Positions 1 through 64,000 of a DNA stretch of 64,000 nt are shown in pieces (position 1 is the first letter of the stretch; every line of letters starts with the position of its first letter). The stretch is from SAR202 cluster bacterium (GTDB lineage Bacteria; Chloroflexota; Dehalococcoidia; Lucifugimonadales; VGZR01): positions 167,322 to 231,321 of the forward strand of contig VGZR01000001.1 in the NCBI GenBank assembly GCA_016872515.1. Reading direction: 5' to 3'. A program made the position numbers and the translations under genes. The notes under the pieces are model-generated. The model was not told where the DNA came from and searched no databases. It saw nothing but the letters and a program-made list of their open reading frames with translations.

Positions 1-940
1 CCTGTCCCCGCGACTGCATCCAACCCACACGGTACGCCAGCAGCCGCCCCGCCTCGTTCGCCGTCCACAGCGCCGCCAGCTGCTGCCGCACGCGTTCGCC
101 TGCGTGGACGCGCCACCCGCCCAGGTCAGGCTCGTTGCACAGCCGCACCAACTCCTCCAGGCTTCGCCGGTTCGCCCCGAACCGCGCCACTCCGGACCGT
201 TCGAAGTCCAGGCTCGCCGCCCCCACGTACCAGCCCCGGTTGTCCTCGCCCACCAGCTCCTCCCGCAGCACCCGTACGTTATCGAAGAACACTTGGTTGA
301 AGTAGTGGACCCCGAACATGTTCAGGATGGGCCGCACTTCGATGCCTGGAGAGTGCATGTCCACCACGAACATGCTGATGCCTTTGTGCTTCGGCGCCTC
401 CGGGTCGGTCCGCGCCATCAGCCAGCAGTGCGTCGCCTTGTGCGCCCCGCTCGTCCATATCTTCGAGCCGTTGAGCACGTATCCGTCCCCGTCCCGCTTC
501 GCCCGGAGCTGCAGCGACGCCAGGTCCGACCCGGCCCCCGGCTCGCTGAACCCCTGGCAGAAGATGGCGGTGCCATCCGCGATCCGAGGCAGGTACGCCT
601 CCTTCTGCCGCTCTGTTCCGTACAGCATCAGCGTGGGTGCCACCAGGTCGCTGCCGATCATCATGTCCCGCGTCGGCGCCCGCGCGTAAGCCGTCTCCTC
701 ATTGAAGATGAGCTGGTCTATCTTCGAGCGGCCCTGCCCGCCAAACTCGGCCGGCCATGACAGCGTCAGCCAGCCCTTCGCCGCCAGCTTCGCCGTCAGC
801 GCCCGCACCGCCGGCCAGTGCTCCTCACGGAACTCCGCGTCCGGCTCTATCGCCTTCCATGCCTCCGACGCGTGCTCCGCTAGGAACGCCCGCACCTCCC
901 GCCGGAATGCTTCCTGTTCGGGGGTGAACTGGAAACGCAA
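1..940 (-). CDS. acyl-CoA dehydrogenase (5' part; 3' end runs off the window start)
   Basis: Absent from the ORF track because it has no stop in the window. Hand translation of the minus strand from TTG at 938-940 gives MRFQFTPEQEAFRREV...GFSEPGAGSDLASL...GSKIWTSGAHKATH. Plus-strand ORFs 104-947 are its antisense shadows. Confidence 0.8.
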   Translation of the reverse strand, partial: MRFQFTPEQEAFRREVRAFLAEHASEAWKAIEPDAEFREEHWPAVRALTAKLAAKGWLTLSWPAEFGGQGRSKIDQLIFNEETAYARAPTRDMMIGSDLVAPTLMLYGTERQKEAYLPRIADGTAIFCQGFSEPGAGSDLASLQLRAKRDGDGYVLNGSKIWTSGAHKATHCWLMARTDPEAPKHKGISMFVVDMHSPGIEVRPILNMFGVHYFNQVFFDNVRVLREELVGEDNRGWYVGAASLDFERSGVARFGANRRSLEELVRLCNEPDLGGWRVHAGERVRQQLAALWTANEAGRLLAYRVGWMQSRGQ

Positions 941-1049
941 TGTCTAGCTCTCCCACTGGTTTCGTATCCGCGTGAAAACACTAGCCCCGCACATGGACGA
1001 CATGCGCTCCACGTGCGGGGCTAGTGTGCTCATCTTCGGCCGGTCGGTC

Positions 1050-2387
1050 TTACAGCAGCCCCATCTCGCGGACCTCGGTCAGCGCCCTCTCGTAGGCCGT
1101 CACCGTATCCGCTATCTCCTTGTCCGAGTGCGCCGCGCCTACGATGAGGCGCGTGCCGCCGCCCATCGCGTCCACGCCGTGGTTCAGCAGGGCCAACTGG
1201 AGTTGGTGGTTCCGCTTGGCGTCCTGCGTCTTCTTGAACTGGTCTGGCGGCAGGATGCAGACTTCCTTGTTGCATTCGTGGTCGGCGCCGAGCCGTATGA
1301 ACAATAGGCCGCCGATGCCGCTCGCGCATCCGGGGATCTCCATCCGCCCCAGCAACTCGTTCAGCCCCTTTTTGATCTTGTTCGTGGCTGCGTCGCACTT
1401 TTCGTTCACCGGCGTCATCTTCAGCAACTCCAGCGCCTTGGCGCCGGCTGCCGCGGACAACGGGTTCCCGTTGTACGTCCCGGGGTGTGACACCCTGCGG
1501 TTCCGGTCGTAGTCCGGGTCGTTGTGGAACTCGATCTGGTTGATGATGTCCGCGCGTCCGGCCACGGCCCCGCCCGGAAGCCCGCCGCCCAAAATCTTGG
1601 CCAGCGTCGTCAGGTCGGGCGTGACCCCGTAGTACCCCTGCGCCCCGCCTTTGGAGATGCGAAACCCCGTCACCACCTCGTCGAAGATAAGGACGATGCC
1701 GTGTTTCTTCGTCGTCTCCCGCAGCTCGCTCAAGAAAGAGGGCTTGATCGGCTCCATGCCCATATGCGCGCCCGTCGGCTCCAGGATGATGGCCGCAACG
1801 TCCTTGTTCTCCTTCAGCGTCTTCTCGACGACGCCGATGTCGTTCGGCGGAAGGACGATCATCGTCGCCAGACTCTCCTTCGGGATGCCGCCCAGGCCTG
1901 TGCCGCCGGCCAGCGCGTAGTCGCTCCAGCCGTGGAAGTGGCCCGTGAACTTGATGATCTTCGTCTTGCCCGTGAAGGCCCGCACCAGCCGCAGCGCCAT
2001 CATCACCGCCTCGGTGCCCGAGCTGTGGAACCGTACTTTCTCGGCGGACGGGATGAGGTCCACCGCCAGTTTGCCCCACTTGATCTCCGCCTCGGTGGAC
2101 TGCCCAAGGTGTGTCCCCTTCGCGACGGCGTCCTGCACCGCCTTCACGATCTCCGGGTGCGAGTGGCCCAGAATCAGCGAGCCGTGCCCCGTCTTGTAGT
2201 CGATGAGCTTGTGGCCATCCACGTCCCACTTGTGCGGCCCCATCGCGTGGGTCACGTACAGCGGGAACGGCTGGAGGCGGCGCGCATCGTGCGTCACGCC
2301 GTCCGGGAAGATGTTCTTCGCCTGGTTGAACCGCTCCTGCGACTTGGGGTGCAGTTTGATATACCGTTCCTCGATGGGGGTGGGCAT
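1050..2387 (-). CDS. class-III PLP aminotransferase, glutamate-1-semialdehyde aminomutase-like
   Basis: 445 aa ORF with FHSSGTEAVMMALRLVRAFTG, IFDEVVTGFR and GTYNGNPLSAAAG motifs. Confidence 0.85.
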   Translation of the reverse strand: MPTPIEERYIKLHPKSQERFNQAKNIFPDGVTHDARRLQPFPLYVTHAMGPHKWDVDGHKLIDYKTGHGSLILGHSHPEIVKAVQDAVAKGTHLGQSTEAEIKWGKLAVDLIPSAEKVRFHSSGTEAVMMALRLVRAFTGKTKIIKFTGHFHGWSDYALAGGTGLGGIPKESLATMIVLPPNDIGVVEKTLKENKDVAAIILEPTGAHMGMEPIKPSFLSELRETTKKHGIVLIFDEVVTGFRISKGGAQGYYGVTPDLTTLAKILGGGLPGGAVAGRADIINQIEFHNDPDYDRNRRVSHPGTYNGNPLSAAAGAKALELLKMTPVNEKCDAATNKIKKGLNELLGRMEIPGCASGIGGLLFIRLGADHECNKEVCILPPDQFKKTQDAKRNHQLQLALLNHGVDAMGGGTRLIVGAAHSDKEIADTVTAYERALTEVREMGLL

Positions 2388-2645
2388 GACTCCTCCTCTC
2401 GCTCTCGCTTCAACGGAATCCGCCCCTGGCGGTCACCCCGCCGGAGCGCACCGCGCCATTATAGCCGCTGACTTTGCCCCTGCCAACCAGCCAGCCTTGC
2501 TATTGGATGAGCTTGGAGTGTTACCTCTCTCCTTGTGAGCGAGGGCGTTGCCCAGACGCCGTCGGTGCAACGGGTTACGAGGGGAATGTTCTCCTGGTCT
2601 CCGATGCCCGTACAATATGCCCACTGTCATCTAGAGGAGAACGAC

Positions 2646-3045
2646 ATGCAAAAGTCAGAACCCCTTGCAGACATCATCGCCGGCTGGTTCAAAGCCGCCA
2701 GTAGGGGGAGACGCCACCTACGCGGACAAACATCTCTCGAAGCGCTCCACCATGCTGCTCGTCGGCACCGACCCTGAGGAGTGGATTCGGGGCAAGGCCG
2801 CAGCCAAGTTCCTGATGAACGAGGCCAGAGCCTCGGGCGGGAAAGTCAAAGTCAGCGTCGGCAAGGTCGAGGCCTACATGGAAGGCTCCGTTGGATGGGG
2901 CATCGCCAATCCAACCATCACCTTACCCAACGGCAAGAAGTTCCAGCCCCGCTGGAGCGCCGTCTTCCACAAAGAAAGAGGCAAGTGGAAGATTATCCAG
3001 ATCCACGCGTCCGTCGGCGTCCCCAACGAGCAGATCCTGGCCTAA
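2646..3045 (+). pseudogene. SnoaL-like/NTF2-fold protein interrupted by a +1 frameshift
   Basis: ATG 2646 has an AGGAG SD and reads MQKSEPLADIIAGWFKAAS. The family-typical continuation GDATYADKHLSKRSTMLLVGTDPEEWIRGK lies in the +1 frame (ORF 2665-3045). A G5 run at 2704-2708 is the likely indel site. Confidence 0.6.
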
Positions 3046-3072
3046 GATGGCCTTGTGCGACGGCGCCTTGCC

Positions 3073-3888
3073 TTATCCGAAGAGAGGATAGCCGTTAGGT
3101 CCTCCTCCCCCTTGAGGGGGGAGGACCTTTGGGCCGACCAGTCGGCCGAAAGGGGTGGGGGTGAATCCACATCCTGCGGGCAGAGTGTTTTTCTGCCACG
3201 CTAGCCCCACCGCCTTCGTCAGGAACTCCATGAACGGCGATGCCGTCCGGCACGCCGCCGCGTACTGCTCCATGAACTCGTCCGAGCACGCATCACCCAT
3301 GCCGAACTCCACCGTTGTCACGAAGTCCTTCCGCTTGAGGTCCTCGATGAAGGGATGGTTCGGGTCGAACCCCTTGGGTGACCGCGACACCGACTCGCCC
3401 CAGAACGAGTGCGCCGCCTTGAACGCTCGGCCCGAGATGGCCTTCTTCCACACCTCCGGCTTGGCCGCTATGGCCTCGCGGATGCGCAGCAGGGTAGGGC
3501 CGTCCGGCTGCCAGATGCCCGTCCCGCACATCACGTTCATCGGCTCCAGGTGGAGGTAGAATCCAGGCGTGTGCACGTCCCCCGTCGCATCGTGGCGGAA
3601 GTGCGCCGCCGCGTGCGTCTTATAGGGAGTCTTGTCCTTGGCGAACCGCGTGTCGCGGTAGATGCGGAACATCGAGCCGCCCACCGGCCTCGGGTCCGCC
3701 ACGAAGTGAGGGCTGATCTTCCTCAGCGGCCCCTGGAAGTCCTCGATGAACGCCAGCAGCGGCTGCTTCACGTCCCGCTCATACCGTTCCTTATTCGCGT
3801 TGAACCACGTCCGGTCGTTATTCATCGCCAGCTCCGCCAGGAACTGGAACAACTCTTTCCCGAAATACACCCTCTTTGCCATGGTCAT
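3073..3888 (-). CDS. DUF2461 (TIGR02453) family protein with repeat-encoded C-terminal tail
   Basis: MTMAKRVYFGKELFQFL...FRIYRDTRFAKDKTPYKTH. The start ATG at 3886-3888 overlaps the thiolase stop (ATGA). The last 30-35 codons read through repeat 3098-3168. Confidence 0.8.
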   Translation of the reverse strand: MTMAKRVYFGKELFQFLAELAMNNDRTWFNANKERYERDVKQPLLAFIEDFQGPLRKISPHFVADPRPVGGSMFRIYRDTRFAKDKTPYKTHAAAHFRHDATGDVHTPGFYLHLEPMNVMCGTGIWQPDGPTLLRIREAIAAKPEVWKKAISGRAFKAAHSFWGESVSRSPKGFDPNHPFIEDLKRKDFVTTVEFGMGDACSDEFMEQYAAACRTASPFMEFLTKAVGLAWQKNTLPAGCGFTPTPFGRLVGPKVLPPQGGGGPNGYPLFG

Positions 3889-5069
3889 CCTCGCTCGAAG
3901 ATCGTCGCCACGCCTTGGCCGCCGCCCACGCACATCGTGACCAAACCCGTGTTCAGGCCGCGTCGCTCCATCTCCTCCATCAGCTTCACCACCATGATGG
4001 CGCCCGTCGCCCCGACGGGATGGCCCAGACTGATGCCGCTCCCGTTCACGTTCGTCTTCTCCATGTCCAGGTCGAGCTGCCGGATGCACGCCAGCGCCTG
4101 CGCCGCGAACGCCTCGTTCAACTCGATGAGGTCGATGTCCTCGATAGTCATCCCTGCCTTCTGCAGCGCCATCCGCGTCGCCGGCACCGGCCCGATGCCC
4201 ATGTAGGCCGGGTCCACGCCCGCGACGGCCCGGGCCCGCCACCGCAGCCGCGGCCTGATGCCTAACTCCTTCGCCTTCTCCTCCGACATGATGACCACCG
4301 CCGCCGCACCGTCGTTGATGGTCGAGGCGTTGCCCGCCGTCACCGTGCCCCCCTCCTTGAACACCGGCGGCAGCTGCGCCAGCCGCTCCAGCGTCGTGTC
4401 CCCGCGCGGCCCCTCGTCCGCCGACACCGCCACCGGCGGCCCTTTGCGCTGCGCCACCTGCACCGGCACGGTCTGGCCCGCGAACCGGCCCTCCTTCATC
4501 GCCACCGAAGCCCGTTGCTGGCTCAGCAGCGCCAGCTCGTCCTGGTCATGCCTGCTCACCTCATACCGCGCCGCCACGTTCTCCGCCGTCACCCCCATGT
4601 GGTAGCGGTTCACGGGACACCCCAACCCCTGCACCAGCCCGTCCGCCAGCGCCGCATCGCCCAACCGCAGCCCGTCGAACCGCGCCTTGTAGTCGAGCAC
4701 GAACGGCGTCTGGCTCATGTTCTCCGTCCCGCCGGCCACCAAGATGTCCGCCTCACCCGTCTGCACCAGCATCGCCGCGAAGTTGATGGCCTCCAGCCCC
4801 GACGAGCACTGCCGGTTGATAGCCACCGTCGGCACCGACTCCGGGATGCCCGCCCGCAGCGCCGCCCGGCGCGCCGCATACCCCGCCTCCGTCGCCTGGA
4901 GCGCGTTTCCCAGCACCACCTCGCCCACCGCCTCCCCAGTGATCTGCGCCCGCTCCATCGCCGCCCGCAGGGCCACCGCACTCAACTCCGCAGCCGACAC
5001 GTCTTTGAACGCGCCCCCGAACCGGCCCACCGGCGTTCTCGCCCCGCCTACGATCACTGCGTCGCGCAT
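3885..5069 (-). CDS. acetyl-CoA C-acetyltransferase (thiolase)
   Basis: MRDAVIVGGARTPVGRFGG, NRQCSSGLEA, NEAFAAQ, GHPVGATG and CVGGGQG motifs. ATG at 5067-5069 is preceded by AAGGAGGG. Confidence 0.9.
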   Translation of the reverse strand: MRDAVIVGGARTPVGRFGGAFKDVSAAELSAVALRAAMERAQITGEAVGEVVLGNALQATEAGYAARRAALRAGIPESVPTVAINRQCSSGLEAINFAAMLVQTGEADILVAGGTENMSQTPFVLDYKARFDGLRLGDAALADGLVQGLGCPVNRYHMGVTAENVAARYEVSRHDQDELALLSQQRASVAMKEGRFAGQTVPVQVAQRKGPPVAVSADEGPRGDTTLERLAQLPPVFKEGGTVTAGNASTINDGAAAVVIMSEEKAKELGIRPRLRWRARAVAGVDPAYMGIGPVPATRMALQKAGMTIEDIDLIELNEAFAAQALACIRQLDLDMEKTNVNGSGISLGHPVGATGAIMVVKLMEEMERRGLNTGLVTMCVGGGQGVATIFERG

Positions 5070-5221
5070 AGCTCCCTCCTTCGTCAGCCCGCCGTCAGGC
5101 CTCGCGGCCCCACAGACGCGCCGATTGTAACACATGCGCCAACTCCGCACTCCGCCTTCCGCCGCGGCCCATCCGCCTTCCCAGACCTTCAGCCCATCCG
5201 TTGGAATCAGTCCAAAAACCC

Positions 5222-5250
5222 TTGACACCCAAAGGGGGGTGTGATAGTTT
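5222..5250 (+). promoter_or_regulatory. sigma-70-like promoter candidate upstream of the small membrane protein and act genes
   Basis: TTGACA (5222-5227), 17 nt spacer, TAGTTT (5245-5250). Confidence 0.4.
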
Positions 5251-5348
5251 TCGACAGTCCTACTGGCTCGGTGCCCTGGGTATCTGACCATCCTTGCGTG
5301 AGGCCGTCCGTGGATCCGAACGCGCTCACACCTGCTGAATGGAAAGAG

Positions 5349-5600
5349 ATGGGCCACCTACTTTCCACCCTGTGGGGAGTGGTGGCCCTGATAGTGTTCT
5401 TCGCGGCCAACCTCCTCATCGGCCATGTCTGGATACCTTCATTCGTCCAGTCTGGGCACCTGCCTGCGAACCTGAGCAAGGTGCGCCCCATGTTCTACTT
5501 CGCCGCCATCGCCTCCTTCGGCGGGGCGATATTCCTTCTCTCCAAGGTGGCCGACTTCGCGGGTGTTCTGAGGCCCATCTTTGATCGGTTCTGGATATAG
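5349..5600 (+). CDS. small two-TM membrane protein upstream of the ACIII genes
   Basis: Internal ATG 5349 of ORF 5241-5600 with a GGAAAGAG SD. Two hydrophobic segments (LWGVVALIVFFAANLLIG, MFYFAAIASFGGAIFLL). No family recognised. Confidence 0.4.
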   Translation: MGHLLSTLWGVVALIVFFAANLLIGHVWIPSFVQSGHLPANLSKVRPMFYFAAIASFGGAIFLLSKVADFAGVLRPIFDRFWI

Positions 5601-5649
5601 GCGCCGCCGGGGCCGCGAAATAACCAGCGATTAGACAAGGCAAACAGAC

Positions 5650-6258
5650 TTGCTCCAAGGGGACTTTCAACCTAAGAAGCCGACCAGAAAGCAGCTTATC
5701 AAGCTGAGCATCTTCGGCCTCATCGGCCTAGTTCCGCTGACGGCCCTGGTCTTCTTCTTTATGTTCCTGTTCTCCGCCTGGCTCGGAAAGCCCATGGCCG
5801 TCTTCGGCTACGACGAAGGCCCGACGCAGCCTATCGCCTTCCCCCACACCCGCCACGTCCAGGAGCTTGGCCTCGACTGCACCTTCTGCCACCGCAATGT
5901 CACTAAAGGCGCCGCGGCCACTATCCCGCCTGTCGGCCTCTGCATGACCTGCCACAAAGTCGTGGGCGAAGGCCTCCCCGAAGTCGAAAAACTCCAGGCC
6001 ATCTACGACTCTGGCAAGCCGATCGACTGGGTCCGTGTCCACCGCGTCCCCGACCACGTCCACTTCAACCACCAGGCCCACATCTTGTTCTTTAGCCAGC
6101 GCGACGCTATCGCGCCGTCACAGGTCTGTGCCACCTGTCATGGCGATGTTGGTGGCATGGTGAAGGTCAAACAGGCGCGGTACCTCAAGATGGCCGACTG
6201 CGTGAACTGCCACCGCGACAACGGCGCACCCACCGACTGTGTGACGTGCCACTACTAG
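5650..6258 (+). CDS. actA: Alternative Complex III subunit ActA, pentahaem cytochrome c
   Basis: N-terminal TM segment and five CXXCH motifs (CTFCH, CMTCH, CATCH, CVNCH, CVTCH). First gene of the act-like cluster. Confidence 0.8.
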   Translation: MLQGDFQPKKPTRKQLIKLSIFGLIGLVPLTALVFFFMFLFSAWLGKPMAVFGYDEGPTQPIAFPHTRHVQELGLDCTFCHRNVTKGAAATIPPVGLCMTCHKVVGEGLPEVEKLQAIYDSGKPIDWVRVHRVPDHVHFNHQAHILFFSQRDAIAPSQVCATCHGDVGGMVKVKQARYLKMADCVNCHRDNGAPTDCVTCHY

Positions 6259-6262
6259 AAAC

Positions 6263-8533
6263 ATGAAACTTACACGGCGACAATTCCTAGGGTTGGTGGG
6301 CGGAGGCGGCGCCGCGGCCGTCATCTTTCAGGCCTGCGGTGTCCCCGAAGCCGAACTCTTCGTCGAGTCCACCAACCAGATACCTGAAGACCTCGTCTCC
6401 GGCCTCGACAACTGGTACGCCACCTTGTGCCGCCAGTGCCCTTCCACCGAGGGCATCGTCGTCCGCGTCATGGAAGGCCGCGCCAAGAAGGTCGAAGGCA
6501 ATGTTGACTTCCCTGTCAACCAGGGCAAACACAGCGCCCGCTGCGAGGCCGGCCTCCAGGCCCTCTACCATCCCGACCGCATAGCCGGCCCCCTCGTTCG
6601 CACCGGCGAGCGTGGCGGCGGCCAGTGGGAAGAGGTCAGCTGGCCCGACGCCCTCGGCCGCTTGGCTCAGCAGCTGCGCGGCCTCCGCGACCCTGCGGCG
6701 CTCGTCATGGTCACCTCGCCTGAGAACTCCTACTCCGGTCTCGTCGCCGACCGCTTTGTCACCCGCTTCGGAGGACAGCGCCTCCGCTATGAGACCTTGG
6801 AGTCCACCAATGTTCGCCGTGCCGTCAAGCTCGTGTACGGCCAGGACAGGATGCCCGACTTCGACATCGAAAACTCGGCCTACATCCTCTCCTTCGGCGC
6901 CGACTTCCTCAATACCTGGGGTTCGCCCGTCCGCCACGCGCGCGGATACGGCCAGTTCCGTCAGGGCGACCGTGAACGCGGCACCCACGTCCACGTGGAC
7001 AGCCGTTTCTCCATGACCGGCGCAAGCGCCGATGAGATCTTCTTCGTCAAACCAGGCCGCGAGGGCCTCCTTGCCCTCAGCATCGCCTCCGTCATTATCG
7101 AGGATGGCATGGGCAACACGGCCGCGGCTGATGCTCTCACCGACGGCGGCCGCATAGACATGGGCCGGTTCGCCCCAGACCGCGTCGCCGATGCCGTCGG
7201 CGTCAGCGCCGACCGCATCCACTCCCTTGCCCACGAGTTTGCTGAACATCGCCCCGGCATCGCCATCGGTGGCGGCTCCGCTGCGGCCCACACCAACGGC
7301 CTCTTCAATATGATTGCCATTTACTCTCTCAACCACCTCGTCAACGCCGTCGGCGTTCCCGGTGGCGTTATGTTCAACCCACAGCCGCCCATCCGTGACC
7401 TGCCCGCAGTATCCACCGTGAGCAGCTTCGCCGACTGGCAGAAACTTGCGGGTCAGATGCGCAATGGCGGAGTTGGCGTCCTCATGGTCCGCGACGCCGA
7501 CCCGATGTATGGCCTCCCCGGCGCCACCGGCTTCCGCGACGCCAGCTTCAACGTCCCTGTCATCGTCAGTTTCTCCAACCGCATGGACGACACCACTGCC
7601 TTGGCCGATATCGTCCTGCCCGAGCACAGCTACCTTGAGGACTGGGACATCGCGGTCCCCGACCACGGCCCCGGCTACCAGACCGTCGGCTTCCAGCAGC
7701 CCGTCATCCGGCCCTTCTTCGAGTCGCGCGGCGCTCACCTAGGTACCAGAAGCTTCGCCGATGCCATCATGACTCTGGCCGCAGATCTTGGCCTTGACCT
7801 CGGCCTGCCCGCGACATTCGCCGAGATGCTCCAGGACGGCGCAGCCCAACTCCACGGAGAGGGCCGCGGCTCCGTCACCGCCACCGACTTCCGCGCCTTC
7901 TGGAACGGCGCGCTGCAGCGTGGCGGCTGGTGGGACGCCAACGCGCGCTCGGCCGAAGCCGCCGTTAGACCTCCAGCCCTTCCGGCCCAGGAGGAAGCCC
8001 CTCAGTTCGACGGTAGCGGCACCTTCCATCTGATCCCCTTCGCCTCCGCCTCCCTCATGGATGGCCGGGGCGCGTCCCTCCCCTGGCTCCAGGCCACCCC
8101 CGACCCCATCTCCTCTGCCACTTGGCGCACCTGGGTCGAGATCAACGCTAAGGTCGCCGAGGAGATGGACATCCGCGAGGGCGACCTCGTCCGCATCGTC
8201 TCCTCCTTCGGCAACCCGGATGCCTCCAGCGCCGAAGGTATCGAAGCCCTGGCCTACCCTCACCCGGGTGTGCCGCCCGACGTGGTCTGCGTCCCCCTGG
8301 GGCAAGGCCACCGCGGTGGTACCCGTTACGAGAAAGGCCGCGGCTCCAATATCATGTCCATCCTGGCCCCGCGCGCCGACACCCAGACCGGCGCCCTCGC
8401 ATGGGCCGCCACGCGCGTCAGCATCCAGAAGACCGGCGGCTGGGTCCGCCTGCCCAAGTTCGAGAACACCGTTCCCGACTTCCCGCGCGACGAGGAACAG
8501 GAGGTCATCAAGATTACCCCAACCGACACATAG
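6263..8533 (+). CDS. actB1: ACIII subunit ActB1, molybdopterin-oxidoreductase-like domain with Tat signal
   Basis: MKLTRRQFLGLVGGGGAAAV twin-arginine signal on a 756 aa molybdopterin-oxidoreductase-like ORF. It is followed by an FeS subunit and NrfD-like subunits. Confidence 0.8.
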   Translation: MKLTRRQFLGLVGGGGAAAVIFQACGVPEAELFVESTNQIPEDLVSGLDNWYATLCRQCPSTEGIVVRVMEGRAKKVEGNVDFPVNQGKHSARCEAGLQALYHPDRIAGPLVRTGERGGGQWEEVSWPDALGRLAQQLRGLRDPAALVMVTSPENSYSGLVADRFVTRFGGQRLRYETLESTNVRRAVKLVYGQDRMPDFDIENSAYILSFGADFLNTWGSPVRHARGYGQFRQGDRERGTHVHVDSRFSMTGASADEIFFVKPGREGLLALSIASVIIEDGMGNTAAADALTDGGRIDMGRFAPDRVADAVGVSADRIHSLAHEFAEHRPGIAIGGGSAAAHTNGLFNMIAIYSLNHLVNAVGVPGGVMFNPQPPIRDLPAVSTVSSFADWQKLAGQMRNGGVGVLMVRDADPMYGLPGATGFRDASFNVPVIVSFSNRMDDTTALADIVLPEHSYLEDWDIAVPDHGPGYQTVGFQQPVIRPFFESRGAHLGTRSFADAIMTLAADLGLDLGLPATFAEMLQDGAAQLHGEGRGSVTATDFRAFWNGALQRGGWWDANARSAEAAVRPPALPAQEEAPQFDGSGTFHLIPFASASLMDGRGASLPWLQATPDPISSATWRTWVEINAKVAEEMDIREGDLVRIVSSFGNPDASSAEGIEALAYPHPGVPPDVVCVPLGQGHRGGTRYEKGRGSNIMSILAPRADTQTGALAWAATRVSIQKTGGWVRLPKFENTVPDFPRDEEQEVIKITPTDT

Positions 8534-8539
8534 ACAGGG

Positions 8540-8627
8540 CAGGGGTAGGGAAACCTCCTCTCCCCTTGCGGGGGGAGGACCTTCGGGCCGATTTGGTCGG
8601 CCCGAAGTGGTAGGGGTGAGTCTCACC
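8540..8627. repeat. mosaic repeat, A-B-T unit between actB1 and actB2
   Basis: CCTCCTCTCCCC-TTGC-GGGGGGAGGACC, then CTTCGGGCCGA-TTTG-GTCGGCCCGAAG, then GGTAGGGGTGA. Confidence 0.85.
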
Positions 8628-8679
8628 GGGCTGTCCCGATTCACGCGAAACGATGGTTGAGATGACGAGGACATAACAC

Positions 8680-9433
<754 letters not shown>

Positions 9434-9441
<8 letters not shown>

Positions 9442-10834
9442 CAACGGCCACAGCGCCCACGAGGGCCAGGCCGCGCTGGCGACGGCCGCAGCCGTCCAGC
9501 AAAACCTGCAGCAGCGGCATGAGAAGTCCGGGAACATGTTCCGGCTGGCCGTGCTGTTTTCTGCTGGCCTCCTCGTCCTCGGCGTCATCGGCTTCATCCT
9601 CCGGATAGCCGACGGCGTCTCCGACACCGCGATGTGGGGTTACTACGCCGCCGCCTTCGCCTTCGTTCTCAGCACAGCCGTGGCCGCGCCCATGGTCGCC
9701 ATCGCCCCGCGCATCGCCAAGGCCCACTGGCGCCGCCCCATCTCCCGCATCGCCGAACTATTCGGCATCGTCGGCATCTTCAACCTCCTCCTGTTCATCC
9801 CGCTCATCTGGGTGCTGCCGCCGCTGGACAACGGCCGCCGGACCCTGTGGTTCTTCGATATGGTGGGGGAGCCAGTACCGAACTACTCGCCCCATATCTG
9901 GGCCACCCTCGCCATCCTCGCCCTCGCTGCCGTCGGCGTCATGCTCTTGTGGGTCTCGGCGCTGCCCGACTTCGCCGCCCTTCGCGACCGCACCACCGGC
10001 CGCAAGCAGAAGATGTACGCCTGGCTCGCCCGCGGCTGGTACGGCACTACCCAGCAATGGCACATGCAAAAGCACCGGCTGGGCATCCTCGGTGCCTTCT
10101 ATTTCATGATGTTCATCTTCGTCCACTTCCTCATCACTGTGGACTTCCTCATGGCCCTCGTCCCCGGCTGGATAGATGCCCTCTATCCCGTCACCCACGC
10201 CGCCAGCGCCCTCCAGGCCGGCGCAGCCTCCGTCATCATCGTCATGGTCATCCTCCGTCAGTGGGGCGGCTACAAGGAGTACATCGGCCTCGACCAGTTC
10301 TGGGGCCTCGGCAAGCTCCTCTTCGCCCTCTCCCTTCTGTGGATCTGGTTCTGGTTCTCCAGCTTCAACATCTTCTGGTTCGGCAGGAAGCCGAACGAGA
10401 TTTCTGTGCTGGAGCTGTTCATCAAAGGCCCCTACCTACCTCTCTTCTACGCCGTCTTCGTCTTGAGCTTTGCATTCCCGCTCTTCTTCATGATTTGGAA
10501 CCCCATCCGCAAGAGCATCTGGGGGCCGACCGTTCTCGCTGTCGGTGTGCTCATAGGCATCTTCCTTGATCGCATTAGGATGTACGTCGCTGGCTACTCC
10601 GTTGCCGACCAGTCCCCGCTCCACGCGATGGACCACGTTCCGGTAGCCAACAAGCCCGACATCGCCGACATCTTCATCCTTTTCGGCGCCATCGGCGGCT
10701 CCATCTTGATTTACCTGCTGGCCAGCCGCCTTATCCCCATCGTCAGCATCTGGGAGCAGAAAGAACTGCTCCTGTATAAACTCCACAAGCCCTTCCACCG
10801 CACCCACGTCAGGGTGATGGGCAAGCCCGATTAG
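9434..10834 (+). CDS. actC: ACIII subunit ActC, NrfD/PsrC-like polytopic membrane protein
   Basis: 466 aa multi-TM ORF. It overlaps the end of actB2 by 8 nt. Assigned by position in the cluster. Confidence 0.75.
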
Positions 10835-10849
10835 CATGGCAGGGAAGAC

Positions 10850-12226
10850 ATGCAAGAACACATAGACCTAGACCAGAAACAAGTGAATGAGACCCTGCTC
10901 AAGGACGTCGTCGGGACGCCCAGATGGTGGTTGCCTGCCGTGGGTTTCCTCGGTATGGTCTTCCTGGCCGGCGTCGGCGCCTTCGGCTACTTGTTGAACA
11001 AAGGCGTCGGCGTCTGGGGCCAGAACCGGCCCGTTTTCTGGGCCTTCGACATGACCAACTTCGTCTTCTGGATCGGCATCAGCCACGCGGGCATCATGAT
11101 TTCCGCCATCCTCCGCCTCACACAGGCCGAATGGCGCAGGCCTGTCACCCGCGCCGCCGAGGTCCTGACCGTCTTCTCCCTCACGGCCGCTTTGATGGCC
11201 GCGCCCCTCACCCACACCGGCAGGCCCTGGCGCTCTTGGCTCTGGATATTCCCCTACGACTTTGAGCGCGGCGTCTGGCCCAACGTCCGCTCCGCTTTCG
11301 TCTGGGATCCCTCCGCTGTCATGACCTACCTCACGGCCAGCACCCTCTTCGTCATCATCGCCCTCCTGCCCGACCTGGCCGTCATCCGCGACCGCACCAC
11401 CGGCATGCGCCAGAAGATATACGGCTTCCTATGCCTCGGCTGGCGTGGCACACCCCGGCAGTGGAAGCTCCAGGCCGTCGCGGGCATCCTCCTATCCGCC
11501 CTCGTCCTGCCCGTCTTCGTCTCCGTCCACAGCATTGTGTCCTGGGACTTCGCCGTCCAGATCGGCGTCGAAGGCTGGCACTCCACCATCTTCGCCCCCT
11601 ACTTCATCATCGGCGCGATCCACTCCGGCGTCTCCGCCGTCGCCACTGTCATGGTCCTCATGGTCTGGCTCTTCAAGTGGGACAAAGTTCTCCGTCCAGA
11701 CCACTTCGACGCCATCGGCCGCCTCCTCATCATCGTCGCTACCGTATGGTTCTTTGCCTTCTTCTTGGAGTGGGTCTTCGCCCTCTACACCTTGGAGAAG
11801 CCCGAACTCGTCCTCCGTGAGCTCCAGGTCTTCAAGATGCCGTATATGCCGTTGTTCCTCACCTTCCTGGTGACCGCCTTCTTCTTCCCTGTCCCCTTGT
11901 GGCTGTTCAAGAACGTCCGGCGCAGCCTCTTCTGGATGTTCGTCACCACCATCTCCGTGAACATCGGCATGTGGCTCGAACGCTTCCTCATCATCGTCCC
12001 GGGCATCATCCGCAGGCAGCCCACTGAGTTCAACTGGGGCAGCTACCACCCCAGCATCATCGAGATCCTCATCCTCACGGCCACCTTCGCCTGGGTGGCC
12101 ATGGGCATGCTCGTCTTCGCCAAGGTATTCCCGTTGGTGCCCCTCTTTGATATCAAGGAGGGCATGGTCGGCAGGCACGTGATTAAGATCGGGCGTAAGA
12201 TCGTCCCGGCCTCGATTCGAGAGTGA
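10850..12226 (+). CDS. actF: second NrfD-like membrane subunit (ActF-like)
   Basis: 458 aa multi-TM paralogue of the preceding gene (shared RDRTTG, WF..FF patterns). Confidence 0.7.
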   Translation: MQEHIDLDQKQVNETLLKDVVGTPRWWLPAVGFLGMVFLAGVGAFGYLLNKGVGVWGQNRPVFWAFDMTNFVFWIGISHAGIMISAILRLTQAEWRRPVTRAAEVLTVFSLTAALMAAPLTHTGRPWRSWLWIFPYDFERGVWPNVRSAFVWDPSAVMTYLTASTLFVIIALLPDLAVIRDRTTGMRQKIYGFLCLGWRGTPRQWKLQAVAGILLSALVLPVFVSVHSIVSWDFAVQIGVEGWHSTIFAPYFIIGAIHSGVSAVATVMVLMVWLFKWDKVLRPDHFDAIGRLLIIVATVWFFAFFLEWVFALYTLEKPELVLRELQVFKMPYMPLFLTFLVTAFFFPVPLWLFKNVRRSLFWMFVTTISVNIGMWLERFLIIVPGIIRRQPTEFNWGSYHPSIIEILILTATFAWVAMGMLVFAKVFPLVPLFDIKEGMVGRHVIKIGRKIVPASIRE

Positions 12227-12236
12227 GGGAACTCCC

Positions 12237-12776
12237 ATGATGCCTAAGATGCAGTTCAAACGAAGTGTCATAGGGCTTTTCCAGCCCGGCAGCGAGGACA
12301 CCGTTGCCGACTCCATGGACGCCCTGAAAGCCGGCGGCTACACCGAGCACGAATACGAGCTGCTCACCGGCACCCCGTATCCTGAAGGTACCTTCGGCGA
12401 GGCCGAGCCCAAGCACTCCCTCTTCCGCTACCCCCTCATCGGAGCCGCCTGCGGCTTCATCATCGGCCTCATCCTCACCTCCGGCACCCAGCTCGCCTAC
12501 CCCCTCATCACCGGCGGCAAGCCTGTCCTTTCCATCCCGCCCATGGCCATCATCATGTATGAGGGCACGATGCTCGGCGCCATCCTCTTCACCGTACTCG
12601 GCATCATCATCGAGTCGCGCCTTCCGCGCCTCTTCATGGGTGCCTACGACACCCGCATCACCGAGGGCTGGATAGGCGTCACCGTCACCACCACCGAAGA
12701 CCGCATCGGCAAGGCCGAGGAGATCCTCCGCAAGTCCGGCGCCCGCGAGGTCAAGCGCGGCTGGGAGAAGAGCTAG
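12237..12776 (+). CDS. actD: ACIII subunit ActD (DUF3341-like membrane protein)
   Basis: 179 aa. A soluble N-terminal region is followed by two TM helices (LIGAACGFIIGLIL, GTMLGAILFTVLGIII). Assigned by position in the cluster. Confidence 0.7.
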   Translation: MMPKMQFKRSVIGLFQPGSEDTVADSMDALKAGGYTEHEYELLTGTPYPEGTFGEAEPKHSLFRYPLIGAACGFIIGLILTSGTQLAYPLITGGKPVLSIPPMAIIMYEGTMLGAILFTVLGIIIESRLPRLFMGAYDTRITEGWIGVTVTTTEDRIGKAEEILRKSGAREVKRGWEKS

Positions 12777-12780
12777 GCCC

Positions 12781-13434
12781 ATGAAGCCCCTCGCGGCTCT
12801 GCAACCACTCAAACGGTTCGCCGTCGTCCTCGCGGCCCTGTCGCTGTTGGCGGCCGTTTCCTGCTGGAACAACAACACTGGCGAGACCCACATCGGCGGC
12901 CTGGTCGAGTTCACGCTGCCCGCCTTCCCCGAGACCGGCGCCCACGCCGTTCTCCTCTTCACCGAGATGCACTACCAGCCTTCCTACCGCGTCCAGGAGA
13001 TGCCGCGCCTCCAGCCGCCCCAGGGATCCGTCCCCGTCACCGGCAAGTCCATCGCCTACCCCAAGGACGAGTACGCCATCCTGACGGCCCCCGACTCCGT
13101 CCGCGCCGCCTACTCCGAAACCAAGGCCGCCGAGCTCTACCGCGTCAACTGCGCCGTTTGCCACGGCGAGAGCATGACCGGCGACGGCCTCATCCTGAGC
13201 TTCCTCAAGACCGGCGCCAAGCCTCCCAACCTCATTGACGGCGCGGTCAAGACCGGCTCCGAAGGTGACGTCTTCGGTTGGGTCTCGTTCGGCGGCCAAG
13301 CTGGCTTTGCCCTCGCCATGGCGGGCCGCGAAACGTCTGCCGTCATGCCCCAGTTCTACCAACTCCTGACCGAACAAGAGCGCTGGCACCTCGTTCTCTA
13401 CCTCAAACAGCGCTCCGGCTCCTCCAGCCAGTAA
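12781..13434 (+). CDS. actE: ACIII subunit ActE, monohaem cytochrome c (possible lipoprotein)
   Basis: Signal peptide ending LLAAVSC and a single CAVCH haem motif. Confidence 0.7.
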   Translation: MKPLAALQPLKRFAVVLAALSLLAAVSCWNNNTGETHIGGLVEFTLPAFPETGAHAVLLFTEMHYQPSYRVQEMPRLQPPQGSVPVTGKSIAYPKDEYAILTAPDSVRAAYSETKAAELYRVNCAVCHGESMTGDGLILSFLKTGAKPPNLIDGAVKTGSEGDVFGWVSFGGQAGFALAMAGRETSAVMPQFYQLLTEQERWHLVLYLKQRSGSSSQ

Positions 13435-13494
13435 CGCCTACCCCTCCCCACCTACAAGAGGTTCTCCAAAAGCTGACAGCAGCGAGCCGACGCG

Positions 13495-13523
13495 TTGACG
13501 GTCTTCGCGTAGCTGAGTACCAT
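13495..13523 (+). promoter_or_regulatory. promoter candidate for the LLM/HpcH pair
   Basis: TTGACG, 17 nt spacer, TACCAT. Located about 48 nt upstream of ATG 13571. Confidence 0.35.
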
Positions 13524-13570
13524 ACGCCCGGAATCCTGCGAGAGCGCGTAACGAAACGAGGGGGAACTAT

Positions 13571-14680
13571 ATGAAGCTCGGTCTCTTCCTTATGCCCCTG
13601 CACTATCCCCGGCGGCCGCATCATGAGACGTATCAGGAAGACCTGGAACTCGTCGCCTACGCCGATAAGCTCGGTTTCGCCGAAACCTGGGTAGGGGAGC
13701 ACTTCACCCTTCCCTGGGAGAACATGCCCTCCCCCGAGATGTTCATCGCCCGCTGCCTCGGCGTCACGGGCCAGATGTACTTCGGCACAGGCGTCTCCCT
13801 CCTCCACTACCACGACCCCGTCCATGTTGCCCACCGCATCGCCCAGCTCGACCACCTCTCCAAGGGACGCATCTACTTCGGCGTCGGCTCCGCGGCCGGC
13901 CCAACCGACCTCGAGATGTTCCACCTCGACACCTCCAAGGGCACGACCCGCGAGCGCATGGAGGAGTCCCTCGAAATCATCCTCAAGGTCTGGAAAGGCC
14001 AGCCCTTCGACTATCAGGGCAAGTTCTTCCACACCACCCTTCCCAAGCCCCGCCCCGAAGCCAGGCTCGGCTTCCACATGTACCCGTATCAAAAACCCCA
14101 CCCGCCCATCGCCCTCGCTGGCAGCAGCCCCCGCTCCAGCACCCTCAACCTCGTCGGCGAGCGGGGATGGATACCCCTCAGCACCTGCTTCCTCTACGAC
14201 AGCTACCTTCCCTCTCACTGGGATGTCGTCGAGGAGGGCGCCAAGCGCGTTGCCAGGAAGATGGACAGGAGCATCTGGCGCATCTCCCGCGAGATGCACG
14301 TCGCCAAGACCACCAAGCAAGCCCGCGAAGAGGTCCTGAACGGCCCCATCGCCAAGTTCTTCGTGGACTACTGGATACCCCTTCTTGCTAACCTCCCCGG
14401 GGGCATATCCGCCCTCAAGCACGAGCCGAGCGTCCCAGACTCAGCCGTCACTCCCGAGTACATGCTCGAACACTTCTGGATCGTCGGCGACCCCGACTAC
14501 GTCACCCGCCGCGTCATTGACCTCCACAAGAAGGTCGGCGGCTTCGGCACCCTCCTCCCGCTGGCCCACGACTGGGAGAAGGAAAGGAAGAAGTGGCTCG
14601 ATTCGCTGCAGTTGATGGCCAAAGAGGTTCTCCCCGCCGTCAACAAAGCCCTTCCGGCCAAGGTGCAGGAGATGCCATGA
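13571..14680 (+). CDS. LLM-class (luciferase-like) flavin-dependent oxidoreductase
   Basis: MKLGLFLMPLH...FAETWVGEHFT...GRIYFGVGS. 369 aa. Confidence 0.8.
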   Translation: MKLGLFLMPLHYPRRPHHETYQEDLELVAYADKLGFAETWVGEHFTLPWENMPSPEMFIARCLGVTGQMYFGTGVSLLHYHDPVHVAHRIAQLDHLSKGRIYFGVGSAAGPTDLEMFHLDTSKGTTRERMEESLEIILKVWKGQPFDYQGKFFHTTLPKPRPEARLGFHMYPYQKPHPPIALAGSSPRSSTLNLVGERGWIPLSTCFLYDSYLPSHWDVVEEGAKRVARKMDRSIWRISREMHVAKTTKQAREEVLNGPIAKFFVDYWIPLLANLPGGISALKHEPSVPDSAVTPEYMLEHFWIVGDPDYVTRRVIDLHKKVGGFGTLLPLAHDWEKERKKWLDSLQLMAKEVLPAVNKALPAKVQEMP

Positions 14681-15474
14681 CACAGCCACGCCATTCGAGG
14701 GCCTCGCTCCGCGCCCGCCTCGACAAGGGAGGCGTCCTCCTCGGCCTCATGGTCGAGCAGTTCGCCAACCCCATCACCGTCAAGCTCGCCGCCCACGCCG
14801 GCTTCGACTTCGTCTTCATCGAGTATGAGCACACCTTCTTCGACCCCCGCGACATGGCCAACGCCATCCTCGCAGCCCGCGACATCGGCATCCCTGTCAT
14901 CGTCAAGACACCCCAGCTCGAACGCCAGGAGGTCTCCAAGCTCTTGGAGGCCGGCGTCAACGCCATCCAACTCCCGCGCACCGAGACGAAGGAGGAGGTC
15001 GCCGAGCTCGTGAGCTATATGCGCTATCCTCCCGTCGGCACCCGCGCCGTCGCCCCTGGCTGGGGCAGCAGCGACCACGGCCCCGTCCCAGACTGGCGTG
15101 CCTGGATGGACGAGCAGGACCGCGAGACCCTCCTCGTTGCCCATATCGAGACCGCCAAGGGCATCGAGAACGCCGCCGGCATCGTCGCGGCCCCTGGCGT
15201 CGGCATGGTCTTCGTCGGCATGGCCGACCTCTCCGCCGACCTCGGCCACGCTGGCGACTACGACCACCCCGTCGTCCGTGGCGCCGCCGAAAAGGTTCTC
15301 AAGCTCTGCCTCCGCCACAAAGTCCCCTTCGGCACGCTTCCCACCACCCCCAAAGTGGGACTGGAGTGGGCAAAGAAAGGCGCCCGCTTCTTCCTCGCCG
15401 ACAGCGAGATTGGCCTCATGCGCAGCGCAGCAAAGCAACTCATGGCCACCTATCGGCCTCAATCCGCCCGCTAA
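14677..15474 (+). CDS. HpcH/HpaI-family aldolase
   Basis: Internal ATG 14677 overlaps the LLM stop (ATGA). Reads GFDFVFIEYEHTFF...VIVKTPQ...AIQLPRTETKEEV. Confidence 0.8.
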   Translation: MTQPRHSRASLRARLDKGGVLLGLMVEQFANPITVKLAAHAGFDFVFIEYEHTFFDPRDMANAILAARDIGIPVIVKTPQLERQEVSKLLEAGVNAIQLPRTETKEEVAELVSYMRYPPVGTRAVAPGWGSSDHGPVPDWRAWMDEQDRETLLVAHIETAKGIENAAGIVAAPGVGMVFVGMADLSADLGHAGDYDHPVVRGAAEKVLKLCLRHKVPFGTLPTTPKVGLEWAKKGARFFLADSEIGLMRSAAKQLMATYRPQSAR

Positions 15475-15508
15475 CGCCTCACGCTCTCAGCTGCCCTCTC
15501 CAGGAGAT

Positions 15509-15564
15509 GCTTCTTCTTGACGGAAGAAGTCTCTACTGCCCTTCCCAGGACCCTGTGAGAAGAC
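15509..15564. repeat. family-F repeat copy (GAAGAAGTC hairpin plus CCCTT..GAAGAC tail)
   Basis: CTTCTTC-TTGACG-GAAGAAG hairpin followed by TCTCTACTGCCCTTCCCAGGACCCTGTGAGAAGAC. It resembles 44740-44794 and 48480-48535. Confidence 0.45.
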
Positions 15565-15600
15565 AATGGGGGCGGGCCTGAAAAAGGCCCGCCCCCATTG
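15564..15600. terminator. GC-rich hairpin between the convergent HpcH aldolase and dtxR-like genes
   Basis: CAATGGGGGCGGGCC-TGAAAAA-GGCCCGCCCCCATTG (15 bp stem). There is no clear U-tract on either strand. Confidence 0.45.
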
Positions 15601-15692
15601 TCGTACTATGAAGTCTTTCTGGATAGGTATGGAGAACATCTTTCTGCCCAGAAAGATGTTCTCATGGGACGGGTGGTTGGGGGCGTGGGGCG

Positions 15693-16421
15693 TTAGCGCG
15701 CAGGGGTCACCCACAGCCGCTGCGCCACCTCGTAGCCCACCACCACCAGGTTCCCGTCGCAGTCCAGCGTGATGACGCCCCGGTACGGCGCCGCCTCCTT
15801 CACCACCGCTCTGCGTCCCGGCACCACCCCATTCGACACCAGGTAGTGCAGCAACGTCTGGTCATCCTCTGGTACCCGCTCTACCGCCACCGTGTCCCCC
15901 GGCTTCGCCTTGTCCAGCGGCACCGACCCCTTCGGCGAAACATACCCGTTCCCTGGGATTGGAGACCCGAACGGGCACGTTGCCGGGCGTCCTAGCCGCT
16001 CCTGTATCTTCGTCTCGAGCTCCGGCGAGATCGCATGCTCCAGCCGGTGCGCCTCGACATGCGCCTTGTGCAGGTCGAGCCCCAGCAGATCCACCACCAG
16101 CCGCTCCGCCAGCCTGTGCCGCCGCACGATGCTCTCCGCTGACTGCCGCCCCTTCGGCGTCAGCAGCAGGTCCTTGTTCTCCGCCGTCTCCATCAGCCCC
16201 TCGCGGACCATCCGCCGCACCATTCCCCCCACCGACGGCAGCGACGTTCCAAGGCCCTCGCCCGCCGGAAGCCGCCGCAACTGCTCAGCCAGCGTCGTCA
16301 GCGTCACACGCCGCCCGTACTCTTGGAGCTGGAACATGGAGAGCAGGTAATTCTCCGTCCCCTGTGACAAACGGTGAACGCCTGTGCGCGGCCTCTTTGA
16401 CTTGTTGCGTGGCTGTGTCAT
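15693..16421 (-). CDS. DtxR/MntR-family metal-dependent transcriptional regulator with FeoA-like C-terminal domain
   Basis: [11 protein letters not shown]...[37 protein letters not shown]. Confidence 0.85.
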
Positions 16422-16485
16422 GGTAGTCTTGGTGCGTTCGAGGGTAGCACGCCGCCTTCTGCCCGGTCAACGCGCGAGCGACTTC

Positions 16486-16542
16486 ACTCCTCTCCCCTTG
16501 CGGAAGAGGCCCTCGATGAAATCAGGGGCAGGGGGTAGTCCC
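16486..16542. repeat. mosaic repeat, A'-D unit
   Basis: CCTCTCCCCTTGCGGAAGAGG plus CCCTCGATGAAATCAGGGGCAGGGGGTAG. Compare 34306-34358. Confidence 0.7.
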
Positions 16543-16560
16543 AGAACCCTCGTGAAGCTG

Positions 16561-16589
16561 TTGACATACTACTCAACCCCAGGTAAACT
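16561..16589 (+). promoter_or_regulatory. promoter candidate of the ribosomal super-operon
   Basis: TTGACA, 17 nt spacer, TAAACT. Located about 80 nt upstream of the rpsL ATG. Confidence 0.55.
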
Positions 16590-16668
16590 CTTCCTTCGTG
16601 CTGGCCCTCGCGGGAGGGCTGTGCCGCCTCATGACTCAGTCGTAGCGCGCCGGGAAAACGAGGAGAGC

Positions 16669-17145
16669 ATGCCTACCGCCAATCAATTGGTCCGTAGGGG
16701 CCGTGGCTTCAAACGGGGCAAAGACAAGTCCCCGGCGCTGCGCGTCACGTTCAATTCCCTGAAGAACCGCAGTCGCCGCTTCCAGGGCTCGCCCCAGCGC
16801 CGCGGCGTTTGTATCCAGGTCAGGACCCAGACCCCGAAAAAGCCCAACTCGGCGCTCCGCAAGGTCGCCAGGGTGCGCCTCACCAACGGCATGGAGGTCA
16901 CCGCCTACATCCCAGGCGAAGGCCACAACCTTCAGGAGCACTCCGTGGTGCTAATCCGCGGCGGCCGCGTCCCCGACCTCCCCGGCGTCCGCTACCACAT
17001 CATCCGAGGCACCCTCGACACCGCCGGTGTCAACGGCCGCAAACAAGGCCGTTCCAAGTATGGTGCCAAAAAGGGCGCGGCCGGCGCAGCCCCGGCCGCG
17101 GCAGCAGCAGCCGCACCGGCAGCACAACCACAGGCCAAGCCCTAG
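16669..17145 (+). CDS. rpsL: 30S ribosomal protein S12
   Basis: [12 protein letters not shown]...[18 protein letters not shown]...[16 protein letters not shown] 16669 lies within ORF 16384-17145 and is preceded by GAGGAGAG. Confidence 0.95.
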
Positions 17146-17191
17146 AACGTCCTCAGACGTGTAGCAACGACTTTCTGACCAAGGAGTACCC

Positions 17192-17662
17192 ATGTCCCGC
17201 CGCAGACGAGCGGAAATACGAGCGATACTTCCCGACCCACGCTACAACAGCTTGGAGTTGGCGAGGTTCATCAACCGCGTCATGGTCAGCGGCAAGAAGA
17301 CCACTGCACAGGGCATCGTCTATGGCGCCCTCCAGCAGGCCGAGGCTCAGGCGCGCCGCCCCGGCCTCGAAGTATTTGAACAGGCTATGCGCAACGTCAT
17401 GCCCCAGCTCGAGGTTCGCTCCCGCCGCGTCGGTGGCGCCACCTACCAGGTCCCCAGCGAGGTCCGGCCTTCCCGCCGCAACGCCCTCGCCATGCGCTGG
17501 ATCATCCTCGCTGCCCGTGCCCGCTCCGGCAAACCCATGGCCGACCGCCTCGCCGCCGAGATCCTGGAGGCCTCCAGGGGACAGGGCACAGCTGTCAAGA
17601 GAAAGGAGGACCTGCACCGGATGGCGGAGGCCAACCGCGCCTTTGTGCACTACCGATGGTAA
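17192..17662 (+). CDS. rpsG: 30S ribosomal protein S7
   Basis: [20 protein letters not shown]...; follows rpsL. Confidence 0.95.
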
Positions 17663-17694
17663 CCGCCACGCAACGTCCGGGTTCGCAGTCCGCT

Positions 17695-19752
17695 ATGTCC
17701 GATAAGTCCGTCTTGGAAAAGATTCGCAATATCGGCTACATCGCCCACATAGACGCCGGTAAGACGACCGTCACCGAGCGCACCCTCTTTTTCGCCGGCC
17801 GCATCTACAAGATCGGCAACGTGGACGAAGGCACGACCGTTACCGACTATATGGCCCAGGAGCGCGAGCGCGGCATCACCATCAAGGCCGCCGCCACCGC
17901 CGCCGAATGGCGCGGCTATACCATCAACATCATAGACACCCCGGGCCACGTGGACTTCACCGCCGAGGTCGAGCGCAGCCTGCGCGTTCTCGACGGCGGC
18001 GTCGTCGTCTTCGACGCCGAAGCGGGCGTCCAGCCCCAGTCCGAGACCGTCTGGCGCCAGGCCGACCGCTACAACGTCCCGCGCATCTGCTTCGTCAACA
18101 AGATGGACCGCATCGGCGCCAGCCTCCAGCGCACCCTAGACAGCATCGTCCACCGCCTCGGCGCCAACCCCGTCGCCATCCAGATACCCGTCGGACAGGA
18201 AGACAAGTTCCGCGGCATCATTGACCTCATCGATGAGAAAGCCTACATCTACCCCACCAGCACCGCCGAGTCTCCGGTCGAAGGCCCCGTCCCCCCGGAG
18301 TTTCAGGAAGAGTTCAAAAAGTACCGCGCCAAGATGGTGGAGAAGATAGCCGAGACCGACGACCTCCTCATGGTCAAGTACCTGGAAGAGAAAGAGATTG
18401 CCAAAGAAGAGCTCCGCGCCGCCCTGCGCAAGGCCACCATCGGGTACCGCCTCGTCCCCGTCGTCTGCGGCTCGGCCCTGCGCCACCGCGGCGTCCAGCC
18501 CCTCCTTGACGCCATCGTCCACTATCTGCCCTCACCCTTGGACAAGCCGCCCATCAAAGCTAAGGCCCCCGGCACCGGCGCCGAAGTCATCCGCACCGCC
18601 GACGTCGCCTCGCCCTTCGCGGCCCTCGTCTTCAAGGTCATCGGCGACCCCTACATCGGGCGCCTTGCGTTCTTCCGCGTCTACTCCGGAACCGTCAAGA
18701 CCGGCGCAATGGTGCTCAACGCGACAACCGGCAAACGCGAGCGCTTGGGCCGTATCGTCAAGATGCATGCCCAGCACCGCGAAGAGGTCGCCCAGGTCGA
18801 GGCGGGCGACATCGCCGCCGCCGTTGGCCTCAAGAACGCCACCACAGGCGACACCATCTGCGACGAGAACGACCCCGTCGTCCTCGAGTCCATCAAGTTT
18901 CCCGAGCCGGTCGTCTCCCTCGCCGTAGAACCCAAGTCCCGCGCCGACCAGGACAAGCTGGCCGACTCCCTCAACAAGCTCTCCGATGAAGACCCCACCC
19001 TCAAGGTCGCCTTCGACTCCGAGGTCGGCCAGACCATCATCTCCGGCATGGGTGAGCTTCACCTTGAAATCATCATTGACCGCATGAAGCGCGAGCACAA
19101 GGTTGAGGCCAACGTCGGCAGACCCAAGGTCGCCTACCGCGAGGCCATCCGCGCGCCCGCCAAGGGCGAGGGCCGGTTGGTCCGCCAGACCGGCGGCCAC
19201 GGCCAGTATGGTCACGCCGTCATCGAGATCGAGCCGCTGCCTCGCGGCGAAGGTTTCGTCTTCGAGGACAAGGTCAAGGGCGGCGCGATCCCGCGCCAGT
19301 TCATCAACCCCGTCAAGGAAGGCGTCAAGGAGGCCCTTGCCACCGGCCCCGTCGGCGGCTACCCAGTCATGGACGTCAAAGTGACCCTCGTTGACGGTAG
19401 CTACCACGATGTGGACTCCTCGGAGATGGCCTTCAAGGTCGCGGGCTCCATGGCGATGAAAGATGCGATGGCCAGAGCCAAGGGCGTCCTCCTTGAGCCC
19501 ATCATGCAGCTCGAGCTGATCACCCCTGGCGAGTTCCTAGGCGACGTCCTCGGCGACCTCGGTCGCCGCCGCGCCCAGATAAAGAACATCGAAGGCCAGG
19601 GCGAAACCCAGGTCGTCCGCGCCATGGTCCCCCTTGGCGAGAGCTTCGGCTACGCCGGCACCATCCGCTCCCTCAGCCAAGGCCGCGCTGCCTACTCCAT
19701 GGAGTTTGCCCAGTTCGAGGAGGCCCCGGCCTCCGTCCTGGCTCAACGATAG
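17695..19752 (+). CDS. fusA: elongation factor G
   Basis: [17 protein letters not shown] and NKMD G-motifs. ATG 17695 was preferred over the upstream in-frame codon at 17656. Confidence 0.95.
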
Positions 19753-19761
19753 GACGCATGC

Positions 19762-20085
19762 ATGACCACCAAACAGCAACAGCACCAGAAGATTCGCATC
19801 ATCCTCAAGGCCTTCGACCACAGGCTCCTCGACCAGTCCGCCGTCCAGATCGTCGAGGCCGCCGAGCGCACGGGCGCCCAGGTCGCCGGCCCCGTCCCGC
19901 TGCCGACCACCATGAAGCGCTTCTGTGTGCTGCGGTCCCCCCACATAGACAAGGACTCCCGCGAGCACTTCGAGCTGCGCACCCATAACCGCCTCATAGA
20001 CATCCTGGAGCCCACCTCTAAGACCATCGACTCCCTCACCCGGCTCAACGTTCCCGCCGGCGTGGACATCTCCATCAAGCTGTGA
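19762..20085 (+). CDS. rpsJ: 30S ribosomal protein S10
   Basis: [18 protein letters not shown]. It starts 9 nt after the fusA stop. Confidence 0.95.
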
Positions 20086-20102
20086 ACGGCTGAGACATAG
20101 CT

Positions 20103-20795
20103 ATGGCTGACGAAAAGAAGACCGAAACAGAAAAAAACGAAGCTAAGTCCATCGCCCTCAAAGGCATCCTGGGCAAGAAGCTTGGCACCACCGAGATCGT
20201 CCGCGAGAACGGCGAGGTCGTCGGCGTCACTGCCGTCCAGGCCGGGCCGTGCACCGTCACCCAGATCAAGACCAAGGAGAGGGACGGCTATGTCGCCGTC
20301 CAGCTCGGCTTCGGCGAGACCAAGCGTCTCAATGACGCCGAGAAGGGCCACTTCAAGCCAGTCGGCGGCAAGCAGTTCCGCCACCTGAGAGAGTTCCGCA
20401 TGGATGACTCCTCATCCCTCGCCGTCGGCCAGCAGGTCGGCGCCGACCTCTTCAAACCCGGAGACATCGTGGACGCCGTCGGTCTCACCAAGGGCCGCGG
20501 CTTCGCAGGCGTCGTCAAGCGCCACGGCTTCAAGGGCGGCCCCAAGACCCACGGCCAGTCCGACCGCCAGCGCGCCCCCGGTGCCATCGGCGCTGGCACC
20601 AACATCGGCCACGTCATCAAGGGCCTACGCATGGCCGGACACATGGGCAACTCCACCGCCACTGTCCGCAACCTCATGGTGGTCGCCACGGACCCGGCCC
20701 GCAACCTCGTCATGATCAATGGCTCCGTACCCGGCTCCCCCAACGGGATGGTCGTCTTGAAAAAGGCCCATCCAAAAGTAAGGAAAAGCAAGTGA
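20103..20795 (+). CDS. rplC: 50S ribosomal protein L3
   Basis: [24 protein letters not shown]. About 20 aa Lys/Glu-rich N-terminal extension. Confidence 0.95.
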
Positions 20796-21469
20796 AGCTC
20801 AAGATACAGAACCTTCAGGGCAAGGTGGTTGACAGCCTCGACGTCCGGGACGACGTCTTCGGCCTGCCGCCCAACTCCGCCCTCGTCCACCAGGTCGTCG
20901 TCGCCCATTTGGCGAACGGCCGCCAGGGTACCTCCGACACCAAGAAACGCGACGAGGTCTCGGGCGGTGGCATCAAGCCGCGCCCCCAGAAGCACAGCGG
21001 CCGCTCCCGTCAGGGCTCGACCCGCGCCCCACAATGGCGCCACGGCGGCATCGTCTTCGGCCCACACCCGCGCGACTACCGCCAGGACACCCCCAAGCGC
21101 ATGCGCCGCCAGGCGCTCGCCACCTCCCTCTCTGAGAAGGCCCGCGCCGACGCCCTCGTGGTCGTTGACAGCCTGGCCCTCGAAGCCACCAAGACCAAGG
21201 AGATGGCCAAGGCGCTTAGCGCCCTCAAGGCCAGCGCCTCCGTGCTCATCGTCGCCGACGGTGCAGGCTCCGCCGTGCTCCGCACCGTCCGCAACATCCC
21301 CAGCGTGGACACCCTCCCGGCCTACCAACTCAACGCCTACGACGTCATGCGCCACAAGAAGCTCGTCATGACCGTGGACGCCGTCCGCAAGGCCGAAGCC
21401 CTGCTGAGCGCGCCGCCCAATCGCGGTAAGACCCAGACAGCCGCTGCCCCAGAGGCCAAACAAGCATGA
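20792..21469 (+). CDS. rplD: 50S ribosomal protein L4
   Basis: GGGIKPRPQKHSGRSRQGSTRAPQWRHGG. 4-nt overlap with rplC. Confidence 0.95.
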   Translation: MKLKIQNLQGKVVDSLDVRDDVFGLPPNSALVHQVVVAHLANGRQGTSDTKKRDEVSGGGIKPRPQKHSGRSRQGSTRAPQWRHGGIVFGPHPRDYRQDTPKRMRRQALATSLSEKARADALVVVDSLALEATKTKEMAKALSALKASASVLIVADGAGSAVLRTVRNIPSVDTLPAYQLNAYDVMRHKKLVMTVDAVRKAEALLSAPPNRGKTQTAAAPEAKQA

Positions 21470-21750
21470 CCACCACAGTCGTCTTGAAAAGACCCATCGT
21501 GACCGAGAAGAGCACCCGCCTCATGGAACAGGGCCGCTACGTCTTCGAGATAGCCGCAACAGCCACCAAGCTCCAGGTCAAAGAGGCCGTGGAGAGCGCC
21601 TTCGAGGTTAAGGTCGTCGCCGTCAACACACAGCACGTGCGCGGCAAGCGCCGCAGGCTCGGCCCCCGCTTCACCGAGAAACCCTCATGGAAAAAGGCCG
21701 TCGTGACCCTCGCCCCAGGGAACAAGATCACCCTGTTCGAGGGAGTCTAA
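21466..21750 (+). CDS. rplW: 50S ribosomal protein L23
   Basis: LKRPIVTEKSTRLME. 4-nt overlap with rplD. Confidence 0.95.
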   Translation: MTTTVVLKRPIVTEKSTRLMEQGRYVFEIAATATKLQVKEAVESAFEVKVVAVNTQHVRGKRRRLGPRFTEKPSWKKAVVTLAPGNKITLFEGV

Positions 21751-21820
21751 GAAAACCGCATAAGACCACGTAGAGGCGCACGGCGTGCGCCCTAGTGTGA
21801 TGAGAAAGCAGATTACATAG

Positions 21821-22651
21821 ATGGCACTCAAGGTAGTCAAAGCAGTCACCCCAGGGCAGCAAGGGCGAGTCAAGCAAACGTCCGAGGGTATCACACGCTC
21901 CAAGCCCAAGAAGTCGCTGCTCACTGACCAGCGCCAACGCGCGGGCCGCAACTCTGCGGGCCGCGTCACTGTGCGCCATCGCGGCAGCGGCGAGAAGCGG
22001 CAGTACCGCGCTATTGACTTCAAGCGCGACAAGATTGGCGTCGTCGGCCAGGCCGTCAGCGTCGAGTACGACCCCAACCGCTCCTGCCGCATCGCCTTGG
22101 TCAAATACCAAGACGGCGACTGGCGCTACATCCTGGCGCCGGACGGGCTCAAGGTCGGCGACACCATCGAGGCCGGCGAAGGCGCCGAAGTCAAGAACGG
22201 CAACGCCCTCCCCCTTAGAGCCATCCCCACGGGCACGCTGGTCCACAACGTCGAGATGAAGGCCGGCAAGGGCGGGCAGATGGTGCGCAGCGCCGGCGTC
22301 GCCGCCCAGGTGTTGGCAAAGGAAGGCGAGTACACCCTCCTGCGCCTCCCATCGGGCGAGGTCCGCCAGGTGCTCAGCGACTGCATGGCCACCGTCGGTC
22401 AGGTTGGCGCTCTCGACCACAAAAACATCAAGCTCGGCAAGGCTGGCCGCAAACGCCACATGGGCTGGCGGCCAGAGGTCCGGGGCGTCGCCATGTCCCC
22501 GCGAGACCATCCCCACGGCGGCGGCGAGGGCCGCTCCCCCATCGGCATGCCAGGGCCCAAGTCGCCGTGGGGCAAGCCCACGCTGGGCCACCGCACGCGC
22601 CGCAACAAGCGCAGCAGCAAGTACATCGTACGCAGACGGTACGATAAGTAG
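21821..22651 (+). CDS. rplB: 50S ribosomal protein L2
   Basis: [16 protein letters not shown]...[13 protein letters not shown]. Confidence 0.95.
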
Positions 22652-22678
22652 AATCAGACGGAGTGACGGGAACAGCAC

Positions 22679-23047
22679 ATGTCCAGGTCTATCAAAAAGG
22701 GCCCATTCGTAGACAAGAAGCTGGCCAAGAAGGTGGAGGCGGCTCGCCGCTCTAGCAGCAAGGCCATCATCAAGACCTGGTCGCGGGCCTCGATGATCAT
22801 GCCCGACATGCTCGGGCTGACCATCGCTGTCCACGACGGGCGGCGCCACGTCCCCCTGTTCATCACGGAGAACATGGTCGGACACCGCCTTGGCGAGTTC
22901 GCCGCCACCCGCATATTCCGCGCCCACGGCTCCAAGACAGAGAAGACCACCGAGGTCGCCCCCTCCGGCGGTCCAGGCCCAAGTGCTCCTGCGGCGGCCG
23001 GCGGCGGTGCAGGTGCGGGCGGCAGGGCAGCGCCCTCAAGGTCATAG
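22679..23047 (+). CDS. rpsS: 30S ribosomal protein S19 with Gly/Ala/Pro-rich C-terminal tail
   Basis: [15 protein letters not shown]...[11 protein letters not shown], followed by a tail of about 30 aa. Confidence 0.95.
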
Positions 23048-23066
23048 TCTTTCGGAGTGAAGTGTT

Positions 23067-23408
23067 GTGGCCGTAACAGCAGTCAGTAGAAACACCGGCG
23101 TCTCGGCGAAGAAAGTGAAGCCGGTCATAGACCTCGTGCGCGGCAAGCGGGTCGAAGAGGCCCTCCAGGTATTGGAGTTCCTCCCCGGCCTCGCCGCTTC
23201 TCGCGTCGCCAAGGTCGTGAAGTCGGCCTCCGCCAACGCAGAGAACGAGCTCATGGCCCGCCCCGCTGACCTCACCATCGTCAAGATATTCGCCAACGAG
23301 GGGCCGCGTACCAAGCGGTTCCGGCCCCGCGCACGCGGACGCGCCAACAAGGTCATGCGCAGGAACAGCCACATCACCGTTGTTGTAGACCAGCAGGAGG
23401 GGCAATAG
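23067..23408 (+). CDS. rplV: 50S ribosomal protein L22
   Basis: SAKKVKPVIDLVRGKRVEEAL. Confidence 0.95.
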   Translation: MAVTAVSRNTGVSAKKVKPVIDLVRGKRVEEALQVLEFLPGLAASRVAKVVKSASANAENELMARPADLTIVKIFANEGPRTKRFRPRARGRANKVMRRNSHITVVVDQQEGQ

Positions 23409-23409
23409 C

Positions 23410-24162
23410 TTGGGGCATAAGACCCATCCCATAGGTTTCCGCCTCGGCGTCACGAGGGACTGGCAGGCCCACTGGTTCGCGGACAAGCAGAAAGGCTACC
23501 GCGCGCTGGTGAAGGAAGACATCGCCATCCGCAGCAGCATCATCGATAAGTACCCCGAAGCTGGCATCGCGAAGGTGGAGATTGAGCGCGGCTCGAACGA
23601 GGTCATCGTGACCGTTCACACCGCCAGGCCGGGCATCGTCATCGGCCGCGGCGGGCAGCGCGTCGAAGAGCTCCGCAAGATGCTCGAGGGACTGACCGAG
23701 CGCAAGGCGCGCCTCAACGTCCAGGAGATCCGGCAGCCGGAGCTCGACGCCTTCCTCGTCGCTCGCAGTATCGGCGACCAACTCGAACGCCGGATCGCCT
23801 TCCGCCGCGCCATCCGCCAGTCGGTCGGCAGGACCATGCAGGCCGGAGCCAAGGGCATCAAGGTCATCGCGTCGGGCCGCCTCGGCGGCGCCGAAATCGC
23901 CCGTAAAGAGAAGGCGATGGAAGGGCGCATCCCCCTCCACACCCTGCGGGCGGACATTGACTTCGGTATCGCGGAGGCCGCCACCGAGTACGGACGCATA
24001 GGCATCAAAGTCTGGATCTACCACGGGGACCAGGTCCGCGCCGTCAGGCCGCAGGAGGCCGAGGAGATGGCCCCCATCGAAGTAACCGTCAAACCAGAGC
24101 CGGAGCCAGAGGCTACTGCAAATGCTGCAACCGAAACGGGTAAAGTACAGGAATCACCATAG
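23410..24162 (+). CDS. rpsC: 30S ribosomal protein S3
   Basis: TTG start. [13 protein letters not shown]...; the acidic C-terminal tail overlaps rplP by 41 nt. Confidence 0.95.
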
Positions 24163-24535
24163 GGGTAGGCGGAAGGGCGTAGCCGCTGGCGGCAACTCCG
24201 TCCACCTTGGCGAGTTCGGGCTGAAAGCCTTGGAGCCCGCCTGGGTCACCTCGCGCCAGATCGAGGCGGCCCGGCGCGCCCTCACCCGGCACGTCCGCAG
24301 GGGCGGCAAGGTCTGGATCCGCATCTTCCCCGACAAGTCCGTCACATCCCGCCCTGCGGAGACCCGCATGGGCGGCGGCAAGGGCGCCGTTGACCACTGG
24401 GTCGCCGTCGTCAAGCCCGGACGTGTCCTCTTCGAGATGTCGGGCGTGCCGGAAGACGTGGCCAAAGAGGCCCTCAAACTGGCCGCCGACAAGCTGCCCA
24501 TCGCCACCAAGTTCGTCACGAAACACGCGGTTTGA
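24122..24535 (+). CDS. rplP: 50S ribosomal protein L16
   Basis: [19 protein letters not shown]. Confidence 0.95.
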
Positions 24536-24585
24536 GTTCAGGGTGAACGCGTTTCTATCCATACAAACCAGAAGTCTCAACAGAC

Positions 24586-24720
24586 TCCTTTCCCCCTTGA
24601 GGGGGGAGGGCCGGCGTGGGGGTGAGTCCGTCGCCCCTCCTCTGGAGCCTGCCCTGAGCGCAGCCGAACGGGGAGAGGCCTTTGAACTCCACGACGCAGC
24701 CCAAAGGGTGAGGGGTAGGT
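24586..24720. repeat. mosaic repeat, two units filling the rplP-rpmC spacer
   Basis: CTCCTTTCCCCC-TTGA-GGGGGGAGGG..GGGGGTGAGTCC, then CCCCTCCTCTGGAGCCTGCCCTGAGCGCAGCCGAACGGGGAGAGG...CCCAAAGGGTGAGGGGTAGGT. It ends 1 nt before the rpmC ATG. Confidence 0.85.
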
Positions 24721-24721
24721 A

Positions 24722-24925
24722 ATGAACATCGCTGAGATCAGAGCGCTTTCCGATGCCGATCTGGCTACCCAGCTCGGCGAGAGCGAGCGCGCCCTTATGA
24801 ACCTCCGCTTCCGCGTGGCGACCCTCCAGCTCGCCAACGTGAACGAGGTCAGGAAAACGCGCCGTCAGATTGCCAAGATTAAGACGGTCATGCGCGAGAG
24901 GGAGCTGGCCACGGCCGCACAATGA
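24722..24925 (+). CDS. rpmC: 50S ribosomal protein L29
   Basis: 67 aa. EIRALSDADLATQLGESERALMNLRF. Assigned also by operon position. Confidence 0.9.
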   Translation: MNIAEIRALSDADLATQLGESERALMNLRFRVATLQLANVNEVRKTRRQIAKIKTVMRERELATAAQ

Positions 24926-25428
24926 GCTACGAACGACGCAAGATACGCATCGGCAAAGTCGTCAGCAACAAGATGACGAAGACGGTCGTCGTCTCGGTGG
25001 ACTGGCGCGGTCAGCACAAGCTGTACCGCAAATCCATCAGACGCCGCAGCCACTTCATGGCCCACGACCCCGAGGGCAAGTGCCGTCTGGGAGACACCGT
25101 CAAGATTATCGCGACCCGGCCCATCTCCAAACTCAAGCGCTGGCGCGTGACAGAGGTCCTGGCCCACGAGGAGATGGCCACCGAGATCCGGCCCGAGGAG
25201 ATTGCGGTGCCGGAGGAAGTCCAAGCGCCGAAGGCCGTGGCCCCTGTGGCTGCTGAGGCCGCCGCCGAAGCCCCGGCGGAAGCCGAAGAGAAGCCCAAGG
25301 CCAGGCGGACACGGGCCGAGGCCGAGGCCGCCGAACAGCCCGCCGCTGAGGCCAAGCCGAAGGCACCGCGCAAGTCGCGCGCCAAGGCGGAAGGCGACGC
25401 CTCCGGAGAGGGAGAAAACGCACAGTGA
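24922..25428 (+). CDS. rpsQ: 30S ribosomal protein S17 with an Ala/Glu/Lys-rich C-terminal extension of about 85 aa
   Basis: [16 protein letters not shown]...RWRVTEVL, followed by a low-complexity tail. Confidence 0.9.
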
Positions 25429-25793
25429 TCCAGCTGCTTTCTCGTCTGAAAGTCGCCGATAACTCAGGCGCCAGAATCATAAGCTGCGTCGGCATCCCCG
25501 GTGGCAGCGGGCGGCGCTACGCCGCCGTCGGAGATATCATCATGGCCGCCGTCAAAGAGGCCACGCCCGCCGCGGGCATTAAACAGGGCGAGGTGGTCAA
25601 GGCGGTCGTCGTGCGCACCGTGCGCCCGCACCGCCGCGCCGACGGCTCCAACATCCGCTTCGATGACAACGCCGCCGTCATCATCGGCGATGACCTGCTG
25701 CCCCGCGGAACGCGCATCTTTGGCCCCGTCGCCAGAGAGCTGCGCGAGAAGAACTTCATGCGCATCGTTTCGCTCGCGCCGGAGGTGCTCTAG
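25425..25793 (+). CDS. rplN: 50S ribosomal protein L14
   Basis: GTG start overlapping the rpsQ stop (GTGA). [17 protein letters not shown]. Confidence 0.95.
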
Positions 25794-25795
25794 CC

Positions 25796-26107
25796 ATGCA
25801 CGTCCGGACCAACGACACCGTCCTGGTCATCAAGGGCCGGGACAGAGGCAAGCAGGGTAAGGTGCAACGCGTCCTCCCCAGAGAGGGACGGGTCCTAGTC
25901 GAGGGAGTGAACCTCGTCAAGCGGCATACCAAGGCGAGGGCCGGCATCCGTCAGGCGGGCATCATCCAGAAGGAGATGCCCCTCCGCGCGGCCAACGTCC
26001 AGCTCATCTGCGCCAAGTGCACCAAGCCGACCAGGGTCGGCTACAAGCGGCTGGCAGACCACACCGGCCTGCGCGTGTGCCTGCAGTGCAAGGAAACGAT
26101 TGAGTGA
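25796..26107 (+). CDS. rplX: 50S ribosomal protein L24
   Basis: [18 protein letters not shown]. Confidence 0.95.
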
Positions 26108-27087
26108 TGAACGAGCAAGAAGAAAAGCGCCAAAACCAAGCTAAAGCCGAGGGCGAGCCCTCGCAGCCGAAGGCGCCGCGCAAGCGCGCCTCGCCTCTCG
26201 TGAAAGCAGAGGCGCCGGCCGCCGAGGACTCCAAGCCCGAGACGCGGAAGCCCGTAGGGGCCCACGGCCGTGCGCCCAAGGCGCCGAAGCCCAAAGCGGA
26301 AGCAGCGCCGGAGTCGGCGGTCGCGGCGGTCGCGTCTGCGGTTCCAGCCAAGGCACAGGCCCCCAAGGCCGAAGCACCCAAAACCGCCGAGGCTAAGGCA
26401 AAGCCCGAAGCTGCCGCTGGGGCAAGGCCCGCAGGCAAGGGCCCCCAACAGAAGGGCAAAGGTAAGCCCGAGGCCTCCGCGGATGAGCCGCCCGCTCTCA
26501 AGGGCCCCCTGCCTCCGCCGAGACTCCTCGACAAACAACGCAAGACCGTCGGTCCCGCGCTGATGAAAGAGTTCGGCTACAAGTCACCGATGCAGGTCCC
26601 CACGGTCAAGAAGATCGTGGCCAACATCGGCATGGGCGAAGCTCTCACCAACCCCAAGGCCATCGAGAACGCCACCGCCGACCTCTCCGCCATCACCGGG
26701 CAGAAGCCCGTGGCGACCAAGGCCAAGAAGTCCATCGCAGCCTTTAAGGTCCGCCAGGGACAAGTCATCGGCCTGAGCGTCACCCTACGCGGACGCCGCA
26801 TGTGGGAGTTCCTCGACCGGCTCATCAGCTCCGCGCTGCCCAGGATCAGGGACTTCCGCGGCGTGTCCCGCAAGGCCTTCGACGGCCGCGGGAACTACTC
26901 CTTGGGCGTCCATGAGCAGGTCATCTTCCCTGAGATCGACTACAACGCCGTGGACCGGATGCGCGGCTTCCAGATAATCATCGTCACTTCCGCCAACTCG
27001 GACCGCGAGGGCATGCGGCTCCTTGAACTTTTGGGCGTGCCCTTCGAGCGGCCTGAGGCGGGCAGGGCGCAGTCCAGGGTAGCGTAG
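26104..27087 (+). CDS. rplE: 50S ribosomal protein L5 with an Ala/Lys/Pro-rich N-terminal extension of about 140 aa
   Basis: The canonical L5 core begins near [41 protein letters not shown]. There is no ATG/GTG/TTG in frame close to the core start. The ORF opens at GTG 26104/ATG 26107, overlapping the rplX stop. Confidence 0.85.
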
Positions 27088-27133
27088 AGTCACCGTCACA
27101 GCATTGAGCGATTAGACAGGTCGGTGGTAAAAA

Positions 27134-27319
27134 GTGGCAAGCGAACGACAAAAGGCCAAGTGGCGCAGAGAAGCCAAGTTTTCCAGCCGGATCCATAACC
27201 GGTGCAACCGGTGCGGCAGGCCCAGGGCGTACATACGCCAGTTCGGCCTTTGCCGCCTCTGCTTCAGGGAGATGGCCCTGAAGGGCATGCTCCCCGGCGT
27301 CCGGAAGGCGAGTTGGTAG
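27134..27319 (+). CDS. rpsN: 30S ribosomal protein S14 type Z (zinc-binding)
   Basis: 61 aa. [23 protein letters not shown]. Confidence 0.95.
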
Positions 27320-27327
27320 GGAGACAT

Positions 27328-27393
27328 TCCCTCCGCTCCCTCATGGGGAGGGGCCTTTGGCTCCGACCGCGTCGGAGGCAAAGGGTGAGAGGT
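27328..27393. repeat. mosaic repeat, A-B-T unit in the rpsN-rpsH spacer
   Basis: CTCCC-TCAT-GGGGAGGGG, then CCTTTGGCTCCGAC-CGC-GTCGGAGGCAAAGG, then GTGAGAGGTA. Confidence 0.8.
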
Positions 27394-27431
27394 AAAACAA
27401 ACGTGGCAACATACGGTACGAGGGACCATAG

Positions 27432-27833
27432 ATGGCAGTAACAGACCCCATCGCGGATATGTTGACGAGGATTAGGAATGCCTCTTCGGTGCGGCACGAC
27501 TCGGTCTCGATACCCGTGTCGAAGGCGAAGATTGCCCTTGCGAAGCTGCTCAAGGAAGAGGGCTTCATCGAAGCGTACGAGGTTCAGCAGGGCAAAGCCG
27601 CTCCAGCTGCCCTGAAGATCTATCTGCACTACCGCAACCGCACCGACCCGGGCATCAAGGGCCTCAAGCGTGTGAGCAAGCCCGGCCTGCGGGTCTACGT
27701 CGGCAAGGGAGAGATACCCCGGTACTACGGTGGCCTGGGCGTGGCGGTCCTGTCCACCTCCCAAGGCGTGATGACAGGAAAACAAGCGTGGCACAAGGGG
27801 CTCGGCGGCGAGCTGCTCTGCTACGTGTGGTAG
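27432..27833 (+). CDS. rpsH: 30S ribosomal protein S8
   Basis: [17 protein letters not shown]. Confidence 0.95.
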
Positions 27834-27842
27834 GAGTCTGAC

Positions 27843-28388
27843 GTGTCGAGGATCGGCAGAAAACCAGTAGTCTTGGCCAAGGGCGTCGAAGCGGCGGTCA
27901 GCGGCCAAGAGGTCACCATTAAAGGCCCGAAGGGCACCCTCAAGCACGCCGCCCACCCCTTCGTGAAAGTGGCCCTGAAGGACGACGCGCTCGTCGTGGA
28001 GCGCTCCTCGGACGAGCCGTTCCACCGCGCACTCCACGGCCTGACCCGCAGCCTGCTGGCCAACATGGTCACCGGCGTCACCGCAGGCTACACCCGGAGC
28101 CTCGACCTCGTCGGCGTCGGCTACCGTGCCCAGCAGAGTGGCAAGAACGTCTCGTTGAGCGTGATGATGACCCATACCGTGGACGTCGTTCCCCCGCCCG
28201 GCATCACCCTCGAAGTCGAGGGACAGAACCGCGTCCATGTCCGCGGCATTGACAGGCAGCTGGTCGGCAACACCGCCGCGAAGATCCGGGCCGTGCGCCC
28301 CCCCAATGCCTACACCGGCAAAGGCATCCGCTATGCGGACGAGAATGTGAAGCTCAAGCCCGGGAAGAGCGCGAGGAAGGCCCAATAA
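27843..28388 (+). CDS. rplF: 50S ribosomal protein L6
   Basis: [16 protein letters not shown]. Confidence 0.95.
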
Positions 28389-28756
28389 TGGGTTCTGTAA
28401 AGACAGCTAGCCACCGCAGGATCATCAGGCACGAGCGCGTCCGCCGCAAGATCGTCGGCACCGCCGAGCGGCCCCGCCTTGCCGTCTTTCGCAGCCTCAA
28501 CCACATCTATGCGCAGGTGATTGACGACACCAAGCGGGCCACCCTCGCCTCCGCATCCAGCCTCGACCCCAAGCTGCGCGGCGACGCTGCCAAGGCCCGC
28601 AAGAGCGACGTTTCCAAGCTGGTCGGCGCCCTCGTCGCCCAGAGAGCCAAAGAGAAGGGCGTGAAGACTGTCGTCTTCGACCGCGGCGGCACCCAGTTCC
28701 ATGGCCGTGTGAAGGCCCTGGCTGACGCAGCCCGTAAGGGAGGTTTGGAGTTCTGA
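28388..28756 (+). CDS. rplR: 50S ribosomal protein L18
   Basis: [34 protein letters not shown]. Confidence 0.95.
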
Positions 28757-29319
28757 TGACTAGCATGCGGCCCCAACGGGCGCCGGAGACCGTCGTCTTC
28801 GGTGGTGAAGAGTTGACCCTCCAAGAGAGGGTCGTCAAGATTTCCCGAGTCGCCAAGGTCATCAAAGGCGGCCGCCACCTCAGCTTCGCCGCGGTCGTCG
28901 TCGTCGGCGACGGCAACGGCCACGTCGGCATCGGCCACGGCAAGGCCGACGCCGTCCCCGATGCCGTCCGCAAAGGCGCCTACGACGCCAAGAAGCACCT
29001 CGTGACGGTGCCCCTCAAGGACCGCACCATCCCCCACGAGGTCACCGCGCGCTCCGGCGCCTCCGAGGTCAGGCTCCTCCCCGCCGTCCCAGGCACCGGC
29101 GTCATCGCCGGCGGCGCCGTACGCGCCGTCGTCGAACTAGCAGGCATCAAAGACATCCTCACCAAGGCCCACGGCTCGACCAACCCCGTCAACTGCGTGA
29201 AGGCCACCTACTCCGCCATCCAGATGCTCACGAACCCTAAAGAAGAGTTGGACCGCCGCAGGCAGGTGGCCGAGATGGTCGGCGCCAGGCTGCAACGCAA
29301 AGTCCAGCGCAAGGTCTGA
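28756..29319 (+). CDS. rpsE: 30S ribosomal protein S5
   Basis: [39 protein letters not shown]. Confidence 0.95.
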
Positions 29320-29324
29320 TACCC

Positions 29325-29507
29325 ATGGCCAAACTCACCATCACCTGGAAAAAGAGCGCCATAGGCTACACCCAAGACCAGCGGCGCACCATCGCCGGCC
29401 TCGGCCTGCGCAAGCTCCACCAGACTGTCGTGCACGACGACACGCCCTCCATCCGCGGTATGGTCAACCTCGTGCGGCACCTCGTCGAAGTAAAGGAGAC
29501 CGCCTAA
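29325..29507 (+). CDS. rpmD: 50S ribosomal protein L30
   Basis: 60 aa. [29 protein letters not shown]. Confidence 0.9.
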
Positions 29508-29517
29508 AGATATCATC

Positions 29518-29613
29518 GGGTAGGGTGGGGACATCCCCTCCCCCCTTGAGAGGGGAGGACATCTGGGCTGACTAGGTCGGCCCAAAGAGGTAGGGCTGAA
29601 GCCCCCCTCACCC
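29518..29613. repeat. mosaic repeat, T-A-B-T in the rpmD-rplO spacer
   Basis: GGGTAGGGTGGGG, then CCCCTCCCCCC-TTGA-GAGGGGAGG, then CATCTGGGCTGAC-TAG-GTCGGCCCAAAG, then AGGTAGGG...CCCCCCTCACCC. Confidence 0.85.
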
Positions 29614-29640
29614 AGAGTCGAACGAGCGGAAAAAGGAAAC

Positions 29641-30084
29641 ATGGAACTACACCAACTGAGACCACCAAAAGGCGCTAGGCGCGACCGCAAACGCGTCGGC
29701 CGCGGCGACGGCAGTGGCCACGGCAGCTACTCCGGCAAGGGCATGAAGGGCCAGAAGTCCCGCACCGGCGGCGGCGTCCGCCCCGGCTTCGAGGGCGGCC
29801 AGATTCCGCTCATCAAGTCGCTCCCCACCGCCCGTGGCTTCAACAACAAGTTCCGCGTCCCCTACGCGCCCGTCAACCTCGACCGGCTCGCCCGCTTCCC
29901 CGCCAACAGCGAGGTGACCCCCGCGAGCCTTGCCGAAGCTGGCGTCATAGACGCAGGCACCCGTGTGAAGGTCCTCGCCCGCGGCGAGGTCGCCGTTCCC
30001 CTCACCGTGGCGGCCCAAAAGTTCTCCAAGGCAGCCCGCCAGAAGATCGAGGCCGCAGGCGGCACCGTCAAGGAGCTCGCTTAG
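29641..30084 (+). CDS. rplO: 50S ribosomal protein L15
   Basis: RVGRGDGSGHGSYSGKGMKGQKSR. Confidence 0.95.
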   Translation: MELHQLRPPKGARRDRKRVGRGDGSGHGSYSGKGMKGQKSRTGGGVRPGFEGGQIPLIKSLPTARGFNNKFRVPYAPVNLDRLARFPANSEVTPASLAEAGVIDAGTRVKVLARGEVAVPLTVAAQKFSKAARQKIEAAGGTVKELA

Positions 30085-31403
30085 TGGTCCGCCAGACCCA
30101 AGCCTTCAAGCAAGAGTCAAGCCGGCCGCGGCTCATCCAGTCCATGATCGACGCCATGCGGGTCCCCGATCTGCGGACGAAGATCCTTTTCACCCTTGCC
30201 ATGCTCGTCATCTTCCGTTTCGTCGCCCACGTGCCGGTGCCCGGCGTGGACCCCCAGGCCCTCTCCCAGGCCTTCGAACAGAGCGCCATCCTCGGCTTCC
30301 TCAACCTCTTCAGCGGCGGCGCCTTGGCCAATCTCAGCGTCGCGGCCCTAGGCGTCTATCCCTATATCACCGCGTCCATCGTGATGCAGATCCTCACGCC
30401 CGTCATCCCGTCCCTCAAAGCCCTGTCCCAGGAGGGCGAGTTCGGCCGTCAACGAATCAATCAGTACACCCACTACCTCGCCGTCCCCATCGCCGCTCTC
30501 CAGGCCTGGGGCCAGCTCACCCTGCTCCAGCAGTCCGGTGTCCTCCCCGGTGTGGACTTCGGACTAAACCTCGGCACTCTCGCCATGATTTTCTCCATGG
30601 TGGCTGGCACCATGTTCCTCGTCTGGCTCGGCGAGCTCATCACCGAGCGCGGCCTCGGCAACGGCATCTCTCTCATCATCTTCGGCGGCATCGTTGCCAG
30701 CGTCCCCTCCATCATCGGCCAAGGCTTCCTCGAGCGCGACGATGCCGGTGGACTTCTCCTCCTTGCCGCCTTCGGCATCGGCATCATCTACCTCGTCGTC
30801 CTCTTCACCGAGGCACAGCGCCGCGTCCCCGTCCAGTACGGCCGCAGCGTCTTTCGCGGCGGACGCATGCAGCGCCAGAGCGGCTCCACCTTCCTCCCAC
30901 TCCGCGTCAATTCGGCGGGCATGATCCCCCTCATCTTCGCCTTCTCCATCGTCATCCTCCCGGCGACCGTCGCCAGCTACTTCTCCAACACCAACGCCGC
31001 CGCCCGCCTCGTCACCGACCTGCTCAGCCCCAACGGCCTTGTGTACTACATGCTCGTCGTCTTCCTTGTCGTCATCTTCACCTTCTTCTACACCATGGTC
31101 GTCTTCCAACAACAGAACCTGGCCGAAAACCTCCAGCGCAACGGGGGCTTCATCCCAGGCATACGCCCAGGCAAACCCACCAAGGACTACCTCAACCGAG
31201 TCATCATCCGCATCACATGGGGCGGCGCCCTCTTCCTCGGCTTCGTCGCCTTCCTCCCGTGGCTGGTGACCCAGGCAACGGATATCCGCGCGCTCACCAT
31301 CAGCGCCACCGCGCTCCTCATCATGGTGGGCGTCGCGCTGGACACCATGAGGCAGCTGGAGGCGCAGCTCCTCATGCGCAACTACGAAGGCTTTATCAGG
31401 TGA
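30084..31403 (+). CDS. secY: preprotein translocase subunit SecY
   Basis: Polytopic 439 aa ORF. ILFTLAMLVIFRFVAHVPVPGVD. GTG 30084 overlaps the rplO stop; ATG 30144 is an alternative start. Confidence 0.9.
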   Translation: MVRQTQAFKQESSRPRLIQSMIDAMRVPDLRTKILFTLAMLVIFRFVAHVPVPGVDPQALSQAFEQSAILGFLNLFSGGALANLSVAALGVYPYITASIVMQILTPVIPSLKALSQEGEFGRQRINQYTHYLAVPIAALQAWGQLTLLQQSGVLPGVDFGLNLGTLAMIFSMVAGTMFLVWLGELITERGLGNGISLIIFGGIVASVPSIIGQGFLERDDAGGLLLLAAFGIGIIYLVVLFTEAQRRVPVQYGRSVFRGGRMQRQSGSTFLPLRVNSAGMIPLIFAFSIVILPATVASYFSNTNAAARLVTDLLSPNGLVYYMLVVFLVVIFTFFYTMVVFQQQNLAENLQRNGGFIPGIRPGKPTKDYLNRVIIRITWGGALFLGFVAFLPWLVTQATDIRALTISATALLIMVGVALDTMRQLEAQLLMRNYEGFIR

Positions 31404-31415
31404 CATCGCGCTTTT

Positions 31416-31484
31416 TCTCCTCCCCCCCCCTTGAGGGGGAGGACCTTCGGCGCCGTTGCGGCGACGAAGAGGTAGGGGGTGCGA
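31416..31484. repeat. mosaic repeat, A-B-T unit in the secY-adk spacer
   Basis: CTCCTCCCCCCCCC-TTGA-GGGGGAGGACC, then TTCGGCGCCG-TTG-CGGCGACGAA, then GAGGTAGGGGGTG. Confidence 0.85.
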
Positions 31485-31535
31485 TACAAGGCAAGATGCG
31501 GCGGGAATCATTAGGTAAGGTTGTGGCCTAACGCG

Positions 31536-32189
31536 ATGAGAGTCATCCTTCTCGGCCCGCCCGGCGCGGGCAAGGGTACACAGGTAGAGCGGGTTGCCAA
31601 ACACCTCGGCGTGAATAGGGTGTCGTCCGGCGACCTCTTCCGTGACCACGTCCAGAAGAACTCCGAGCTGGGCCGCCTGGCCCGCTCCTACATGGACCGC
31701 GGTGCGCTCGTCCCCGACGACGTCACCATTCGCATGGTCATGGGCTGGATCAACGCTCCGGAGCAGGCCAAGGGGTTCGTCCTCGACGGGTTCCCGCGCA
31801 CCCTCGCCCAGGCCGGCGCCCTCGCCCAGGCGATGAACGGAAAGGGCGGTATCCACAGGGTTCTGTATATCAATGTCCCGGAAGCGGAGCTGGTCTCCAG
31901 GCTCAGCGGCAGGCTCGTCTGCAGGTCCTGCCATACTCCCTACAACAGCAAGATGTCGCCCCCGAAGAAAGAAGGCAAGTGCGACAAGTGCGGCGGCCAA
32001 CTCTACCAGCGCGAAGACGACAAGCCGGAGGCCGTTCGCAAGCGCCTCCAGGTGTATGTGAAAGAGACCGAACCCCTCGTGGAGTACTACCGGAGCAAAG
32101 GCCTGCTCGCCGAAGTCAACGGCGGGCGCTCCATCGAAGAAGTAGGGAAAGCTTTGGTGGAGGCGGTAACTCAACAAGTTCATCGCTAG
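31536..32189 (+). CDS. adk: adenylate kinase (zinc-lid type)
   Basis: MRVILLGPPGAGKGTQ. Lid CRSC...CDKCGG. Confidence 0.95.
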   Translation: MRVILLGPPGAGKGTQVERVAKHLGVNRVSSGDLFRDHVQKNSELGRLARSYMDRGALVPDDVTIRMVMGWINAPEQAKGFVLDGFPRTLAQAGALAQAMNGKGGIHRVLYINVPEAELVSRLSGRLVCRSCHTPYNSKMSPPKKEGKCDKCGGQLYQREDDKPEAVRKRLQVYVKETEPLVEYYRSKGLLAEVNGGRSIEEVGKALVEAVTQQVHR

Positions 32190-32200
32190 GGTGGAGCATC

Positions 32201-32316
32201 GTACCCCTCACCTCTTTAGGAGTGAGGGTCGCGATTCCTCCCCTCCTCTTGAGGGAGAGGCCTATGGCCGCGCTGGGCCCGGCCATAGAGCCTGCCCTGA
32301 GCTTGTCTAGCGGAAC
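32201..32316. repeat. mosaic repeat cluster in the adk-map spacer
   Basis: CCCTCAC..GTGAGGG hairpin, CCTCCCCTCCTC-TTGA-GGGAGAGG, CCTATGGCCG..CGGCCATAG, GAGCCTGCCCTGAGC module. Confidence 0.85.
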
Positions 32317-32453
32317 AGTGAGTTCGAAAGCATATCTAGCTATAATGAAGAGTAGCGAAGACCGGAGAGGATAAGAACATCAAGCGCGGAGTTGCACTGC
32401 CCCCGCTTCAGGCTGCGGGCATAACCATAAAGTCTCCATCGGAGATAGAGCTC

Positions 32454-33173
32454 ATGCGCCAGGCCGGAAGGGTCGTGGCGGCAGCAAAAGCTGCCGTCGC
32501 CCTCGCCGTCCGGCCGGGCATGACGACGGGAGAGTTGGACCGTATCGCTGAGGAGGAGATCAGGCGTCTCGGGGCTACGCCCTCGTTCAAAGGTTATCAC
32601 GGCTTCCCGGCCACGATCTGCGCGTCAATCAACGAGGAAATCGTCCACGGCATCCCTGGCGCCCGCGTAGTGCACGATGGCGACCTTCTCAGCCTGGACT
32701 TCGGCGCCATCGTCGGCGGCTTCCATGCCGACAGCGCCTTCACCATGGGCGTGGGACAGGTCTCCCCGGACGCCCAGGCCCTCGTGGACGCGACTCGCGA
32801 GGCCCTGCGGCGCGGCATCCAGCAGGCCAGGGCCGGCGCCAGGATTGGCGACATATCCGCCGCCGTCCAGGAATACGCGGAGAGCAAGGGCTACCAGGTC
32901 GTCCGCCAGTACGTCGGCCACGGCATAGGCCGGGCGCTGCACGAAGACCCCCAGGTGCCGAACTTCGGACTCCCCGGCAGGGGCCCCGTCCTCCGCGAGG
33001 GGATGGCCATCGCCATCGAACCGATGCTCAACATGGGGGGCTGGCAGACCAGGCAACTCGACGACGGATGGACCGTGGTGACCGCCGACGGCAGCCTGTC
33101 GGCCCATTTCGAGGACACCATCGCCTTCACAGAGCGTGGCACCGAAGTCCTGACCGCCACCATGGCGGCCTAA
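32454..33173 (+). CDS. map: type I methionine aminopeptidase (5' end uncertain)
   Basis: MRQAGRVVAAA...SINEEIVHGIP...DGDLLSLDFG...HGIGRALHE...IEPM. The conserved N-terminal ITIKSPSEIEL is encoded in frame upstream but without ATG/GTG/TTG. Confidence 0.9.
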   Translation: MRQAGRVVAAAKAAVALAVRPGMTTGELDRIAEEEIRRLGATPSFKGYHGFPATICASINEEIVHGIPGARVVHDGDLLSLDFGAIVGGFHADSAFTMGVGQVSPDAQALVDATREALRRGIQQARAGARIGDISAAVQEYAESKGYQVVRQYVGHGIGRALHEDPQVPNFGLPGRGPVLREGMAIAIEPMLNMGGWQTRQLDDGWTVVTADGSLSAHFEDTIAFTERGTEVLTATMAA

Positions 33174-33251
33174 GATGACATTTGGAGATAAAGAGCATCC
33201 GGCCTTGCACAAGAAGTTCTGCATCATGCGGAACGGGACTGCCTTCATGCG

Positions 33252-33274
33252 TTTCTCCCCCTTGAGGGTGAGTT
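33252..33274. repeat. mosaic repeat remnant (A-T)
   Basis: TTTCTCCCCC-TTGA-GGGTGAGTT. Confidence 0.5.
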
Positions 33275-33303
33275 AGAACTGACGTCTGGCTATATGGGTA
33301 AGG

Positions 33304-33522
33304 ATGGCTAAAAAAGAGACGATAGAGGTCGAGGGGACCGTGAAGGAGTCGTTGCCCAACGCCACCTTCAAAGTCGAGTTGGCCAACGGCCACCTCGTCA
33401 CCGCCTATATCTCAGGAAAGATTAGATTGAATTTCATACGGGTCCTGCCCGGAGACAGAGTACTGGTGGAGCTTTCACCCTACGACCTGTCCCGAGGCAG
33501 AATCACCTACCGCTTTAGGTAG
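33304..33522 (+). CDS. infA: translation initiation factor IF-1
   Basis: [41 protein letters not shown]. Confidence 0.95.
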
Positions 33523-33682
33523 TTAGGAGTGATGAAAAGATGGTCATATCGTCTTTAACGAGGCGCCGCCGTTCTATCAGACTGAAAGGCTATGATTATG
33601 CAAGCTCCGGGGCGTACTTCCCGCTGAGATGGAGTCTCGATAATAAAGGAAGTCCAAAGTCCAGAGTTGTGGAGTCGTTGAC

Positions 33683-33796
33683 ATGAAAGTATCCGCGTCG
33701 GTAAAAGTACGGTGCGCCAAGTGTAGAGTCATCCGCCGAGGGGGCGTGGTCAGGGTCATCTGCTCGACCGCCAAGCACAAGCAAAGGCAGGGGTAA
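33683..33796 (+). CDS. rpmJ: 50S ribosomal protein L36
   Basis: Below the ORF-track size cutoff. Hand translation gives [37 protein letters not shown] with stop TAA at 33794-33796. Confidence 0.9.
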
Positions 33797-33798
33797 CG

Positions 33799-34182
33799 AT
33801 GGCAATCATCTCAGGCGTCAACATCCCAGATAACAAGCGCGTGGAGATCTCCCTCACCAAGCTTTACGGCGTCGGCCCGGCTATGGCCAAACAGATACTC
33901 GCCAAGGCCGGCGTGGAGAACAACCCGCGCGTGAAGGACTTGAGCGAGACTGAACTGAACCGCATCCGCGAGCTTGTGGACAAGGAGCACACCGTCGAAG
34001 GCGACCTGCGCCGCGAGACGAACCTCAACATCCGGCGCCTCGTCGAGATCGGAAGCTACCGCGGCATCCGCCACCGCAAAGGCCTCCCCGCGCGCGGCCA
34101 GCGCACCCGCACCAACGCGCGGACCAAGAAGGGCGCCCGCAAGACGGTCGCCGGCCGCAGACACACCGTCGCCAAGAAGTAG
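33799..34182 (+). CDS. rpsM: 30S ribosomal protein S13
   Basis: [20 protein letters not shown]. Confidence 0.95.
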
Positions 34183-34240
34183 GTTGAGGAAAACCTTGAA
34201 CAGAATGGCTTACCTTTTAGAAAAGAGGAGTCCCCCTAGA

Positions 34241-34358
34241 CTCCCTCCCCCCCCTCGAGGGGGGGAGGATGTGGGGTGATTCCCGTGCGGGGTGGGAGTG
34301 CGTATCCTCCTCTCCCCTTGAGGGAGAGGCCCCAATGAAATCGGGGGTGAGGGGTAGC
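34241..34358. repeat. mosaic repeat, A-T plus A'-D units in the rpsM-rpsK spacer
   Basis: CTCCCTCCCCCCCC-TCGA-GGGGGGGAGG..GGGGTGA, then CCTCCTCTCCCC-TTGA-GGGAGAGG plus CCCCAATGAAATCGGGGGTGAGGGGTAG. Confidence 0.85.
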
Positions 34359-34394
34359 AAGAGCGTTCAAGCAAGTAGGGAGCAGGAGTAACGG

Positions 34395-34838
34395 ATGACG
34401 ACGGACAAAGAAAAGGACAAGGGACAAGGACAGGAAAAGGAACGGCAGCCAGCTGCCAGGCGGCCCAGAGCCAGGAAGAAGGACCGCAAATCGGTGCCGG
34501 TTGGACGGGCTTACGTCCAGTCCACCTTCAACAACACCATCGTCACCCTGACCGACACCTCCGGCCGCGTCCTCTGCTGGGGTAGCGCCGGCACGGCTGG
34601 TTTCAAGGGCTCCCGCAAGTCCACCGCCTTCGCCGCCCAGCGCGCCGGTGAGGAAGCTGCACGCAAGGCCATGGAGCAGGGGCTGCGCCAGGTGGACGTC
34701 TTCGTCCGTGGCTCCGGCGCCGGCAGAGAAGCCGCCATCCGTGCGCTTCACGCCGTCGGCCTCCTCGTCACCAGCATCCGCGACGTCACCCCCATCCCGC
34801 ACAACGGCTGCCGCGCCCCCAAGCGCCGCCGCGTCTAG
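34395..34838 (+). CDS. rpsK: 30S ribosomal protein S11 with basic N-terminal extension
   Basis: [14 protein letters not shown]...[11 protein letters not shown]. Confidence 0.95.
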
Positions 34839-34902
34839 GACAGAGGCCGAGCATCTGTGCATAACAAGCTTCGTCTCATGCGGACAGAGAACCCTTCAAA
34901 AC

Positions 34903-35012
34903 TTCCCTCCCCCCACAAGGGGGAGGGTCAGGGTGCGGGTGACGCTTCCTCCTCTCCCCTAGCGGGAGAGGCCTATGACCTGCCAGGGGCGGGTCATAGG
35001 GTGCGGGGTAAG
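34903..35012. repeat. mosaic repeat, A-T plus A'-B-T
   Basis: CCCTCCCCCC-ACAA-GGGGGAGGG, CCTCCTCTCCCC-TAGC-GGGAGAGG, CCTATGACC..GGTCATAGG, GTGCGGGGTAAG. Confidence 0.85.
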
Positions 35013-35060
35013 AGATCTGGAGTCCTGTCTGGTACGAAGGAAGATTGAGGCAAGGTATCG

Positions 35061-35855
35061 TTGGCCCAGGACACCTCTAAGTTCATAGAACGCAACCTCA
35101 CTGAGTTGCTGAACGAGACCTTCGCGGTCTATTGGCGGCACCTCAGAGAGTTCCTGTTGCTCGCCCTCCTCGTCCAACTCCCGCTGGCCGCCATCAGTTG
35201 GGCCGCAGGCGAGGGAGTCGCCGGCTACATCATCGTCCTCGTCTGCGCCATCATCGGCGGTGCCGTCGCCTATGGCGCAGGCATCTACGCGGTGGGCCAG
35301 CAGTACGTCACCGACAAGATAACCATCCGCAACTGCTACCGCAGGGCCCAGTGGCGTCTGCTCTCTCTCCTGGCCATCACCGCTGCCATCACCGTCGTGG
35401 CCATCTTGGGTGTCGGCCTGATTCTGATTGTGGTGCCCTTCCTGGTCGCCATGGTGTACCTGGTGTACTGGTCGGTGGCCGGACAAGCCATCATCATCGA
35501 GGGCCGCAAACCCCTCGACGCCTTGAAGCGCAGCCTCGAGTTGGTGCGGGGCGACTGGTGGCGCGTCTTCGGCATAATCCTCATCTTCCTGCTCGTCGCT
35601 GCGGGCTTTGGCCTCATGGTCAACGCCCCCTTCGTCATCGCCTCGTGGATCGTCGGAACGGAGCCGTCCTCCACCGTGGACGCCGCCCTCCGCTTCTTCG
35701 GCGGCCTGGCCGTCGGCACTGCCGTCGCGCCCATCCTCGCCATCGCTTGGACGCTGCTGTACTACGACCTGAGGCTCAGGAAAGAAGACTACGACCTCGA
35801 GATTCTGTCCCAGGAGTTGGGACTGGTGAGTTCGCAGGCTCAAGGGCCTGCGTGA
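35061..35855 (+). CDS. polytopic membrane protein inserted between rpsK and rpsD (DUF975/GPDPase-membrane-domain-like)
   Basis: 264 aa with about six hydrophobic segments. The overall pattern resembles YciC/DUF975-type proteins; the family call is from memory only. Confidence 0.6.
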   Translation: MAQDTSKFIERNLTELLNETFAVYWRHLREFLLLALLVQLPLAAISWAAGEGVAGYIIVLVCAIIGGAVAYGAGIYAVGQQYVTDKITIRNCYRRAQWRLLSLLAITAAITVVAILGVGLILIVVPFLVAMVYLVYWSVAGQAIIIEGRKPLDALKRSLELVRGDWWRVFGIILIFLLVAAGFGLMVNAPFVIASWIVGTEPSSTVDAALRFFGGLAVGTAVAPILAIAWTLLYYDLRLRKEDYDLEILSQELGLVSSQAQGPA

Positions 35856-35873
35856 AGTAGGTACGGAGAGAGC

Positions 35874-36503
35874 ATGGCCCGCTATACAGATCCGAAATGT
35901 CGAGAGTGCCGTCGCATTGGCGAAAAGCTGTTCCTGAAGGGAGAGCGCTGCTTCACGCCGCGCTGCGCCGTCGAACGCCGCAAGCGCCCCCCCGGTGGCC
36001 CTATCTCCCGCAAGCGCCGCTCCTCCGACTGGAGCATGCGCCTCAAGGAGAAGCAGAAGGCACGCTACACCTACGGCATCCTGGAGCGCCAGTTCCGTAA
36101 GTACTTCGACGCCGCCCGCGAAAAGAAGGGCATCACTGGCGACCTCCTGCTCCAGACCCTGGAGTCCAGGCTCGACAACGTCGTCTACCGCCTCTCCTTC
36201 GCGGACTCGCGCCAGCAGGCGCGCCAGCTCGTCGGCCACGGCCACTTCACCATCAACGGCAAGAGCGTCTCCATCCCGTCCTACCTGGTCAAGAAAGGCG
36301 ACCTCGTCGCCTGGAAGCAGAAGAATGGCAACCTGCCCAAGCTGGCTCTCACCGCCCTCGAAGGCGGCCCCAAGCGCGCCGTTCCCGCGTGGCTCACGGT
36401 TGACGCCGCCAAGGGCAGCGGCCAGGTGATGTCCGAGCCCGACATCTCCTCCACCGACACCGGCATAGACATGCGGCTCATCGTCGAGTTCTACTCCAGG
36501 TAA
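35874..36503 (+). CDS. rpsD: 30S ribosomal protein S4
   Basis: MARYTDPKCRECRRIGEKLFLKGERC. Confidence 0.95.
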   Translation: MARYTDPKCRECRRIGEKLFLKGERCFTPRCAVERRKRPPGGPISRKRRSSDWSMRLKEKQKARYTYGILERQFRKYFDAAREKKGITGDLLLQTLESRLDNVVYRLSFADSRQQARQLVGHGHFTINGKSVSIPSYLVKKGDLVAWKQKNGNLPKLALTALEGGPKRAVPAWLTVDAAKGSGQVMSEPDISSTDTGIDMRLIVEFYSR

Positions 36504-36550
36504 CGATGCAAGAGATGCCTTCCTTGTTCCAGAACGGGAGCCCTCTTATG

Positions 36551-36595
36551 CTCCCCTCCCCCTTGAGGGGAGAGGGCCAGGGTGGGGGTGGATTC
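36551..36595. repeat. mosaic repeat, A-T unit in the rpsD-rpoA spacer
   Basis: CTCCCCTCCCCC-TTGA-GGGGAGAGGG..GGGTGGGGGTGGATTC. Confidence 0.8.
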
Positions 36596-36669
36596 GTAGC
36601 AAGGCCCCTCGCGAGTTCTTGTGCAAACGCTGAGTCGAACTCCTAGCTAAGTCATCGAAGGAGCACTTC

Positions 36670-37719
36670 ATGGTAATAGAGTTTCAGACCCTGGGCGGCA
36701 AGGACACTGCCCCCGAAGAGGAGCAGATGCCGAGCCCGAAACTGACCATCGTCGAGAGCGGCGACCGGTACGGCAAGTTCGCCGTCGAGCCCCTCGAGCG
36801 CGGCTACGGCATGACGTTGGGCAACCCCCTGCGCCGCGTGCTGTACAGCGCCCTGCCCGGCACGGCCGTGACCTGGGTGAAGATAGACGGCGTGCTCCAC
36901 GAGTATGCCACCGTCCCTCACGTCAAGGAAGAGGTCGCCGAGCTCCTCCTCAACGTGAAGGGCATCCGCCTCCGCTCGTCCGTGGACCGGCCGGGCAAGC
37001 TGCGGCTCGAGGTCTCGGGCGCCGGCGAGGTAACCGCGGGGGACATCATGGCCTCCTCCGACTTCGAGGTCGTGAATCCCGAACTGCACCTGGCAACCCT
37101 CGACTCCGCCAAGGCCAAGCTCTCGGTCGAACTCAACGTCGAGCGCGGCACGGGCTACCGCGTCGCCTCCCGCGGCGGCGGCCTGCCCATCGGCGTGCTG
37201 CCGGTGGACGCCGTCTTCTCGCCCATCCGCAAGGTGAACTACCGCGTCGAGCCGACCCGCGTCGGCCAGCGCACGGACTTCGAGCGGCTCACCCTGGAGG
37301 TCTGGACCGACGGCACCATCACCCCGGTGGACGCGGTCAAGCAGTCCGCCAACCTTCTAGTGAAGCACTTCTTCCTCTTCACCAGCGTCCAAGCTCCGGG
37401 CGCCGAGGTCAGCGACACGCCGCCCATCGCTCTGCGCATCTCGCCCGAGCAGTACAACACCCCCGTCGAGAAGCTGGATCTGTCCTCCCGCACCCTCAAT
37501 TGTCTCAAGCGTACCGGCATCGACAAGGTCGGCCAGGTCCTCGAGATGAAGAAAACCGAGCTGCTCCAGATCCGCAACTTCGGCGAGAAGTCCCTCAGCG
37601 AGCTTTACGGCCGACTTGCCTCCATGAACCTGCTGCCCCCCGAGCTGCAGGAGGGCGTCGGCGAGCCGCCGAAGGGCGATGCCGCCGAAGACGACAGCGA
37701 TGACGACGACGAGAAGTAA
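36670..37719 (+). CDS. rpoA: DNA-directed RNA polymerase subunit alpha
   Basis: GKFAVEPLERGYGMTLGNPLRRVLYSALPG. ATG 36670 has a GAAGGAG SD; ATG 36727 is an alternative start. Acidic C-terminal tail. Confidence 0.95.
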   Translation: MVIEFQTLGGKDTAPEEEQMPSPKLTIVESGDRYGKFAVEPLERGYGMTLGNPLRRVLYSALPGTAVTWVKIDGVLHEYATVPHVKEEVAELLLNVKGIRLRSSVDRPGKLRLEVSGAGEVTAGDIMASSDFEVVNPELHLATLDSAKAKLSVELNVERGTGYRVASRGGGLPIGVLPVDAVFSPIRKVNYRVEPTRVGQRTDFERLTLEVWTDGTITPVDAVKQSANLLVKHFFLFTSVQAPGAEVSDTPPIALRISPEQYNTPVEKLDLSSRTLNCLKRTGIDKVGQVLEMKKTELLQIRNFGEKSLSELYGRLASMNLLPPELQEGVGEPPKGDAAEDDSDDDDEK

Positions 37720-37737
37720 CTTCAGAGGAGAACGGTC

Positions 37738-38091
37738 ATGAGGCACGGCGTAGCCGGTTCAAGATTCTCGAGGCCGACGGCCCACCGCAATGCGATGTTT
37801 CGCACGGCGGTGACCGACCTGCTGCGGCACGAGTCGGTCACGACCACGGACGCGAAGGCGCGGGAGGTCCGCAGGCTGGCGGAGAAGCTCATCACGCGCA
37901 GCAGGGCCGGCACGCTGCACCAGCGGCGGCTGGCGGCGGCGTTCCTGACGGACGAGAAGGTGGTCAAGAAGCTGTTCGACGAGCTGGGGCCGCGGTACAA
38001 GTCGCGGCCGGGCGGGTACACGCGCATCGTGAAGATAGGCCCGCGGCACGGCGACGGCGCACCGACCGCCATGGTGGAGCTGGTGCCCTAA
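37738..38091 (+). CDS. rplQ: 50S ribosomal protein L17
   Basis: MRHGVAGSRFSRPTAHRNAMFR. Confidence 0.95.
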   Translation: MRHGVAGSRFSRPTAHRNAMFRTAVTDLLRHESVTTTDAKAREVRRLAEKLITRSRAGTLHQRRLAAAFLTDEKVVKKLFDELGPRYKSRPGGYTRIVKIGPRHGDGAPTAMVELVP

Positions 38092-38116
38092 CTGGCGCCT
38101 GAGGGACCAAGGGACG

Positions 38117-39196
38117 ATGCGGCTGGCATTGGTCATAGAGTACGACGGCACCGGGTACCACGGGTTCCAGTACCAGGAGAACGCGCCGTCGGTGCAGGAG
38201 GAGCTGGAGGCGGCCATCGAGCGGCTCACCGGTGTGCGGCCACGCATCAAGGGCGCAGGCCGGACGGACGCGGGCGTGCACGCGGCGGGGCAGGTGGCGG
38301 CGTTCGACACGGAGTCGGCGTTGCCGCCGGAGACGTTCGTGCGGGGGATGAACCACTACTTGCCGGACGACATCGCGGTGAGGGCCGCGCACAGGGTCGC
38401 GGACGACTTCGACCCGAGGCGGCACGCGTTGGCCCGCGCGTACCGGTACACGGTGCTCAACCTGGCGACGCGGTCGCCGCTGACACGGCGCAGGGCGCTG
38501 CAGGTGGAGGAGCCGCTGGACGTGGCGGCGATGAACGAGGCGGCGCAGGCGTTCGTAGGCGTCCACAACTTCGCGCGGTTCAGCGGGCCGCTGGAGCGGG
38601 AGGAGGCGAGCACGGTGCGGCAGGTCTTCGCGGCGTCGGTGCGGCGGGGGGAATACCCCTCACCCTTTGGTCCTTCCGCGGAAGGACCAAAGGCCTCTCC
38701 CGCAAGGGGAGAGGAGGAAGTGGACACCCCCCTCACCCCTTCGACAAGCTTAGGGCAGGCTCTCGTCCCGACGCCAGTCGGGACAGGCCTCACCCCCTTC
38801 GACCTGGCTCAGGGCAGGCTCGAGGGGAGAGGGAACGATTTCGGGGGAGGCGGCCCTGGCGCGGCGGCGCGAGCAAAGGGTGAGGATGAGGCTCACCCGT
38901 CCGACGGGGCGCCTCAGGATGGGACAATCATCTCTATCGACTTTGAGGGGAACGCGTTTCTGCCGCACCAAGTCCGCCGGATGGCGGGCGCACTGGTGGA
39001 TGTGGGCAAGCGGCGGCTCGCCACAGACGATATCATGGGGATGCTGGAAGGAAGGCCGGACGGGCCGGTGGCAAACACGCTGCCGCCCCAGGGCCTGTGC
39101 CTCATGGAAGTGAGGTACGGGGGCTTCCCTCCTACGAGAAATGAGGAACGGAACGATGCAAGCAAGAAACTACAACCCACGGGCGTCAGAACTTAA
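38117..39196 (+). CDS. truA: tRNA pseudouridine(38-40) synthase TruA carrying an in-frame repeat-derived insertion of about 82 aa
   Basis: MRLALVIEYDGTGYHGFQYQ...GAGRTDAGVHA...YRYTV, then an insertion, then IISIDFEGNAFLPHQVRRMAGALVDVG. 359 aa against about 270 for typical TruA. Confidence 0.85.
   Translation: MRLALVIEYDGTGYHGFQYQENAPSVQEELEAAIERLTGVRPRIKGAGRTDAGVHAAGQVAAFDTESALPPETFVRGMNHYLPDDIAVRAAHRVADDFDPRRHALARAYRYTVLNLATRSPLTRRRALQVEEPLDVAAMNEAAQAFVGVHNFARFSGPLEREEASTVRQVFAASVRRGEYPSPFGPSAEGPKASPARGEEEVDTPLTPSTSLGQALVPTPVGTGLTPFDLAQGRLEGRGNDFGGGGPGAAARAKGEDEAHPSDGAPQDGTIISIDFEGNAFLPHQVRRMAGALVDVGKRRLATDDIMGMLEGRPDGPVANTLPPQGLCLMEVRYGGFPPTRNEERNDASKKLQPTGVRT
38653..38898. repeat. mosaic repeat cluster (three or more units) inside the truA ORF
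   Basis: TACCCCTCACC-CTTTGGTCCTTCCGCGGAAGGACCAAAG-GCCTCTCCCGCAAGGGGAGAGGAGG. Then CCCCCCTCACCCCTTCGACAAGCTTAGGGCAGGCTC-GTCCCGAC..GTCGGGAC. Then CTCACCCCCTTCGACCTGGCTCAGGGCAGGCTCGAGGGGAGAGG. Confidence 0.85.
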
Positions 39197-39872
39197 CCCG
39201 CGCTGGCACGTCATAGACGCGGAGGGCAAGACGCTGGGGCGGCTGTCCACCGAGATTGCCATGAAGCTCATGGGCAAGGACAAGCCGACCTTCGTCAAGC
39301 ACATGAACACCGGCGACTACGTCGTGGTGGTCAACGCGGAGAAGGTGCGCGTCACGGGCAAGAAGCCGGCGCAGAAGATGTACTACCTGCACAGCGGCTA
39401 CCACGGCGGTCTCCGCGAGGAGACGCTGGCGACGGTGCTGGCCAAAAACCCGCGGCGGGTCATCCACGACGCGGTGCGGGGGATGCTGCCGAAGAACACG
39501 CTGGCCATCCACATGCTGACCCGGCTGAAGCTGGTGGTGGGCGGCTCGACGCAGCGCTACCAGTCTCAGATCACCGGCTCGGCCAAGGCCGTCGAGAAGG
39601 CGGCGAAGCAGGCCGCCGAGGCCAAGGTCGCGGAGGCTGCGGCGGCGACCGCGGTTGCGACGGCTGTCGCGGCGCCTGAGCCCGCCAAGACTGCCACGAA
39701 GTCACGCAGGAAGGCGGAGGAGCCAGCCATCACGCTGGCGAAGCCGAGGGCGGCCAAGGCCGCCGAGATGAAGAAGACGGAGCATAAGCCGAAGGCCGAG
39801 ACGAAGTCCGCGGCCACAGAAGCGAAGGCCGATAAGCCCAAGGCCGGCCGCTCGAAGAAGAAGGAGTCGTAG
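39156..39872 (+). CDS. rplM: 50S ribosomal protein L13 with an Ala/Lys-rich C-terminal extension of about 95 aa
   Basis: NPRWHVIDAEGKTLGRLSTEIAMKLMGKDKPTF...GDYVVVVNAEK. ATG 39156 has a GAGGAA SD and overlaps truA by 41 nt. Confidence 0.9.
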   Translation: MQARNYNPRASELNPRWHVIDAEGKTLGRLSTEIAMKLMGKDKPTFVKHMNTGDYVVVVNAEKVRVTGKKPAQKMYYLHSGYHGGLREETLATVLAKNPRRVIHDAVRGMLPKNTLAIHMLTRLKLVVGGSTQRYQSQITGSAKAVEKAAKQAAEAKVAEAAAATAVATAVAAPEPAKTATKSRRKAEEPAITLAKPRAAKAAEMKKTEHKPKAETKSAATEAKADKPKAGRSKKKES

Positions 39873-39900
39873 GGAAAAGAGCGGCCAGGCGGGGCATGGG

Positions 39901-39945
39901 GCCTCCTCCCCCTCGAGGGTGGAGGACTGAGGTGGGAGTGAAGCC
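39901..39945. repeat. mosaic repeat, A-T unit in the rplM-rpsI spacer
   Basis: GCCTCCTCCCCC-TCGA-GGGTGGAGGAC..GAGGTGGGAGTGAAGCC. Confidence 0.8.
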
Positions 39946-40006
39946 TTTTCCTCGATCCATCGGATGGACCAGTACAAAGACATATGGCAAGCATAAGGAG
40001 GCGTAG

Positions 40007-40402
40007 GTGACGCAGCAGAGCTATTTCTACGGGACGGGCCGGCGCAAGTCGGCGGTCGCCAGGGTGCGGCTGTATCGCGAGCGCGGCCCGATCGTCATCA
40101 ACGGCAAGCCGCTGGAGGAGTACCTCGGTTGGGAGTCGTGGCGGCAGGTGGTGAACCAGCCGTTCAAGCTGCTGAACGCGGCCACGCAGTTCCGCGTGGT
40201 GGCGAAGGTGGACGGCGGCGGCCCTGCGAGCCAGGCGGGGGCGCTGCGGCACGGCATCGCCCGTGCCCTCCTCTTGGCCGACCCGGCGAACCGAGCGCCG
40301 CTGAAGAAGGCGGGGTTCCTGACGCGCGACGCGAGGGCGAAGGAGTCAAAGAAGTACGGGCTGCGCCGGGCGCGGAAGGCGAAGCAGTACACGAAGCGGT
40401 AG
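40007..40402 (+). CDS. rpsI: 30S ribosomal protein S9
   Basis: GTG start after AAGGAGG. YGTGRRKSAVARV...RKAKQYTKR. Confidence 0.95.
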   Translation: MTQQSYFYGTGRRKSAVARVRLYRERGPIVINGKPLEEYLGWESWRQVVNQPFKLLNAATQFRVVAKVDGGGPASQAGALRHGIARALLLADPANRAPLKKAGFLTRDARAKESKKYGLRRARKAKQYTKR

Positions 40403-40430
40403 CGGCGCAGGCGCGACGAAGGTTTGGATG

Positions 40431-40466
40431 GTAGGGGCGGGTTTTCAAACCCGCCCCTACGTTTTG
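40431..40466 (+). terminator. intrinsic terminator closing the ribosomal super-operon
   Basis: GTAGGGGCGGGTTT-TC-AAACCCGCCCCTAC followed by GTTTTGG. Confidence 0.7.
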
Positions 40467-40471
40467 GAAGG

Positions 40472-40714
40472 CTACGCTGCTCCCAGTACCGCTCGTTCCA
40501 CGGCCTCTGGGAGTTTGACGGGAACGAAGTAGTCGGCAGGATACGGGTAGTCGTCGCCGGACTCGTCCACAACGCGCAGTTGCTGATGCTTGGCCGCCTC
40601 GCGGTCGGCAATGACCCGGTATAGCTTCCGCCGCTCCAGCGATGCCTCGCACCCCTCGTTGCGGACGCACACGGCTAGCGCCGTAGACGTTCGATGTCCT
40701 TGAGCCATGTTCAA
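40472..40714 (-). CDS. small conserved hypothetical protein (RVVDESGDDYPYP motif)
   Basis: 80 aa ORF. LERRKLYRVIADREAAKHQQLRVVDESGDDYPYPADYFVPVKLP resembles a widespread unnamed small-protein family (from memory). Confidence 0.5.
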   Translation of the reverse strand: MNMAQGHRTSTALAVCVRNEGCEASLERRKLYRVIADREAAKHQQLRVVDESGDDYPYPADYFVPVKLPEAVERAVLGAA

Positions 40715-40821
40715 TCGAATCAGGACGAAGCCAGGATAGACAACCTAGCTAGTTTTCCGGCGGTAATTGACAGAGTCTGCCCAAGTCCTCAAGGGTGATA
40801 CTGGCTCTAGCCGCGAGTCTA

Positions 40822-41280
40822 CTAAAAGCAATCTCTGTACTGCCCCAGTTGAAAACTGGACAGGTACCTTGTATGCCAGGAACCGCGATATGATCGACCG
40901 CAGAGATTTGGCTTGCATCTAGTGATTAGCTCAGCCTGCGTCAGCTTGGGTGGCCTTGAAGTCAGCCGGACAGGCCAGGAATGCCTTGCTGAAGGCTTAC
41001 TGCCCTGCTGTCCAAATCTAGGTGGGGCAGGGCAGCCGGGCGTGGCGAGGTCTTCGAGCGGGACGGCGGCAGGCGTGCGCCAGCGCACGGTGAGGATGGT
41101 GATGTAGGGGAGGAGGCGGTCTTCCTCGCGGGCGGCGAGGCCCTTGAGGAGTTCGCGGCAGGCGGGGTCGGCGGAGAGGACGTTGAGCAACAGGCGGAGC
41201 TCGCCCTTGAGCTGCGCCGGGTGCGCCGAGGGGATGCGCTCGGCGACGGCACGGGCGAGGGTGAGGGCAGGGTTGGGCAT
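40822..41280 (-). CDS. hypothetical protein, probably a truncated gene fragment
   Basis: Only the first 80 or so codons from ATG 41280 (MPNPALTLARAVAERIPSAHPAQLKGEL...) have the local high-G+C coding look. The rest runs into a lower-G+C patch. Confidence 0.3.
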   Translation of the reverse strand: MPNPALTLARAVAERIPSAHPAQLKGELRLLLNVLSADPACRELLKGLAAREEDRLLPYITILTVRWRTPAAVPLEDLATPGCPAPPRFGQQGSKPSARHSWPVRLTSRPPKLTQAELITRCKPNLCGRSYRGSWHTRYLSSFQLGQYRDCF

Positions 41281-41330
41281 GGCGGGTGTAGAGAACATAT
41301 GTGCTTTTGTATTGTGGCACATGAGAAACG

Positions 41331-41466
41331 ACCCTCTCCCCCTTGACGGGGGAGGGCCGAGGTAGGGGTGAAGTCGGTTTTCGCGGACGTTTCACCCCCC
41401 ATCCCTACGCGCCCCGACGCATTTGGGCGCGTAGGCCTCCCCCCTCCCTCGAAGGGGGAAGGAAAG
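41331..41466. repeat. mosaic repeat, A-T unit and an inverted T-B-A unit (tail to tail)
   Basis: CCCTCTCCCCC-TTGAC-GGGGGAGGG..GGTAGGGGTGAAGTC. After a 15 nt gap comes TTCACCCCCCATCC-CTACGCGCCC..GGGCGCGTAG-GCCTCCCCCCTCCC-TCGA-AGGGGGAAGG. Confidence 0.85.
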
Positions 41467-41565
41467 AAACAGCCTCCCCGCGAGTTGACCCACCCCGCGA
41501 TGTGGACGGCGGCCGCCCGTGTGCTACACTTTCGGCGCCTTGAAGGGGTGTAGGAGAGCGGTCGC

Positions 41566-42720
41566 GTGCGCGTGACGGATGTGAAGTCGTTCCTGGTGCA
41601 TCCCGGCACCGCGAAGAGCCTGTGCTTCGTGAAGGTGGAGACGGACTGGGGTGTGCATGGCTGGGGGGAGTGCTACACGCAGTCGGACCGGGACGTGCAG
41701 ATTGCGGCGCACGTGGGGCAGCTGCGGCGGTACTTGGTGGGGCGCGACCCGGTGCACATCAAGAGTTTCGTGCAGGTGGTGCACGATGACGTGATGCACC
41801 GGCGGGGCTCGATGGACCTGTACAGCGCGCTGAGCGGCATCGAGCAGGCGCTGTGGGACATCGCGGGGAAGCGGCTGGGGGCGCCGGTGCACGCGCTGCT
41901 GGGCGGGGCGTGCCGGAGCAGGGTGCGGGTCTATGCGAACGGCTGGGGCGACGGGAACCTCGCGCCGGAGGAGTTGGCGGCGAAGGCGAAGGCGGTGTTA
42001 GGGCGGGGGTTCGGGGCGGTGAAGTTCGACCCGGTGCCTGGTCCGTGGCGCAGCTACGTGGACGCGAAGACGGAGCGGCGGGCCGTGGAGAACGTGGCGG
42101 CGGTGCGCGAGGCGGTGGGGCCGGACGTGGACATCCTGGTAGAGATCCATCGAAGACTCGCACCAGCGCATGCGGTGTCCATCGCGCGGGCCGTCGAGGA
42201 GTTCAAGCCTTTCTGGTTCGAGGAGCCGGTGTGGGCGGAGAACGTGGACGCGCTGGCGGCGGCGAAGCGGGAGATACGCATCCCGGTGGTGACGGGCGAG
42301 GAGCTGTACACGAAGTTCGAGTTCCGCGAGGTGTTCGAGAAGCGGGCGGCGGACATCATCAATCCGGACGTGTGCAACGTCGGCGGCATCCTGGAACTGC
42401 GGGAGGTGGCGGCGATGGCGGAGGCGTACTTCGTGGCGGTGTCGCCGCATAACTACAACTCGACCACGGTCGGGCTGGCGGCGACGGTGCAGGTGTCGGC
42501 GTGCATGCCGAACTTCCTCATCACGGAGTACTTTGTGAACTTGGAGCCCATCGGGAACAAGATTGCGCGGAAGCCCATCAGGGTCGCGGACGGGCACATC
42601 GCGGTGCCGGAGGAGCCAGGGCTGGGTATCGAGCTGGACGAGGCGGCGATGGCGAAGCACCCGTACGCGGAGTTTCCGGTGCGGCGGATGAGACGGTTGC
42701 ATGGGGAGGAGGGAGGGTAG
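41566..42720 (+). CDS. enolase-superfamily enzyme (mandelate racemase/muconate lactonizing, sugar-acid dehydratase-like)
   Basis: GTG start after AGGAGA. VKVETDWGVHGWGEC...FWFEEPV...PVVTGEE...NPDVCNVGG. Confidence 0.85.
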   Translation: MRVTDVKSFLVHPGTAKSLCFVKVETDWGVHGWGECYTQSDRDVQIAAHVGQLRRYLVGRDPVHIKSFVQVVHDDVMHRRGSMDLYSALSGIEQALWDIAGKRLGAPVHALLGGACRSRVRVYANGWGDGNLAPEELAAKAKAVLGRGFGAVKFDPVPGPWRSYVDAKTERRAVENVAAVREAVGPDVDILVEIHRRLAPAHAVSIARAVEEFKPFWFEEPVWAENVDALAAAKREIRIPVVTGEELYTKFEFREVFEKRAADIINPDVCNVGGILELREVAAMAEAYFVAVSPHNYNSTTVGLAATVQVSACMPNFLITEYFVNLEPIGNKIARKPIRVADGHIAVPEEPGLGIELDEAAMAKHPYAEFPVRRMRRLHGEEGG

Positions 42721-42728
42721 GGGACGAG

Positions 42729-42774
42729 TTCACCCCCACCTCAATCCTCCCCTCTCGAGGGGGAGGAAGATTGC
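42729..42774. repeat. mosaic repeat, T-A unit
   Basis: TTCACCCCCACCTCAATCCTCCCCTC-TCGA-GGGGGAGGAAG. Confidence 0.8.
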
Positions 42775-42828
42775 AGCACCCTTCGCCGGCGTTTTCGTGT
42801 AGAGGGGAGAATGGATCCAGGAGGGAAG

Positions 42829-43032
42829 ATGGCGGAGAAGCCTAGCGTGCCGATGGAGGAGTTCCGGATGCTGATGGAGCGGGCGGGGTTCCGGCTGACG
42901 CAGGGGGAGCTGGAGCACTTGAAGCCGTTCTACGAGACAGCGCTTGCGTTGGTCGCGCCGCTGCATGCGAAGGACTTCACGACGGGCGAGATGGCGGTGA
43001 ACTTCGATGCGGCGGAGCCGACGACAGGGTGA
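42829..43032 (+). CDS. small GatC/AtzG-like protein, candidate accessory subunit of the downstream amidase
   Basis: 67 aa from ATG 42829 (AGGAGGG SD). MAEKPSVPMEEFRMLMERAGFRLTQGELEHLKPFYETALALVAPLH. The family call is tentative. Confidence 0.5.
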   Translation: MAEKPSVPMEEFRMLMERAGFRLTQGELEHLKPFYETALALVAPLHAKDFTTGEMAVNFDAAEPTTG

Positions 43033-43079
43033 GGGGGAATCTATGTTCTGCGAAAGGGTTACGCTCTTTTGAGGACACG

Positions 43080-43268
43080 TTTCACCCTCACCCCTTCGAC
43101 AGGCTCAGGGCAAACTCTTTGGTCCGCCTGCAGCGGACCAAAGGCCTCTCCCTTCAAGGGAGAGGAGGTTGAACGTCACCCCCATCCTTCGGCTGCGCTC
43201 AGTACAGGCTCTTAGTTCTCCCCTCCTTCGACAGGCTCAGGACAAGCTCTCGAGGGGGAGGAGAGTTT
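43080..43268. repeat. mosaic repeat cluster between the small protein and the amidase
   Basis: TTTCACCCTCACC-CCTTCGACAGGCTCAGGGCAAACTC-TTTGGTCCGC..GCGGACCAAAG-GCCTCTCCC-TTCA-AGGGAGAGGAGG. Then TCACCCCCATCC..., then CCTTCGACAGGCTCAGGACAAGCTC-TCGA-GGGGGAGGAG. Confidence 0.85.
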
Positions 43269-43321
43269 CTAGGGTCTCGTGTTTTGCGAGCGGGTGAACT
43301 TCTCATACAGGGCTAGGTGAT

Positions 43322-44728
43322 GTGATGACGATGCGGAGTGAGTTGCACTATTTGACGATTGGGCAGGCGGGGAGGCTGATCAAGGAGCGGAAGCTGTCGC
43401 CGGTGGAATTGACGCGGGTGATGCTGGAGCGCGTCGAGAAGATGGGCGGGACGCTGCAGACGTACATCACGCTGCTGCGGGATGAGGCGATGGCACAAGC
43501 GAAGGCGGCGGAGGCGGAGATACGGCGGGGGAACTATAGGGGGCCGCTGCACGGGATACCCATCGCGCTGAAGGACAACTACGACACCAAAGACGTGCGA
43601 ACCACCGCCGGGTCTCAGTTATTGAGGGATCATGTACCCATGGAGGATTCGGCGGTGGCGGCGCGGCTCAAGGCTGCGGGGGCGGTGCTGCTGGGGAAGC
43701 TGACGCTGACGGAGTTCGCGTGCGGCGGGCCGGACCAGACTTGCGGCTATCCGATCCCGCGCAACCCGTGGAACCTGGAGCATGGCGCGGGCGGGTCGAG
43801 CAACGGGTCGGCGGTGGCGGTGTCGGCGGGGCTGTGCATGGGGACGATGGCGACGTGCACGCGGGGGTCGATCCGGGCGCCGGCGATGTTCTGCAACGTC
43901 GTGGGGTTCAAGCCGACGTACGGGCGGGTGAGCCGCCATGGGGTCATCCCGCTGAGCTGGACGCTGGACCACTGCGGGCCGATCACAGCGACGGTGGAGG
44001 ACGCGGCGATCATGCTGCGTGCGGTGGCGGGCTGGGACCCGGCTGACCCGACGAGCAGCCACGCGCCGGCGCCGGACTACGCAGGGGAGCTGCGGACGGA
44101 CATCAAGGGTCTGAAGATCGGGGTGCCGAGGCACTTCTTCTTCCCGGCCCGGCCGGATGTGCAGCGGGAGCCGCTGGCAATCGCAGAGGCGGCGCTGCGG
44201 AAGCTGGAAGAGCTGGGCGCGCACGTGGAGGAGACGCGGATCCCCGAGCTGGAGTACTCGGACGCGGCGGCGCTGGTGATCCTGTTAGGGGAGGGGTACG
44301 CGTACCACCAGTGGAACCTGAAGGCGAAGCCGGAGGGGTACGGTGTGGTGAACCGGGCGGAGTTCCGGCTGGCGAGCCTGTTCACGATGAGCGACTACGT
44401 GCAAGCGCAGCGGGCGCGGAACGCGCTGAAGCGGGGGTATGCTAAGGCGCTGCAGCGGTACGACCTGATCGTGTCGCCGACGTTCGCCATCGTGGCGCCG
44501 CGGTACGATGCGCCGCCGGGGATGGCGACGACGAAAATGCCGAGCTTCACGGGGCCGTATAACCTGGCGGGGCTGCCTGCGATCTCGGTGCCTGCCGGGT
44601 TCACGGCGAAGGGGCTGCCGTCGGGGATCCAGCTGGCGGGCAGGCCGTTCGACGAGACGACGGTGCTGCGGGCGGCGTACACGTACGAGCAGGCGACGGA
44701 GTGGCACAAACGGCGGCCGCCGCTGTAG
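43322..44728 (+). CDS. amidase-signature enzyme (GatA-like amidase)
   Basis: GPLHGIPIALKDNYDT...GGSSNGSAVAVSAG. 468 aa. Confidence 0.9.
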   Translation: MMTMRSELHYLTIGQAGRLIKERKLSPVELTRVMLERVEKMGGTLQTYITLLRDEAMAQAKAAEAEIRRGNYRGPLHGIPIALKDNYDTKDVRTTAGSQLLRDHVPMEDSAVAARLKAAGAVLLGKLTLTEFACGGPDQTCGYPIPRNPWNLEHGAGGSSNGSAVAVSAGLCMGTMATCTRGSIRAPAMFCNVVGFKPTYGRVSRHGVIPLSWTLDHCGPITATVEDAAIMLRAVAGWDPADPTSSHAPAPDYAGELRTDIKGLKIGVPRHFFFPARPDVQREPLAIAEAALRKLEELGAHVEETRIPELEYSDAAALVILLGEGYAYHQWNLKAKPEGYGVVNRAEFRLASLFTMSDYVQAQRARNALKRGYAKALQRYDLIVSPTFAIVAPRYDAPPGMATTKMPSFTGPYNLAGLPAISVPAGFTAKGLPSGIQLAGRPFDETTVLRAAYTYEQATEWHKRRPPL

Positions 44729-44739
44729 GCCGACGTGAC

Positions 44740-44794
44740 GGGGAACTCCTTTTGTCAAAAAGAAGTCCCGCAGACCCCTCAAGAAAACTTGGAG
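44740..44794. repeat. family-F repeat copy
   Basis: GGGGAACTCCTTTT-GTCA-AAAAGAAGTCCC plus GCAGACCCCTCAAGAAAACTTGGAG. Compare 48480-48535. Confidence 0.6.
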
Positions 44795-44795
44795 C

Positions 44796-44840
44796 ATGAG
44801 CAGCGGGGTGGGCCGCTCGACGGCCCACCCCGCTGCTCAT
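44796..44840. terminator. long perfect hairpin between the convergent amidase and VOC genes
   Basis: ATGAGCAGCGGGGTGGGCCG-CTCGA-CGGCCCACCCCGCTGCTCAT (20 bp stem), followed by ATTTCG. Confidence 0.5.
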
Positions 44841-44906
44841 ATTTCGAGTCTTCTTAGGGAGCTATGAGAGTTGCTGTCGCCGGGAAGGAGTCCTCTACTC
44901 AGCGAT

Positions 44907-45266
44907 CTAGGGGGTGAGTTGCATGAGCTGGAGGAGGTTGCCGTCGGGGTCGGAGAAGGTGGCGATCCAGCCGCCCCACTTTTCCTGGCCAGGCTTGCGG
45001 ATGAAGGGGATACCCTTGGCGACGAGCGCCGCGTGGGCGGCATGGATGTCGGCGACGCCGAGGTTGACCATGATGCGGTGTGGGTCTGCGCTCTGACCTT
45101 TGACTTCGGAGTGGGGGACGATGCTGAGGCGCATGCTTTCCCAGGCGAAGGAGACGATATGGGGTTTGACGGAGTGGGGCGTCAGGCCGAGGGTGTCGCG
45201 GTAGAAGGCGGAGAGCCTTTGGAGGTTATCGGTGCCGATGAGGATGCCGACGACGCCGGTTATCAT
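44907..45266 (-). CDS. VOC/glyoxalase-family protein
   Basis: 119 aa. FYRDTLGL...FSDPDGNLLQLMQ. Confidence 0.8.
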   Translation of the reverse strand: MITGVVGILIGTDNLQRLSAFYRDTLGLTPHSVKPHIVSFAWESMRLSIVPHSEVKGQSADPHRIMVNLGVADIHAAHAALVAKGIPFIRKPGQEKWGGWIATFSDPDGNLLQLMQLTP

Positions 45267-45343
45267 GAATACACCTCACGGTTGGGAACTGGGAGTTGGA
45301 TTTTACAGGGTACTTCCCTCATTGTCTCGACCCCAAAGGCAGG

Positions 45344-45410
45344 TCTCACCCCTACCTCTTCGGCCCGCAGCGTGCCGAAGGTCTTCCCTCCTCAAGGGGG
45401 AGGAGGAAGA
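45344..45410. repeat. mosaic repeat, T-B-A unit
   Basis: TCTCACCCCTACC-TCTTCGGC..GCCGAAGG-TCTTCCCTCC-TCAA-GGGGGAGGAGGAAG. Confidence 0.85.
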
Positions 45411-45488
45411 TTACCTCCCTGGTCCCTCTGCATCGGGTAGCGTGTTCCCAACAGGAGGATTCTGGGGAAATCGTGGACGGGGGTGGGT

Positions 45489-45516
45489 TTGCAAGGGGGC
45501 AGGCGGTAGGTATAAT
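45489..45516 (+). promoter_or_regulatory. near-consensus sigma-70 promoter with no downstream protein gene
   Basis: TTGCAA (45489-45494), 16 nt spacer, TATAAT (45511-45516). Confidence 0.55.
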
Positions 45517-45522
45517 GGCGGC

Positions 45523-45678
45523 AGAGACAAGGTGGTGGTGGATGACAGCTTACGGGGCGTCTCTAGAAAGGAGGGTTTCAGAATTGGATAGTACGCGTAG
45601 GGGGTGTCTCAGGTAGGTGTTCCTTGAGGCACCTTCCCTGTCATGGGCCCCGCCGAAAGGCGGGGCCCATTTGTTTTG
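45523..45678 (+). ncRNA. candidate small RNA (unclassified), bounded by a promoter and an intrinsic terminator
   Basis: About 155 nt between the TATAAT box and the terminator at 45643-45678. The only ATG-initiated reading frame is 24 codons. The 5' GACAAGGUG can pair with the 3' CACCUUCCCUGUC. No SRP, tRNA or tmRNA motifs seen. Confidence 0.45.
45643..45678 (+). terminator. intrinsic terminator
   Basis: ATGGGCCCCGCC-GAAA-GGCGGGGCCCAT followed by TTGTTTTG. Confidence 0.7.
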
Positions 45679-45715
45679 TGGGGAATGTTCGGCAGTTCGC
45701 GCCAGGCCGCTTCAG

Positions 45716-45849
45716 TTCTCCGTGTTGCTCAGGACAAGTTTCACCCCCACCTCTTTGGGCCGACTAGGTCGGCCCAAAGTTTCCTTCGCTTCGCTCAAGG
45801 ACAGGCTCTCCCCCCTCGAGGGGGAGGAGGAAGAACGCCCTCACCCCCT
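45716..45849. repeat. mosaic repeat cluster (E, T-B, E, A, T)
   Basis: TTCACCCCCACC-TCTTTGGGCCGAC-TAG-GTCGGCCCAAAG...CTCAAGGACAGGCTCTCCCCCC-TCGA-GGGGGAGGAGG...CCCTCACCCCC. Confidence 0.85.
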
Positions 45850-45857
45850 TCCCCAAG

Positions 45858-47216
45858 CTAGAGGAGGCCTTCTTTGCGGACTTCTAGGAAGGAGTGTTTC
45901 ATGGCTTCGATGACGAAGTCTATGTCCTTGGGGGTGTGGGCGGTGGAGATGTGGAACTGGTGGATGCCGGGGATGACGACGCCGTTGTTTAGGAGGTGCA
46001 TGAAGAAGGCATCGTCGGCTGCCTTGAGAGAGGGGTCTATGTCGCGGGCGCTCTGGATGGGGCCGCCGCGCTGGATGCGCATGAAGAACATGGAGAGGGC
46101 GCTCATGAGCTGGGCGGGGATCTCCTCGGACTGGCAGAATCGGTTGACCTCGTTGGCGAGCCTCATGCTCTGCTCGGCGAGGTACTTGTAGGACTCGGGA
46201 TGGTCGCGGAGGTAGGTGAGGGCGGCGGTTCCGGCGACCATGGAGATGGGGTTGCCGCCGAAGGTGCCTGCGGCGAAGACGCCGGGGAGGCGCGGGCCGC
46301 CGCGGGTGAAGGTCTCGGGGCTGGCGGCGCCGCGGGAGAAGACGTCCATGATGTCTGCGCGGCCGGCGATGGCGCCGATGGGCAGGCCGCCGCCCATGAC
46401 CTTGCCGTAGGTGGCGAGGTCGGGGGTGATGTCGAAGAGTTCCTGGGCACCGCCGTAGGCGAGGCGGAAGCCGGTGATGATCTCGTCCATGAGGAAGAGG
46501 ACGCCGGACTCGCGGCAGACCTCGCGCAGTTCTCGCAACCATTCGACGTGGTCGAGGCGGGGGTTGGAGCTCTGGACGGGCTCGATGAGGACGAGGGCGA
46601 GTTCGTCCTTGTGCGTGCGGATGAGGTCGAAGGCTTTCCTGCTGCGGTAGGGGAGCATGATGGTGTTCTGGAGGGTGGCCTTGGGGATGCCGTCGCCGAC
46701 GGTGTTGAAGGTGGGGGCGTCGTGGGGGCTGCCGGCGGCGGCGCGGACCATGACGTAGTCGTGGGCGCCGTGGTAGCCGCCGTCGAACATGGCGATCTTG
46801 TCGCGGCGTGTGTAGGCGCGCGCGGCGCGGATGGCGAACATGGTGGCCTCGGTGCCGGTGTTGCAGAACTCGACCTTGTCGGCGCAGGGGACGGCCTCGA
46901 CGATGAGGCGGGCGAGATGCTCTTGGTAGGGGTTGTGGAGCGCCCACTGGAAGCCGCGCTCGGCGGCGTCTTTGACGGCGTCCACGACGACGCCGGGGGC
47001 ATGGCCGAGGATGTGTGGGCCGAAGCCGAGGGCGAGGTCTATGTACTCATTGCCGTCCACGTCGGTGACGCGGGAGCCCCTTGACTCGCGGATGTAGATG
47101 GGGTAGGGCATGGCGAGGGTGCCGACCGCGAGCTGGCCGAGCACTTCGAGGCTGCGTTCGTGAGCGCGTTTGGAGCCTGGGGTCTTTCGTTCGATCTCGG
47201 CGCGGACGTTGCTCAT
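45858..47216 (-). CDS. class-III PLP aminotransferase, GSA-aminomutase-like (paralogue of 1050-2387)
   Basis: ATG 47216 after AGGAGG. CNTGTEATMFAIRAARAYT...LMDEIITGFR...GTFGGNPISMVAG. Confidence 0.85.
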   Translation of the reverse strand: MSNVRAEIERKTPGSKRAHERSLEVLGQLAVGTLAMPYPIYIRESRGSRVTDVDGNEYIDLALGFGPHILGHAPGVVVDAVKDAAERGFQWALHNPYQEHLARLIVEAVPCADKVEFCNTGTEATMFAIRAARAYTRRDKIAMFDGGYHGAHDYVMVRAAAGSPHDAPTFNTVGDGIPKATLQNTIMLPYRSRKAFDLIRTHKDELALVLIEPVQSSNPRLDHVEWLRELREVCRESGVLFLMDEIITGFRLAYGGAQELFDITPDLATYGKVMGGGLPIGAIAGRADIMDVFSRGAASPETFTRGGPRLPGVFAAGTFGGNPISMVAGTAALTYLRDHPESYKYLAEQSMRLANEVNRFCQSEEIPAQLMSALSMFFMRIQRGGPIQSARDIDPSLKAADDAFFMHLLNNGVVIPGIHQFHISTAHTPKDIDFVIEAMKHSFLEVRKEGLL

Positions 47217-47324
47217 GGTGCTCCTCCTCGTCAGCAGGGTGGCGGAATCCGATGCCGACACGTCGTGCATCTTCTGCTGACGAGGCAATGGTAGCAGCGA
47301 GAGGCGGAGGAGGGCAACCGTTGG

Positions 47325-47463
47325 ATCCCCTCACCCTATGAGCCGCTAGAGGCGGCTCATAGGCCTCTCCCACAAGGGGCGAGGGGATTCGACGCCCTCA
47401 CCCCTACGGTCCTTCCGCGGAAGGGCCGTAGGCCCTCCCCCGTGGACGGGGGAGGGGTGGTGC
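47325..47463. repeat. mosaic repeat, two tandem T-B-A units
   Basis: CCCCTCACC-CTATGAGCCGC-TAGA-GGCGGCTCATAG-GCCTCTCCC-ACAA-GGGGCGAGGGG. Then CCCTCACCC-CTACGGTCCTTCCGCGGAAGGGCCGTAG-GCCCTCCCCCGT-GGAC-GGGGGAGGGG. Confidence 0.9.
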
Positions 47464-47475
47464 GACCCCTTATTC

Positions 47476-48428
47476 CTATGGCTTGTTTTCGAAGAAGCGG
47501 CGGGGGTTGTCCACGGTAATCTGGGTGATGGTCTTGTCCGGAACGCCCAACCCCTTGAGGCGGGGCAGACCTTTGCGAGTGATGAAGAGGAAGCTGTCGG
47601 GGTTGTGAGTCATGAAAGCTTTTTGCTGCTTGGGGCCGATGATGCCTGGATAGACGCACCAGTCGTGGCCGAGGAGGATGCGGTGCGCCCAGCCTGCGTC
47701 TATGAGGCGCTTGATGGTGCCGGCGCGCTGGGTCCATGAGCGCGTGCCTGGGGTGACGTCGCCGAGGAAGGTCCTGTCGAGGCCGACCCAGGCGCTCTTC
47801 TTCATGAGACCGGCGACGTCGGCGGTATCGTTGCTGTGGCCGATGTACACCTGGTTGAGGTTGAGCTTCTCGCTCTGGAAGATGCGGAGCTGCTGGTCGC
47901 CGACGCGCTCGGGCGCCCAGGTGTGGCAGGAGATGGGGACGCCGGTCTTCTTGGCAGCGCGGGCGGCAGCGCGGAGGATGATTTCGCCCTCGGGGGTGAC
48001 GCCGCCCCTGTCGGTGGCGACCTTGATGATGCCGGCCTTGATGCCGGTGCCCTCGATGCCCTCCTTGATCTCGCGGGTGAAGAGGGCGGCGATGTCGTCA
48101 ACGTTGGCCTGCCAGAAGGCGCGGGGGATGTCGAGCAACATGCCTGTGCAGGCGATGATGTTCATGCCGCTGCGGCGGGAGACTTCGCGGACGAGGCGGA
48201 CGTCGCGTCCGAGGTCAAGGGTGGTGAGTCCACGATGGTGTCCACGCCCCCGGCCTTGGCCTCGCGGAGGATGCGGACGGCGTTGGCGACGATGGTGTTT
48301 CGGGGGCCGATGAAATCGTGATAGACGTGGCGGATGCCTGCGGAGGAGACGGCGACATGCTCGTAGGAGAGGGTGAAGCCGAGGGCCTTGGTGTCGAGGG
48401 GGCCGAGGACGGAGTTGATGCGGGCCAC
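47476..48428 (-). pseudogene. phosphotriesterase-family hydrolase interrupted by a -1 frameshift
   Basis: ORF 48162-48428 (..GVDTIVDS) and ORF 47476-48165 are consecutive parts. The downstream frame read upstream gives TTLDLGRDVRLVREVSRRSGMNIIACTG, the family-typical continuation. The lesion lies near 48225-48232. Confidence 0.7.
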
Positions 48429-48479
48429 GGTGGGCCTCCTTCAGGCAGAGTTACGGCAATAACGTGAGGGAAGCACCCT

Positions 48480-48535
48480 GGGGGACTTCTTCTAGGCAGA
48501 AGAAGTCCCCCAGACCCTTCAAGAAGACTTCAGAG
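48480..48535. repeat. family-F repeat copy with perfect 14 bp hairpin
   Basis: GGGGGACTTCTTCT-AGGC-AGAAGAAGTCCCCC plus AGACCCTTCAAGAAGACTTCAGAG. Confidence 0.6.
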
Positions 48536-48575
48536 TTTTTTGGGTTCTACCGGATTCAATTCTCCCACGATTACA

Positions 48576-48762
48576 ACCCCTCACGCTTTGGCCCCGCTTG
48601 TATCGGGCCAAAGGCCTCTCCCGCAAGGGGAGAGGAGGTGAATCCACCCCTACCCCTTTGGGCCGACCAAGTCGGCCCAAAGTTTCCTTCCCCTTCGCCC
48701 TGCTCAGGGTCAAGGACAGGCTCCCCCCCCTCAAGGGGGAGGAGGAAATCACACCTACCCCC
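48576..48762. repeat. mosaic repeat cluster (T-B-A', T-B, E, A, T)
   Basis: CCCCTCACG-CTTTGGCCCCG..CGGGCCAAAG-GCCTCTCCC-GCAA-GGGGAGAGGAGG. Then CCACCCCTACC-CCTTTGGGCCGAC-CAA-GTCGGCCCAAAG. Then ...GGACAGGCTCCCCCCCC-TCAA-GGGGGAGGAGG. Confidence 0.9.
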
Positions 48763-48792
48763 TGTTGAAGAGACTCGCGATGTTGAACAGCG

Positions 48793-50040
48793 TCAGAAGC
48801 CTTCGATGAGGGCGACGCGGAGGAGTTCGAGGGCGTCGAGGCTGATGCGTGTGCGGTCGGGCCTGCCGCGGCCCGCGGAGTTGTAGGAGCGGCGGTGGAA
48901 CTTGTGGCCGTCGGTGACGGAAATGTAGGTCTCGCCGCGGGCTAGGTTCTCGGAGGTGTCGGCGGGGTCGGCGAGGGCGTGGACGGCGAGGCCGAGGTTG
49001 GCGCCGGCCTGCTGGCGAACGGCGTAGGCGAGTTCGTCGGCGAGCTCGGCGTGGCGGTGCATCAGTTCCTCGGAGCGGTGGGGATGGCGTCCGTGGCCGA
49101 GGAGGCGCTTCGCGGTCGTGAGGCCGTTGCCGACGAGGCCCTCGACGAAGTGGGCCGGGCCGGCCTGCTCCAGGCGCTCGGCCAACATGCCGTAGGTGAG
49201 GTCTTCGTAGGAGGCGACTGTGAGGTCCTTCTGCCGGAGGAGCTTGCCGACGGCATCCTCCATGGTCTCGCTGTCGGCGGCGAAGACGTGGCGGCCCAGG
49301 AGGCGGCGAATCTCCAATTCGAGGGGTTCGATGAGGGTGTGGGCCTCGGCGGCGGTGGCGGCCTTGGCGGCGATGCGGACGTCCACCTGGCCGGGGGAGG
49401 CGAGGACGCCGACGGTGGGGTTCTTTGAAGAGGCGATGAGGTGGCCGATGCGGTGGTCAACGTTGCTCTCGCCAATCTCGGCGACCTTGAGGACGCGGTA
49501 GGTGATGACGTCGGAGATGCCGAAGCGCTTGCGGATGTAGGGGACCAGCTCGTTGTCGAAGAGCCACTTGAGCTCGAAGGGGACGCCTGGAAGGGCGAAG
49601 ACGGCGGACTTGTCGGTCTCGACGATGAAGGAGGGTGCGGTGCCGTTGGGGTTGGAGACGGGGATGGCGCCCTCGGGGATGTCGGCCTGGCGCTCGTTAT
49701 TGGGGGTCATGACGAAGCCGCGGCTGCGGAAGCGCTGGTCGAGCTCGGCGAGGAGTCGCGGGTCGCGGATGAGCTTGCGGCCGACGACCTGGGCGATGAT
49801 TTCGCGGGTGATGTCGGCCTGGGTGGGGCCGAGGCCGCCGCTGGTGATGACGAGGTCGGAGCGGGACATGGCGCGGGACAGCACCTCTTTCATGCGGATG
49901 GGGTTGTCGCCGACGATGGTCTTGAAGTAGAGGTTGACGCCGAGTTGGGCGAGGCGCTGGGACATCCAGGGGGAGTTGGTGTCCACAATCTGGCCCAGGA
50001 GGAGCTCGGAGCCGATGGCGACGATCTCGGCGTTAGGCAT
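48793..50040 (-). CDS. cinA: CinA-family competence/damage-inducible protein (MoCF-binding plus PncC-like domains)
   Basis: MPNAEIVAIGSELLLGQIVDTNS...VITSGGLGPTQADIT. ATG 50040 lies within ORF 48793-50121. Confidence 0.85.
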   Translation of the reverse strand: MPNAEIVAIGSELLLGQIVDTNSPWMSQRLAQLGVNLYFKTIVGDNPIRMKEVLSRAMSRSDLVITSGGLGPTQADITREIIAQVVGRKLIRDPRLLAELDQRFRSRGFVMTPNNERQADIPEGAIPVSNPNGTAPSFIVETDKSAVFALPGVPFELKWLFDNELVPYIRKRFGISDVITYRVLKVAEIGESNVDHRIGHLIASSKNPTVGVLASPGQVDVRIAAKAATAAEAHTLIEPLELEIRRLLGRHVFAADSETMEDAVGKLLRQKDLTVASYEDLTYGMLAERLEQAGPAHFVEGLVGNGLTTAKRLLGHGRHPHRSEELMHRHAELADELAYAVRQQAGANLGLAVHALADPADTSENLARGETYISVTDGHKFHRRSYNSAGRGRPDRTRISLDALELLRVALIEGF

Positions 50041-50083
50041 AGGGAAACCCCGGAGAGAAAGCCATCCAATGCTCTGGGGTGAT

Positions 50084-50152
50084 GTACCCCCTACCTCTAT
50101 GGGCCGACCTAGTCGGCCCATAGGTCCTCCCCCTCAGGGGGGGAGGAGGAAA
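50084..50152. repeat. mosaic repeat, T-B-A unit
   Basis: TACCCCCTACC-TCTATGGGCCGAC-CTA-GTCGGCCCATAG-GTCCTCCCCC-TCA-GGGGGGGAGGAGG. Confidence 0.9.
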
Positions 50153-50180
50153 GCCACTCCTTCCCCAGTAACTCTGTAGC

Positions 50181-51275
50181 TTAGCCATATTTCTCGCGGA
50201 GGAGTTTAGCACCTTGGCACATGGCTTTGAGTTTGAGGTAGGCCTCATCGAGGTCCATGGGGTTGATGCTGGATGGGGAGAAGCCGCAGTCGGGGTTGAG
50301 GGTGATGCGGGTCTTGGGGAGCATGTCGAGGACGGCTTCGACGCGGGCGACGACCTTTTCGGGGGTCTCGACGTTTTTGTCGGTGTGGTCTATGACGCCG
50401 AGGCCGAGGGTCTTGTTCTTGGGGAAGCGTGTGAGGACGCCGATGCCGCCGGCGTCGGGAGTGGCGAACTCCATGGCGAAGCGGTGGACCTTCATGGGGG
50501 CGAGGGCGTCCATGATGAGGTCGTAGGAACCTTTGGTGCCGTGCTTGCGGTTGAAGTGAGCGTGGCAGAGGTGGACGCTGAAGTTGACGCCCTCGATGCC
50601 CTGGGTGACGCCGTTGACGCACTTGACGGACATCTCCTTCTCGTGGTCCACGTCGGCGATGTTCTCGCGCTTTCGGTAGTCGGGGTCAACGAGGAGGGCG
50701 AGCCAGGGGTCGTCGAGCTGGATGGCCTCGACGCCGAGGCGGACGAGGCGCTGTACTTCGCTACGGACGATGGGGATGCAGGCCTCCATGAAGTCTTCGC
50801 GGGTGGGGTAGGCCTTGGTGGAGTGCTGTGCGGTCCACATGCGGCGGCCGATGGTGTAGGGGGAGGGGATGGCGACGATGGCCTTGGCGGTGGTGTGTTT
50901 CTTGAGGAAGCGGGCTTCGTCCGCGGCGATTGGGCGGCGGGAAGCCATCTTGGAGACGACGGCGGGATAGGGGATGCTGGAGGCGGCCTGGGTGCCGGGC
51001 TCGATGTGGGTGTCGTAGGCGAAGCCTTCGACGGCGTCGGCGAAGACCTTGACGTAGCTTTCGCGGCGCCATTCGCCGTCGGAGACGTAGTCGAGGCCCG
51101 CGCGCTCCTGGAGGGAGATTGCGGACGGGACGGCGGCGTCGAGGAGGCTGTCGGCGTGGTGCCAGGAGAGGCGGCCTTGCTTGCGATCCTCGATGAGGTC
51201 GCGGACCCACTGGGGGCGCGGCAGGCTGCCGACGACGAAGGTGGAGAAGAGTTGGTTGCGCGATGACTTGGTCAT
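50181..51275 (-). CDS. cobalamin-independent methionine synthase (MetE C-terminal domain)-like protein
   Basis: FVVGSLPRPQW...DYVSDGEWRRESY...IQLDDPWL...HLCHAHF. 364 aa. Confidence 0.75.
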   Translation of the reverse strand: MTKSSRNQLFSTFVVGSLPRPQWVRDLIEDRKQGRLSWHHADSLLDAAVPSAISLQERAGLDYVSDGEWRRESYVKVFADAVEGFAYDTHIEPGTQAASSIPYPAVVSKMASRRPIAADEARFLKKHTTAKAIVAIPSPYTIGRRMWTAQHSTKAYPTREDFMEACIPIVRSEVQRLVRLGVEAIQLDDPWLALLVDPDYRKRENIADVDHEKEMSVKCVNGVTQGIEGVNFSVHLCHAHFNRKHGTKGSYDLIMDALAPMKVHRFAMEFATPDAGGIGVLTRFPKNKTLGLGVIDHTDKNVETPEKVVARVEAVLDMLPKTRITLNPDCGFSPSSINPMDLDEAYLKLKAMCQGAKLLREKYG

Positions 51276-51290
51276 TGCTCCTTCCTTTCT

Positions 51291-51446
51291 TTACCCCTCA
51301 CCCGCTGACCCTTCCTCGAGGAAGGGTCAGCGACCTCTCCCACAAGGGGAAGGGGACGGTTTTACCCCATCCTTCATACCTCTCACCCTTTGGCCCCGAC
51401 CCGGTCGGGGCCAAAGGCCTCTCCCGCAAGGGAAGAGGAGGATACC
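51291..51446. repeat. mosaic repeat, two tandem T-B-A' units
   Basis: TTACCCCTCACCC-GCTGACCCTTCC-TCGA-GGAAGGGTCAGC-GACCTCTCCC-ACAA-GGGGAAGGGG. Then CTCTCACC-CTTTGGCCCCGAC-CC-GGTCGGGGCCAAAG-GCCTCTCCC-GCAA-GGGAAGAGGAGG. Confidence 0.9.
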
Positions 51447-51465
51447 GTGCCCCTCCCTCAAGTGG

Positions 51466-53163
51466 CTACAGCGGTTGGGCGGCGGAGCCTTTCCAGCGTG
51501 CGATGGCGGCCTCGGCACGGGGGCTGCGTGCCCGCTGCACTTCGACGTTGACGACCGCAGGACGGTTGAGATGGAAGGCGCGTTCGAGGGCGCCGGGGAG
51601 GTCTTCGGGGGACTGGATGTTCTCGCCGTGGGCGCCGAGGCCCTTTGCGACGATGTCGTAGCGGCTGGGGAGGAGGTCGGAGGCGGTGGTGCGGCCGTAG
51701 ATGCCAAGCTGGATCTGGCGGTCTATGCCCCAGGCGGAGTCGTTGCCGACGAGGGCGACGATGGGGAGGCTGTGACGGACGGCGGTGTCCATCTCCATAG
51801 CATGGAAGCCGAAGGCGCCGTCGCCGGTGACGAGGACGGTGCGGTGTTCGGGCCGGGCGAGCTTTGCGGCGAGGGCGGTGCCCATGGACTGGCCGAGCAT
51901 GCCGAAGGGGGAGAAGTACCACCAGCGGCGGGGGCCGCGTGCGGGGAGGGCGGCGCGGCCGAAGTGGCAGAAGTCGCCGCCGTCGAAGACGAGGGTGTCT
52001 TCGGGCGAGAGCATGGGAGCGAGGGTCTTGAAGACCCAGGCGGCATGCATGGGGGTCTCGGGCTTTGCGAGAGCATCGAACCACTCGGCTTGGGCCTGGC
52101 GCTCGGCCTTGAGGCGCTGGAGCCAGGGCTTGCGGGCGGGCCATGCGCGTTCGGCGGCCTCAGCCTGGAGCTGGTCGAGGGCGGCGGCGATGTCGGCGGC
52201 CATGCCGACGGCGACAGCGCGGTTGCGGCCTATCTCGGCAGGCGAGGGGTCAACCTGGATGAGCTTGGCGTCGCTGTGGATGGCGGGGTGCGCGGCGTAG
52301 CCGAGGATGAGGTCGTGCTTGCGGCCGAGGAGGAGGACGGTGTCGGCCTCTTTGAGCAGGCGGGCGGCGCGGTTGAGGCCGGCGTCGTAGAAGCCCATGC
52401 AGAGGGGGTGATCGTCGGCGACGAGGCCGCGGGCGTCGGCCTCGGTGAGGAGCGGGGTCTGGGTGGTCTCGATGAAGCGCTGGAGGGAGGCGCCGCCGTC
52501 GAAGTAGGCGGCGGGGCTGCCCGCGATAATGAGTGGGCGCTCGGCCTTGTGAAGCAGTTCGACGGCTTGCCGCACCCGCTCGACGGGCGCGGGGGTGGGC
52601 AGGAGGCTGGCGTGGACACTGCCATCGAGGAAGGCGACCTCGTCTTCGGCGATAACCTGCTCCTGGATGTCCACGGGGACGGTGAGGTGGACGGGGCCGC
52701 GACGGCCCGTGTAGGCGGTGCGAAGGGCGAGGGCGACGGCGTCGGGGATGTGGCGGGCGTCGGTGACCATCCAGGCGCCCTTGGTGACGGGCTTGGCCAT
52801 GCCGACCTGGTCAATCTCCTGCATGGCGCCCCGGCCCAGCTCGGAGAGGGGGGCGCAGCCGCTGATGGAGAGGACGGGGCTTTCGGAGTGGAGCGCGGTG
52901 GCGAGGCCGGGGATGGCGTTGGCGAAGCCGGGGGTGGTGTAGCTAGCGACGCCGGGCTGTCCGGTGATGCGGCCCCAGACGTCGGCCATGTGGACGGCGG
53001 TGGCCTCTTGGCGGACGTCAATCAGGCGGATATCGAGGCCGTTGAGGGCGTCGAGGAGGGGCAGGTTGTGGTCGCCGACGAGGGTGAAGAGGTAGCGCAC
53101 GCCTTCCTGCAACAGCACCCTGGCGAGGATGTGGCTTCCGGTGGTCTTGGCGGTCTTGGGCAT
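51466..53163 (-). CDS. thiamine-diphosphate-dependent enzyme (acetolactate-synthase large-subunit-like)
   Basis: ATG 53163. GSHILARVLLQEGVRYLFTLVGDHNLPLLDAL. ThDP motif GDGAFGFHAMEMDTAVRHSLPIVALVGNDSAWG. Confidence 0.85.
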   Translation of the reverse strand: MPKTAKTTGSHILARVLLQEGVRYLFTLVGDHNLPLLDALNGLDIRLIDVRQEATAVHMADVWGRITGQPGVASYTTPGFANAIPGLATALHSESPVLSISGCAPLSELGRGAMQEIDQVGMAKPVTKGAWMVTDARHIPDAVALALRTAYTGRRGPVHLTVPVDIQEQVIAEDEVAFLDGSVHASLLPTPAPVERVRQAVELLHKAERPLIIAGSPAAYFDGGASLQRFIETTQTPLLTEADARGLVADDHPLCMGFYDAGLNRAARLLKEADTVLLLGRKHDLILGYAAHPAIHSDAKLIQVDPSPAEIGRNRAVAVGMAADIAAALDQLQAEAAERAWPARKPWLQRLKAERQAQAEWFDALAKPETPMHAAWVFKTLAPMLSPEDTLVFDGGDFCHFGRAALPARGPRRWWYFSPFGMLGQSMGTALAAKLARPEHRTVLVTGDGAFGFHAMEMDTAVRHSLPIVALVGNDSAWGIDRQIQLGIYGRTTASDLLPSRYDIVAKGLGAHGENIQSPEDLPGALERAFHLNRPAVVNVEVQRARSPRAEAAIARWKGSAAQPL

Positions 53164-53177
53164 GGGCCTTCTGGCGT

Positions 53178-53297
53178 TCCTCACCCTTTGACGTTCGGCG
53201 AGGCTATGCTCCACCCCCACCTCTTCAGCCCCGCTGCCAGCAGGGCTGAAGGTCCCCCCCCGCCTCAAGGGGGAGGAGGGGGAAACGCCCCACCCCC
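53178..53297. repeat. mosaic repeat cluster in the 5' leader of the ThDP-enzyme gene
   Basis: TTCCTCACCC..., then CTCCACCCCCACC-TCTTCAGCCC..GGGCTGAAGG-TCCCCCCCCGCC-TCAA-GGGGGAGGAGGGGG...CCCCACCCCC. Confidence 0.85.
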
Positions 53298-53357
53298 AAT
53301 CGCATAGGAACTTCTGCCGCGACGAGAGAGGGAACACATCAACTCCGACGCGTCCCA

Positions 53358-53385
53358 ATTGTAGGGGTGGACGGGAAGGTGTCAA
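53358..53385 (-). promoter_or_regulatory. consensus-like promoter cassette, copy 1 (drives the ThDP-enzyme gene)
   Basis: Minus strand reads TTGACA (53385-53380), 16 nt spacer, TACAAT (53363-53358). About 45 nt are shared with copy 2 at 55241-55290. Confidence 0.6.
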
Positions 53386-53435
53386 GGATGGGATGGCTGG
53401 TGGGCGATTCGCTGGCAGGCCGGAGTTTGATGATA

Positions 53436-55227
53436 CTACCTAAGGCGGTGTTTCGGTCGAGACACGCGGTAAGCGATGAACGCGGCGAAAGCCAAGCTGG
53501 GTCCGAGGAGCGCCCATGCACCCGACGTGGGAACCGGTGGTGGAGCAGGGCCCGAAGTCACAAGGAAAGAGTAGCTGTAAGTCGTCTGGTTACCAGCCTC
53601 ATCCTGTGCCATGAAGCTGAGGGTATGGCTTCCCGGTGAAAGACCGGATAAGGTGTGCCTATAGATGACGCCGTCTGTTGAGGTCAAGGCGCCTGTTATG
53701 TCGTTTCCGTCCAGGGTGACCGAGAGCGCGGTAACCGTTCCATGGGTATCGTAGTCGGTCACGACATTGCCAGGAACAGTAGTATGCACGCCAGAACTAT
53801 CTAACCCATACTCAAGCCCTTCATTGGAGAAATCCACGGTGGTGGTTGCCATACCAGCGGTAGTGGTGACCGTGAATGTTGGGGCTGGTAGGCCCGTGTC
53901 AACCTCGAAGAGGACGGCCTAGGTCAGGTCGAGCGCAGTGCTGGTGGAGATTGCGAGCCCGGCCTTGCCGATGTTGATAGCGCTATTGAGGTCAGTTGCC
54001 TGAGCATTGACGTTGTACAAGCCAGAAGCCGTTGGAGTGCTTGTGGCGAGGAAGACTTTCGGGCCCCCGGTCAGGGACAGGAACGTTGTGGACGTGGAGA
54101 AATTACGGGTGTTGTCCAAGACCTGTACTACCCCAAGAGAGACCGTACCGGAGGCAACATTCTCGTCGGCCTTCAGCCTGATGGGCACCGAGCCGTTCGT
54201 TACAGGTGCGGATGCTGGAACCTACGGCACGGGTCAGCCCTGGCGCGATGCCGTCGGTGGACGGGTCTTTCGCGTGTGGGGTGAACAACTCGTTGCCGAT
54301 GAGGTCTTTGACGATGGCGAGCGCGCCGATGCCTACCACTTCAACCTTTGGTCTTGCATCTGGGACCAGCGCTGCTACGGTGAGGAACACGGACTGGGGT
54401 CTGCCTGGAAAGTGTTCAGCCGCCGAGGGGACGACGCCCGCGACGCGGAAGTCTGTGGGGGCGACTGTAGTGCCATCTATCGCTTCGTTGAAATCAACGC
54501 GGATGCTTGTGCCCTTCGCTTTAGCGGGGTCAAACTCGGTCTTGTCATCAGTTGTCTTGGAGGTGTCCCACCACGTGCCGGTCGTCGCGGCCGCGAGAAA
54601 GGGCCCTGAACGGTCAATGACGATGGCGTGAGGTTGGCAGCCGAGCACGCTGGCGGAGTTGGACGGGACCATGCCTATGAGTGAAGTGGCCACGAACGAG
54701 ACTGCGTCGCAAGGGTTGGCAGCACCGGAGATGGTTGGCTCCCGGTCGGCGACGCCGATGTTCCCCGCGAGGTCGGTGGCCTTGAACCACCAGTACACGA
54801 TCTGGTCAGTAGTCAAAGTGGGGCCGAACCGTTGGCGGATGTTGTAGCCGTTGGTGATAGCAGTGATATCGGCGGCAGCTACATTCTCAATGGTTACCTG
54901 GTCGATGTCGCCGTCAAAATCTACATCTCGGCCCCACAGCACCGTGATGTTGGAGCTGTAAATGCCGGAGTCGATGTCTGTCATGTCGGCCTGCACCGTG
55001 GGTTGAAGTACAGTGGAGCGGGTGTTGTGGGCCGGGCTGAAGTTGGAGATAGTTGGCGCCAACGTCTCAGCAGCGAAGACCTCGTGGGAGATTAATGGTG
55101 CGGTGGCAACAATGAGAACACCAACAAGAGATCCAAGAAGTCCCAGGCGCTCGCTTCTATGCGACGGGCCATGCGCGCGAGGGGCGCGGATGCGCCATCC
55201 ACCTTTGGAGGCGGTTAACCTTGGCAT
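53436..55227 (-). pseudogene. cell-surface protein S2 (SbsA-type Ig-like domains, C-terminal PAPPPVP..GAWAL-TM-basic tail), disrupted by one frameshift and one in-frame TAG
   Basis: ATG 55227 with signal peptide (LGLLGSLVGVLIVATAPLISHEVFA). ORFs 54103-55350, 53919-54188 and 53436-53852 are collinear pieces. ORFs 53919-54188 and 53436-53852 share one frame separated only by TAG 53919-53921. The frame changes between 54106 and 54221. ATDLAGN and AQDEAGN motifs. Confidence 0.55.
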
Positions 55228-55250
55228 GGGACTCCCCAACCGACGCCCCA

Positions 55251-55278
55251 ATTGTAGGGATGGGCAGGGAGGTGTCAA
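55251..55278 (-). promoter_or_regulatory. consensus-like promoter cassette, copy 2 (drives surface protein S2)
   Basis: Minus strand reads TTGACA (55278-55273), 16 nt spacer, TACAAT (55256-55251). The GGGGAG SD and ATG 55227 follow about 24 nt downstream. Confidence 0.6.
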
Positions 55279-56645
55279 GGACGGGGTATACGTGTCATCC
55301 GCCGGAGGGCGAGCGTGGAAAAGAGGATGCCCAGGACAGCTAACGCCCAACTGCCGAGGAATGGCACAGGAGGGGGAGCAGGGGCAGGTAGTCCCTGCTT
55401 GTAGGTGAGGGTGAAGTGAGTGCCGTCGTTGCCGCCGAGGACGCCGTCGCCATGGTCGGTGAGGCAGCGGATGGTGATGATGCCGTTGGCGCCATCAACA
55501 CTTTCGACCTGCAAAGTAGAGGAACTGGAAATCACATCTTGGTAACTGACTACTCCATCGCTGTTTCTGTCCAGGATTGGGGGTGTGACTGGCGTGGATG
55601 AGGTGACGACCGCGCCGGTGGATGGGGTGTATCGGTCTATCCTTATACTGGAATTGGTAGAGCATTCAGCGTAGGCGTTGAGGACGATTTCTATGCTGGG
55701 AACGGGTGTGATGTTGGTGTGGGTGTTGGCGTTGCTGTTGGGCTAGCGGAAGGATTAACGAGGATAGTCGCGGTTCGAGTGATGGGAGCGGCTGAAGAGC
55801 CGTCTACGTAGGAAAGTGTCACGGCATCGACAGAGTTGACCCTGAGGTCGCCTGCTGACCAAGTGCCGTTCGCAGTTAGGGTAATGTCCGGCGGGGTCGT
55901 CGTCGTTTCGCTGATGCTGCAGAAGAACGAGGAGACGAGGCAGCGAAAGGTGCTGGTAGTGGACGCGCTTGAGTTGAGGAACACAGCGCCTCGAAACACG
56001 CCACTGTTCGCCGTCGTTTTTTCGTGACGGACAAGGACACCCGTTGGGTCTGCGTCGCTGACGACTTTGACTGAACCCAGCCCTGTGACCGCGGCTGAGG
56101 TGTCCACTACACCTTTCCGATAGCTCAAATGGATGGTGTCACCATCTGCCGTTAGGTGGTTCTTGTCGTCGGTGCCATGGGTACCGAGGCAACGGATCGT
56201 CATAACTCCATTCGTGCCATCGACCGAGAGGATGGCTAGCCCCAGGGCGGCCAAGTCCTCGGTGGCGACTACGTCGTTATGGCTAGTAATCCCATCCTCA
56301 TTTCGGTCCACGATTGGTGGGCTGACGGGGGCGCTGGAAGTTGCGAAGGACACACCGCTGGCGGTACTGGTGATGCCGGTAAACCTATCCACGGTGACGT
56401 TTTCGTTGGAGCCGCATTCGAGGTAAACGAGTATCGAGGTGTCCTCCGCTACATTCAAATCAGCGTCGGTCGCTTCGAGCACGAGTCGGCCCCCCTGCAC
56501 AGCCGCAGAAAGGGTCTGCGATGGGTCATCGGGGTTTGGGGAAGCGCAACACTGCATTGGCGCTGAACGCCGTGCGAACTGCGAAAAGCCCTAGGGCAAA
56601 GCAAGCGCTGAGCACTATGGCCAGGAGGACCGTCCGTCTGCTCAT
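55275..56645 (-). pseudogene. cell-surface protein S1 (two copies of an about 105 aa domain, same C-terminal tail as S2), disrupted by two frameshifts
   Basis: ATG 56645 with signal peptide MSRRTVLLAIVLSACFALGLFAVRTAFSANA. The frame changes within 56529-56590 and again within 55694-55742. The tail is PAPAPPPVPFLGSWALAVLGILFSTLALRRMTR. Confidence 0.5.
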
Positions 56646-56673
56646 GGTGGCCTCTCTTGGAGATGCCTGTCGG

Positions 56674-56702
56674 AGAGTACAAGGCTCAGAGGGGTACGTC
56701 AA
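56674..56702 (-). promoter_or_regulatory. promoter candidate for surface protein S1
   Basis: Minus strand reads TTGACG, 17 nt spacer, TACTCT. The -10 box ends 29 nt upstream of ATG 56645. Confidence 0.4.
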
Positions 56703-56812
56703 CTTAGACCGCAAGTCGCAATCTAGGGAGTGCCTGGGAGGCATGGATTGTGGTCGCACGGACGTGTTGGTATACTCGGCCAGCGGCGGCTGTATGGCCG
56801 TGAGGAGGGTGT

Positions 56813-58105
56813 ATGCAGAATCCTTCGATCCTTCGACAAGCTCAGGACAGGCCAAGCTCAGAACAGGCTCCAAAGGGGCCGCTTGAGGGGGTCCGGGTCG
56901 TTGACTGGACGATTTGGCAGTTCGGGCCGATCGCGGCGACGATGCTGGGCGACCTCGGGGCCGATGTCATCAAGGTGGAGGCGCTGGACGGGGATCCGGG
57001 GCGCGCGGTGTTCTCGGCAGGAGGTGTGGATAGGAGCCTGCCGGAGGGGCGGAACTCGTACTTCGAGGCGAACCACCGCAACAAGCGGTGCATCGCGCTG
57101 AACCTGAAGCACCCGGATGGCCGCGAGGTCGTCCACAAGCTGGCGAAGAACGCGGACGTGTTCATCCAGAACTTCCGGCAGGGCGTAGCGGAGCGGCTGG
57201 GGCTGGACTACGAGACGCTGCGGAAGCTGAACCCGAAGGTCATCTACGGGTCGGGGTCAGGCTACGGGCCGAAGGGGCCCGACTCGGCGTTGCCTGCGCT
57301 GGACAGCGCGGCGCAGGCGCGGAGCGGGCTGATGTATGCGACGGGGCCGGAGGGCGCGGACCCGTTCCCCATTCATGGGGCTGTGGGCGACCAGATGGGC
57401 GGCATCATCCTTTCTTGGGGCATCCTGGCGGCGCTGGCGGGGCGCTCGCTCCACGGCATCGGGCAGAAGGTGGAGGTGTCGCACCTGAGCAGCAGCATGT
57501 GGCTGCAGGGGCTGTCCATCAGCATGAGCCTGCTGACGCAGCACAAGCCGCCGTCCGAGGTGAACTTTAGCGTGAGGCAGGCGCGGCAGAAGGCGTTCAA
57601 CCCCATCTCGAACTACTACAGGTGTAGGGACGGGCGCTGGATGATGCTGGCGAACTTCGAGGCGGACCGGTACTGGGCGTCGTTCGCGCGGGCGGTGGGC
57701 ATCGGGCGTCTGGCGGACGACCCACGGTTCAAGGACACGCATGCGCGGACGGCGAACCGGGTGGAGCTCATCAGGGTGCTGGACGAGGTGTTCGCGACGA
57801 AGACGTACGCGGAGTGGGACGAAATCATGCGGACGAAGGGGGACTTCATCTTCGCGCCGGTGCAGCACATCTCGGAGCTCCCGCGCGATCCGCAGGTGTT
57901 GGCGAATGGATACATCGCGGAGGTGGAGCACCCCGTGCTGGGGAAGGCGAGGCTGACGGACCACCCGGTGCGGTACAGCGAGACGCCGCACAGCATACGC
58001 CGCGTGGCACCGGAGCTTGGGGAACACACGGAGGAGATCCTGCAGGAGCTGGGGTACGGTTGGGAGGACATCGCGTGGCTGCAGGAGGCGGGGGTGATTC
58101 TGTAG
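56813..58105 (+). CDS. family III CoA-transferase (CaiB/BaiF-like)
   Basis: GVRVVDWTIWQFGPIAATMLGDLGADVIKVE. 430 aa. GAGGAGGG SD. The first 20 or so codons lie in repeat modules. Confidence 0.85.
   Translation: MQNPSILRQAQDRPSSEQAPKGPLEGVRVVDWTIWQFGPIAATMLGDLGADVIKVEALDGDPGRAVFSAGGVDRSLPEGRNSYFEANHRNKRCIALNLKHPDGREVVHKLAKNADVFIQNFRQGVAERLGLDYETLRKLNPKVIYGSGSGYGPKGPDSALPALDSAAQARSGLMYATGPEGADPFPIHGAVGDQMGGIILSWGILAALAGRSLHGIGQKVEVSHLSSSMWLQGLSISMSLLTQHKPPSEVNFSVRQARQKAFNPISNYYRCRDGRWMMLANFEADRYWASFARAVGIGRLADDPRFKDTHARTANRVELIRVLDEVFATKTYAEWDEIMRTKGDFIFAPVQHISELPRDPQVLANGYIAEVEHPVLGKARLTDHPVRYSETPHSIRRVAPELGEHTEEILQELGYGWEDIAWLQEAGVIL
56821..56870. repeat. two E-type repeat modules inside the 5' end of the CoA-transferase ORF
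   Basis: TCCTTCGATCCTTCGACAAGCTCAGGACAGGCCAAGCTCAGAACAGGCTC. Confidence 0.7.
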
Positions 58106-58115
58106 GGCAGTGCGC

Positions 58116-58258
58116 GGGACCCCTTCGGTCCCCTCACCCTTTGGCCCCGAGCATTCGGGGCCAAAGGCCTCTCCCGCAAGGGGAGAGGAGGAAAGTCGCC
58201 CCCTCACCCTACACGCCGACCAGGTCGGTGTGTAGGCCTTCTCCCGTGATGGGGGGGC
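58116..58258. repeat. mosaic repeat, two tandem T-B-A units
   Basis: CCCCTCACC-CTTTGGCCCCGA-GCA-TTCGGGGCCAAAG-GCCTCTCCC-GCAA-GGGGAGAGGAGG. Then CCCCCTCACC-CTACACGCCGAC-CA-GGTCGGTGTGTAG-GCCTTCTCCC-GTGAT-GGGGGGG. Confidence 0.9.
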
Positions 58259-58262
58259 AACG

Positions 58263-59054
58263 TTACTGGGCAAGGAGGCCGCCGTCAATGACGAGTTCGG
58301 CGCCGGTGACGTAGGAGGACTCGTCGGAGGCGAGGAAGAGGATGCCGTTGGCGATCTCCTCGACGGTGCCGAGCCTGCCCATGGGGACCTTGGCTATAAA
58401 GGTTGCGCGGCGCTCGGGAGTGAGGGACTTTTCAGTCATAGGGGTCCAGGCGCCGCCGGGGTGGATGGAGTTGACGCGGATGTTGTCCTTGGCGTACTGA
58501 ATGGCGGCGGCTTTGGAGAATATGCGGACAGCGCCTTTGGCGGCGTGGTAGGCGGGGCCGCCCTCGCTGCCGACGATGCCCCAGATGGAGGAGACGTTGA
58601 CGATGGAGCCGCCGCCGGCCTTGCGCATCTCGGGGATGGCGTGCTTGGTGCCGAGGAACGCGCCTTTGACGTGGACGTCCATCTCGTGGTCCCACTGCTG
58701 GACGGTCATGTTCTCGATCTTTTCGACGTAGCCCATGCCGGCGTTGTTGACGAGGACGTTGAGTTTGCCGTAGGTCTTGACCGTCTGGGCGATGACGCGC
58801 TTCCACTGCTCCTCGTCGCGGACGTCGAGGGGGATGAACAGGGCGTCGTAGCCGTGTTCGCGGAGCTGGGTCTCGCTCCGGCGGCCGATGTCCTCCTTGA
58901 TGTCGCAGAGGACGACCTTGGCGCCTTCGCGGGCGAATATCCAGGCTGCGGCGCCGCCGAAGCCCATGAGCTCGCTTTGGACGGCGGAGGCCCCGCCGGT
59001 GATGAGGGCCACCTTGTTCTTGAGGCGCATCTCCGTCTCGTGAGATTGTTTCAT
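58263..59054 (-). CDS. SDR-family oxidoreductase (copy 1 of 3)
   Basis: KVALITGGAS...NNAG...YHAAKGAV. Shares the VQSELMGFGGAAAW-type insert after the Gly-rich motif. Confidence 0.85.
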   Translation of the reverse strand: MKQSHETEMRLKNKVALITGGASAVQSELMGFGGAAAWIFAREGAKVVLCDIKEDIGRRSETQLREHGYDALFIPLDVRDEEQWKRVIAQTVKTYGKLNVLVNNAGMGYVEKIENMTVQQWDHEMDVHVKGAFLGTKHAIPEMRKAGGGSIVNVSSIWGIVGSEGGPAYHAAKGAVRIFSKAAAIQYAKDNIRVNSIHPGGAWTPMTEKSLTPERRATFIAKVPMGRLGTVEEIANGILFLASDESSYVTGAELVIDGGLLAQ

Positions 59055-59062
59055 GACTTAAC

Positions 59063-59120
59063 TTTCACCCCCCCCCCGATCCACATCGGGGCCCCTCCCT
59101 CACGGGATGGAAGCGGGGGA
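59063..59120. repeat. degenerate mosaic repeat
   Basis: TTTCACCCCCCCC-CCGAT-CCAC-ATCGGGG-CCCCTCCCTCACGGGATGGAAGCGGGGG. Confidence 0.5.
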
Positions 59121-59128
59121 CAGCTGGG

Positions 59129-59899
59129 CTACTGGGCGGTCATGCCGCCGTCGATGACGAGCTCGGACCCGGTGATGTAGGAGGACTCGTCGGAAGCGAG
59201 GAAGAGGATGCCGTCGGCGACCTCCTCAGGCTTTCCCCATCTTGCCATGGGGACCTTGGCAGTGTAGAGAGCGAGTTTATCGGGGTCTTCTTGGAGGCGA
59301 TGGGTCATGGGGGTGATGCAGAAGCCTGGGTGGATGGAGTTGGCGCGGATGTTGTCCTTGGCGTACTGGATGGCCGTGGCCTTGGTGAAGATGCGGATGG
59401 CGCCCTTGGCGGCATGGTAGGCTGCGGAGGTCTGGCTGCCGACGAGTCCGTAGATAGAGGAGATGTTGACGATGGAGCCGCCGCCGACCTTGCGCATCTC
59501 GGGGATGGCGTGCTTGGTGCCAAGGAAGGTGCCTTTGGCGTGGACGTCCATCTCGTGGTTCCAGATGTCCAGGGTAGCCTGTTCGACGGTGTTCATGTAG
59601 CCCTGGCCGGCGTTGTTGACGAGGACGTTGAGTTTGCCGTAGGTCTTGACGGTCTGGGCGATGGCGCGCTTCCACTGCTCCTCGTCGCGCACGTCGAGGG
59701 GGATGAACAGGGCGTCGTAGCCGTGTTCGCGGAGCTGGGTCTCGCTCCGGCGGGCTAGGTCCTCCTTGATGTCGCACAGGACGACCTTGGCGCCTTCGCG
59801 GGCGAACATCCAGGCGGAGGCGCCGCCGAAGCCCATGACCTCTCCTTTGATGCCTGCTGCTGCGCCGGTGATGAGGGCGACCTTTCCTTTGAGACGCAT
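59129..59899 (-). CDS. SDR-family oxidoreductase (copy 2 of 3)
   Basis: ATG 59899 after GAGGAGG. MRLKGKVALITGAAAGIKGEVMGFGGASAW...YHAAKGAI. Confidence 0.85.
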   Translation of the reverse strand: MRLKGKVALITGAAAGIKGEVMGFGGASAWMFAREGAKVVLCDIKEDLARRSETQLREHGYDALFIPLDVRDEEQWKRAIAQTVKTYGKLNVLVNNAGQGYMNTVEQATLDIWNHEMDVHAKGTFLGTKHAIPEMRKVGGGSIVNISSIYGLVGSQTSAAYHAAKGAIRIFTKATAIQYAKDNIRANSIHPGFCITPMTHRLQEDPDKLALYTAKVPMARWGKPEEVADGILFLASDESSYITGSELVIDGGMTAQ

Positions 59900-59921
59900 G
59901 GCTTGCCTCCTCATGTTGGGA

Positions 59922-60725
59922 CTACTGTGCGATAACGCCGCCGTCGATGACGAGCTCGGCGCCGGTGACGTACGAGGACTCGTCGGAGGCGAGGAAGAGG
60001 ATGCCGAAGGCGATCTCCTCGGCCTTGGCGAGTCGGCCCAGGGGTACCTTGGGCAGGCGCGGGTCGGGTATGCCGGCTGCGGCGAGTTTGGCGATGCCCT
60101 GGCGTGCGAGAGGAGTATCGGTGTAGCCGGGGTGGACGGAGTTGACACGAATGTTCTCTTTGGCGTACTGGATGGCGGCGGCCTTGGAGAAGATACGGCT
60201 GGCGCCTTTGCCGGTTGAGTAGGCGATGCCGAGGGGGTTGCCGTTGATGCCGTCTATAGAGGAGATGTTGACGATGGAGCCGCCGCGGTTCTTGCGCATG
60301 GCGGGGATGGCGTGTTTAGTGCCGAGGAAGACGGCCTTGGCGTGGACGTCCATCTGGGCGTCCCACTTGTCCACGGGGGTATCTTCGGCGCCTCCGATGA
60401 AGGTGGTGCCGGCGGCGTTGACCAGGATGTCTAGGCGGCCGAACTTGGAGGTCGCGAAGCTTACGGCGCCTATCCAGTCGGCCTCGTTGGTGGCATCCAA
60501 ACGCACGAACTCGGCCCGGCCTCCGGCGTTCCGAAGCTGCTGGGCGGCTTTCTTTCCTTTGTCTTCGTCGAGGTCTCCCAGGACGACGGCAGCGCCTTCG
60601 CGGACGAAGAGCCAAGCAGCAGCGCCGCCGATGCCCAACACCCAGTCTTTGCCTTCGGAGCGGGGGTCTCCTTTGAAGGCGGTGGCTCCACCGGAGATGA
60701 GGGAGACTTTTCCTTTCAGGCGCAT
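59922..60725 (-). CDS. SDR-family oxidoreductase (copy 3 of 3)
   Basis: MRLKGKVSLISGGATAFKGDPRSEGKDWVLGIGGAAAW...YSTGKGAS. Confidence 0.85.
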   Translation of the reverse strand: MRLKGKVSLISGGATAFKGDPRSEGKDWVLGIGGAAAWLFVREGAAVVLGDLDEDKGKKAAQQLRNAGGRAEFVRLDATNEADWIGAVSFATSKFGRLDILVNAAGTTFIGGAEDTPVDKWDAQMDVHAKAVFLGTKHAIPAMRKNRGGSIVNISSIDGINGNPLGIAYSTGKGASRIFSKAAAIQYAKENIRVNSVHPGYTDTPLARQGIAKLAAAGIPDPRLPKVPLGRLAKAEEIAFGILFLASDESSYVTGAELVIDGGVIAQ

Positions 60726-60771
60726 GGCATACCTCTTATTAAGAGCAAGGCTGTTTCAGGACCCACTTTGC

Positions 60772-60840
60772 TCTTCACCCCTACCTCTTTGAGCCGACCT
60801 AGTCGGCTCAAAGGTCATCCCCCTCAAGGGGGAGGAGCAA
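60772..60840. repeat. mosaic repeat, T-B-A unit
   Basis: CTTCACCCCTACC-TCTTTGAGCCGAC-CTA-GTCGGCTCAAAG-GTCATCCCCC-TCAA-GGGGGAGGAG. Confidence 0.9.
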
Positions 60841-61190
60841 CGACGTTGCTTCCGCAGCGTTCGGCTGGCATATGATACGCCAGGCTTTTGCGCATAGCCA
60901 GGTGAGGCGCGGAAGGGGGCTGGACTTGACCAGTGGTCTTTTTCACAAACCCACGGTATAATTCGGCCAACTTTTCGGGGATGGTCTGGGAACCAAACGC
61001 AGTGCGCAGGCCCTTGCCAAGTGGGTTGAGTTTTGGTGGGGCGTTCCATTACAATACTGGCCCGACTCGAAGAAGGGTGTCCGGAGAACCTACAACTCTC
61101 CATGCACATTCCCGTTCGCTGCAATAAGAGCGGCAGCGGCGGGCGTGATTTTTTCTGAATAGAGGACATCAGTCCTGTAAGGGGGATCCA

Positions 61191-62189
61191 ATGGCGAAAG
61201 TGCTCGAGGTGAAGGACCTAGCCACCTACTTCTTCACCGCGGACGGTGTCGTGAAGGCGGTGGATGGGATCAGCTACCACGTGGACGAGGGTGAGTCCAT
61301 CGCCATCGTGGGGGAGAGTGGCTGCGGCAAGAGCGTCAGCGCGCTGTCGGTGATGCGGCTGGTGGCCAGCCCGCCCGGCAGGACGGTGCATGGCGAGGTG
61401 GTGTTCGAAGGGCAGGACATCCTGAAGCTGTCCGAGTCCGAGATGCGGCATGTCCGCGGCAACCGTATCGGGATGGTATTCCAGGAGCCGATGACCTCGC
61501 TCAACCCGGTGCTGAGCATCGGCTATCAGTTGACGGAGTCTCTGATGCTGCACTTGGGGATGACCCGGGTGGATGCCAGAGAGCGGGCCGGCGAGCTCCT
61601 GAATCTGGTGGGCATCCCGGACGCCGAGCGGCGCCTGAAGGACTATCCGCACCAGTTCAGCGGCGGCATGAGGCAGAGGGTGATGATTGCCTTGGCCTTG
61701 AGCTGCAACCCGAAAATCATCATCGCCGACGAGCCGACGACAGCTCTGGACGTGACGATCCAAGCGCAGGTGCTGGAGGTGATGAAGAGCCTGGCCGACG
61801 AGTTCGGGACGGCGCTCATCATGATCACCCATAACCTGGGCGTAGTAGCCCGCTATGCCCAACGGGTCATCGTCATGTACGCGGGCAAGATCATCGAGAG
61901 CGGCTCGGCCAAGCAGATCTATGGCGACCCGAGGCACCCGTACACGCTTGGGTTGCTCAAGTCGGTGCCGCGCCTGGATGAAAGCAGGAAGGAGAAACTC
62001 GACCCGATCGAAGGGTTGCCGCCTCTTCTCATAAATCTTCCGGCGGCGTGCAGTTTCGCGCCCCGGTGCAAGTATGCGATAGACAAGTGCCGAAGCGAAG
62101 TACCTCAACTCGAGATGGCTACGGACGGCCATGTGTCGGCGTGCTTCAGGTCCAAAGAGTTGGCCCAGCTCGCCAAAGCTCACGCTTAG
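61191..62189 (+). CDS. oligopeptide/dipeptide ABC transporter ATP-binding protein (OppD/DppD-like)
   Basis: Walker A GESGCGKS, signature FSGGMRQR, Walker [13 protein letters not shown]-terminal HPYTLGLL...CSFAPRC. Confidence 0.9.
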
Positions 62190-62199
62190 GGGGAAGGCG

Positions 62200-63348
62200 A
62201 TGGTTTTAGGAAAAAAGAAGGACAAGCAGGCCAAGGCGGCTCAGGCTGGCGCGACCAACGGCCAGTCACAGCCTTCAAAGGCCATGGACCCGAGCCACCC
62301 GGACTGGCACAAAGGGGAGGATATCCTCCTGGATGTCCGGAACCTGAAGATGTACTTCCCGGTGAACTCCGGCTTGCTCGTCCAGCGCAAGATTGCCGAC
62401 GTAAAGGCGGTGGACGACGTCTCCTTTTTCATCAGGAAGGGCGAGACGCTGGGCCTGGTGGGGGAGAGCGGCTGCGGCAAGACCACGGTAGGCAGGGCTG
62501 TCCTACAGCTCTACAAGCCCACCGCGGGAGAGGTGTACTTCCAAGGCCAGAACATCGCGGGCTGGAGCACGCCGCAGATGCGGCCGCTGCGCAGGCAGAT
62601 GCAGTTGATCTTCCAGGACCCGTACAGCTCACTGAATCCGCGCATGACCTGTGGCAGCATCATCGGTGAGCCGCTCGTCATCCACGGGCTGTCGAAGACG
62701 AAGGCCGAGCGGCGCGAGCGGGTGGCCCATCTACTGGAGGTCGTGGGACTCAACCCGTTCATGGCCGACCGGTACCCGCACGAGTTCAGCGGCGGTCAAC
62801 GCCAGCGCATCGGTATCGCCCGCGCCCTAGCGGTCAACCCGAGCTTCATCGTTTGCGACGAGCCGGTGTCCGCTCTGGACGTGTCCATCCAGGCGCAGGT
62901 CATCAACCTGCTCGAGGAGCTCCAAGCGGAGTTCCACTTGACGTACCTGTTCATCGCCCACGACCTTTCGGTGGTGCGGCACATCAGCGACCGGATCGCC
63001 GTCATGTACTTGGGGCACATCGCGGAAGTGGCGAACCGCCAGGAGCTCTACGATAATCCGCTGCACCCGTACACGCAGGCGCTGCTCTCTGCTATCCCAA
63101 TCCCCGACCCGGTGATTGAGGAGAAGCGGGAGCGCATCATCCTGTACGGCGACGTGCCCAGCCCGCTGCGGCCGCCGCCGGGCTGTGTGTTCCACACACG
63201 CTGCCCCATCGCCATCGGGGCGTGCCGGACGGCTGTGCCGGAGCTTCAGGAGGTCTCGAAGGACCACTGGGTGGCCTGCATCCGAGCGGAAGGCTACCGA
63301 ACCTCTGCGACTGCCCTCGCGCCTGCCAGCGAGGCGAAGCCGAAGTAA
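62200..63348 (+). CDS. oligopeptide/dipeptide ABC transporter ATP-binding protein (OppF/DppF-like)
   Basis: ATG 62200. [37 protein letters not shown]...CVFHTRC. Confidence 0.9.
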
Positions 63349-63385
63349 CGTATACCCCGGGTTACGGGGTAATCGAGTATGTCCG

Positions 63386-63420
63386 CATAAGGGTGGGTCG
63401 TCAGACCCACCCTTATGTTT
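63386..63420 (+). terminator. intrinsic terminator candidate after the ABC ATPase pair
   Basis: CATAAGGGTGGGTC-GTCA-GACCCACCCTTATG followed by TTT. Confidence 0.6.
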
Positions 63421-63438
63421 CGGATGAGGTGAGGCAAG

Positions 63439-64000
63439 ATGCGCATCGTCTCTATTCAGGCCGACCAGTTCCGCATACCGCTGCCGACGGTGCTGTCCGA
63501 CTCGACGCACGGGCAGATATCGCACTTCGAGCTGGTGACGGTACGGGTGCGCGCCGACGAGGGCGTGGAGGGGCTCGGCTACACCTACACTGTGGGTGCA
63601 GGCGGCGCCTCCATCCGAGCGCTCATCGAGCGGGAGCTGGCGCCGGTGATGGTGGGCGCCGACCCGCGCCGGACCGAGCAGCTCTGGGAGAAGATGTGGT
63701 GGCACATCCACTGGGTCGGCCGCGGCGGGCTGGCCGTCCACGCGATGTCGGCGATGGACATCGCGCTCTGGGACGTGAAGGGACGCGCGGCAATAGAGCC
63801 GTTGTGGCGGCTCTTGGGCGGGCACAGCCCGAAAGTGAAGGCGTATGCGGGCGGGGTTGACCTTTACTACACACTGGACGAGTTGCGCCGCCAGACACAT
63901 GGGTTCCTAGAGCGGGGCCTGCACGCCATCAAGATGAAAGTTGGGAGGGAGAAGCTATCGGAGGACGTCGAGCGGGTGGAGGCCGTGCGGAAGATCGTCG
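63439..64000 (+). CDS. enolase-superfamily enzyme (mandelate racemase/muconate lactonizing family), 5' part
   Basis: Not in the ORF track because it runs off the window end. Hand translation gives MRIVSIQADQFRIPLPTVLSD...VEGLGYTYTVGAGGASI...AMSAMDIALWDVKGRAA..PLWRLLGG. Confidence 0.8.
   Translation, partial: MRIVSIQADQFRIPLPTVLSDSTHGQISHFELVTVRVRADEGVEGLGYTYTVGAGGASIRALIERELAPVMVGADPRRTEQLWEKMWWHIHWVGRGGLAVHAMSAMDIALWDVKGRAAIEPLWRLLGGHSPKVKAYAGGVDLYYTLDELRRQTHGFLERGLHAIKMKVGREKLSEDVERVEAVRKIV

Follow-up and report, generated by a model that had tools for sequence, protein, structure and literature searches.

The closest described systems are the REP/BIME/REPIN repeats and RAYT of the GTAG superfamily, short GC-rich intergenic palindromes of high copy number that show compensatory stem changes between subfamilies, clusters and mosaics with other motifs, inverted pairs, occasional in-frame genic copies and no target duplication (Di Nocera 2013, PMC3733652; Quentin 2018, PMC6006769). 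Members are defined by a palindrome of 20–40 nt with a stem of 5–13 bp or longer, and by an unpaired GT[AG]G located 0–2 nt 5' of the hairpin foot (PMC6006769). GTAG-23 of Thermomicrobium roseum (Chloroflexi) is nested in small palindromes of the form CCGSSCC(n3,4)GGSSCGG (PMC3733652). IS200/IS605 elements display a replication-linked orientation bias, since they need lagging-strand single-stranded DNA (ssDNA) (PMC3971601, PMC6006769). Rickettsia palindromic elements (RPEs), which are CGTC-type families (PMC3733652), and intragenic REPs insert in frame and add a peptide to a conserved protein.

Here we analysed a 64-kb stretch of DNA (the window) from an uncultured SAR202-related member of the Chloroflexota from Lake Tanganyika, and found a family of ~65-nt double-hairpin repeats that is real and probably undescribed so far. 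The Rfam query that the initial annotation had suggested, run on the whole window at gathering thresholds, returned no match, and a permissive search gave noise alone, the best recurring match being whalefall-1 at 17–18 bits against a threshold of 37.

Architecture and catalogue of the units

Read 5' to 3' on one given strand, a unit consists of a T box, a palindrome B, a hairpin A and usually a second T-like box. The T box is C-rich and unpaired. B spans 22–31 nt with a stem of 8–15 bp, in which the foot CYTWYG...CRWAG is conserved and the interior freely variable. Hairpin A is a conserved C-run/G-run that ends in GGAGGAR, and the T-like box sits 7–15 nt beyond it, being found 3' of 32/51 units versus 9/51 on the 5' side. 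Modules B and E are optional or nested, giving the combinations T-A, T-B-A and T-E-B-A. The 3' T-like box and the T-A units that lack B extend the initial annotation, as does the strict strand polarity described below.

Motif counts in the window bore out the mosaic family which that annotation had proposed. T (TCACCCCYMCC) has 8 exact matches versus 0.29 expected, A (CCTCYCCC-N3-6-GGGRGAGG) was matched at 12 loci, the B-A junction pattern has 5 matches versus 0.00 expected, and the E core GCTCAGGRCARGCTC has 12 matches with at most 2 mismatches versus 1.07 expected. The full-length strings proposed for modules E and D have one exact match each, and D proved to be a short variant of B. A covariance model (CM) identified ~37 units or fragments at ~28 loci, and an HMM also recovers the loci that the initial annotation had listed. 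The units sum to 2.53 kb, or 4% of the window (first estimate, ~2.8 kb). Of this, 2.22 kb lies outside called genes and makes up 27%, rather than most, of a non-coding total of 8.27 kb. The claim that almost every intergenic gap is filled was overstated, as a unit is present in 25 of the 43 gaps that measure 40 nt or more. Unit density is very uneven: the 10-kb left flank of the window contains two units, and the 5-kb right flank none.

Scores given here are CM or HMM bits. On the minus strand, a weak full-length unit lies at 2519–2586 (CM R1, 25.3 bits, E = 5e-4), followed by type I T-B-A units at 3099–3164 (CM 46.4, HMM 47.9 bits), in the 3' tail of a DUF2461 ORF, and at 8552–8618 (HMM and CM). 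A unit with a short, D-type B at 16484–16537 (CM 36.1 bits) is related to the D-type unit at 34304–34356 (CM 51.9 bits). A T-A unit with B absent at 24582–24625 (CM) is followed by an E module within an A loop at 24634–24717 (E-core match). A type II unit separates rpsN and rpsH (27328–27394, CM 80.5 bits), and type I units found by HMM and CM separate rpmD and rplO (29532–29598) and secY and adk (31417–31481). Between adk and map, E replaces T in a B-A unit (32235–32310, CM and E-core match). The remaining minus-strand units left of the skew switch are a fragment with half of A and a T box at 33250–33272 (HMM), T-A units at 34241–34294, 34901–34942 and, between rpsD and rpoA, 36548–36591 (all CM), and a type II unit at 34946–35010 (CM 67.2 bits). 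Two further minus-strand units run against the local skew, namely a weak T-A unit between rplM and rpsI (39900–39941, CM) and the T-A left half of a tail-to-tail pair (41331–41370, HMM and CM).

On the plus strand, the right half of this pair is a T-B-A unit at 41393–41467 (HMM and CM). An in-frame cluster inside truA (38648–38918, CM) comprises a full type II unit at 38654–38719 and then a T-E-B-T-E-A mosaic. Further units are a T-A at 42730–42771 (CM), a T-E-B-A at 43081–43170 (CM and E-core match), a mosaic that combines T and A with two copies of E at 43174–43262 (E-core match), a type I unit at 45347–45408 (HMM and CM), and T-B-E-A units at 45739–45833 (HMM) and 48645–48747 (HMM and CM), the latter next to a type II unit at 48575–48640 (CM). 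Type I units also lie directly upstream of the cinA start (50085–50151, CM), at 53212–53282 (CM), where the unit lengthens the 5' end of some TPP-enzyme ORF calls, and at 60776–60840 (CM), a site that comparison with the relative L170 showed to be empty there. A degenerate unit occupies 59059–59121 (CM 22.9 bits). Type II units form direct tandems at 47325–47389 and 47392–47461, at 51292–51359 and 51377–51443 (all CM), and at 58128–58193 and 58198–58260 (CM and relative comparison), the site of the first of this last pair being empty in L170. The three arrays (47325–47461, 51292–51443 and 58128–58260) carry T boxes at both ends. They had been recognised in the initial annotation, as had the tail-to-tail pair (41331–41467), which is the one such pair in the window; the remaining units are single or head-to-tail.

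Both hairpins keep their structure while their sequence changes, with strong covariation. Across 56 units, 95.4% of cells are paired, versus 77.6% in shuffles and 49–63% with partners slid; double-sided changes occur in 177 cells versus 41.5 expected, and covariation is seen in 18 of the 21 pairs. The B arms are distinct in 46 cases among 51 units and 94% Watson–Crick; B contains 10 G.T and 10 C.A mismatches, so neither RNA strand is favoured. Folded as ssDNA, either strand leaves T unpaired and forms a pair of hairpins with an energy of about −25 kcal/mol (z −5 to −6).

Units are tolerated inside operons, and even in frame in truA. The truA cluster adds ~90 residues between the two halves of TruA, which has 359 aa in the window versus 274 aa in the syntenic relative L162. 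In the DUF2461 gene, 269 residues long, the Pfam domain stops at residue 220, and the unit occupies the 3' end. Copies in these two reading frames had been missed in the initial annotation; the peptides SPARGEE and PLKGGGG, which it had derived from translated repeats, are real.

Orientation, gain and loss

Unit orientation tracks local GC skew, not transcription. Left of 37.6 kb, 15/15 units lie on the minus strand, and to the right 20/22 lie on the plus strand (Fisher p = 1.5e-8, window). The flip occurs close to a sharp skew switch at 37.7 kb, in the rpoA–rplQ spacer (37720–37737), where third-codon GC skew passes from −0.25 to +0.25. With the window and 20-odd metagenome loci taken together, 55 units agree with the local masked GC skew and 6 run against it; counted by locus, ~17/20 agree (p = 0.003). 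In the extension L166, and in the relative L170, orientation fits the skew as well. In cases where gene direction and skew call for opposite orientations, 10 of 12 go with the skew. The T-B-A strand itself is C-rich (skew −0.12) yet placed on the G-rich strand, so the polarity is not a composition artefact. Nor is it absolute, since a related organism, L120, carries two inverted unit pairs in its his operon. GC skew is a mere proxy for replication direction, and here it conflicts with gene orientation, with ribosomal-protein operons on the C-rich strand; the identity of the lagging-strand template is therefore uncertain. The interpretation in the initial annotation had not considered this coupling.

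Close relatives differ by gains and losses of units. The comparison of orthologous gaps that had been proposed earlier revealed presence/absence differences: in relatives of 75–90% identity that keep gene order, units are missing or different. L162 (75% identity) has no units in 20 kb, and gaps of 0–60 nt where those of the window measure 110–265 nt. Four gaps of the 88–90% relatives L161 and L170 have a different unit content, and an 88% relative has just two weak units in 12 kb. These sparse relatives indicate that the units are dispensable. In the rpsD–rpoA gap, the 90% relative L161 has three units versus one T-A unit in the window. No clean pair of filled and empty sites was recovered among the compared relatives, which leaves the ends and target of the putative mobile segment undefined.

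Comparison with known systems and proposed mechanism

The 20–40-nt palindrome with a stem of 5–13 bp or longer is found in B. No GT[AG]G lies 0–2 nt 5' of a hairpin on either strand; ..C[TC]ACCT or ..CTCAC precedes B on the T-B-A strand, and GGAC or GAGG on the other. GTAG or GTGG is confined to type I units, where it stands 3' of the hairpin as read on the complementary strand; a few units have it within the stem. With the 5' tag missing, membership in a canonical GTAG REP family is not supported. The general traits of REP/BIME/REPIN repeats listed above recur here, inverted pairs at least in L120. The units differ in having two hairpins with flanking C-rich boxes (~65 nt), in the mirror C[TC]AC 5' of B in type I units, in standing mostly alone or head-to-tail where REP families frequently form inverted dimers, in their strict GC-skew polarity, and in that neither a RAYT (tnpA-REP) gene nor a REPtron, in which the same repeats flank that gene, was found in the window or its 14-kb flanks. 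GTAG-23 shares the phylum, a GC-rich genome and a palindromic module nested in or beside a small palindrome also found alone (here the T-A units and A hairpins). It is set apart, by its published description, in sequence, and it clusters in a few large blocks, while the units here are dispersed through gaps.

Minimal IS200/IS605 derivatives (palindrome-associated transposable elements) and the ends of IS608 and ISDra2 have two subterminal hairpins with short cleavage or target boxes outside, an arrangement that the two hairpins and T boxes here, as candidate cleavage sites, would parallel. They leave no target duplication either, and they are strand-specific elements whose orientation depends on replication direction (PMC3971601). 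Such a bias is present here, with GC skew as proxy. In contrast, the hairpins here are abutted with nothing between them, one is hypervariable, and no parent IS or TnpA was found in the available sequence. The TruA insertion resembles those of RPEs, although the sequence is unrelated and the 64 kb hold just one clear internal copy. In Streptococcus pneumoniae, BOX elements also form intergenic modular mosaics, built from short boxes of which the middle module varies in number, but their sequence is unrelated and their host AT-rich. We know of no reported coupling of BOX elements to strand composition.

We propose, with a probability of about one half, that the family consists of lineage-specific, non-autonomous, REP/BIME-like double-hairpin repeats moved as ssDNA by an enzyme acting in trans. 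The initial annotation had already called them non-autonomous and REP/BIME-like, a fair description given their gain and loss, and had listed no transposase, integrase or cas gene in the window; Pfam-based annotation agreed, also for 14 kb beyond its ends. The units would move or multiply as ssDNA bared at the replication fork, cut and rejoined by a strand-specific enzyme coded elsewhere, the obvious candidate being an HUH/Y1 transposase like those of IS200/IS605 or RAYT. In ~330 kb of related loci, which amount to only a small fraction of a genome, a crude scan for an HUH...Y motif gave no match. The abutted hairpins, together with the two flanking T boxes, may correspond to both ends, and to the cleavage sites, of a minimal IS200/IS605-type element, and the polarity would then reflect insertion into a single template strand. 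An ssDNA mechanism is consistent with the 3' T-like box, the equal G.T and C.A counts in B and the lack of target duplication. Against the proposal stand the negative gene searches, the inverted pairs in L120, the lack of a clean pair of filled and empty sites and the use of skew as a proxy, as well as the T-A units, in which one of the two putative ends is missing, and the absence of the canonical REP tag beside the hairpin.

The polarity could instead be kept by selection, if the units were host-serving polar DNA signals read by a replication, segregation or nucleoid protein, with a logic like the polarity of KOPS or Chi, or gyrase/IHF binding at BIMEs. The near-perfect coupling to GC skew with its flip near the switch, the G-rich octamers in the A arm and tail, and the covariation-conserved structure fit this explanation, yet it is unlikely given the uneven density, the relatives with no or few units, the copies within reading frames and the inverted pairs in L120. 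We also think it improbable that the units are RNA-level elements, such as mRNA-stabilising or processing hairpins or terminators. Their hairpins are very stable and sited between co-directional genes, including ribosomal-protein operons, where transcription is inevitable, and many REPs are considered to act as RNA (PMC3733652); but orientation goes with skew, not transcription, in 10 of the 12 contexts that tell the two apart, G.U-compatible mismatches are not in excess on either strand, the hairpins are not followed by a U-run, the Rfam searches gave no match, and the relatives' syntenic operons manage without units.

Spread without a dedicated enzyme, by replication slippage, hairpin template switching and T-box recombination, would account for tandem arrays flanked by T boxes, for perfect palindromes of diverse sequence, which intrastrand template switching yields, and for the rpsD–rpoA gap of the window, which resembles a deletion derivative of the L161 version. 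It covers local expansion, loss and palindrome upkeep, but not dispersal to dozens of unrelated gaps and truA, and leaves unexplained the bursts of copies, 90–98% identical, that a co-occurring organism carries on different contigs. We consider this explanation unlikely. Cut-and-paste MITEs mobilised by a DDE transposase, the alternative offered in the initial annotation, would also be small, non-coding, multicopy and polymorphic in presence, and T is weakly complementary to the 3' arm of A, so that the two might be taken for imperfect terminal inverted repeats. No autonomous full-length element with matching ends was found in the available sequence. This origin is very improbable: no unit-specific target-site duplication was detected (longest word common to a unit's own flanks 4.48 nt on average, versus 4.23 nt for mismatched flanks), a symmetric element with terminal inverted repeats would not show the strong polarity, and modules combine freely. 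Several short contigs end at or near units (L003, for instance, begins at window position 41207), as an assembly or chimera artefact might produce, but this explanation is refuted by 99.9–100% identity of the repeats in five independent assemblies from different samples and pipelines (JGI, ENA and Logan), and by two long contigs that span the skew switch.

What is unusual for REP-like repeats is the near-uniform orientation of these units relative to G/C strand asymmetry, and the link of this orientation to GC skew offers the chief clue to their mechanism.

Anatomy, copy number and structure of the units

Read on the T-B-A strand, on which T, B and A follow one another 5' to 3', the unit opens with a C-rich, unpaired T box of 10-12 nt. 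This is followed by palindrome B of 22-31 nt, which has a conserved foot (CYTWYG...CRWAG) and an almost free interior, and by hairpin A, in which CCTCYCCC, a loop of 4-5 nt and GGGRGAGG are followed by AGGAR. Three variants were distinguished: Type I reads TCACCCCTACCT, CTTTGGGCCGAC-nnn-GTCGGCCCAAAG and GTCCTCCCCC...; Type II reads CCCCTCAC, CCTTTGGCCCC... and CCTCTCCCGCAAGGGGAGAGGAGG; and Type III, found on co-occurring contigs of 62-64% G+C, reads AGCCCTCAC, CCTTTGGGY-CAAAGC-RCCCAAAGG and CCTCTCCCTCGGGGAGAGGAGGGAAC, its B having a 9-bp stem and a fixed CAAAGC loop. B is optional, being missing from seven T-A units in the window, while the E module (GCTCAGGRCARGCTC) lies between T and B, between B and A, or in the loop of A. 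The D module of the initial annotation is present, as a short form of B rather than a module of its own. Sequence conservation ends 2-3 nt before T and directly past GGAGGAR. A T-like box, usually 7-15 nt away, was found within 30 nt on the 3' side of 32 of 51 units, and in 28 of the 32 it was not the T box of the next unit; on the 5' side such a box accompanied only 9 of 51, compared with 7-10 of 51 in reverse-complement controls. The full architecture is thus T-B-A-T.

Pattern counts in the window exceeded chance for T (8 exact matches, 0.29 expected), the B-A junction (5 matches, 0.00 expected) and the E core (12 matches, 1.07 expected); the A hairpin pattern occurred at 12 loci. An HMM was built from 19 hand-picked units, and a covariance model (R1) from a hand-checked seed of six sequences, which replaced RNAalifold on a MAFFT alignment, a procedure that yielded only 4 pairs because MAFFT places no gaps in loops. 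Together the two models found about 37 units, complete or fragmentary, at about 28 loci in the window, recovering the repeat loci listed initially plus a few extra. The units span 2.53 kb (4.0% of the window), of which 2.22 kb lies outside called genes, and occupy 25 of the 43 gaps of at least 40 nt. The repeats described in the initial annotation are therefore real, but its statements that they make up most of the non-coding DNA and fill almost every gap were too generous, since the non-coding DNA totals 8.27 kb and units take up 27% of it. The region from -8950 to 69114 in window coordinates is 99.9-100% identical in independent assemblies, and two long contigs run through the central part of the window, so that the repeats are neither chimeric joins nor assembly artefacts; the latter concern, raised at the outset, is ruled out by this agreement, and the chance of an artefact is negligible.

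Covariation was analyzed in 56 units taken from the window and from 21 further loci; their alignment was fitted to the covariance model and is hence biased towards the structure. Standard pairs made up 95.4% of cells, compared with 77.6% in column shuffles and 49-63% with partners slid by 1-3 columns. Two-sided changes were present in 177 cells (41.5 expected), and 18 of 21 pairs covaried, including all 13 of B. An anchor-free tabulation gave the same picture, with 46 distinct B arms in 51 units and Watson-Crick pairs at 549 of 586 stem positions. Folded as single-stranded DNA, both strands leave T unpaired and form two hairpins at about -25 kcal/mol (z -5 to -6). The stem mismatches in the 51 units comprise 10 G.T and 10 C.A, and thus neither strand has the G.U-compatible excess expected of a functional RNA.

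Source organism, gene setting and distribution

Proteins encoded in the window, which has 64-65% G+C, have identical copies on Lake Tanganyika metagenome contigs (JGI 3300020214, 3300020200 and 3300020197), in an ENA assembly and in Logan assemblies. The nearest relatives of its RpoA show 91% and 90% identity and the next 75%, and those with names are a 'Chloroflexi bacterium' and a 'SAR202 cluster bacterium', placing the host among uncultured Chloroflexota near SAR202/Dehalococcoidia. The window carries an alternative complex III operon, the str, S10, spc and alpha ribosomal-protein operons (16.7-40.4 kb), and many CoA-transferase, short-chain dehydrogenase, amidase and enolase-superfamily genes.

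Several genes in this setting have features of their own. The rplE ORF (26104-27087) encodes 327 aa (326 aa in the JGI call) with the L5 domains beginning at residue 161, indicating either that the N-terminus is extended by 160 residues or that the start was miscalled; no repeat unit lies within that stretch. The rpsJ gene directly follows fusA (19752-19762), with no tuf gene between the str and S10 operons. A DUF7847 membrane-protein gene (35061-35855) sits between rpsK and rpsD within the alpha operon and is kept in the 91% and 75% relatives. The rplM product (39141-39872) is about 240 aa long, with an Ala/Lys/Glu-rich C-terminal tail of about 90 residues (from about 39597), and is 216 aa in the 75% relative. 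On the minus strand, 53436-56557 has a G+C of only 59%, is split in the JGI calls into ORFs of 138, 33, 293, 79 and 288 aa, and has a weak Big_13 Ig-like match as its sole domain hit; it may be a surface-protein gene that has decayed or evolves fast.

The strict B-A pattern gave 41 single hits in the GTDB collection of one genome per species, from which the source species is absent. Nearly all were chance matches, the sole exception being a Dehalococcoidia MAG with related T, E and A modules; a Thermus match was rejected as coding-like sequence. In metagenomes the same pattern occurred in more than 111 stretches, of which many came from the same lake sample and about 25 contained HMM or covariance-model unit matches. 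Viral contigs, plasmids and phages yielded nothing relevant to the units. The Rfam comparison proposed initially gave no relevant match, permissive thresholds returning noise, and our search found no published description of the units. The nearest published material is a catalogue of GTAG/CGTC REPs (PMC3733652), including the Chloroflexi family GTAG-23 (Thermomicrobium roseum), nested in small palindromes, together with work on RAYT and IS200/IS605 enzymes (PMC6006769, PMC3971601).

Other structured elements were also seen. A second, unrelated repeat, AGAAGTCCCSCAGACCCYTCAAGAARACTT, occurs at 44762-44793 and 48500-48531, adjoining long perfect hairpins (44796-44840 and 48478-48513), and a similar long hairpin fills a gap in the related locus L170 where the window has units. 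Further long terminator-like hairpins lie at 973-1032, 15560-15604, 40431-40460, 45643-45670 and 63386-63417. About 1.7-2.3 kb past the right end of the window (14850-15470 of locus L168), the 950 nt separating an MFS gene from folE-queC genes contain two structured stretches that resemble each other, each about 150 nt long; they share ...GAGCCRAAAGCCAGCGGCTCCG..., and a terminator-like hairpin follows each; neither had a significant Rfam match.

Strand polarity and turnover

The strand polarity of the units is the chief new finding on these repeats. On the plus strand, units read A-B-T throughout up to 36.6 kb and T-B-A throughout from 41.39 kb, giving a split of 15/15 on the left and 20/22 on the right (Fisher p = 1.5e-8), the weak T-A units at 39.9 and 41.3 kb being the two exceptions. 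The sign of GC skew also switches in this region. Third codon positions show an abrupt switch that does not depend on gene strand: their skew is negative in every gene from 1 to 37.7 kb (-0.25 in rpoA and -0.3 to -0.5 in most others) and positive in nearly every gene from rplQ (37.74 kb, +0.25) onward, the two negative genes right of rplQ possibly being an effect of the reading frame used. Across the window and metagenome loci, comparison of unit orientation with the sign of local skew, units masked, gave 55 concordant and 6 discordant units, with agreement at about 17 of 20 loci (p = 0.003). In co-directional gaps where skew and anti-transcription predictions differ, skew was right in 10 of 12. 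The 9-kb leftward extension and the relative L170 each added two further concordant units. Although C-rich in its own right (skew -0.12), the T-B-A strand is placed on the G-rich genomic strand, so the coupling is not a by-product of base composition. In locus L120, which belongs to another related organism, the hisD-hisC and hisC-hisB gaps (8259-8389 and 9571-9708) each hold a tail-to-tail inverted pair of units, a BIME/REPIN-like arrangement that goes against the single-orientation rule; the ORF between the pairs was considered as a REPtron and rejected, being hisC of the hisD-hisC-hisB operon.

The skew flip maps to the 18-nt rpoA-rplQ spacer (37720-37737; region 36670-38091), within a conserved operon, and the genes on either side point towards it. 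The leading strand is usually G-rich, and a negative-to-positive flip is thus origin-like. By sign the switch is therefore origin-like, and by gene orientation terminus-like; neither DnaA boxes nor a dif-like site rose above chance near it. The relative L162 also flips from negative to positive, a few kb past rpsI. The C-rich strand carries every ribosomal-protein operon and about 77% of genes in the window and left flank; other loci did not support a rule that genes always lie on it (about 6 versus 5). The place of the flip within an operon, the lack of DnaA and dif-like sites, the converging genes and the strand of the ribosomal-protein operons all sit badly with an origin. Either the ribosomal-protein operons are head-on to replication, or strand-composition polarity is unusual in this lineage. 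This ambiguity leaves the coupling of units to skew unaffected, and bears on which strand is named the lagging-strand template.

As the initial annotation proposed, orthologous gaps were compared, and units were found to differ in presence among relatives. The L162/L163 loci (GCA_027625225.1, 75% RpoA identity) share the gene order from rplE to cinA and have no unit, their gaps measuring 0-60 nt compared with 110-265 nt where units fill those of the window: 31 versus 215 nt for rpsM-rpsK, 59 versus 222 nt for rpsK-DUF7847, 3 versus 134 nt for rplM-rpsI, and 0-5 versus 133 nt for rpmD-rplO. TruA (38117-39196) is 359 aa long, compared with 274 aa in L162, owing to an insert of about 90 residues (178-267; nt 38648-38918) that is made of units, remains open in frame and lies between the two PseudoU_synth_1 halves, the two proteins aligning on both its sides. 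The relative L161 (90% nucleotide identity) has a different repeat insert at the identical truA site, and three units in its rpsD-rpoA gap, where the window has one and an apparent deletion scar. L170 (about 88% identity) has no units at the positions corresponding to 58128/58198 and 60776, and its 12 kb contain just two T-A units, both weak. Intergenic DNA of these 88-90% relatives is too diverged to fix exact insertion boundaries, and no exact pair of filled and empty sites was recovered from relatives. The units are dispensable, and they are gained and lost within the time that sequences take to diverge by 10%. Type III copies, carried by 11 loci of the same lake sample (62-64% G+C) and assigned to an organism of 63% G+C, are 90-98% identical to one another, which suggests, on sequence similarity, that they multiplied in a recent burst, in a second organism of the SAR202-like kind. 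Window copies are more diverged, the median best match over all 56 aligned units being 83%.

Proposed propagation of the units and its implications

The units are structured, strand-polar, non-coding repeats. We infer that they spread at the replication fork in single-stranded form, cut and rejoined by a strand-specific enzyme acting in trans. Two known systems work like this: IS200/IS605, with HUH/Y1 transposases, and REPs, with RAYTs. IS200/IS605 insertions show an orientation bias tied to replication direction, explained by a need for mainly lagging-strand ssDNA (PMC3971601), and Y1 transposases, including RAYTs, use ssDNA substrates (PMC6006769). With adjacent hairpins, an unpaired 5' T box and a T-like box on the 3' side, the unit resembles the two ends of an IS200/IS605-type element pushed together, a two-ended model in which T-A units lacking B are a weak point. 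Slippage between T boxes would probably generate tandems, and template switching within hairpins would probably keep B paired while its sequence drifts. The initial annotation had found no transposase, integrase or cas gene in the window, and this also holds for the 9 kb and 5 kb beyond its ends; no mobilising enzyme was found in the sequence examined. Two small ORFs beside the tail-to-tail pair of the window (40472-40744 and 40822-41322) were rejected as candidates, since neither matched Pfam or contained an HUH or Y motif. The canonical 5' GT[AG]G tag of GTAG REPs is absent from the units, Type I units carrying its mirror image. These negative results, and the failure to recover an exact pair of filled and empty sites, also weaken the proposed mechanism. 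The earlier description as REP/BIME-like and non-autonomous is fair in functional terms, and membership of the canonical GTAG REPs or of MITEs is unsupported.

Other origins fit the observations less well. A polar signal serving the host would fit the strand polarity, but is unlikely in view of the dispensability and patchy density of the units. Still more doubtful is purely local duplication, which cannot account for dispersal to dozens of unrelated gaps. A function at the RNA level has a slim chance, since orientation tracks skew rather than transcription, stem mismatches are symmetric, and syntenic relatives lack units. The chance is slimmer again for a DDE-type MITE, with which the strong polarity and the lack of any target-site duplication at the units both disagree. 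Fork-coupled propagation as ssDNA is our preferred reading. We regard as doubtful a bolder proposal, in which the units would be more than merely selfish: they would form a structured system of replichore polarity, or else be the footprint left by a fork-coupled ssDNA enzyme that is unrecognised and no RAYT, in a host of unusual polarity with either ribosomal-protein operons running head-on from an origin-like switch in the alpha operon or a C-rich leading strand.

The repeats stand out by their strict strand polarity, their hypervariable but always-paired hairpin and the in-frame copy in truA. SAR202-like Chloroflexota are abundant, uncultured and poorly annotated, and in this stretch, of which they make up about 4%, the repeats inflate ORF calls, add peptide segments to TruA and DUF2461, and break assemblies, so that a repeat model directly improves annotation. 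The hypervariable, always-paired B is a clean case for studying how palindromes stay perfect while their sequence drifts. The nearly complete strand polarity offers a natural test for REP-like spread via fork ssDNA, and, for genomes that are known from metagenomes alone, the units mark replichore structure independently of skew.

Follow-up and report, generated by a model that had tools for sequence, protein, structure and literature searches.

We consider the ribosomal-protein cluster of an uncultured Dehalococcoidia bacterium, carried on a 236-kb contig of a 2.28-Mb MAG (91 contigs, 94% complete) and read here in a window of 64,000 nt (the whole stretch of DNA that was analysed, whose numbering is used throughout). 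The question that this locus raises is [quoted passage not shown]

Lengths and contents of the junctions

The preliminary description named ten expanded junctions, seven of them with a length; these junctions and lengths are confirmed on the sequence. They are set below against 80 Dehalococcoidia relatives and one same-genus genome, whose contig covers nine of the ten (lengths in nt: here; median of the 80 relatives; same-genus genome).

rplP/rpmC: 186; 17; outside the same-genus contig
rpsN/rpsH: 112; 21; 33
rpmD/rplO: 133; 37; -1
secY/adk: 117; 23; 60
adk/map: 264 (overstated, because GITIKSPSEIE, the conserved start of the Map protein, is encoded upstream of the ATG at 32454; the spacer is about 140 nt in relatives as well); 139; 155
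map/infA: 130; 25.5; 5
rpsM/rpsK: 212; 24; 10
rpsK/membrane gene: 222; 25.5; 23
rpsD/rpoA: 166; 33.5; 60
rplM/rpsI: 134; 3; 3

Depending on the junction, lengths as great as these occur in 0-7% of the 80 relatives, and the comparison with related genomes that had been proposed as a check finds the junctions compact both there and in the same-genus genome. The phrase "normally compact" is accurate as a rule, with exceptions: in a minority of the relatives (L017, L080 and L009), 9-10 of the spacers are long and no repeat family is present. Each expanded junction holds one or two modular GC-rich repeat units, except map/infA, which has a partial hairpin alone. These copies and the features associated with them are as follows.

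21773..21793 (no strand): separate GC palindrome in rplW/rplB, GAGGCGCAC GGC GTGCGCCCT
24585..24626 (+): rplP/rpmC unit 1, short type, family D8: CTCCTTTCCCCC TTGA GGGGGGAGGG, CCGGC (short linker), GTGGGGGTGAG (G/T-rich tail)
24634..24719 (+): rplP/rpmC unit 2, long type, variable hairpin CCTTTGAACTCC...CCCAAAGG; its GGGTGAGGGGTAGG tail stops 2 nt short of the rpmC ATG
27329..27392 (+): rpsN/rpsH unit, long type: hairpin A, hairpin B, GGGTGAGAGG tail
29518..29613 (+): rpmD/rplO unit, long type, between GGGTAGGGTGGGG and CCCCCCTCACCC
31417..31481 (+): secY/adk unit, long type, AGGTAGGGGG-tail subfamily
32204..32313 (+): adk/map composite: CCCCTCACC...GGAGTGAGGG hairpin, hairpin A, hairpin B (CCTATGGCC...GGCCATAG)
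33252..33272 (+): map/infA partial copy, hairpin A alone: TTTCTCCCCC TTGA GGGTGAG
33540..33620 (+): transposase remnant in infA/rpmJ, the first 27 codons of a 48-codon ORF (33540-33686), containing RRRRSIRLKGYDYASSGAYF
34227..34300 (+): rpsM/rpsK unit 1: small GGAGTC..GACTCC hairpin, hairpin A, G/T tails
34306..34357 (+): rpsM/rpsK unit 2: CCTCCTCTCCCC TTGA GGGAGAGG ... GGGGGTGAGGGGTAG
34902..34942 (+): rpsK/membrane gene unit 1, short type: C-stem, ACAA loop, G-stem, TCA, GGGTGCGGGTGA
34945..35012 (+): rpsK/membrane gene unit 2, long type, hairpin CCTATGACCTGCC...GGGTCATAGG
36536..36591 (+): rpsD/rpoA unit, short type, CCCTCCCCC TTGA GGGGAGAGGG CCA GGGTGGGGGTGG, with a small GGGAGC..GCTCCC hairpin before it
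38653..38898 (-): about 88 codons inserted in frame in truA, built of repeat modules in opposite orientation
39900..39943 (+): rplM/rpsI unit, short type
40430..40467 (+): terminator-like hairpin outside the repeat family, GGGGCGGG TTTTCAAA CCCGCCCC, then a T-rich run after rpsI (MFE z = -2.98)

Toleration had been put at ten or more sites, and we count at least 11. That junctions free of the repeat measure at most about 70 nt stands as a general pattern; the infA/rpmJ spacer departs from it, having 160 nt and no hairpin-repeat copy, with the transposase remnant in its place and no units flanking the remnant. The 70-nt rplW/rplB spacer has its own GC palindrome and is expanded relative to the median of 2 nt in relatives. 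In truA the insert splits the PseudoU_synth_1 domain, and TruA of relatives aligns contiguously with residues 1-176 and 264-339, skipping it.

By the E. coli arrangement, the classical S10/spc and spc/alpha boundaries are rpsQ/rplN and rpmJ/rpsM. Both are compact here (-4 nt and 2 nt), and the invaded sites fall within single operons of model bacteria, as the description of insertions inside the operon had it. At the invaded junctions the median spacer of the relatives is 17-37 nt, against about 2 nt, with many overlaps, at the spared ones (Mann-Whitney p = 0.001), and all overlapping, translationally coupled junctions are spared. The operon-junction copies are limited to sites with a pre-existing spacer, and a Shine-Dalgarno sequence is retained downstream of every insertion. 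Given the spared overlaps and the retained Shine-Dalgarno sequences, the tolerance resembles the outcome of purifying selection acting on the sites at which insertions persist. The cluster was colonised after the split from the nearest sampled relatives, the nearest of which has a SecY identity of only 79%.

Abundance, distribution and polarity of the repeat

Read on one strand, the unit runs from a C-rich (pyrimidine) stem through a TTGA-type loop to a complementary G-rich (purine) stem, followed in some units by a 3-nt loop and in others by a variable GC hairpin, and then by a G/T-rich tail (GGGTGAGGGG or AGGTAGGGG). The units form GC hairpins of 9-13 bp, and 11 of the 22 consensus pairs show compensatory changes; individual units are not identical to one another and are flanked by unique conserved genes. 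The family comprises about 230 intergenic loci genome-wide. Its abundance is far above chance: a hairpin detector gives 504 matches in the genome and 153 when the genome is reversed, and an asymmetric whole-unit pattern gives 72-73 against 0 in the control. Co-directional gaps have a median of 204 nt with a copy and 39-44 nt without.

Across 301 genomes of the order, where the reversed-pattern control yields at most a few matches per genome, the motif is found in 157 with a patchy distribution (0-243 copies, uneven within genera), including 72 copies in this genome against 5 in the same-genus relative. A relative with a complete long-read chromosome, G041, has the same motif inside its ribosomal-protein operon and contains 168 identical 22-mers, which point to a recent burst. 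Other lineages have the motif at different ribosomal-protein junctions and in either orientation (L027, 7 sense; L026, 3 antisense; L031, 2 antisense; antisense copies also in L063), and copy positions in the operon are not conserved between lineages.

The next question is "is the operon a special target?" That it is one, or is an exception, is not supported: copies occupy 9/35 gaps of the operon (26%) and 151/2011 elsewhere (7.5%), but 12/19 in the adjacent non-ribosomal flank (63%). Copies are clustered (variance/mean 3.7 in 10-kb bins), and the operon lies within a regional hot zone and is not singled out. In G041, copy density in the operon is above the average for the genome and about 3-fold that of the immediate flank. 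Such enrichment of the operon, 3-4-fold relative to the whole genome in each of two independent lineages (this one and that of G041), could reflect preference or benefit instead of mere tolerance.

The orientation of the copies follows the local GC skew, by 88:12 overall (p = 2e-15) and 49:7 in co-directional gaps; where skew and gene direction conflict, the count is 17:3 for skew, and sense against antisense copies are only 35:21 (p = 0.08). Copy direction is set by strand asymmetry, not by transcription. All 13 intergenic units of the cluster are sense-oriented, which is unremarkable given the skew rule (p = 0.18). Copies in G041 obey the same rule (64:15 in 21 sampled regions) and point away from dnaA (left 62:12, right 53:24, p = 5e-11). 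Since the sign of the skew switches many times in these genomes, a link between skew and replication direction is an assumption; the skew, read together with dnaA in G041, would make the leading strand C-rich, which is unusual.

Explanations for the expanded junctions

We consider it probable that the expanded junctions are, as a whole, repeat insertions that ride as passive passengers, with a polarity derived from the replication fork and perhaps a lost Y1 enzyme behind them. It is at the level of DNA that the repeat spreads and decays, as seen in its patchiness among close relatives, its hot-zone clustering and its skew orientation. In E. coli, PIT/BoxC elements showed neither promoter nor terminator activity (PMC4666352). 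The copies would be co-transcribed passively and filtered through purifying selection, not act as regulators; their polarity may arise because they enter single-stranded DNA at the replication fork or survive on it, and an HUH/Y1 transposase, since lost, may have driven the spread.

Some E. coli REP sequences are 3'-exonuclease barriers or processing sites, and the units could be candidate selected RNA elements (exonuclease barriers, processing sites or cistron-uncoupling insulators) that set ribosomal-protein stoichiometry, which we regard as unlikely. The uniform sense orientation, the GC hairpins with their compensatory changes and the operon enrichment in two lineages speak for such a role, as do 5 of the 11 spacers with an ORF that spans 83% or more of the spacer length and ends at most 25 nt from the next start codon. 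The orientation, however, obeys skew and not gene direction even where the two conflict, leaving the 13 sense units unremarkable; DNA palindromes predict compensatory changes equally; and the bridging ORFs are unsystematic (none at 4 of the 11 junctions), with a shuffle null biased for GC-rich hairpins. Antisense copies in the same operon of L026, L031 and L063, the differing positions between lineages, and the repeat-free state of these junctions in most relatives, the same-genus genome included, also argue against it.

Ordinary terminators or promoters at operon boundaries, or assembly artefacts, are largely refuted and have very little probability, even though GC hairpins do follow stop codons and the genome is a MAG of 91 contigs. 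A scan gives no terminator-like site on the sense strand and a single promoter-like match, at chance level; no U-tract follows any copy, and the classical boundaries are compact. A true terminator-like hairpin with a T-rich run occurs only after rpsI and, judged by its sequence, is the predicted real end of the cluster, of an ordinary kind. An artefact is at odds with units that are not alike and have unique conserved genes on either side, with a contig as long as 236 kb, and with the same motif in the ribosomal-protein operon of a complete long-read chromosome.

Nested within the passive-passenger explanation is the more specific proposal, which we hold as tentative, that these are REP/REPIN-type units moved by a RAYT-like Y1 (HUH) transposase, since lost. 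The strand polarity seen here resembles the one described for IS200/IS605 elements, which transpose as single strands into the lagging-strand template (PMC6006769); Y1 action on hairpin-forming single-stranded DNA of that template would account for it, and the units are extragenic and hairpin-rich. The RRRRSIRLKGYDYASSGAYF segment in infA/rpmJ is nearly identical to the N-termini of PF01797 Y1 transposases over about 17-20 residues. All seven database matches to the remnant are PF01797 proteins or carry the name transposase, aligned at their N-termini; the fragment alone has no Pfam or NCBIfam match, and it is a decayed RAYT/IS200-like N-terminus. Y1 matches show a weak positive trend with the motif (12/81 motif-rich against 16/220 other genomes, p = 0.07). 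Against the proposal, PF01797 is absent from this 94%-complete MAG, from 69 of the 81 motif-rich genomes of the order (85%) and from G041, whose complete chromosome shows a recent burst yet lacks the gene, and E. coli BoxC has never been linked to a RAYT (PMC4666352). Strong Y1 matches have no association with motif abundance over the 301 genomes (p = 0.7), and the remnant has no units on either side.

Comparison with known repeats

Small repeats lodged within operons include Correia (Neisseria), ERIC/IRU (enterobacteria) and BOX (pneumococcus) elements; in Correia elements the ends are inverted repeats and TA is duplicated, and promoters or RNase III sites may be present. The units here share with these families the character of non-autonomous hairpin repeats tolerated in transcribed spacers, essential operons included, but their sequences and architectures are unrelated, and none of the Correia features just named is seen in them.

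REP/BIME/REPIN sequences are likewise GC-rich hairpin repeats that are short, lie outside genes and number in the hundreds (PMC3116915, PMC3733652, PMC6006769), often intra-operon and co-transcribed, in single or mosaic arrangement, and the Y1 remnant in the operon and a polarity that fits single-strand transposition add to the likeness. The differences are that an intact RAYT is missing here and in the complete motif-rich relative, with no REPtron, that the unit is asymmetric with three blocks instead of a simple palindrome, and that Y1 genes do not accompany motif abundance.

By its sequence the repeat appears to be a genome-wide, non-autonomous, GC-rich modular DNA element resembling the BoxC triplex motif of E. 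coli. BoxC, also PIT or TM_ECO, denotes potential intrastrand-triplex repeats (Holder et al. 2015, PMC4666352; Hoyne and Maher 2000, as cited there), with the published pattern CCCTCNCCC N3-6 GGGNGAGGG N3 GGGNGAGGG and 262 reported genomes, in Proteobacteria. Both have a C-rich stem, a 3-6-nt loop, a G-rich stem, a 3-nt loop and a second G-rich block, a potential triplex by sequence alone; copies in the relative (CCCTCTCCC TAA GGGAGAGGG TTG GGGTGAGGG) match the published pattern exactly, and the short units of this genome do so with about one mismatch. Both are intergenic, number dozens to hundreds of copies, vary greatly in copy number between close relatives and have no link to a known mobile element; E. 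coli K-12 copies cluster in the origin-proximal half, and those of G041 around dnaA. They differ in that the host here belongs to Chloroflexota (Dehalococcoidia), that many units have a variable GC hairpin in place of the 3-nt second loop, that the copies are strongly polar with respect to GC skew and to dnaA where E. coli TM_ECO is without strand bias, and that copies lie within the ribosomal-protein operon and in frame in truA.

Repeat units and spacer lengths in the ribosomal-protein operon

We begin by considering the junctions between the ribosomal-protein genes, which occupy 16.7-40.4 kb on the + strand of the window in the order rpsL-rpsG-fusA, the S10-spc-alpha genes and rplQ-truA-rplM-rpsI. 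On re-reading the junction sequences, the lengths given for ten expanded junctions in the preliminary description all prove correct, and each expanded spacer carries one or two units, all of a single modular repeat. The unit starts with hairpin A, which has a pyrimidine stem (e.g. CCTCCTCTCCCC), a TTGA, TTGC or TCGA loop and the complementary purine stem. Next comes a 3-nt loop (short type) or a variable GC hairpin B (long type, CCTTTGG...CCAAAGG), and last a tail rich in G and T (GGGTGAGGGG or AGGTAGGGG). The consensus of 13 long units aligned from the window contains 22 pairs, 11 of which show compensatory double changes. The family exceeds chance. Throughout the genome (a metagenome-assembled genome, MAG, of 2.28 Mb in 91 contigs with 64% G+C, in which the window spans C1:167322-231321), a hairpin detector gives 504 matches, compared with 153 in the reversed genome, and an asymmetric pattern for the whole unit gives 72-73 matches, compared with none in the control. 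In an Rfam search of the window no family reaches its gathering score, and the sub-threshold matches are at chance level. The short units, identified from the sequence, and the few bracketed or inverted arrangements that exist are located as follows.

24585-24626: short unit with the BoxC layout
34902-34942: short unit with the BoxC layout
36536-36591: short unit with the BoxC layout
39900-39943: short unit with the BoxC layout
29518-29613: bracketed or inverted arrangement
32204-32313: bracketed or inverted arrangement

Repeat modules also occur inside a gene. In truA (38117-39196) about 88 codons inserted in frame (38653-38898) carry them in opposite orientation and split the PseudoU_synth_1 domain; the relatives align contiguously to residues 1-176 and 264-339.

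The next question is "are these junctions compact in related genomes?" We placed 35 genes on 80 related loci, each extending 10 kb to either side of SecY. By SecY, every relative is an uncultured member of the Dehalococcoidia (Chloroflexota); the best match is 83% identical, and the sole same-genus genome compared is 79% identical. The median spacers of the 80 loci are listed below.

Median spacer length in 80 related loci at the ten expanded junctions
rplP/rpmC: 17 nt
rpsN/rpsH: 21 nt
rpmD/rplO: 37 nt
secY/adk: 23 nt
adk/map: 139 nt
map/infA: 25.5 nt
rpsM/rpsK: 24 nt
rpsK/membrane gene: 25.5 nt
rpsD/rpoA: 33.5 nt
rplM/rpsI: 3 nt

At the expanded junctions only 0-7% of the 80 relatives reach the spacer length of the window, and all those that lie within the contig of the same-genus genome are compact there. 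On the timescale of the genus, the insertions are therefore recent. The claim that these junctions are normally compact thus holds by the medians and by the same-genus genome, but not for about 10 of the 80 relatives, in which at least seven junctions are at least 80 nt long. These long-spacer relatives differ among themselves: the same motif is present at other junctions in some (L027), other repeats in some (L012), and no recognisable repeat in the rest named here (L017, L080, L009). In L012 the rplP/rpmC and rplE/rpsN spacers are 320 and 376 nt long and its repeat consists of tandem GGAATAACGCTCACCGCGAACGG-type units plus GGGGAAGGGACTAATG-type hairpins, so that operon invasion by unrelated repeats recurs in the order. 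A limit of about 70 nt for repeat-free junctions had also been proposed; infA/rpmJ, 160 nt long with no hairpin repeat, breaks it. The rplW/rplB spacer (70 nt, compared with a median of 2 in the relatives) has its own palindrome inside.

The adk/map spacer is long in all relatives because the first canonical start codon of map comes only after a conserved N-terminal segment of the protein. In the window this segment, GITIKSPSEIE (32397-32453), precedes the first in-frame ATG, GTG or TTG (the ATG at 32454). Since it is conserved in the relatives, the start of map is probably a non-canonical codon, for which the in-frame CTG at 32400-32402 is a candidate, or is otherwise unusual. A gene for a membrane protein of 264 aa (35061-35855), whose match to DUF7847 is weak and falls below the Pfam cut-off, lies between rpsK and rpsD; 22 of the 80 related loci have it in the same position, as does the same-genus genome. 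In rplE (at 26104-26580) the ORF is 327 aa long; its L5 domain begins at residue 161, and its N-terminal extension of about 140 aa is rich in Lys, Ala, Pro and Glu. In rpsQ (at 25160-25428) the product of 168 aa, with its S17 domain at residues 11-78, has a low-complexity C-terminal tail resembling this extension. If the rplE extension is untranslated, rplX/rplE would be another spacer of 400 nt.

Placement of the units and expression of the operon

We turn our attention to the genome as a whole, using the gene calls of our own, crude caller (2171 genes, 14.5% non-coding). By these calls about 229 of the 319 hairpin A loci are intergenic, and some 8% of all gaps hold a copy. The median length of co-directional gaps is 204 nt where a copy is present and 39-44 nt where there is none; the copies are strongly clustered (variance/mean 3.7 in 10-kb bins). 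In the ribosomal cluster the strict detector finds 9 of 35 gaps occupied (11 by eye), compared with 151 of 2011 elsewhere (odds ratio 4.3, p = 0.001). In the non-ribosomal flank next to the cluster (40.4-61.2 kb), 12 of 19 gaps are occupied, which places the operon in a hot zone, neither protected nor uniquely targeted. The previous interpretation holds in part: invasion and tolerance of the repeats are borne out, but the operon is not singled out. The same flank contains, at 58264-60660, three tandem copies of 800-870 nt (74-90% identical), which correspond to three adjacent paralogous genes on the minus strand with repeat units on their flanks.

Within the operon, the invaded junctions are those that have a real spacer in the relatives (Mann-Whitney p = 0.001), and the overlapping ones (rplC/D, rplD/W, rpmC/rpsQ, rpsQ/rplN, rplX/E, rplF/R, rplR/rpsE, rplO/secY) are all intact. 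Every downstream gene keeps its Shine-Dalgarno sequence, and that of rpmC may be supplied by a repeat tail. On folding, the spacers form local GC hairpins of 9-13 bp (whole-spacer z-scores of -3.1 to +1.0), with the Shine-Dalgarno and start regions predicted to be partly open.

Such hairpins could be read as terminators or promoters. Intrinsic terminators need a hairpin followed by a U-tract, but the units are followed by G-rich tails; a scan of 22.0-41.9 kb finds no sense-strand terminator-like site, and this reading is rejected. The sole hairpin with a T-rich run lies 3' of rpsI and resembles a conventional terminator. In E. coli, PIT/BoxC elements showed no promoter or terminator activity (PMC4666352). 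A "translational relay" through ORFs that bridge the spacers is set aside as well, as such ORFs are present in five of 11 spacers and absent from four, and so are not systematic, and the shuffle null is biased. The most economical reading would be passive co-transcription, with selection removing harmful placements. The operon offers a natural experiment: it contains about a dozen stable GC hairpins, none of them at an overlapping junction and all leaving the ribosome-binding sites intact, and their placement reveals at which junctions an essential operon can take up 100-200 nt of structured RNA.

Strand polarity and mobilisation

All 13 intergenic units of the cluster are in the sense orientation. 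In co-directional gaps genome-wide the ratio of sense to antisense is 35:21 (p = 0.08). Is the orientation set by transcription? In this genome GC skew is independent of gene strand. Measured against the local GC skew of the coding DNA, 88 of the 100 copies at |skew| > 0.05 have the top strand of the unit on the C-rich strand, as do 49 of the 56 in co-directional gaps. When gene direction and skew disagree, skew prevails 17:3, and we reject transcription as the cause. In the window the orientation of the units flips between 41.4 and 42.7 kb, where the genes (41.6-44.7 kb) remain on the + strand. Near this flip, and near the peak of repeat density, the GC skew switches abruptly (about -0.1 to +0.2) at ~38-41 kb, just past the ribosomal cluster. 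Several such switches occur in the genome (contigs C1, C9, C11, C16 and C19), giving a sawtooth skew profile, and bins within 15 kb of one have about five times more repeats. The coding-strand skew of the ribosomal-protein genes is -0.034 here, compared with a median of +0.076 in the 80 relatives. Skew near dnaA did not reveal the replication origin, as this gene sits at the end of a contig where the skew is weak.

A complete chromosome of a relative (G041, OZ220685.1, 3.57 Mb) contains 168 exact copies of GAGAGGGNNNGGGTGAGGGTGA; the control has none. Of the 79 copies in 21 sampled regions of 20 kb each, 64 are on the locally C-rich strand. The complete pattern lists show that the copies point away from dnaA (1.3255 Mb) by 62:12 on the left and 53:24 on the right (p = 5e-11), a polarity that is blocky and imperfect, and that they concentrate in the dnaA-centred half of the chromosome. 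Its ribosomal-protein operon, 60 kb from dnaA, has six exact copies in 20 kb, compared with 0.047 per kb genome-wide. Other lineages have antisense copies in this operon (loci L026, L031 and L063). The skew rule, the polarity in G041 and these antisense copies together indicate that the sense orientation is a by-product of strand polarity and not evidence of mRNA function.

A tentative reading, which we consider rather doubtful, is that the BoxC-like units are replication-polar elements. Their G-rich strand would regularly be found on the same replication strand, diverging from the origin, and they would spread by inserting themselves into single-stranded DNA at forks, and perhaps where origin-proximal operons are heavily transcribed. 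If so, the ribosomal-protein operons as hot spots in two lineages would be explained, and the family would be the first of the BoxC/PIT type with demonstrable polarity, giving a handle on how such repeats move. Either the leading strand would then be C-rich in these Dehalococcoidia, or their chromosomes would be mosaics of inverted blocks with a history recorded by the repeats.

Which enzyme could move them? REP elements are tied to the Y1 (RAYT, PF01797) transposases, and a cognate Y1 gene is usually flanked by the repeats; here only a remnant of about 27 codons (33540-33620) is found. A RAYT in the genome is rejected, as the PF01797 search gives no match in the contigs of this MAG or in the G041 chromosome. 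Across the order, 28 of 301 genomes have matches, with no association with motif abundance, and 69 of 81 motif-rich genomes have none. The remnant lies in the repeat-free infA/rpmJ spacer, in an ORF of 48 codons (33540-33686) whose stop overlaps the rpmJ start (ATGA). Its residues RRRRSIRLKGYDYASSGAYF match PF01797 N-termini almost letter for letter, after which the ORF diverges; a Y1 transposase gene was therefore once inside the operon and has since decayed. All seven protein-database matches of the ORF are PF01797 transposases; the peptide has no match in Pfam, NCBIfam, plasmids, the rest of the genome or six Y1 loci of the order. HUH enzymes of the IS200/IS605 type insert into the lagging-strand template (PMC6006769). 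The remnant keeps alive, without establishing, the hypothesis of a HUH single-strand mechanism of spread. REP units are short imperfect palindromes, tagged at one end by GTAG or CGTC and frequently paired as inverted doublets. The GTAG tag occurs in many unit tails (GGGGTAGG, AGGTAGGGG), but within a G/T-rich block and not beside a simple palindrome. As for MITE hallmarks, no terminal inverted repeats or target-site duplications are recognised by eye in the junction sequences, and the nearest relative, 79% identical in SecY, offers no empty site similar enough for alignment. For work on MAGs, such repeats are useful as markers of strand polarity and of rearrangement blocks when the genome is fragmented, and they inflate spacers and ORFs (truA by 88 codons here).

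Comparison with BoxC/PIT repeats

Since the 1990s E. coli has been known to carry BoxC/PIT "triplex motif" repeats. To our knowledge these have no accepted function or spreading mechanism. The units described here share their layout of three blocks on one strand: a C-rich stem of ~9 nt, a loop, a G-rich stem, a second loop and a second G-rich block. The published TM_ECO pattern is CCCTCNCCC N3-6 GGGNGAGGG N3 GGGNGAGGG with one mismatch allowed (PMC4666352). The G041 copies fit it exactly (CCCTCTCCC TAA GGGAGAGGG TTG GGGTGAGGG), and the short units of the window fit it with about one mismatch; unlike TM_ECO, the long units carry hairpin B instead of the second loop.

The TM_ECO triplex forms in vitro but is not supported in vivo (PMC4666352). 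In individual units here the third block fits purine-motif triads with the purine strand of the hairpin (G*G-C, A*A-T or T*A-T) at 8 of 8 or 8 of 9 positions, and in two unit subfamilies all three blocks change together. In a genome-wide triad test the mirror register scores 0.801, only 2.7 SD above permuted tails and no better than the direct register at 0.800, the sequences being too G-rich and near-symmetric to discriminate.

The repeat is thus of the BoxC/PIT kind, in a form found in Chloroflexota that has an extra hairpin module and shows a polarity unreported for E. coli; we found no description of these BoxC-like repeats in the literature on Chloroflexota. Like BoxC/TM_ECO, the units are intergenic, are not linked to known mobile elements and differ greatly in copy number among close relatives (PMC4666352); the whole-unit pattern has 72 matches here and 5 in the same-genus genome. 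With 157 of 301 genomes containing this pattern (0-243 copies, patchy within genera), the BoxC architecture gains a large new host range, being abundant in half of the 301 genomes of an order of uncultured Dehalococcoidia. The E. coli K-12 copies also cluster near the origin (PMC4666352). They have no strand bias (PMC4666352), whereas the units here are strand-polar, and this polarity points to a single-strand, replication-linked process, so that the mechanism becomes testable.

Follow-up and report, generated by a model that had tools for sequence, protein, structure and literature searches.

The truA locus and its extra segment

The 64-kb window (the whole stretch of DNA analysed here, to which all coordinates refer) contains a truA open reading frame (ORF) at 38117..39196 on the forward strand. 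The predicted product has 359 amino acids (aa), an unusual length already remarked upon in the initial annotation, as orthologues have about 250-270 aa. Pfam domain PF01416 matched both halves of the product (118.6 bits over two stretches, E 2e-34), the second stretch being residues 263-334. The nearest named TruA proteins were those of SAR202, Chloroflexi and Dehalococcoidia MAGs. At its 3' end truA overlaps the start of rplM (39156) by 41 nt.

Alignment with 13 Chloroflexota TruA orthologues of 253-288 aa was used to set the borders of the extra segment. It comprises aa 178-267, or 270 nt at 38648..38917, flanked by ...ASVRR and DGTIISIDFEG. The segment had earlier been placed at 38653-38898 (about 245 nt); that location holds, with borders that the alignment draws slightly wider. 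In a phmmer search against the PDB, Q267-DGTIISIDFEGNAF of the truA product paired with E. coli TruA 179-RHGPYVVVDIKANAF, and on the basis of this alignment the insertion site corresponds to the TRHGPY hairpin turn of E. coli TruA, as had been proposed. The features of the gene are as follows.

38117..39196, forward strand: truA ORF including the insert (ORF list, PF01416, gene calls on public contigs, Foldseek)
38117..38647, forward strand: native N-terminal part of truA, aa 1-177 (alignments, dN/dS 0.20, pLDDT 76-96)
38648..38917, forward strand: in-frame insert of 90 aa, G178-Q267 (no counterpart in orthologues, GC3, pLDDT)
38653..38720, forward strand: unit 1, a complete unit of the putative triplex motif (top match of covariance model R1, inverted repeats I2 and I15)
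38729..38784, forward strand: unit 2 (motif scan, inverted repeat I17, E-module matches)
38788..38833, forward strand: unit 3 (inverted repeats, matches to window copies)
38834..38917, forward strand: degenerate tail of the insert (inverted repeat I1, 22 nt, 82%)
38918..39193, forward strand: native C-terminal part of truA, aa 268-359 (PF01416, dN/dS 0.36, pLDDT)

The truA frame is the only frame of the insert free of stop codons, and the length of the insert is a multiple of three, so the earlier statement that the reading frame is maintained was correct. Among composition-matched shuffles of the insert 13% were stop-free; multiplied by the one-in-three chance of a length of 3n, this gives a chance of about 4% for an open insert of such length. 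The encoded residues are rich in Gly, Pro, Ala, Glu and Ser with a net charge of -7, and include the peptides GNDFGGGGPGAAAR, GEEEVDTPLTPSTSLGQALVPTPVGTGLTPFDLAQGR and GEDEAHPSDGAPQDGTIISIDFEGNAFLPHQVR. The G+C content at the three codon positions (GC1/2/3) is 0.74/0.63/0.68 in the insert versus 0.70/0.48/0.88 in the truA core. The insert thus lacks the GC3 signature of truA, which was counted as a sign of foreignness and recency.

No insert was present in any of the 13 aligned orthologues or at the 80 more distant TruA loci of metagenome relatives (identity of at most 67%), and these loci (312 kb) contained just two weak repeat matches. A search of the 90-aa insert peptide against 5.8 billion proteins returned no match and no other carrier protein. 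One identical 359-aa protein was encoded on five independently assembled contigs (JGI 3300020197, ENA ERZ27247963, Logan, NCBI), and the DNA spanning the insert was identical among L005, L006 and the window. The insert is genuine genomic DNA, made of repeats and located in frame within the hairpin turn. A second truA could exist in the genome beyond the window.

Repeat units inside the insert

Three units of a dispersed repeat, followed by a decayed tail, make up the insert, in agreement with the three or more units recognised before, and pieces of the insert recur at no fewer than 14 other sites in the window (blastn-short, motif scans). Unit 1 is the best match in the window to covariance model R1 (87.1 bits, E 3e-21). 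It contains CCCCTCACCC at 38656-65 (designated T, the complement of the third strand), a loop-2 hairpin that is a perfect 15+15 palindrome with a 15-bp stem (38664-93), and the hairpin CCTCTCCC/GCAA/GGGGAGAGG at 38694-38714 followed by AGG. Stretches of 31-33 nt are identical to copies at 48608 and 58161, and eight of the eight class-II triads in this unit are allowed.

Unit 2 starts with CCCCTCACCC at 38729-38, continues with the E module CTTCGACAAGCTTAGGGCAGGCTC at 38739-62, which is matched at 43085, 32287, 24645 and 56830, and ends in an 8-bp hairpin GTCCCGAC/GTCGGGAC at 38765-84. In unit 3, an E module at 38798-38821 serves as a long loop 1 between the pyrimidine arm CCTCACCCC and the purine arm GGGGAGAGG at 38824-32. 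This long-loop form was also found at 24650-24700, 43215-43265 and 48690-48745, and in the truA insert of the sister lineage discussed below. At 38874-85 the tail repeats the T end in inverted form (CAAAGGGTGAGG), and 38834..38917 has no further matches within the window; it is probably what is left of an older unit that was oriented the other way and has decayed.

A triplex-motif repeat family

Model R1, built from 18 units, located about 35 units in the window, approximately one per 1.8 kb. Loop 2 of these units is a hairpin of 25-30 nt, conserved in structure and variable in sequence: double changes were observed in 11 of the 13 pairs of the loop-2 helix, and 86.5% of the cells were paired, compared to 76% in shuffles (none of 500 reached the observed value) and 46-67% in slid controls. 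Loop 1 is sometimes 24-30 nt long and can carry the 24-nt E module.

Judged by its arms, the repeat is the BoxC / PIT / TM motif, a G/C-rich class II intrastrand triplex motif. Along the motif, loop 1 separates the pyrimidine arm from the purine arm, and loop 2 separates the purine arm from the reverse-Hoogsteen arm; the strand found in truA is the complementary one. The E. coli TM sequence, CCCTCTCCC-TGT-GGGAGAGGG-CCG-GGGTGAGGG (Table 1 of Holder et al. 2015, PMC4666352), is the reverse complement of a window unit, and a unit without its loop hairpin aligns directly with the lldD-trmL TM pair of E. coli. This hairpin-free unit matched 11272 places in 3720 of the 5426 E. coli genomes at 78-80% identity, with weak individual E-values. 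The motif pattern was present in at least five phyla, and the third arm, which was no part of the search pattern, lay upstream in 65 of the 73 matches versus 2% in controls. The initial annotation did not recognise the repeat as a BoxC/PIT/TM triplex motif.

The layout of the units is that of class II, with a complementary purine arm and a G-rich third arm mirroring it (G*G-C, A*A-T, T*A-T). Runs of eight or more triads occurred in 7 of the 18 units versus 3% of shuffled third arms, the other units being imperfect. The third arm paired with the purine arm of its own unit (6.3) about as well as with that of other units (6.0), and no triad covariation was detected beyond the consensus.

At most two of the 35 units lie in coding sequences, though 87% of the DNA is coding, a scarcity that was read as selection against genic copies. 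The two cases in the 64 kb are the internal one in truA and a terminal one in a DUF2461 gene (3073-3888, reverse strand):

3098..3164, reverse strand: full unit inside the DUF2461 coding sequence (R1 64 bits, Pfam, translation)

In the latter, part of the C-terminal tail (...FTPTPFGRLVGPKVLPPQGGGG...) is encoded by the unit, and the Pfam domain stops at aa 222 of 271. Units were also located within the ribosomal-protein operons, between L16 and L29, S14 and S8, and L30 and L15, and are therefore co-transcribed.

A search of Rfam gave no family at the gathering threshold, with chance-level matches only at E up to 10; a match to BjrC80 (E 0.099, 20 versus 80 bits) was discarded. At the borders of the units no consistent target-site duplications were found and terminal inverted repeats were unconvincing, the sole regularity being a 5' TA that may be part of the unit. 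No transposase was found among the genes of the window.

Orientation of the units

The orientation of the units is strongly polar (Fisher 4e-8). Both this orientation and the GC skew at third codon positions flip sign at one spacer:

37720..37737, no strand: rpoA|rplQ spacer, switch of skew and unit orientation (GC3 skew, unit orientations)

This switch is the context for the forward orientation of the truA units. The window contained no cluster of DnaA boxes (six matches versus 3.6 expected, none near the switch), and no dif-like site near the switch better than 10-11 mismatches in 28; G-rich, KOPS-like octamers tracked the skew.

The sister lineage

In a sister lineage, truA carries a different insert of 35 aa (105 nt, again a multiple of three) at the same codon, built from the same repeat family and recovered on five contigs from four samples. 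The initial annotation had raised two points here. An insert specific to one lineage was borne out by the orthologues and metagenome relatives above, but the sister lineage has one of its own; and an orthologous insert at the same place does exist, although it too is derived from the repeat and not from unrelated sequence.

The inserts of the two lineages differ in length (90 versus 35 aa) and in their hairpins. Similarly, at four orthologous intergenic sites a unit is present in both lineages, in like orientation and with a wholly different loop-2 hairpin, and the hairpin of truA unit 1 is near-identical at a non-orthologous site of the sister lineage. Small local changes are known to concentrate at TM loci in E. 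coli. The first insertion into truA probably predates the split of the lineages, and the loop contents suggest that an ancestral insertion was probably followed by turnover; the two-lineage comparison fits an ancestral insertion and independent insertions at the only permissive site alike.

Selection on truA and predicted structure of the product

Compared with the sister lineage, the truA core has a dN/dS of 0.27 (dS 0.46), neighbouring genes ranging from 0.07 to 0.38. Calculated separately, dN/dS was 0.20 for the N-terminal and 0.36 for the C-terminal part. Both halves are under purifying selection, and the faster evolution of the C-terminal half could reflect some relaxation. The catalytic Asp51 in GRTDAGVHA is intact and the invariant residues are all present (R49, T50, D51, G53, H55, A56, Y109, R168, F281, L282, G326, L329).

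In the AlphaFold2 (AF2) model, pLDDT values were 85-97 for the core (in the C-terminal part up to residue 340), 76-96 for the N-terminal part and below 50 for the insert, in which residues 182-267 have no secondary structure. The model places the insert between strands 167-178 and 271-278, in accordance with the loop location expected earlier. Foldseek aligned the model to 2nqp_D, 1dj0_A and 1vs3_A with TMt values of 0.86-0.87 (0.87, with an rmsd of 2.2 A, for E. coli TruA 2nqp_D). The TruA fold is thus kept in the model, with a predicted disordered insert. TruA dimerises via loops atop the core. Four distant bacterial TruA proteins (P0169, P0211, P0231 and P0268) have low-complexity inserts of 40-70 aa in the same hairpin loop, unrelated to one another and to the window insert; insertions in this loop are demonstrably accepted in other TruA lineages.

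A probably tolerated, repeat-encoded loop

The explanation that we favour, at a probability of roughly three in four, is that the insert is a translated and tolerated disordered loop, made of triplex-motif repeats in an intact TruA, probably ancestral and subsequently remodelled. Of the options offered by the initial annotation, this is the one to which selection, the intact residues, the structure model, the frame kept in two lineages and the inserts of other TruA proteins all point. Units would have entered truA at the codons of the beta-hairpin turn, plausibly by replication slippage, template switching or microhomology at purine-rich Glu/Gly codons, in a lineage where the motif has expanded hugely and its loops host extra modules (a hairpin in loop 2, E in loop 1). 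The 270-nt segment would be transcribed and translated as a 90-residue acidic loop rich in Gly, Pro and Ala; it would be read as protein because its total length is a multiple of three and the frame has no stop. This loop would project from an otherwise intact TruA that keeps its function. Frame preservation and dN/dS suggest both that the insert is translated and that the enzyme stays active. The content would later have been remodelled by the instability of the family itself, through unit replacement and accretion, with the frame kept by selection throughout.

A bolder version, which we consider rather doubtful, sees the repeat as an active, replication-polarised element rather than a passive relic. 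The flip in orientation at the GC3-skew flip is expected if the G-rich strand folds in vivo when single-stranded; the folded strand would allow a unit to be tolerated or inserted on one replication template only. The two loops would serve as docking sites, with hairpin cassettes swapped between copies, and a unit at a permissive codon position would become a fast-remodelled disordered protein segment.

It is distinctly unlikely that the insert has been exapted, either as a protein segment (an interaction or solubility loop) or at the mRNA level, where four strong hairpins would tune the translation or the stability of truA and of rplM-rpsI, which overlaps it translationally. That an insert has persisted in both lineages over a dS of about 0.46 is in line with a role, as are the folding of a 301-nt region to -165 kcal/mol (z = -3.65 versus shuffles), the overlap of truA with rplM and the co-transcription of units in ribosomal-protein operons. 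However, both sequence and length of the insert changed between the lineages, along with its hairpins, it shows no codon adaptation and it is unstructured in the AF2 model, while PIT/TM elements in E. coli showed neither promoter nor terminator activity and had no effect on RNA polymerase.

Inactivation of the gene, in which TruA would be crippled by the insert and the ORF would be a pseudogene too young to have acquired stops, is very improbable. Ninety additional residues could disrupt a compact enzyme, and the C-terminal dN/dS of 0.36 would suit such a loss. The gene is dispensable in E. coli and non-essential in model bacteria, so that weak selection could hide a partial loss of function. 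Nevertheless, no decay was seen: dN/dS is well below 1 in both halves after a dS of 0.46 with an insert in both lineages, the invariant and catalytic residues are kept, the frame survived lineage-specific remodelling, and the same loop is permissive elsewhere.

Excision or skipping of the segment after transcription, by an intron, an intein or a programmed translational bypass resembling that of T4 gene 60 or of the GC-rich 'byp' hairpins found in mitochondria of Magnusiomyces, had been left open and is extremely improbable. The stable GC-rich hairpins within the coding region are superficially byp-like, but no Rfam intron was found at the gathering threshold, no intein or Hint domain in a product for which Pfam reports PF01416 only, and neither a stop nor an evident matched pair of take-off and landing codons at the insert borders. 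Skipping also leaves the stop-free frame and the 3n lengths in both lineages unexplained, since preservation of the frame would be needless if the segment were excised. Equally hard to credit is a repeat-induced misjoin that put intergenic repeat DNA in truA: abundant as the repeat family is in this short-read metagenome assembly, identical junctions were recovered in five contigs representing different samples and assemblers, the sister lineage carries an insert of its own at that codon (five contigs, four samples), the units are shorter than typical reads and the insert is exactly in frame.

Comparison with known repeats

The window repeat shares with the BoxC / PIT / TM repeats (Bachellier 1990s; Hoyne & Maher 2000; Holder et al. 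2015, PMC4666352) the sequence and order of the arms, CCCTCTCCC - loop - GGGAGAGGG - loop - GGGTGAGGG, as well as a multi-copy occurrence across phyla and a tie to local sequence turnover. In E. coli, TM has 23 copies, always intergenic, without strand bias and with loops of 3-4 nt (PMC4666352), whereas the window alone has about 35 copies in 64 kb in strongly polar orientation, a covarying 25-30 nt hairpin as loop 2, a loop 1 that may hold the 24-nt E module, and units within a coding region that are predicted to be read as protein. The short loops (1-6 nt in ITxF) and unbiased intergenic location of E. coli were not found for the window units. Because of the long loops, the polar orientation and the internal copy in a coding sequence, the window repeat is regarded as an expanded variant of the motif. 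Triplex folding has been demonstrated by CD and NMR for E. coli oligonucleotides only.

A parallel to the truA insert is offered by the Rickettsia palindromic elements (RPE; Ogata et al. 2000, 2002; reviewed in PMC10969869), likewise dispersed palindromic repeats found in frame in unrelated housekeeping genes, at sites compatible with the fold and within a single ORF. RPE are AT-rich, about 100-150 bp long and unrelated in sequence, while the window repeat is G+C-rich; they also encode a conserved peptide in dozens of genes per genome, compared to one internal and one terminal case in the 64 kb. A recurring insert peptide like that of RPE was not found in the protein search. This negative search and the single further, terminal case in 64 kb lend no support to a Rickettsia-like genome-wide habit of coding insertions.

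Intragenic ERIC/RU and other MITE-derived in-frame fusions (Delihas 2007, PMC2759123; Delihas 2011, PMC3184786) resemble the insert in being small structured intergenic repeats that occasionally occur in ORFs and add peptides. MITEs have terminal inverted repeats and target-site duplications, whereas the truA insert shows a weak 22-nt inverted repeat (82%) that spans the composite segment, and no consistent duplication. An identity as MITE was rejected on the borders of the units and on the lack of a transposase in the window. REP/BIME elements, associated with RAYT transposases (Di Nocera 2013, PMC3733652), are also short, G+C-rich, extragenic, high-copy palindromes that are often clustered. 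Unlike these, the window units form mostly direct rather than inverted arrays, their defining trait is the three-arm triplex layout, GTAG/CGTC tags were not seen in the unit consensus, and no RAYT gene was present within the window. The loop insertions of the other TruA proteins share the hairpin site, with sequences unrelated to the window insert.

Significance

BoxC/PIT/TM motifs have been known since the 1990s and occur in hundreds of genomes; to our knowledge there is no agreed function or mode of spread, and we know of no transposase for the family. In the lineage of the window they are about 100-fold denser than in E. coli. This makes the lineage a natural system for asking how the motif spreads and whether it folds into structures in vivo, with strand-polarised units, exchangeable loop hairpins and entry into a conserved enzyme gene without destroying it. 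If the repeat were indeed an active element, it would provide the first natural in vivo evidence of BoxC/PIT structure formation and a new route to protein loop innovation.

The truA insert maps a permissive site in TruA. It also carries a warning for annotation, as repeat-encoded low-complexity segments may be present in long TruA proteins, and in other proteins, of such genomes. By analogy with RPE, it would add a new host and repeat family to a phenomenon familiar from Rickettsia, and would extend the paradigm of selfish repeats entering coding sequences at permissive surface loops to another phylum and repeat family.

Insertion of repeat units in truA

The gene for tRNA pseudouridine38-40 synthase, truA, lies in the conserved order rpoA - rplQ - truA - rplM - rpsI and overlaps rplM. 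The initial annotation had pointed out that its product, at 359 aa, is longer than usual, and alignment to 13 TruA sequences from Chloroflexota (253-288 aa) placed the excess in 90 residues, G178-Q267 (nt 38648-38917), preceded by ...ASVRR and followed by DGTIISIDFEG. The range first proposed, 38653-38898, spans the recognisable repeats, while the whole insert exceeds it by about 25 nt. In a phmmer search against PDB chains the residues after the insert align with E. coli TruA 179-RHGPYVVVDIKANAF, so that the insertion site is the TRHGPY hairpin turn, as had been suggested.

Genes and repeat units, in window coordinates
38117-39196, + strand: truA ORF, 359 aa, Pfam PF01416 in two stretches
38653-38720: truA insert, repeat unit 1
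38729-38784: truA insert, repeat unit 2
38788-38833: truA insert, repeat unit 3
3098-3164, - strand: second genic unit, a full unit in sense orientation within the DUF2461 gene (3073-3888, - strand)

The insert is indeed formed of repeat modules, and its pieces were found again at at least 14 further places in the window. It contains a perfect palindrome of 15+15 nt (38664-93), a hairpin CCTCTCCC-GCAA-GGGGAGAGG (38694-38714) and an 8-bp hairpin (38765-84). Downstream of unit 3 follows a degenerate tail of 84 nt, in which the 5' end of the unit recurs inverted (38874-85).

In an alignment of 18 units from the window and a relative's contig, the variable hairpin showed changes on both sides in 11 of 13 pairs. 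Its cells were paired in 86.5% of cases, against 76% in shuffles (0/500 reach 86.5%) and 46-67% when the partner was slid, which indicates that the structure is conserved and the sequence variable. From this alignment a covariance model was made, which located about 35 units across the 64 kb of the window, truA unit 1 being the top-scoring one. All units but two are intergenic, though 87% of the window DNA is coding. The search of the window for other ORFs with units thus added a single case, the DUF2461 gene, whose protein has a 49-aa tail past the Pfam domain; the complete unit encodes part of it (FTPTPFGRLVGPKVLPPQGGGG), and the tail is a repeat-derived C-terminal extension. Separately, the called start of a CoA-transferase III gene crosses E-module repeats (56813-56880, MQNPSILRQAQDRPSSEQAPKG...), with the Pfam domain from aa 24; the start codon was probably called too early, or the gene has a repeat-derived N-terminal extension.

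Identity of the repeat family

Rfam has no family for the window repeat. The purine arm could be traced in the literature to Holder et al. 2015 (PMC4666352): the window unit is the reverse complement of E. coli BoxC/PIT/TM_ECO, CCCTCTCCC-TGT-GGGAGAGGG-CCG-GGGTGAGGG, a class II intrastrand triplex motif (TM) with the order pyrimidine arm, purine arm, reverse-Hoogsteen arm. One hairpin-free window unit aligns directly to the TM pair located between lldD and trmL in E. coli; it has matches in 3720 of 5426 E. coli genomes. All triads (8/8) are satisfied by truA unit 1 and likewise by 7 of 18 units, with 3% in shuffled controls. By sequence and arm layout, the window repeat is identified as an expanded variant of the BoxC/PIT/TM family.

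The TM motif is present in over 260 genomes and, as a DNA single strand, folds into a stable triplex in vitro; it gives no footprint in vivo and has neither promoter nor terminator activity; in E. coli it is always intergenic and unpolarised, and its loci show raised local instability (PMC4666352). The window repeat departs from this description in loop length, location and strand neutrality. Unlike the E. coli motif, window units have a hairpin of 25-30 nt in loop 2, the second inter-arm loop, and may carry the 24-nt 'E' module (CTTCGACAAGCTCAGGGCAGGCTC) in loop 1; they are polar in orientation and about 100-fold more densely spaced.

Scanned as a pattern against one genome per species, the hairpin part had matches in Anaerolineae, other Chloroflexi, Nitrospiria, Planctomycetota, Phycisphaerales, Tepidisphaerales, Variovorax and Alphaproteobacteria. 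The element CCCCTCACCC, which was outside the search pattern, occurs just upstream of the hairpin in 65 of 73 matches and in 2% of control windows, either adjoining it or separated by a hairpin of 16-24 nt. The same three-arm unit is found in at least five phyla (contigs L010-L060, e.g. L027 5417-5442, L024 6315-6555 and L050 2619-2644). In dozens of copies in the alphaproteobacterial MAG MFD09206.bin.1.212, loop 2 is occupied by a hairpin of 16-24 nt, whereas the third arm of copies elsewhere directly adjoins the hairpin. Variants with a hairpin in the loop are thus not peculiar to this Chloroflexota lineage.

Units also occupy spacers of the S10/spc/alpha ribosomal-protein operons, at 24536-24721 (L16/L29), 27320-27431 (S14/S8), 29505-29637 (L30/L15), 34180-34394 (S13/S11), 34839-35060 and 36504-36669. 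There they must be co-transcribed with highly expressed genes, and they are evidently not terminators. Several ribosomal proteins have long Ala/Lys/Glu/Pro-rich low-complexity extensions, apparently not made of repeat units.

Ribosomal proteins with low-complexity extensions
26104-27087: L5, 327 aa, N-terminal extension of about 145 aa
24922-25428: S17, 168 aa, C-terminal tail
39156-39872: L13, 238 aa, C-terminal tail
22679-23047: S19, 122 aa, C-terminal tail
23410-24162: S3, 250 aa, C-terminal tail

Between rpsK (S11) and rpsD (S4) lies a membrane-protein-like gene (35061-35855, 264 aa, weak DUF7847 match), which is kept in the relative's contig with a dN/dS of 0.16.

History of the insert

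The closest relative of the window TruA is that of a sister lineage (P0002, 304 aa, five contigs from four samples, 76% identity over aligned residues). Absence of the insert from related proteins, on which the initial annotation had turned, held for the 13 aligned Chloroflexota TruA and for 80 more distant relatives (≤67% identity), but in P0002 a repeat-derived insert follows VRR, at the same codon. This insert, of only 35 aa and different composition, represents one unit whose loop 1 holds an E module and whose loop-2 hairpin is a different one; its length is also 3n. Almost no units were present near truA of the 80 distant relatives, so the insert accompanies a lineage-specific repeat expansion.

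At four orthologous intergenic sites, L30/L15, SecY/ADK (31401-31532), ADK/MAP (32187-32450) and S13/S11, a unit is present in both lineages and agrees in orientation, with well conserved non-repeat flanks and a wholly different loop-2 hairpin. The hairpin of truA unit 1 reappears almost unchanged (27/28 nt) in the relative, there at a site that is not orthologous. Together these point to fast replacement or conversion of units at fixed sites, a turnover that fits the local instability of E. coli TM loci (PMC4666352). Hairpin subtypes are also shared between non-orthologous loci of the two genomes, and the pattern resembles cassette-like replacement or conversion between copies. The simplest history would be one truA insertion predating the split of the two lineages, followed by lineage-specific remodelling and accretion of units, with selection purging each frame-breaking variant. 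Independent insertions in both lineages, at the only permissive site, are possible.

In the relative's contig (L001), a 557-nt 'intergenic' stretch (13936-14492) 5' of a MR_MLE_C gene still resembles the N-terminal coding part of an enolase-superfamily gene that is intact in the window (41566-42720) and probably disrupted or mis-called in the relative's lineage. Two adjoining, overlapping window ORFs on the - strand, 47476-48165 (229 aa) and 48162-48428 (88 aa), both match phosphotriesterase PF02126 and may be a split or frameshifted gene.

State of the truA gene and tolerance of the loop

Five contigs of independent assemblies encode the same 359-aa TruA, and the DNA across the insert is identical as well, so that a one-off misassembly, as considered initially, is unlikely. 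GC by codon position is flat in the insert (0.74/0.63/0.68) relative to the core (0.70/0.48/0.88), and the insert is foreign DNA that was not recoded. As annotated, the frame is kept without a stop, and the truA frame is the only open one; stop codons are absent from about 13% of shuffles, and a length of 3n has a one-in-three probability.

In the AlphaFold2 model the core has a pLDDT of 85-97 and superimposes on E. coli TruA 2nqp_D with a TM score of 0.87 and an rmsd of 2.2 Å. Residues 182-267, between strands 167-178 and 271-278, have a pLDDT below 50 and no secondary structure. The insert peptide is rich in Gly/Pro/Ala/Glu/Ser with a net charge of -7. Bacterial TruA dimerises via loops atop the core, and every tRNA touches both subunits. 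Most of the best 150 representatives among 1.8 billion proteins measure 240-300 aa. Eleven of them, picked mainly from the longest, were aligned, and four of these (P0169, P0211, P0231 and P0268, 38-43% identity to the query) have low-complexity inserts of 40-70 aa at exactly the same hairpin, unrelated to each other and to that of the window. That the turn tolerates insertion is thus supported independently.

A gained function of the insert, at the protein or mRNA level, is possible in view of the folding of the region (-165 kcal/mol, z = -3.65) and the overlap with rplM, but its lack of conservation between the two lineages speaks against this. Removal as an intron or intein, or translational bypass, is not supported: there is no Rfam or Pfam signature, and neither a 3n length nor an open frame would be needed. 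Inactivation of the gene, also raised initially, is contradicted by the maintained frame, by the retention of all family-invariant residues, including Asp51 of GRTDAGVHA, and by a dN/dS of 0.27 for the core against P0002 (dS 0.46; N-terminal part 0.20, C-terminal part 0.36; neighbouring genes 0.07-0.38).

Strand polarity of the units

Third-position GC skew on the + strand is negative in every gene through rpoA and positive in nearly all called genes from rplQ on, irrespective of gene strand; the exceptions, 59143-59913 and 59936-60739, may be explained by inexact gene coordinates. The sign changes no more than about 150 nt from the 18-nt rpoA/rplQ spacer (37720-37737), inside the alpha operon, and the cumulative G-C minimum is at 37641. 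All 15 units left of 37.7 kb are on the - strand, those to the right on the + strand in 18 cases and on the - strand in two (41329, 39899; Fisher 4e-8). Contig L001 has the same skew flip (9604-9678) and the same orientation pattern. Copies in sense orientation occur at 43105 and in truA. As skew and unit orientation flip together, the units follow the replication strand and not transcription. The switch has an origin-like sign, gene orientation instead fits converging forks, and no DnaA-box cluster or dif-like site was found. Such polarity, in contrast to the E. coli motif reported without strand bias, would be expected if the G-rich strand folds when single-stranded.

Comparison with known systems

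No description of a BoxC/TM unit within a conserved gene was found in the literature searched. The window repeat belongs to neither the Rickettsia palindromic elements nor the ERIC/RU families, but resembles the former as a selfish structured repeat turned coding where the fold permits, and shares with intragenic ERIC/RU repeats the same route from structured repeat to coding sequence.
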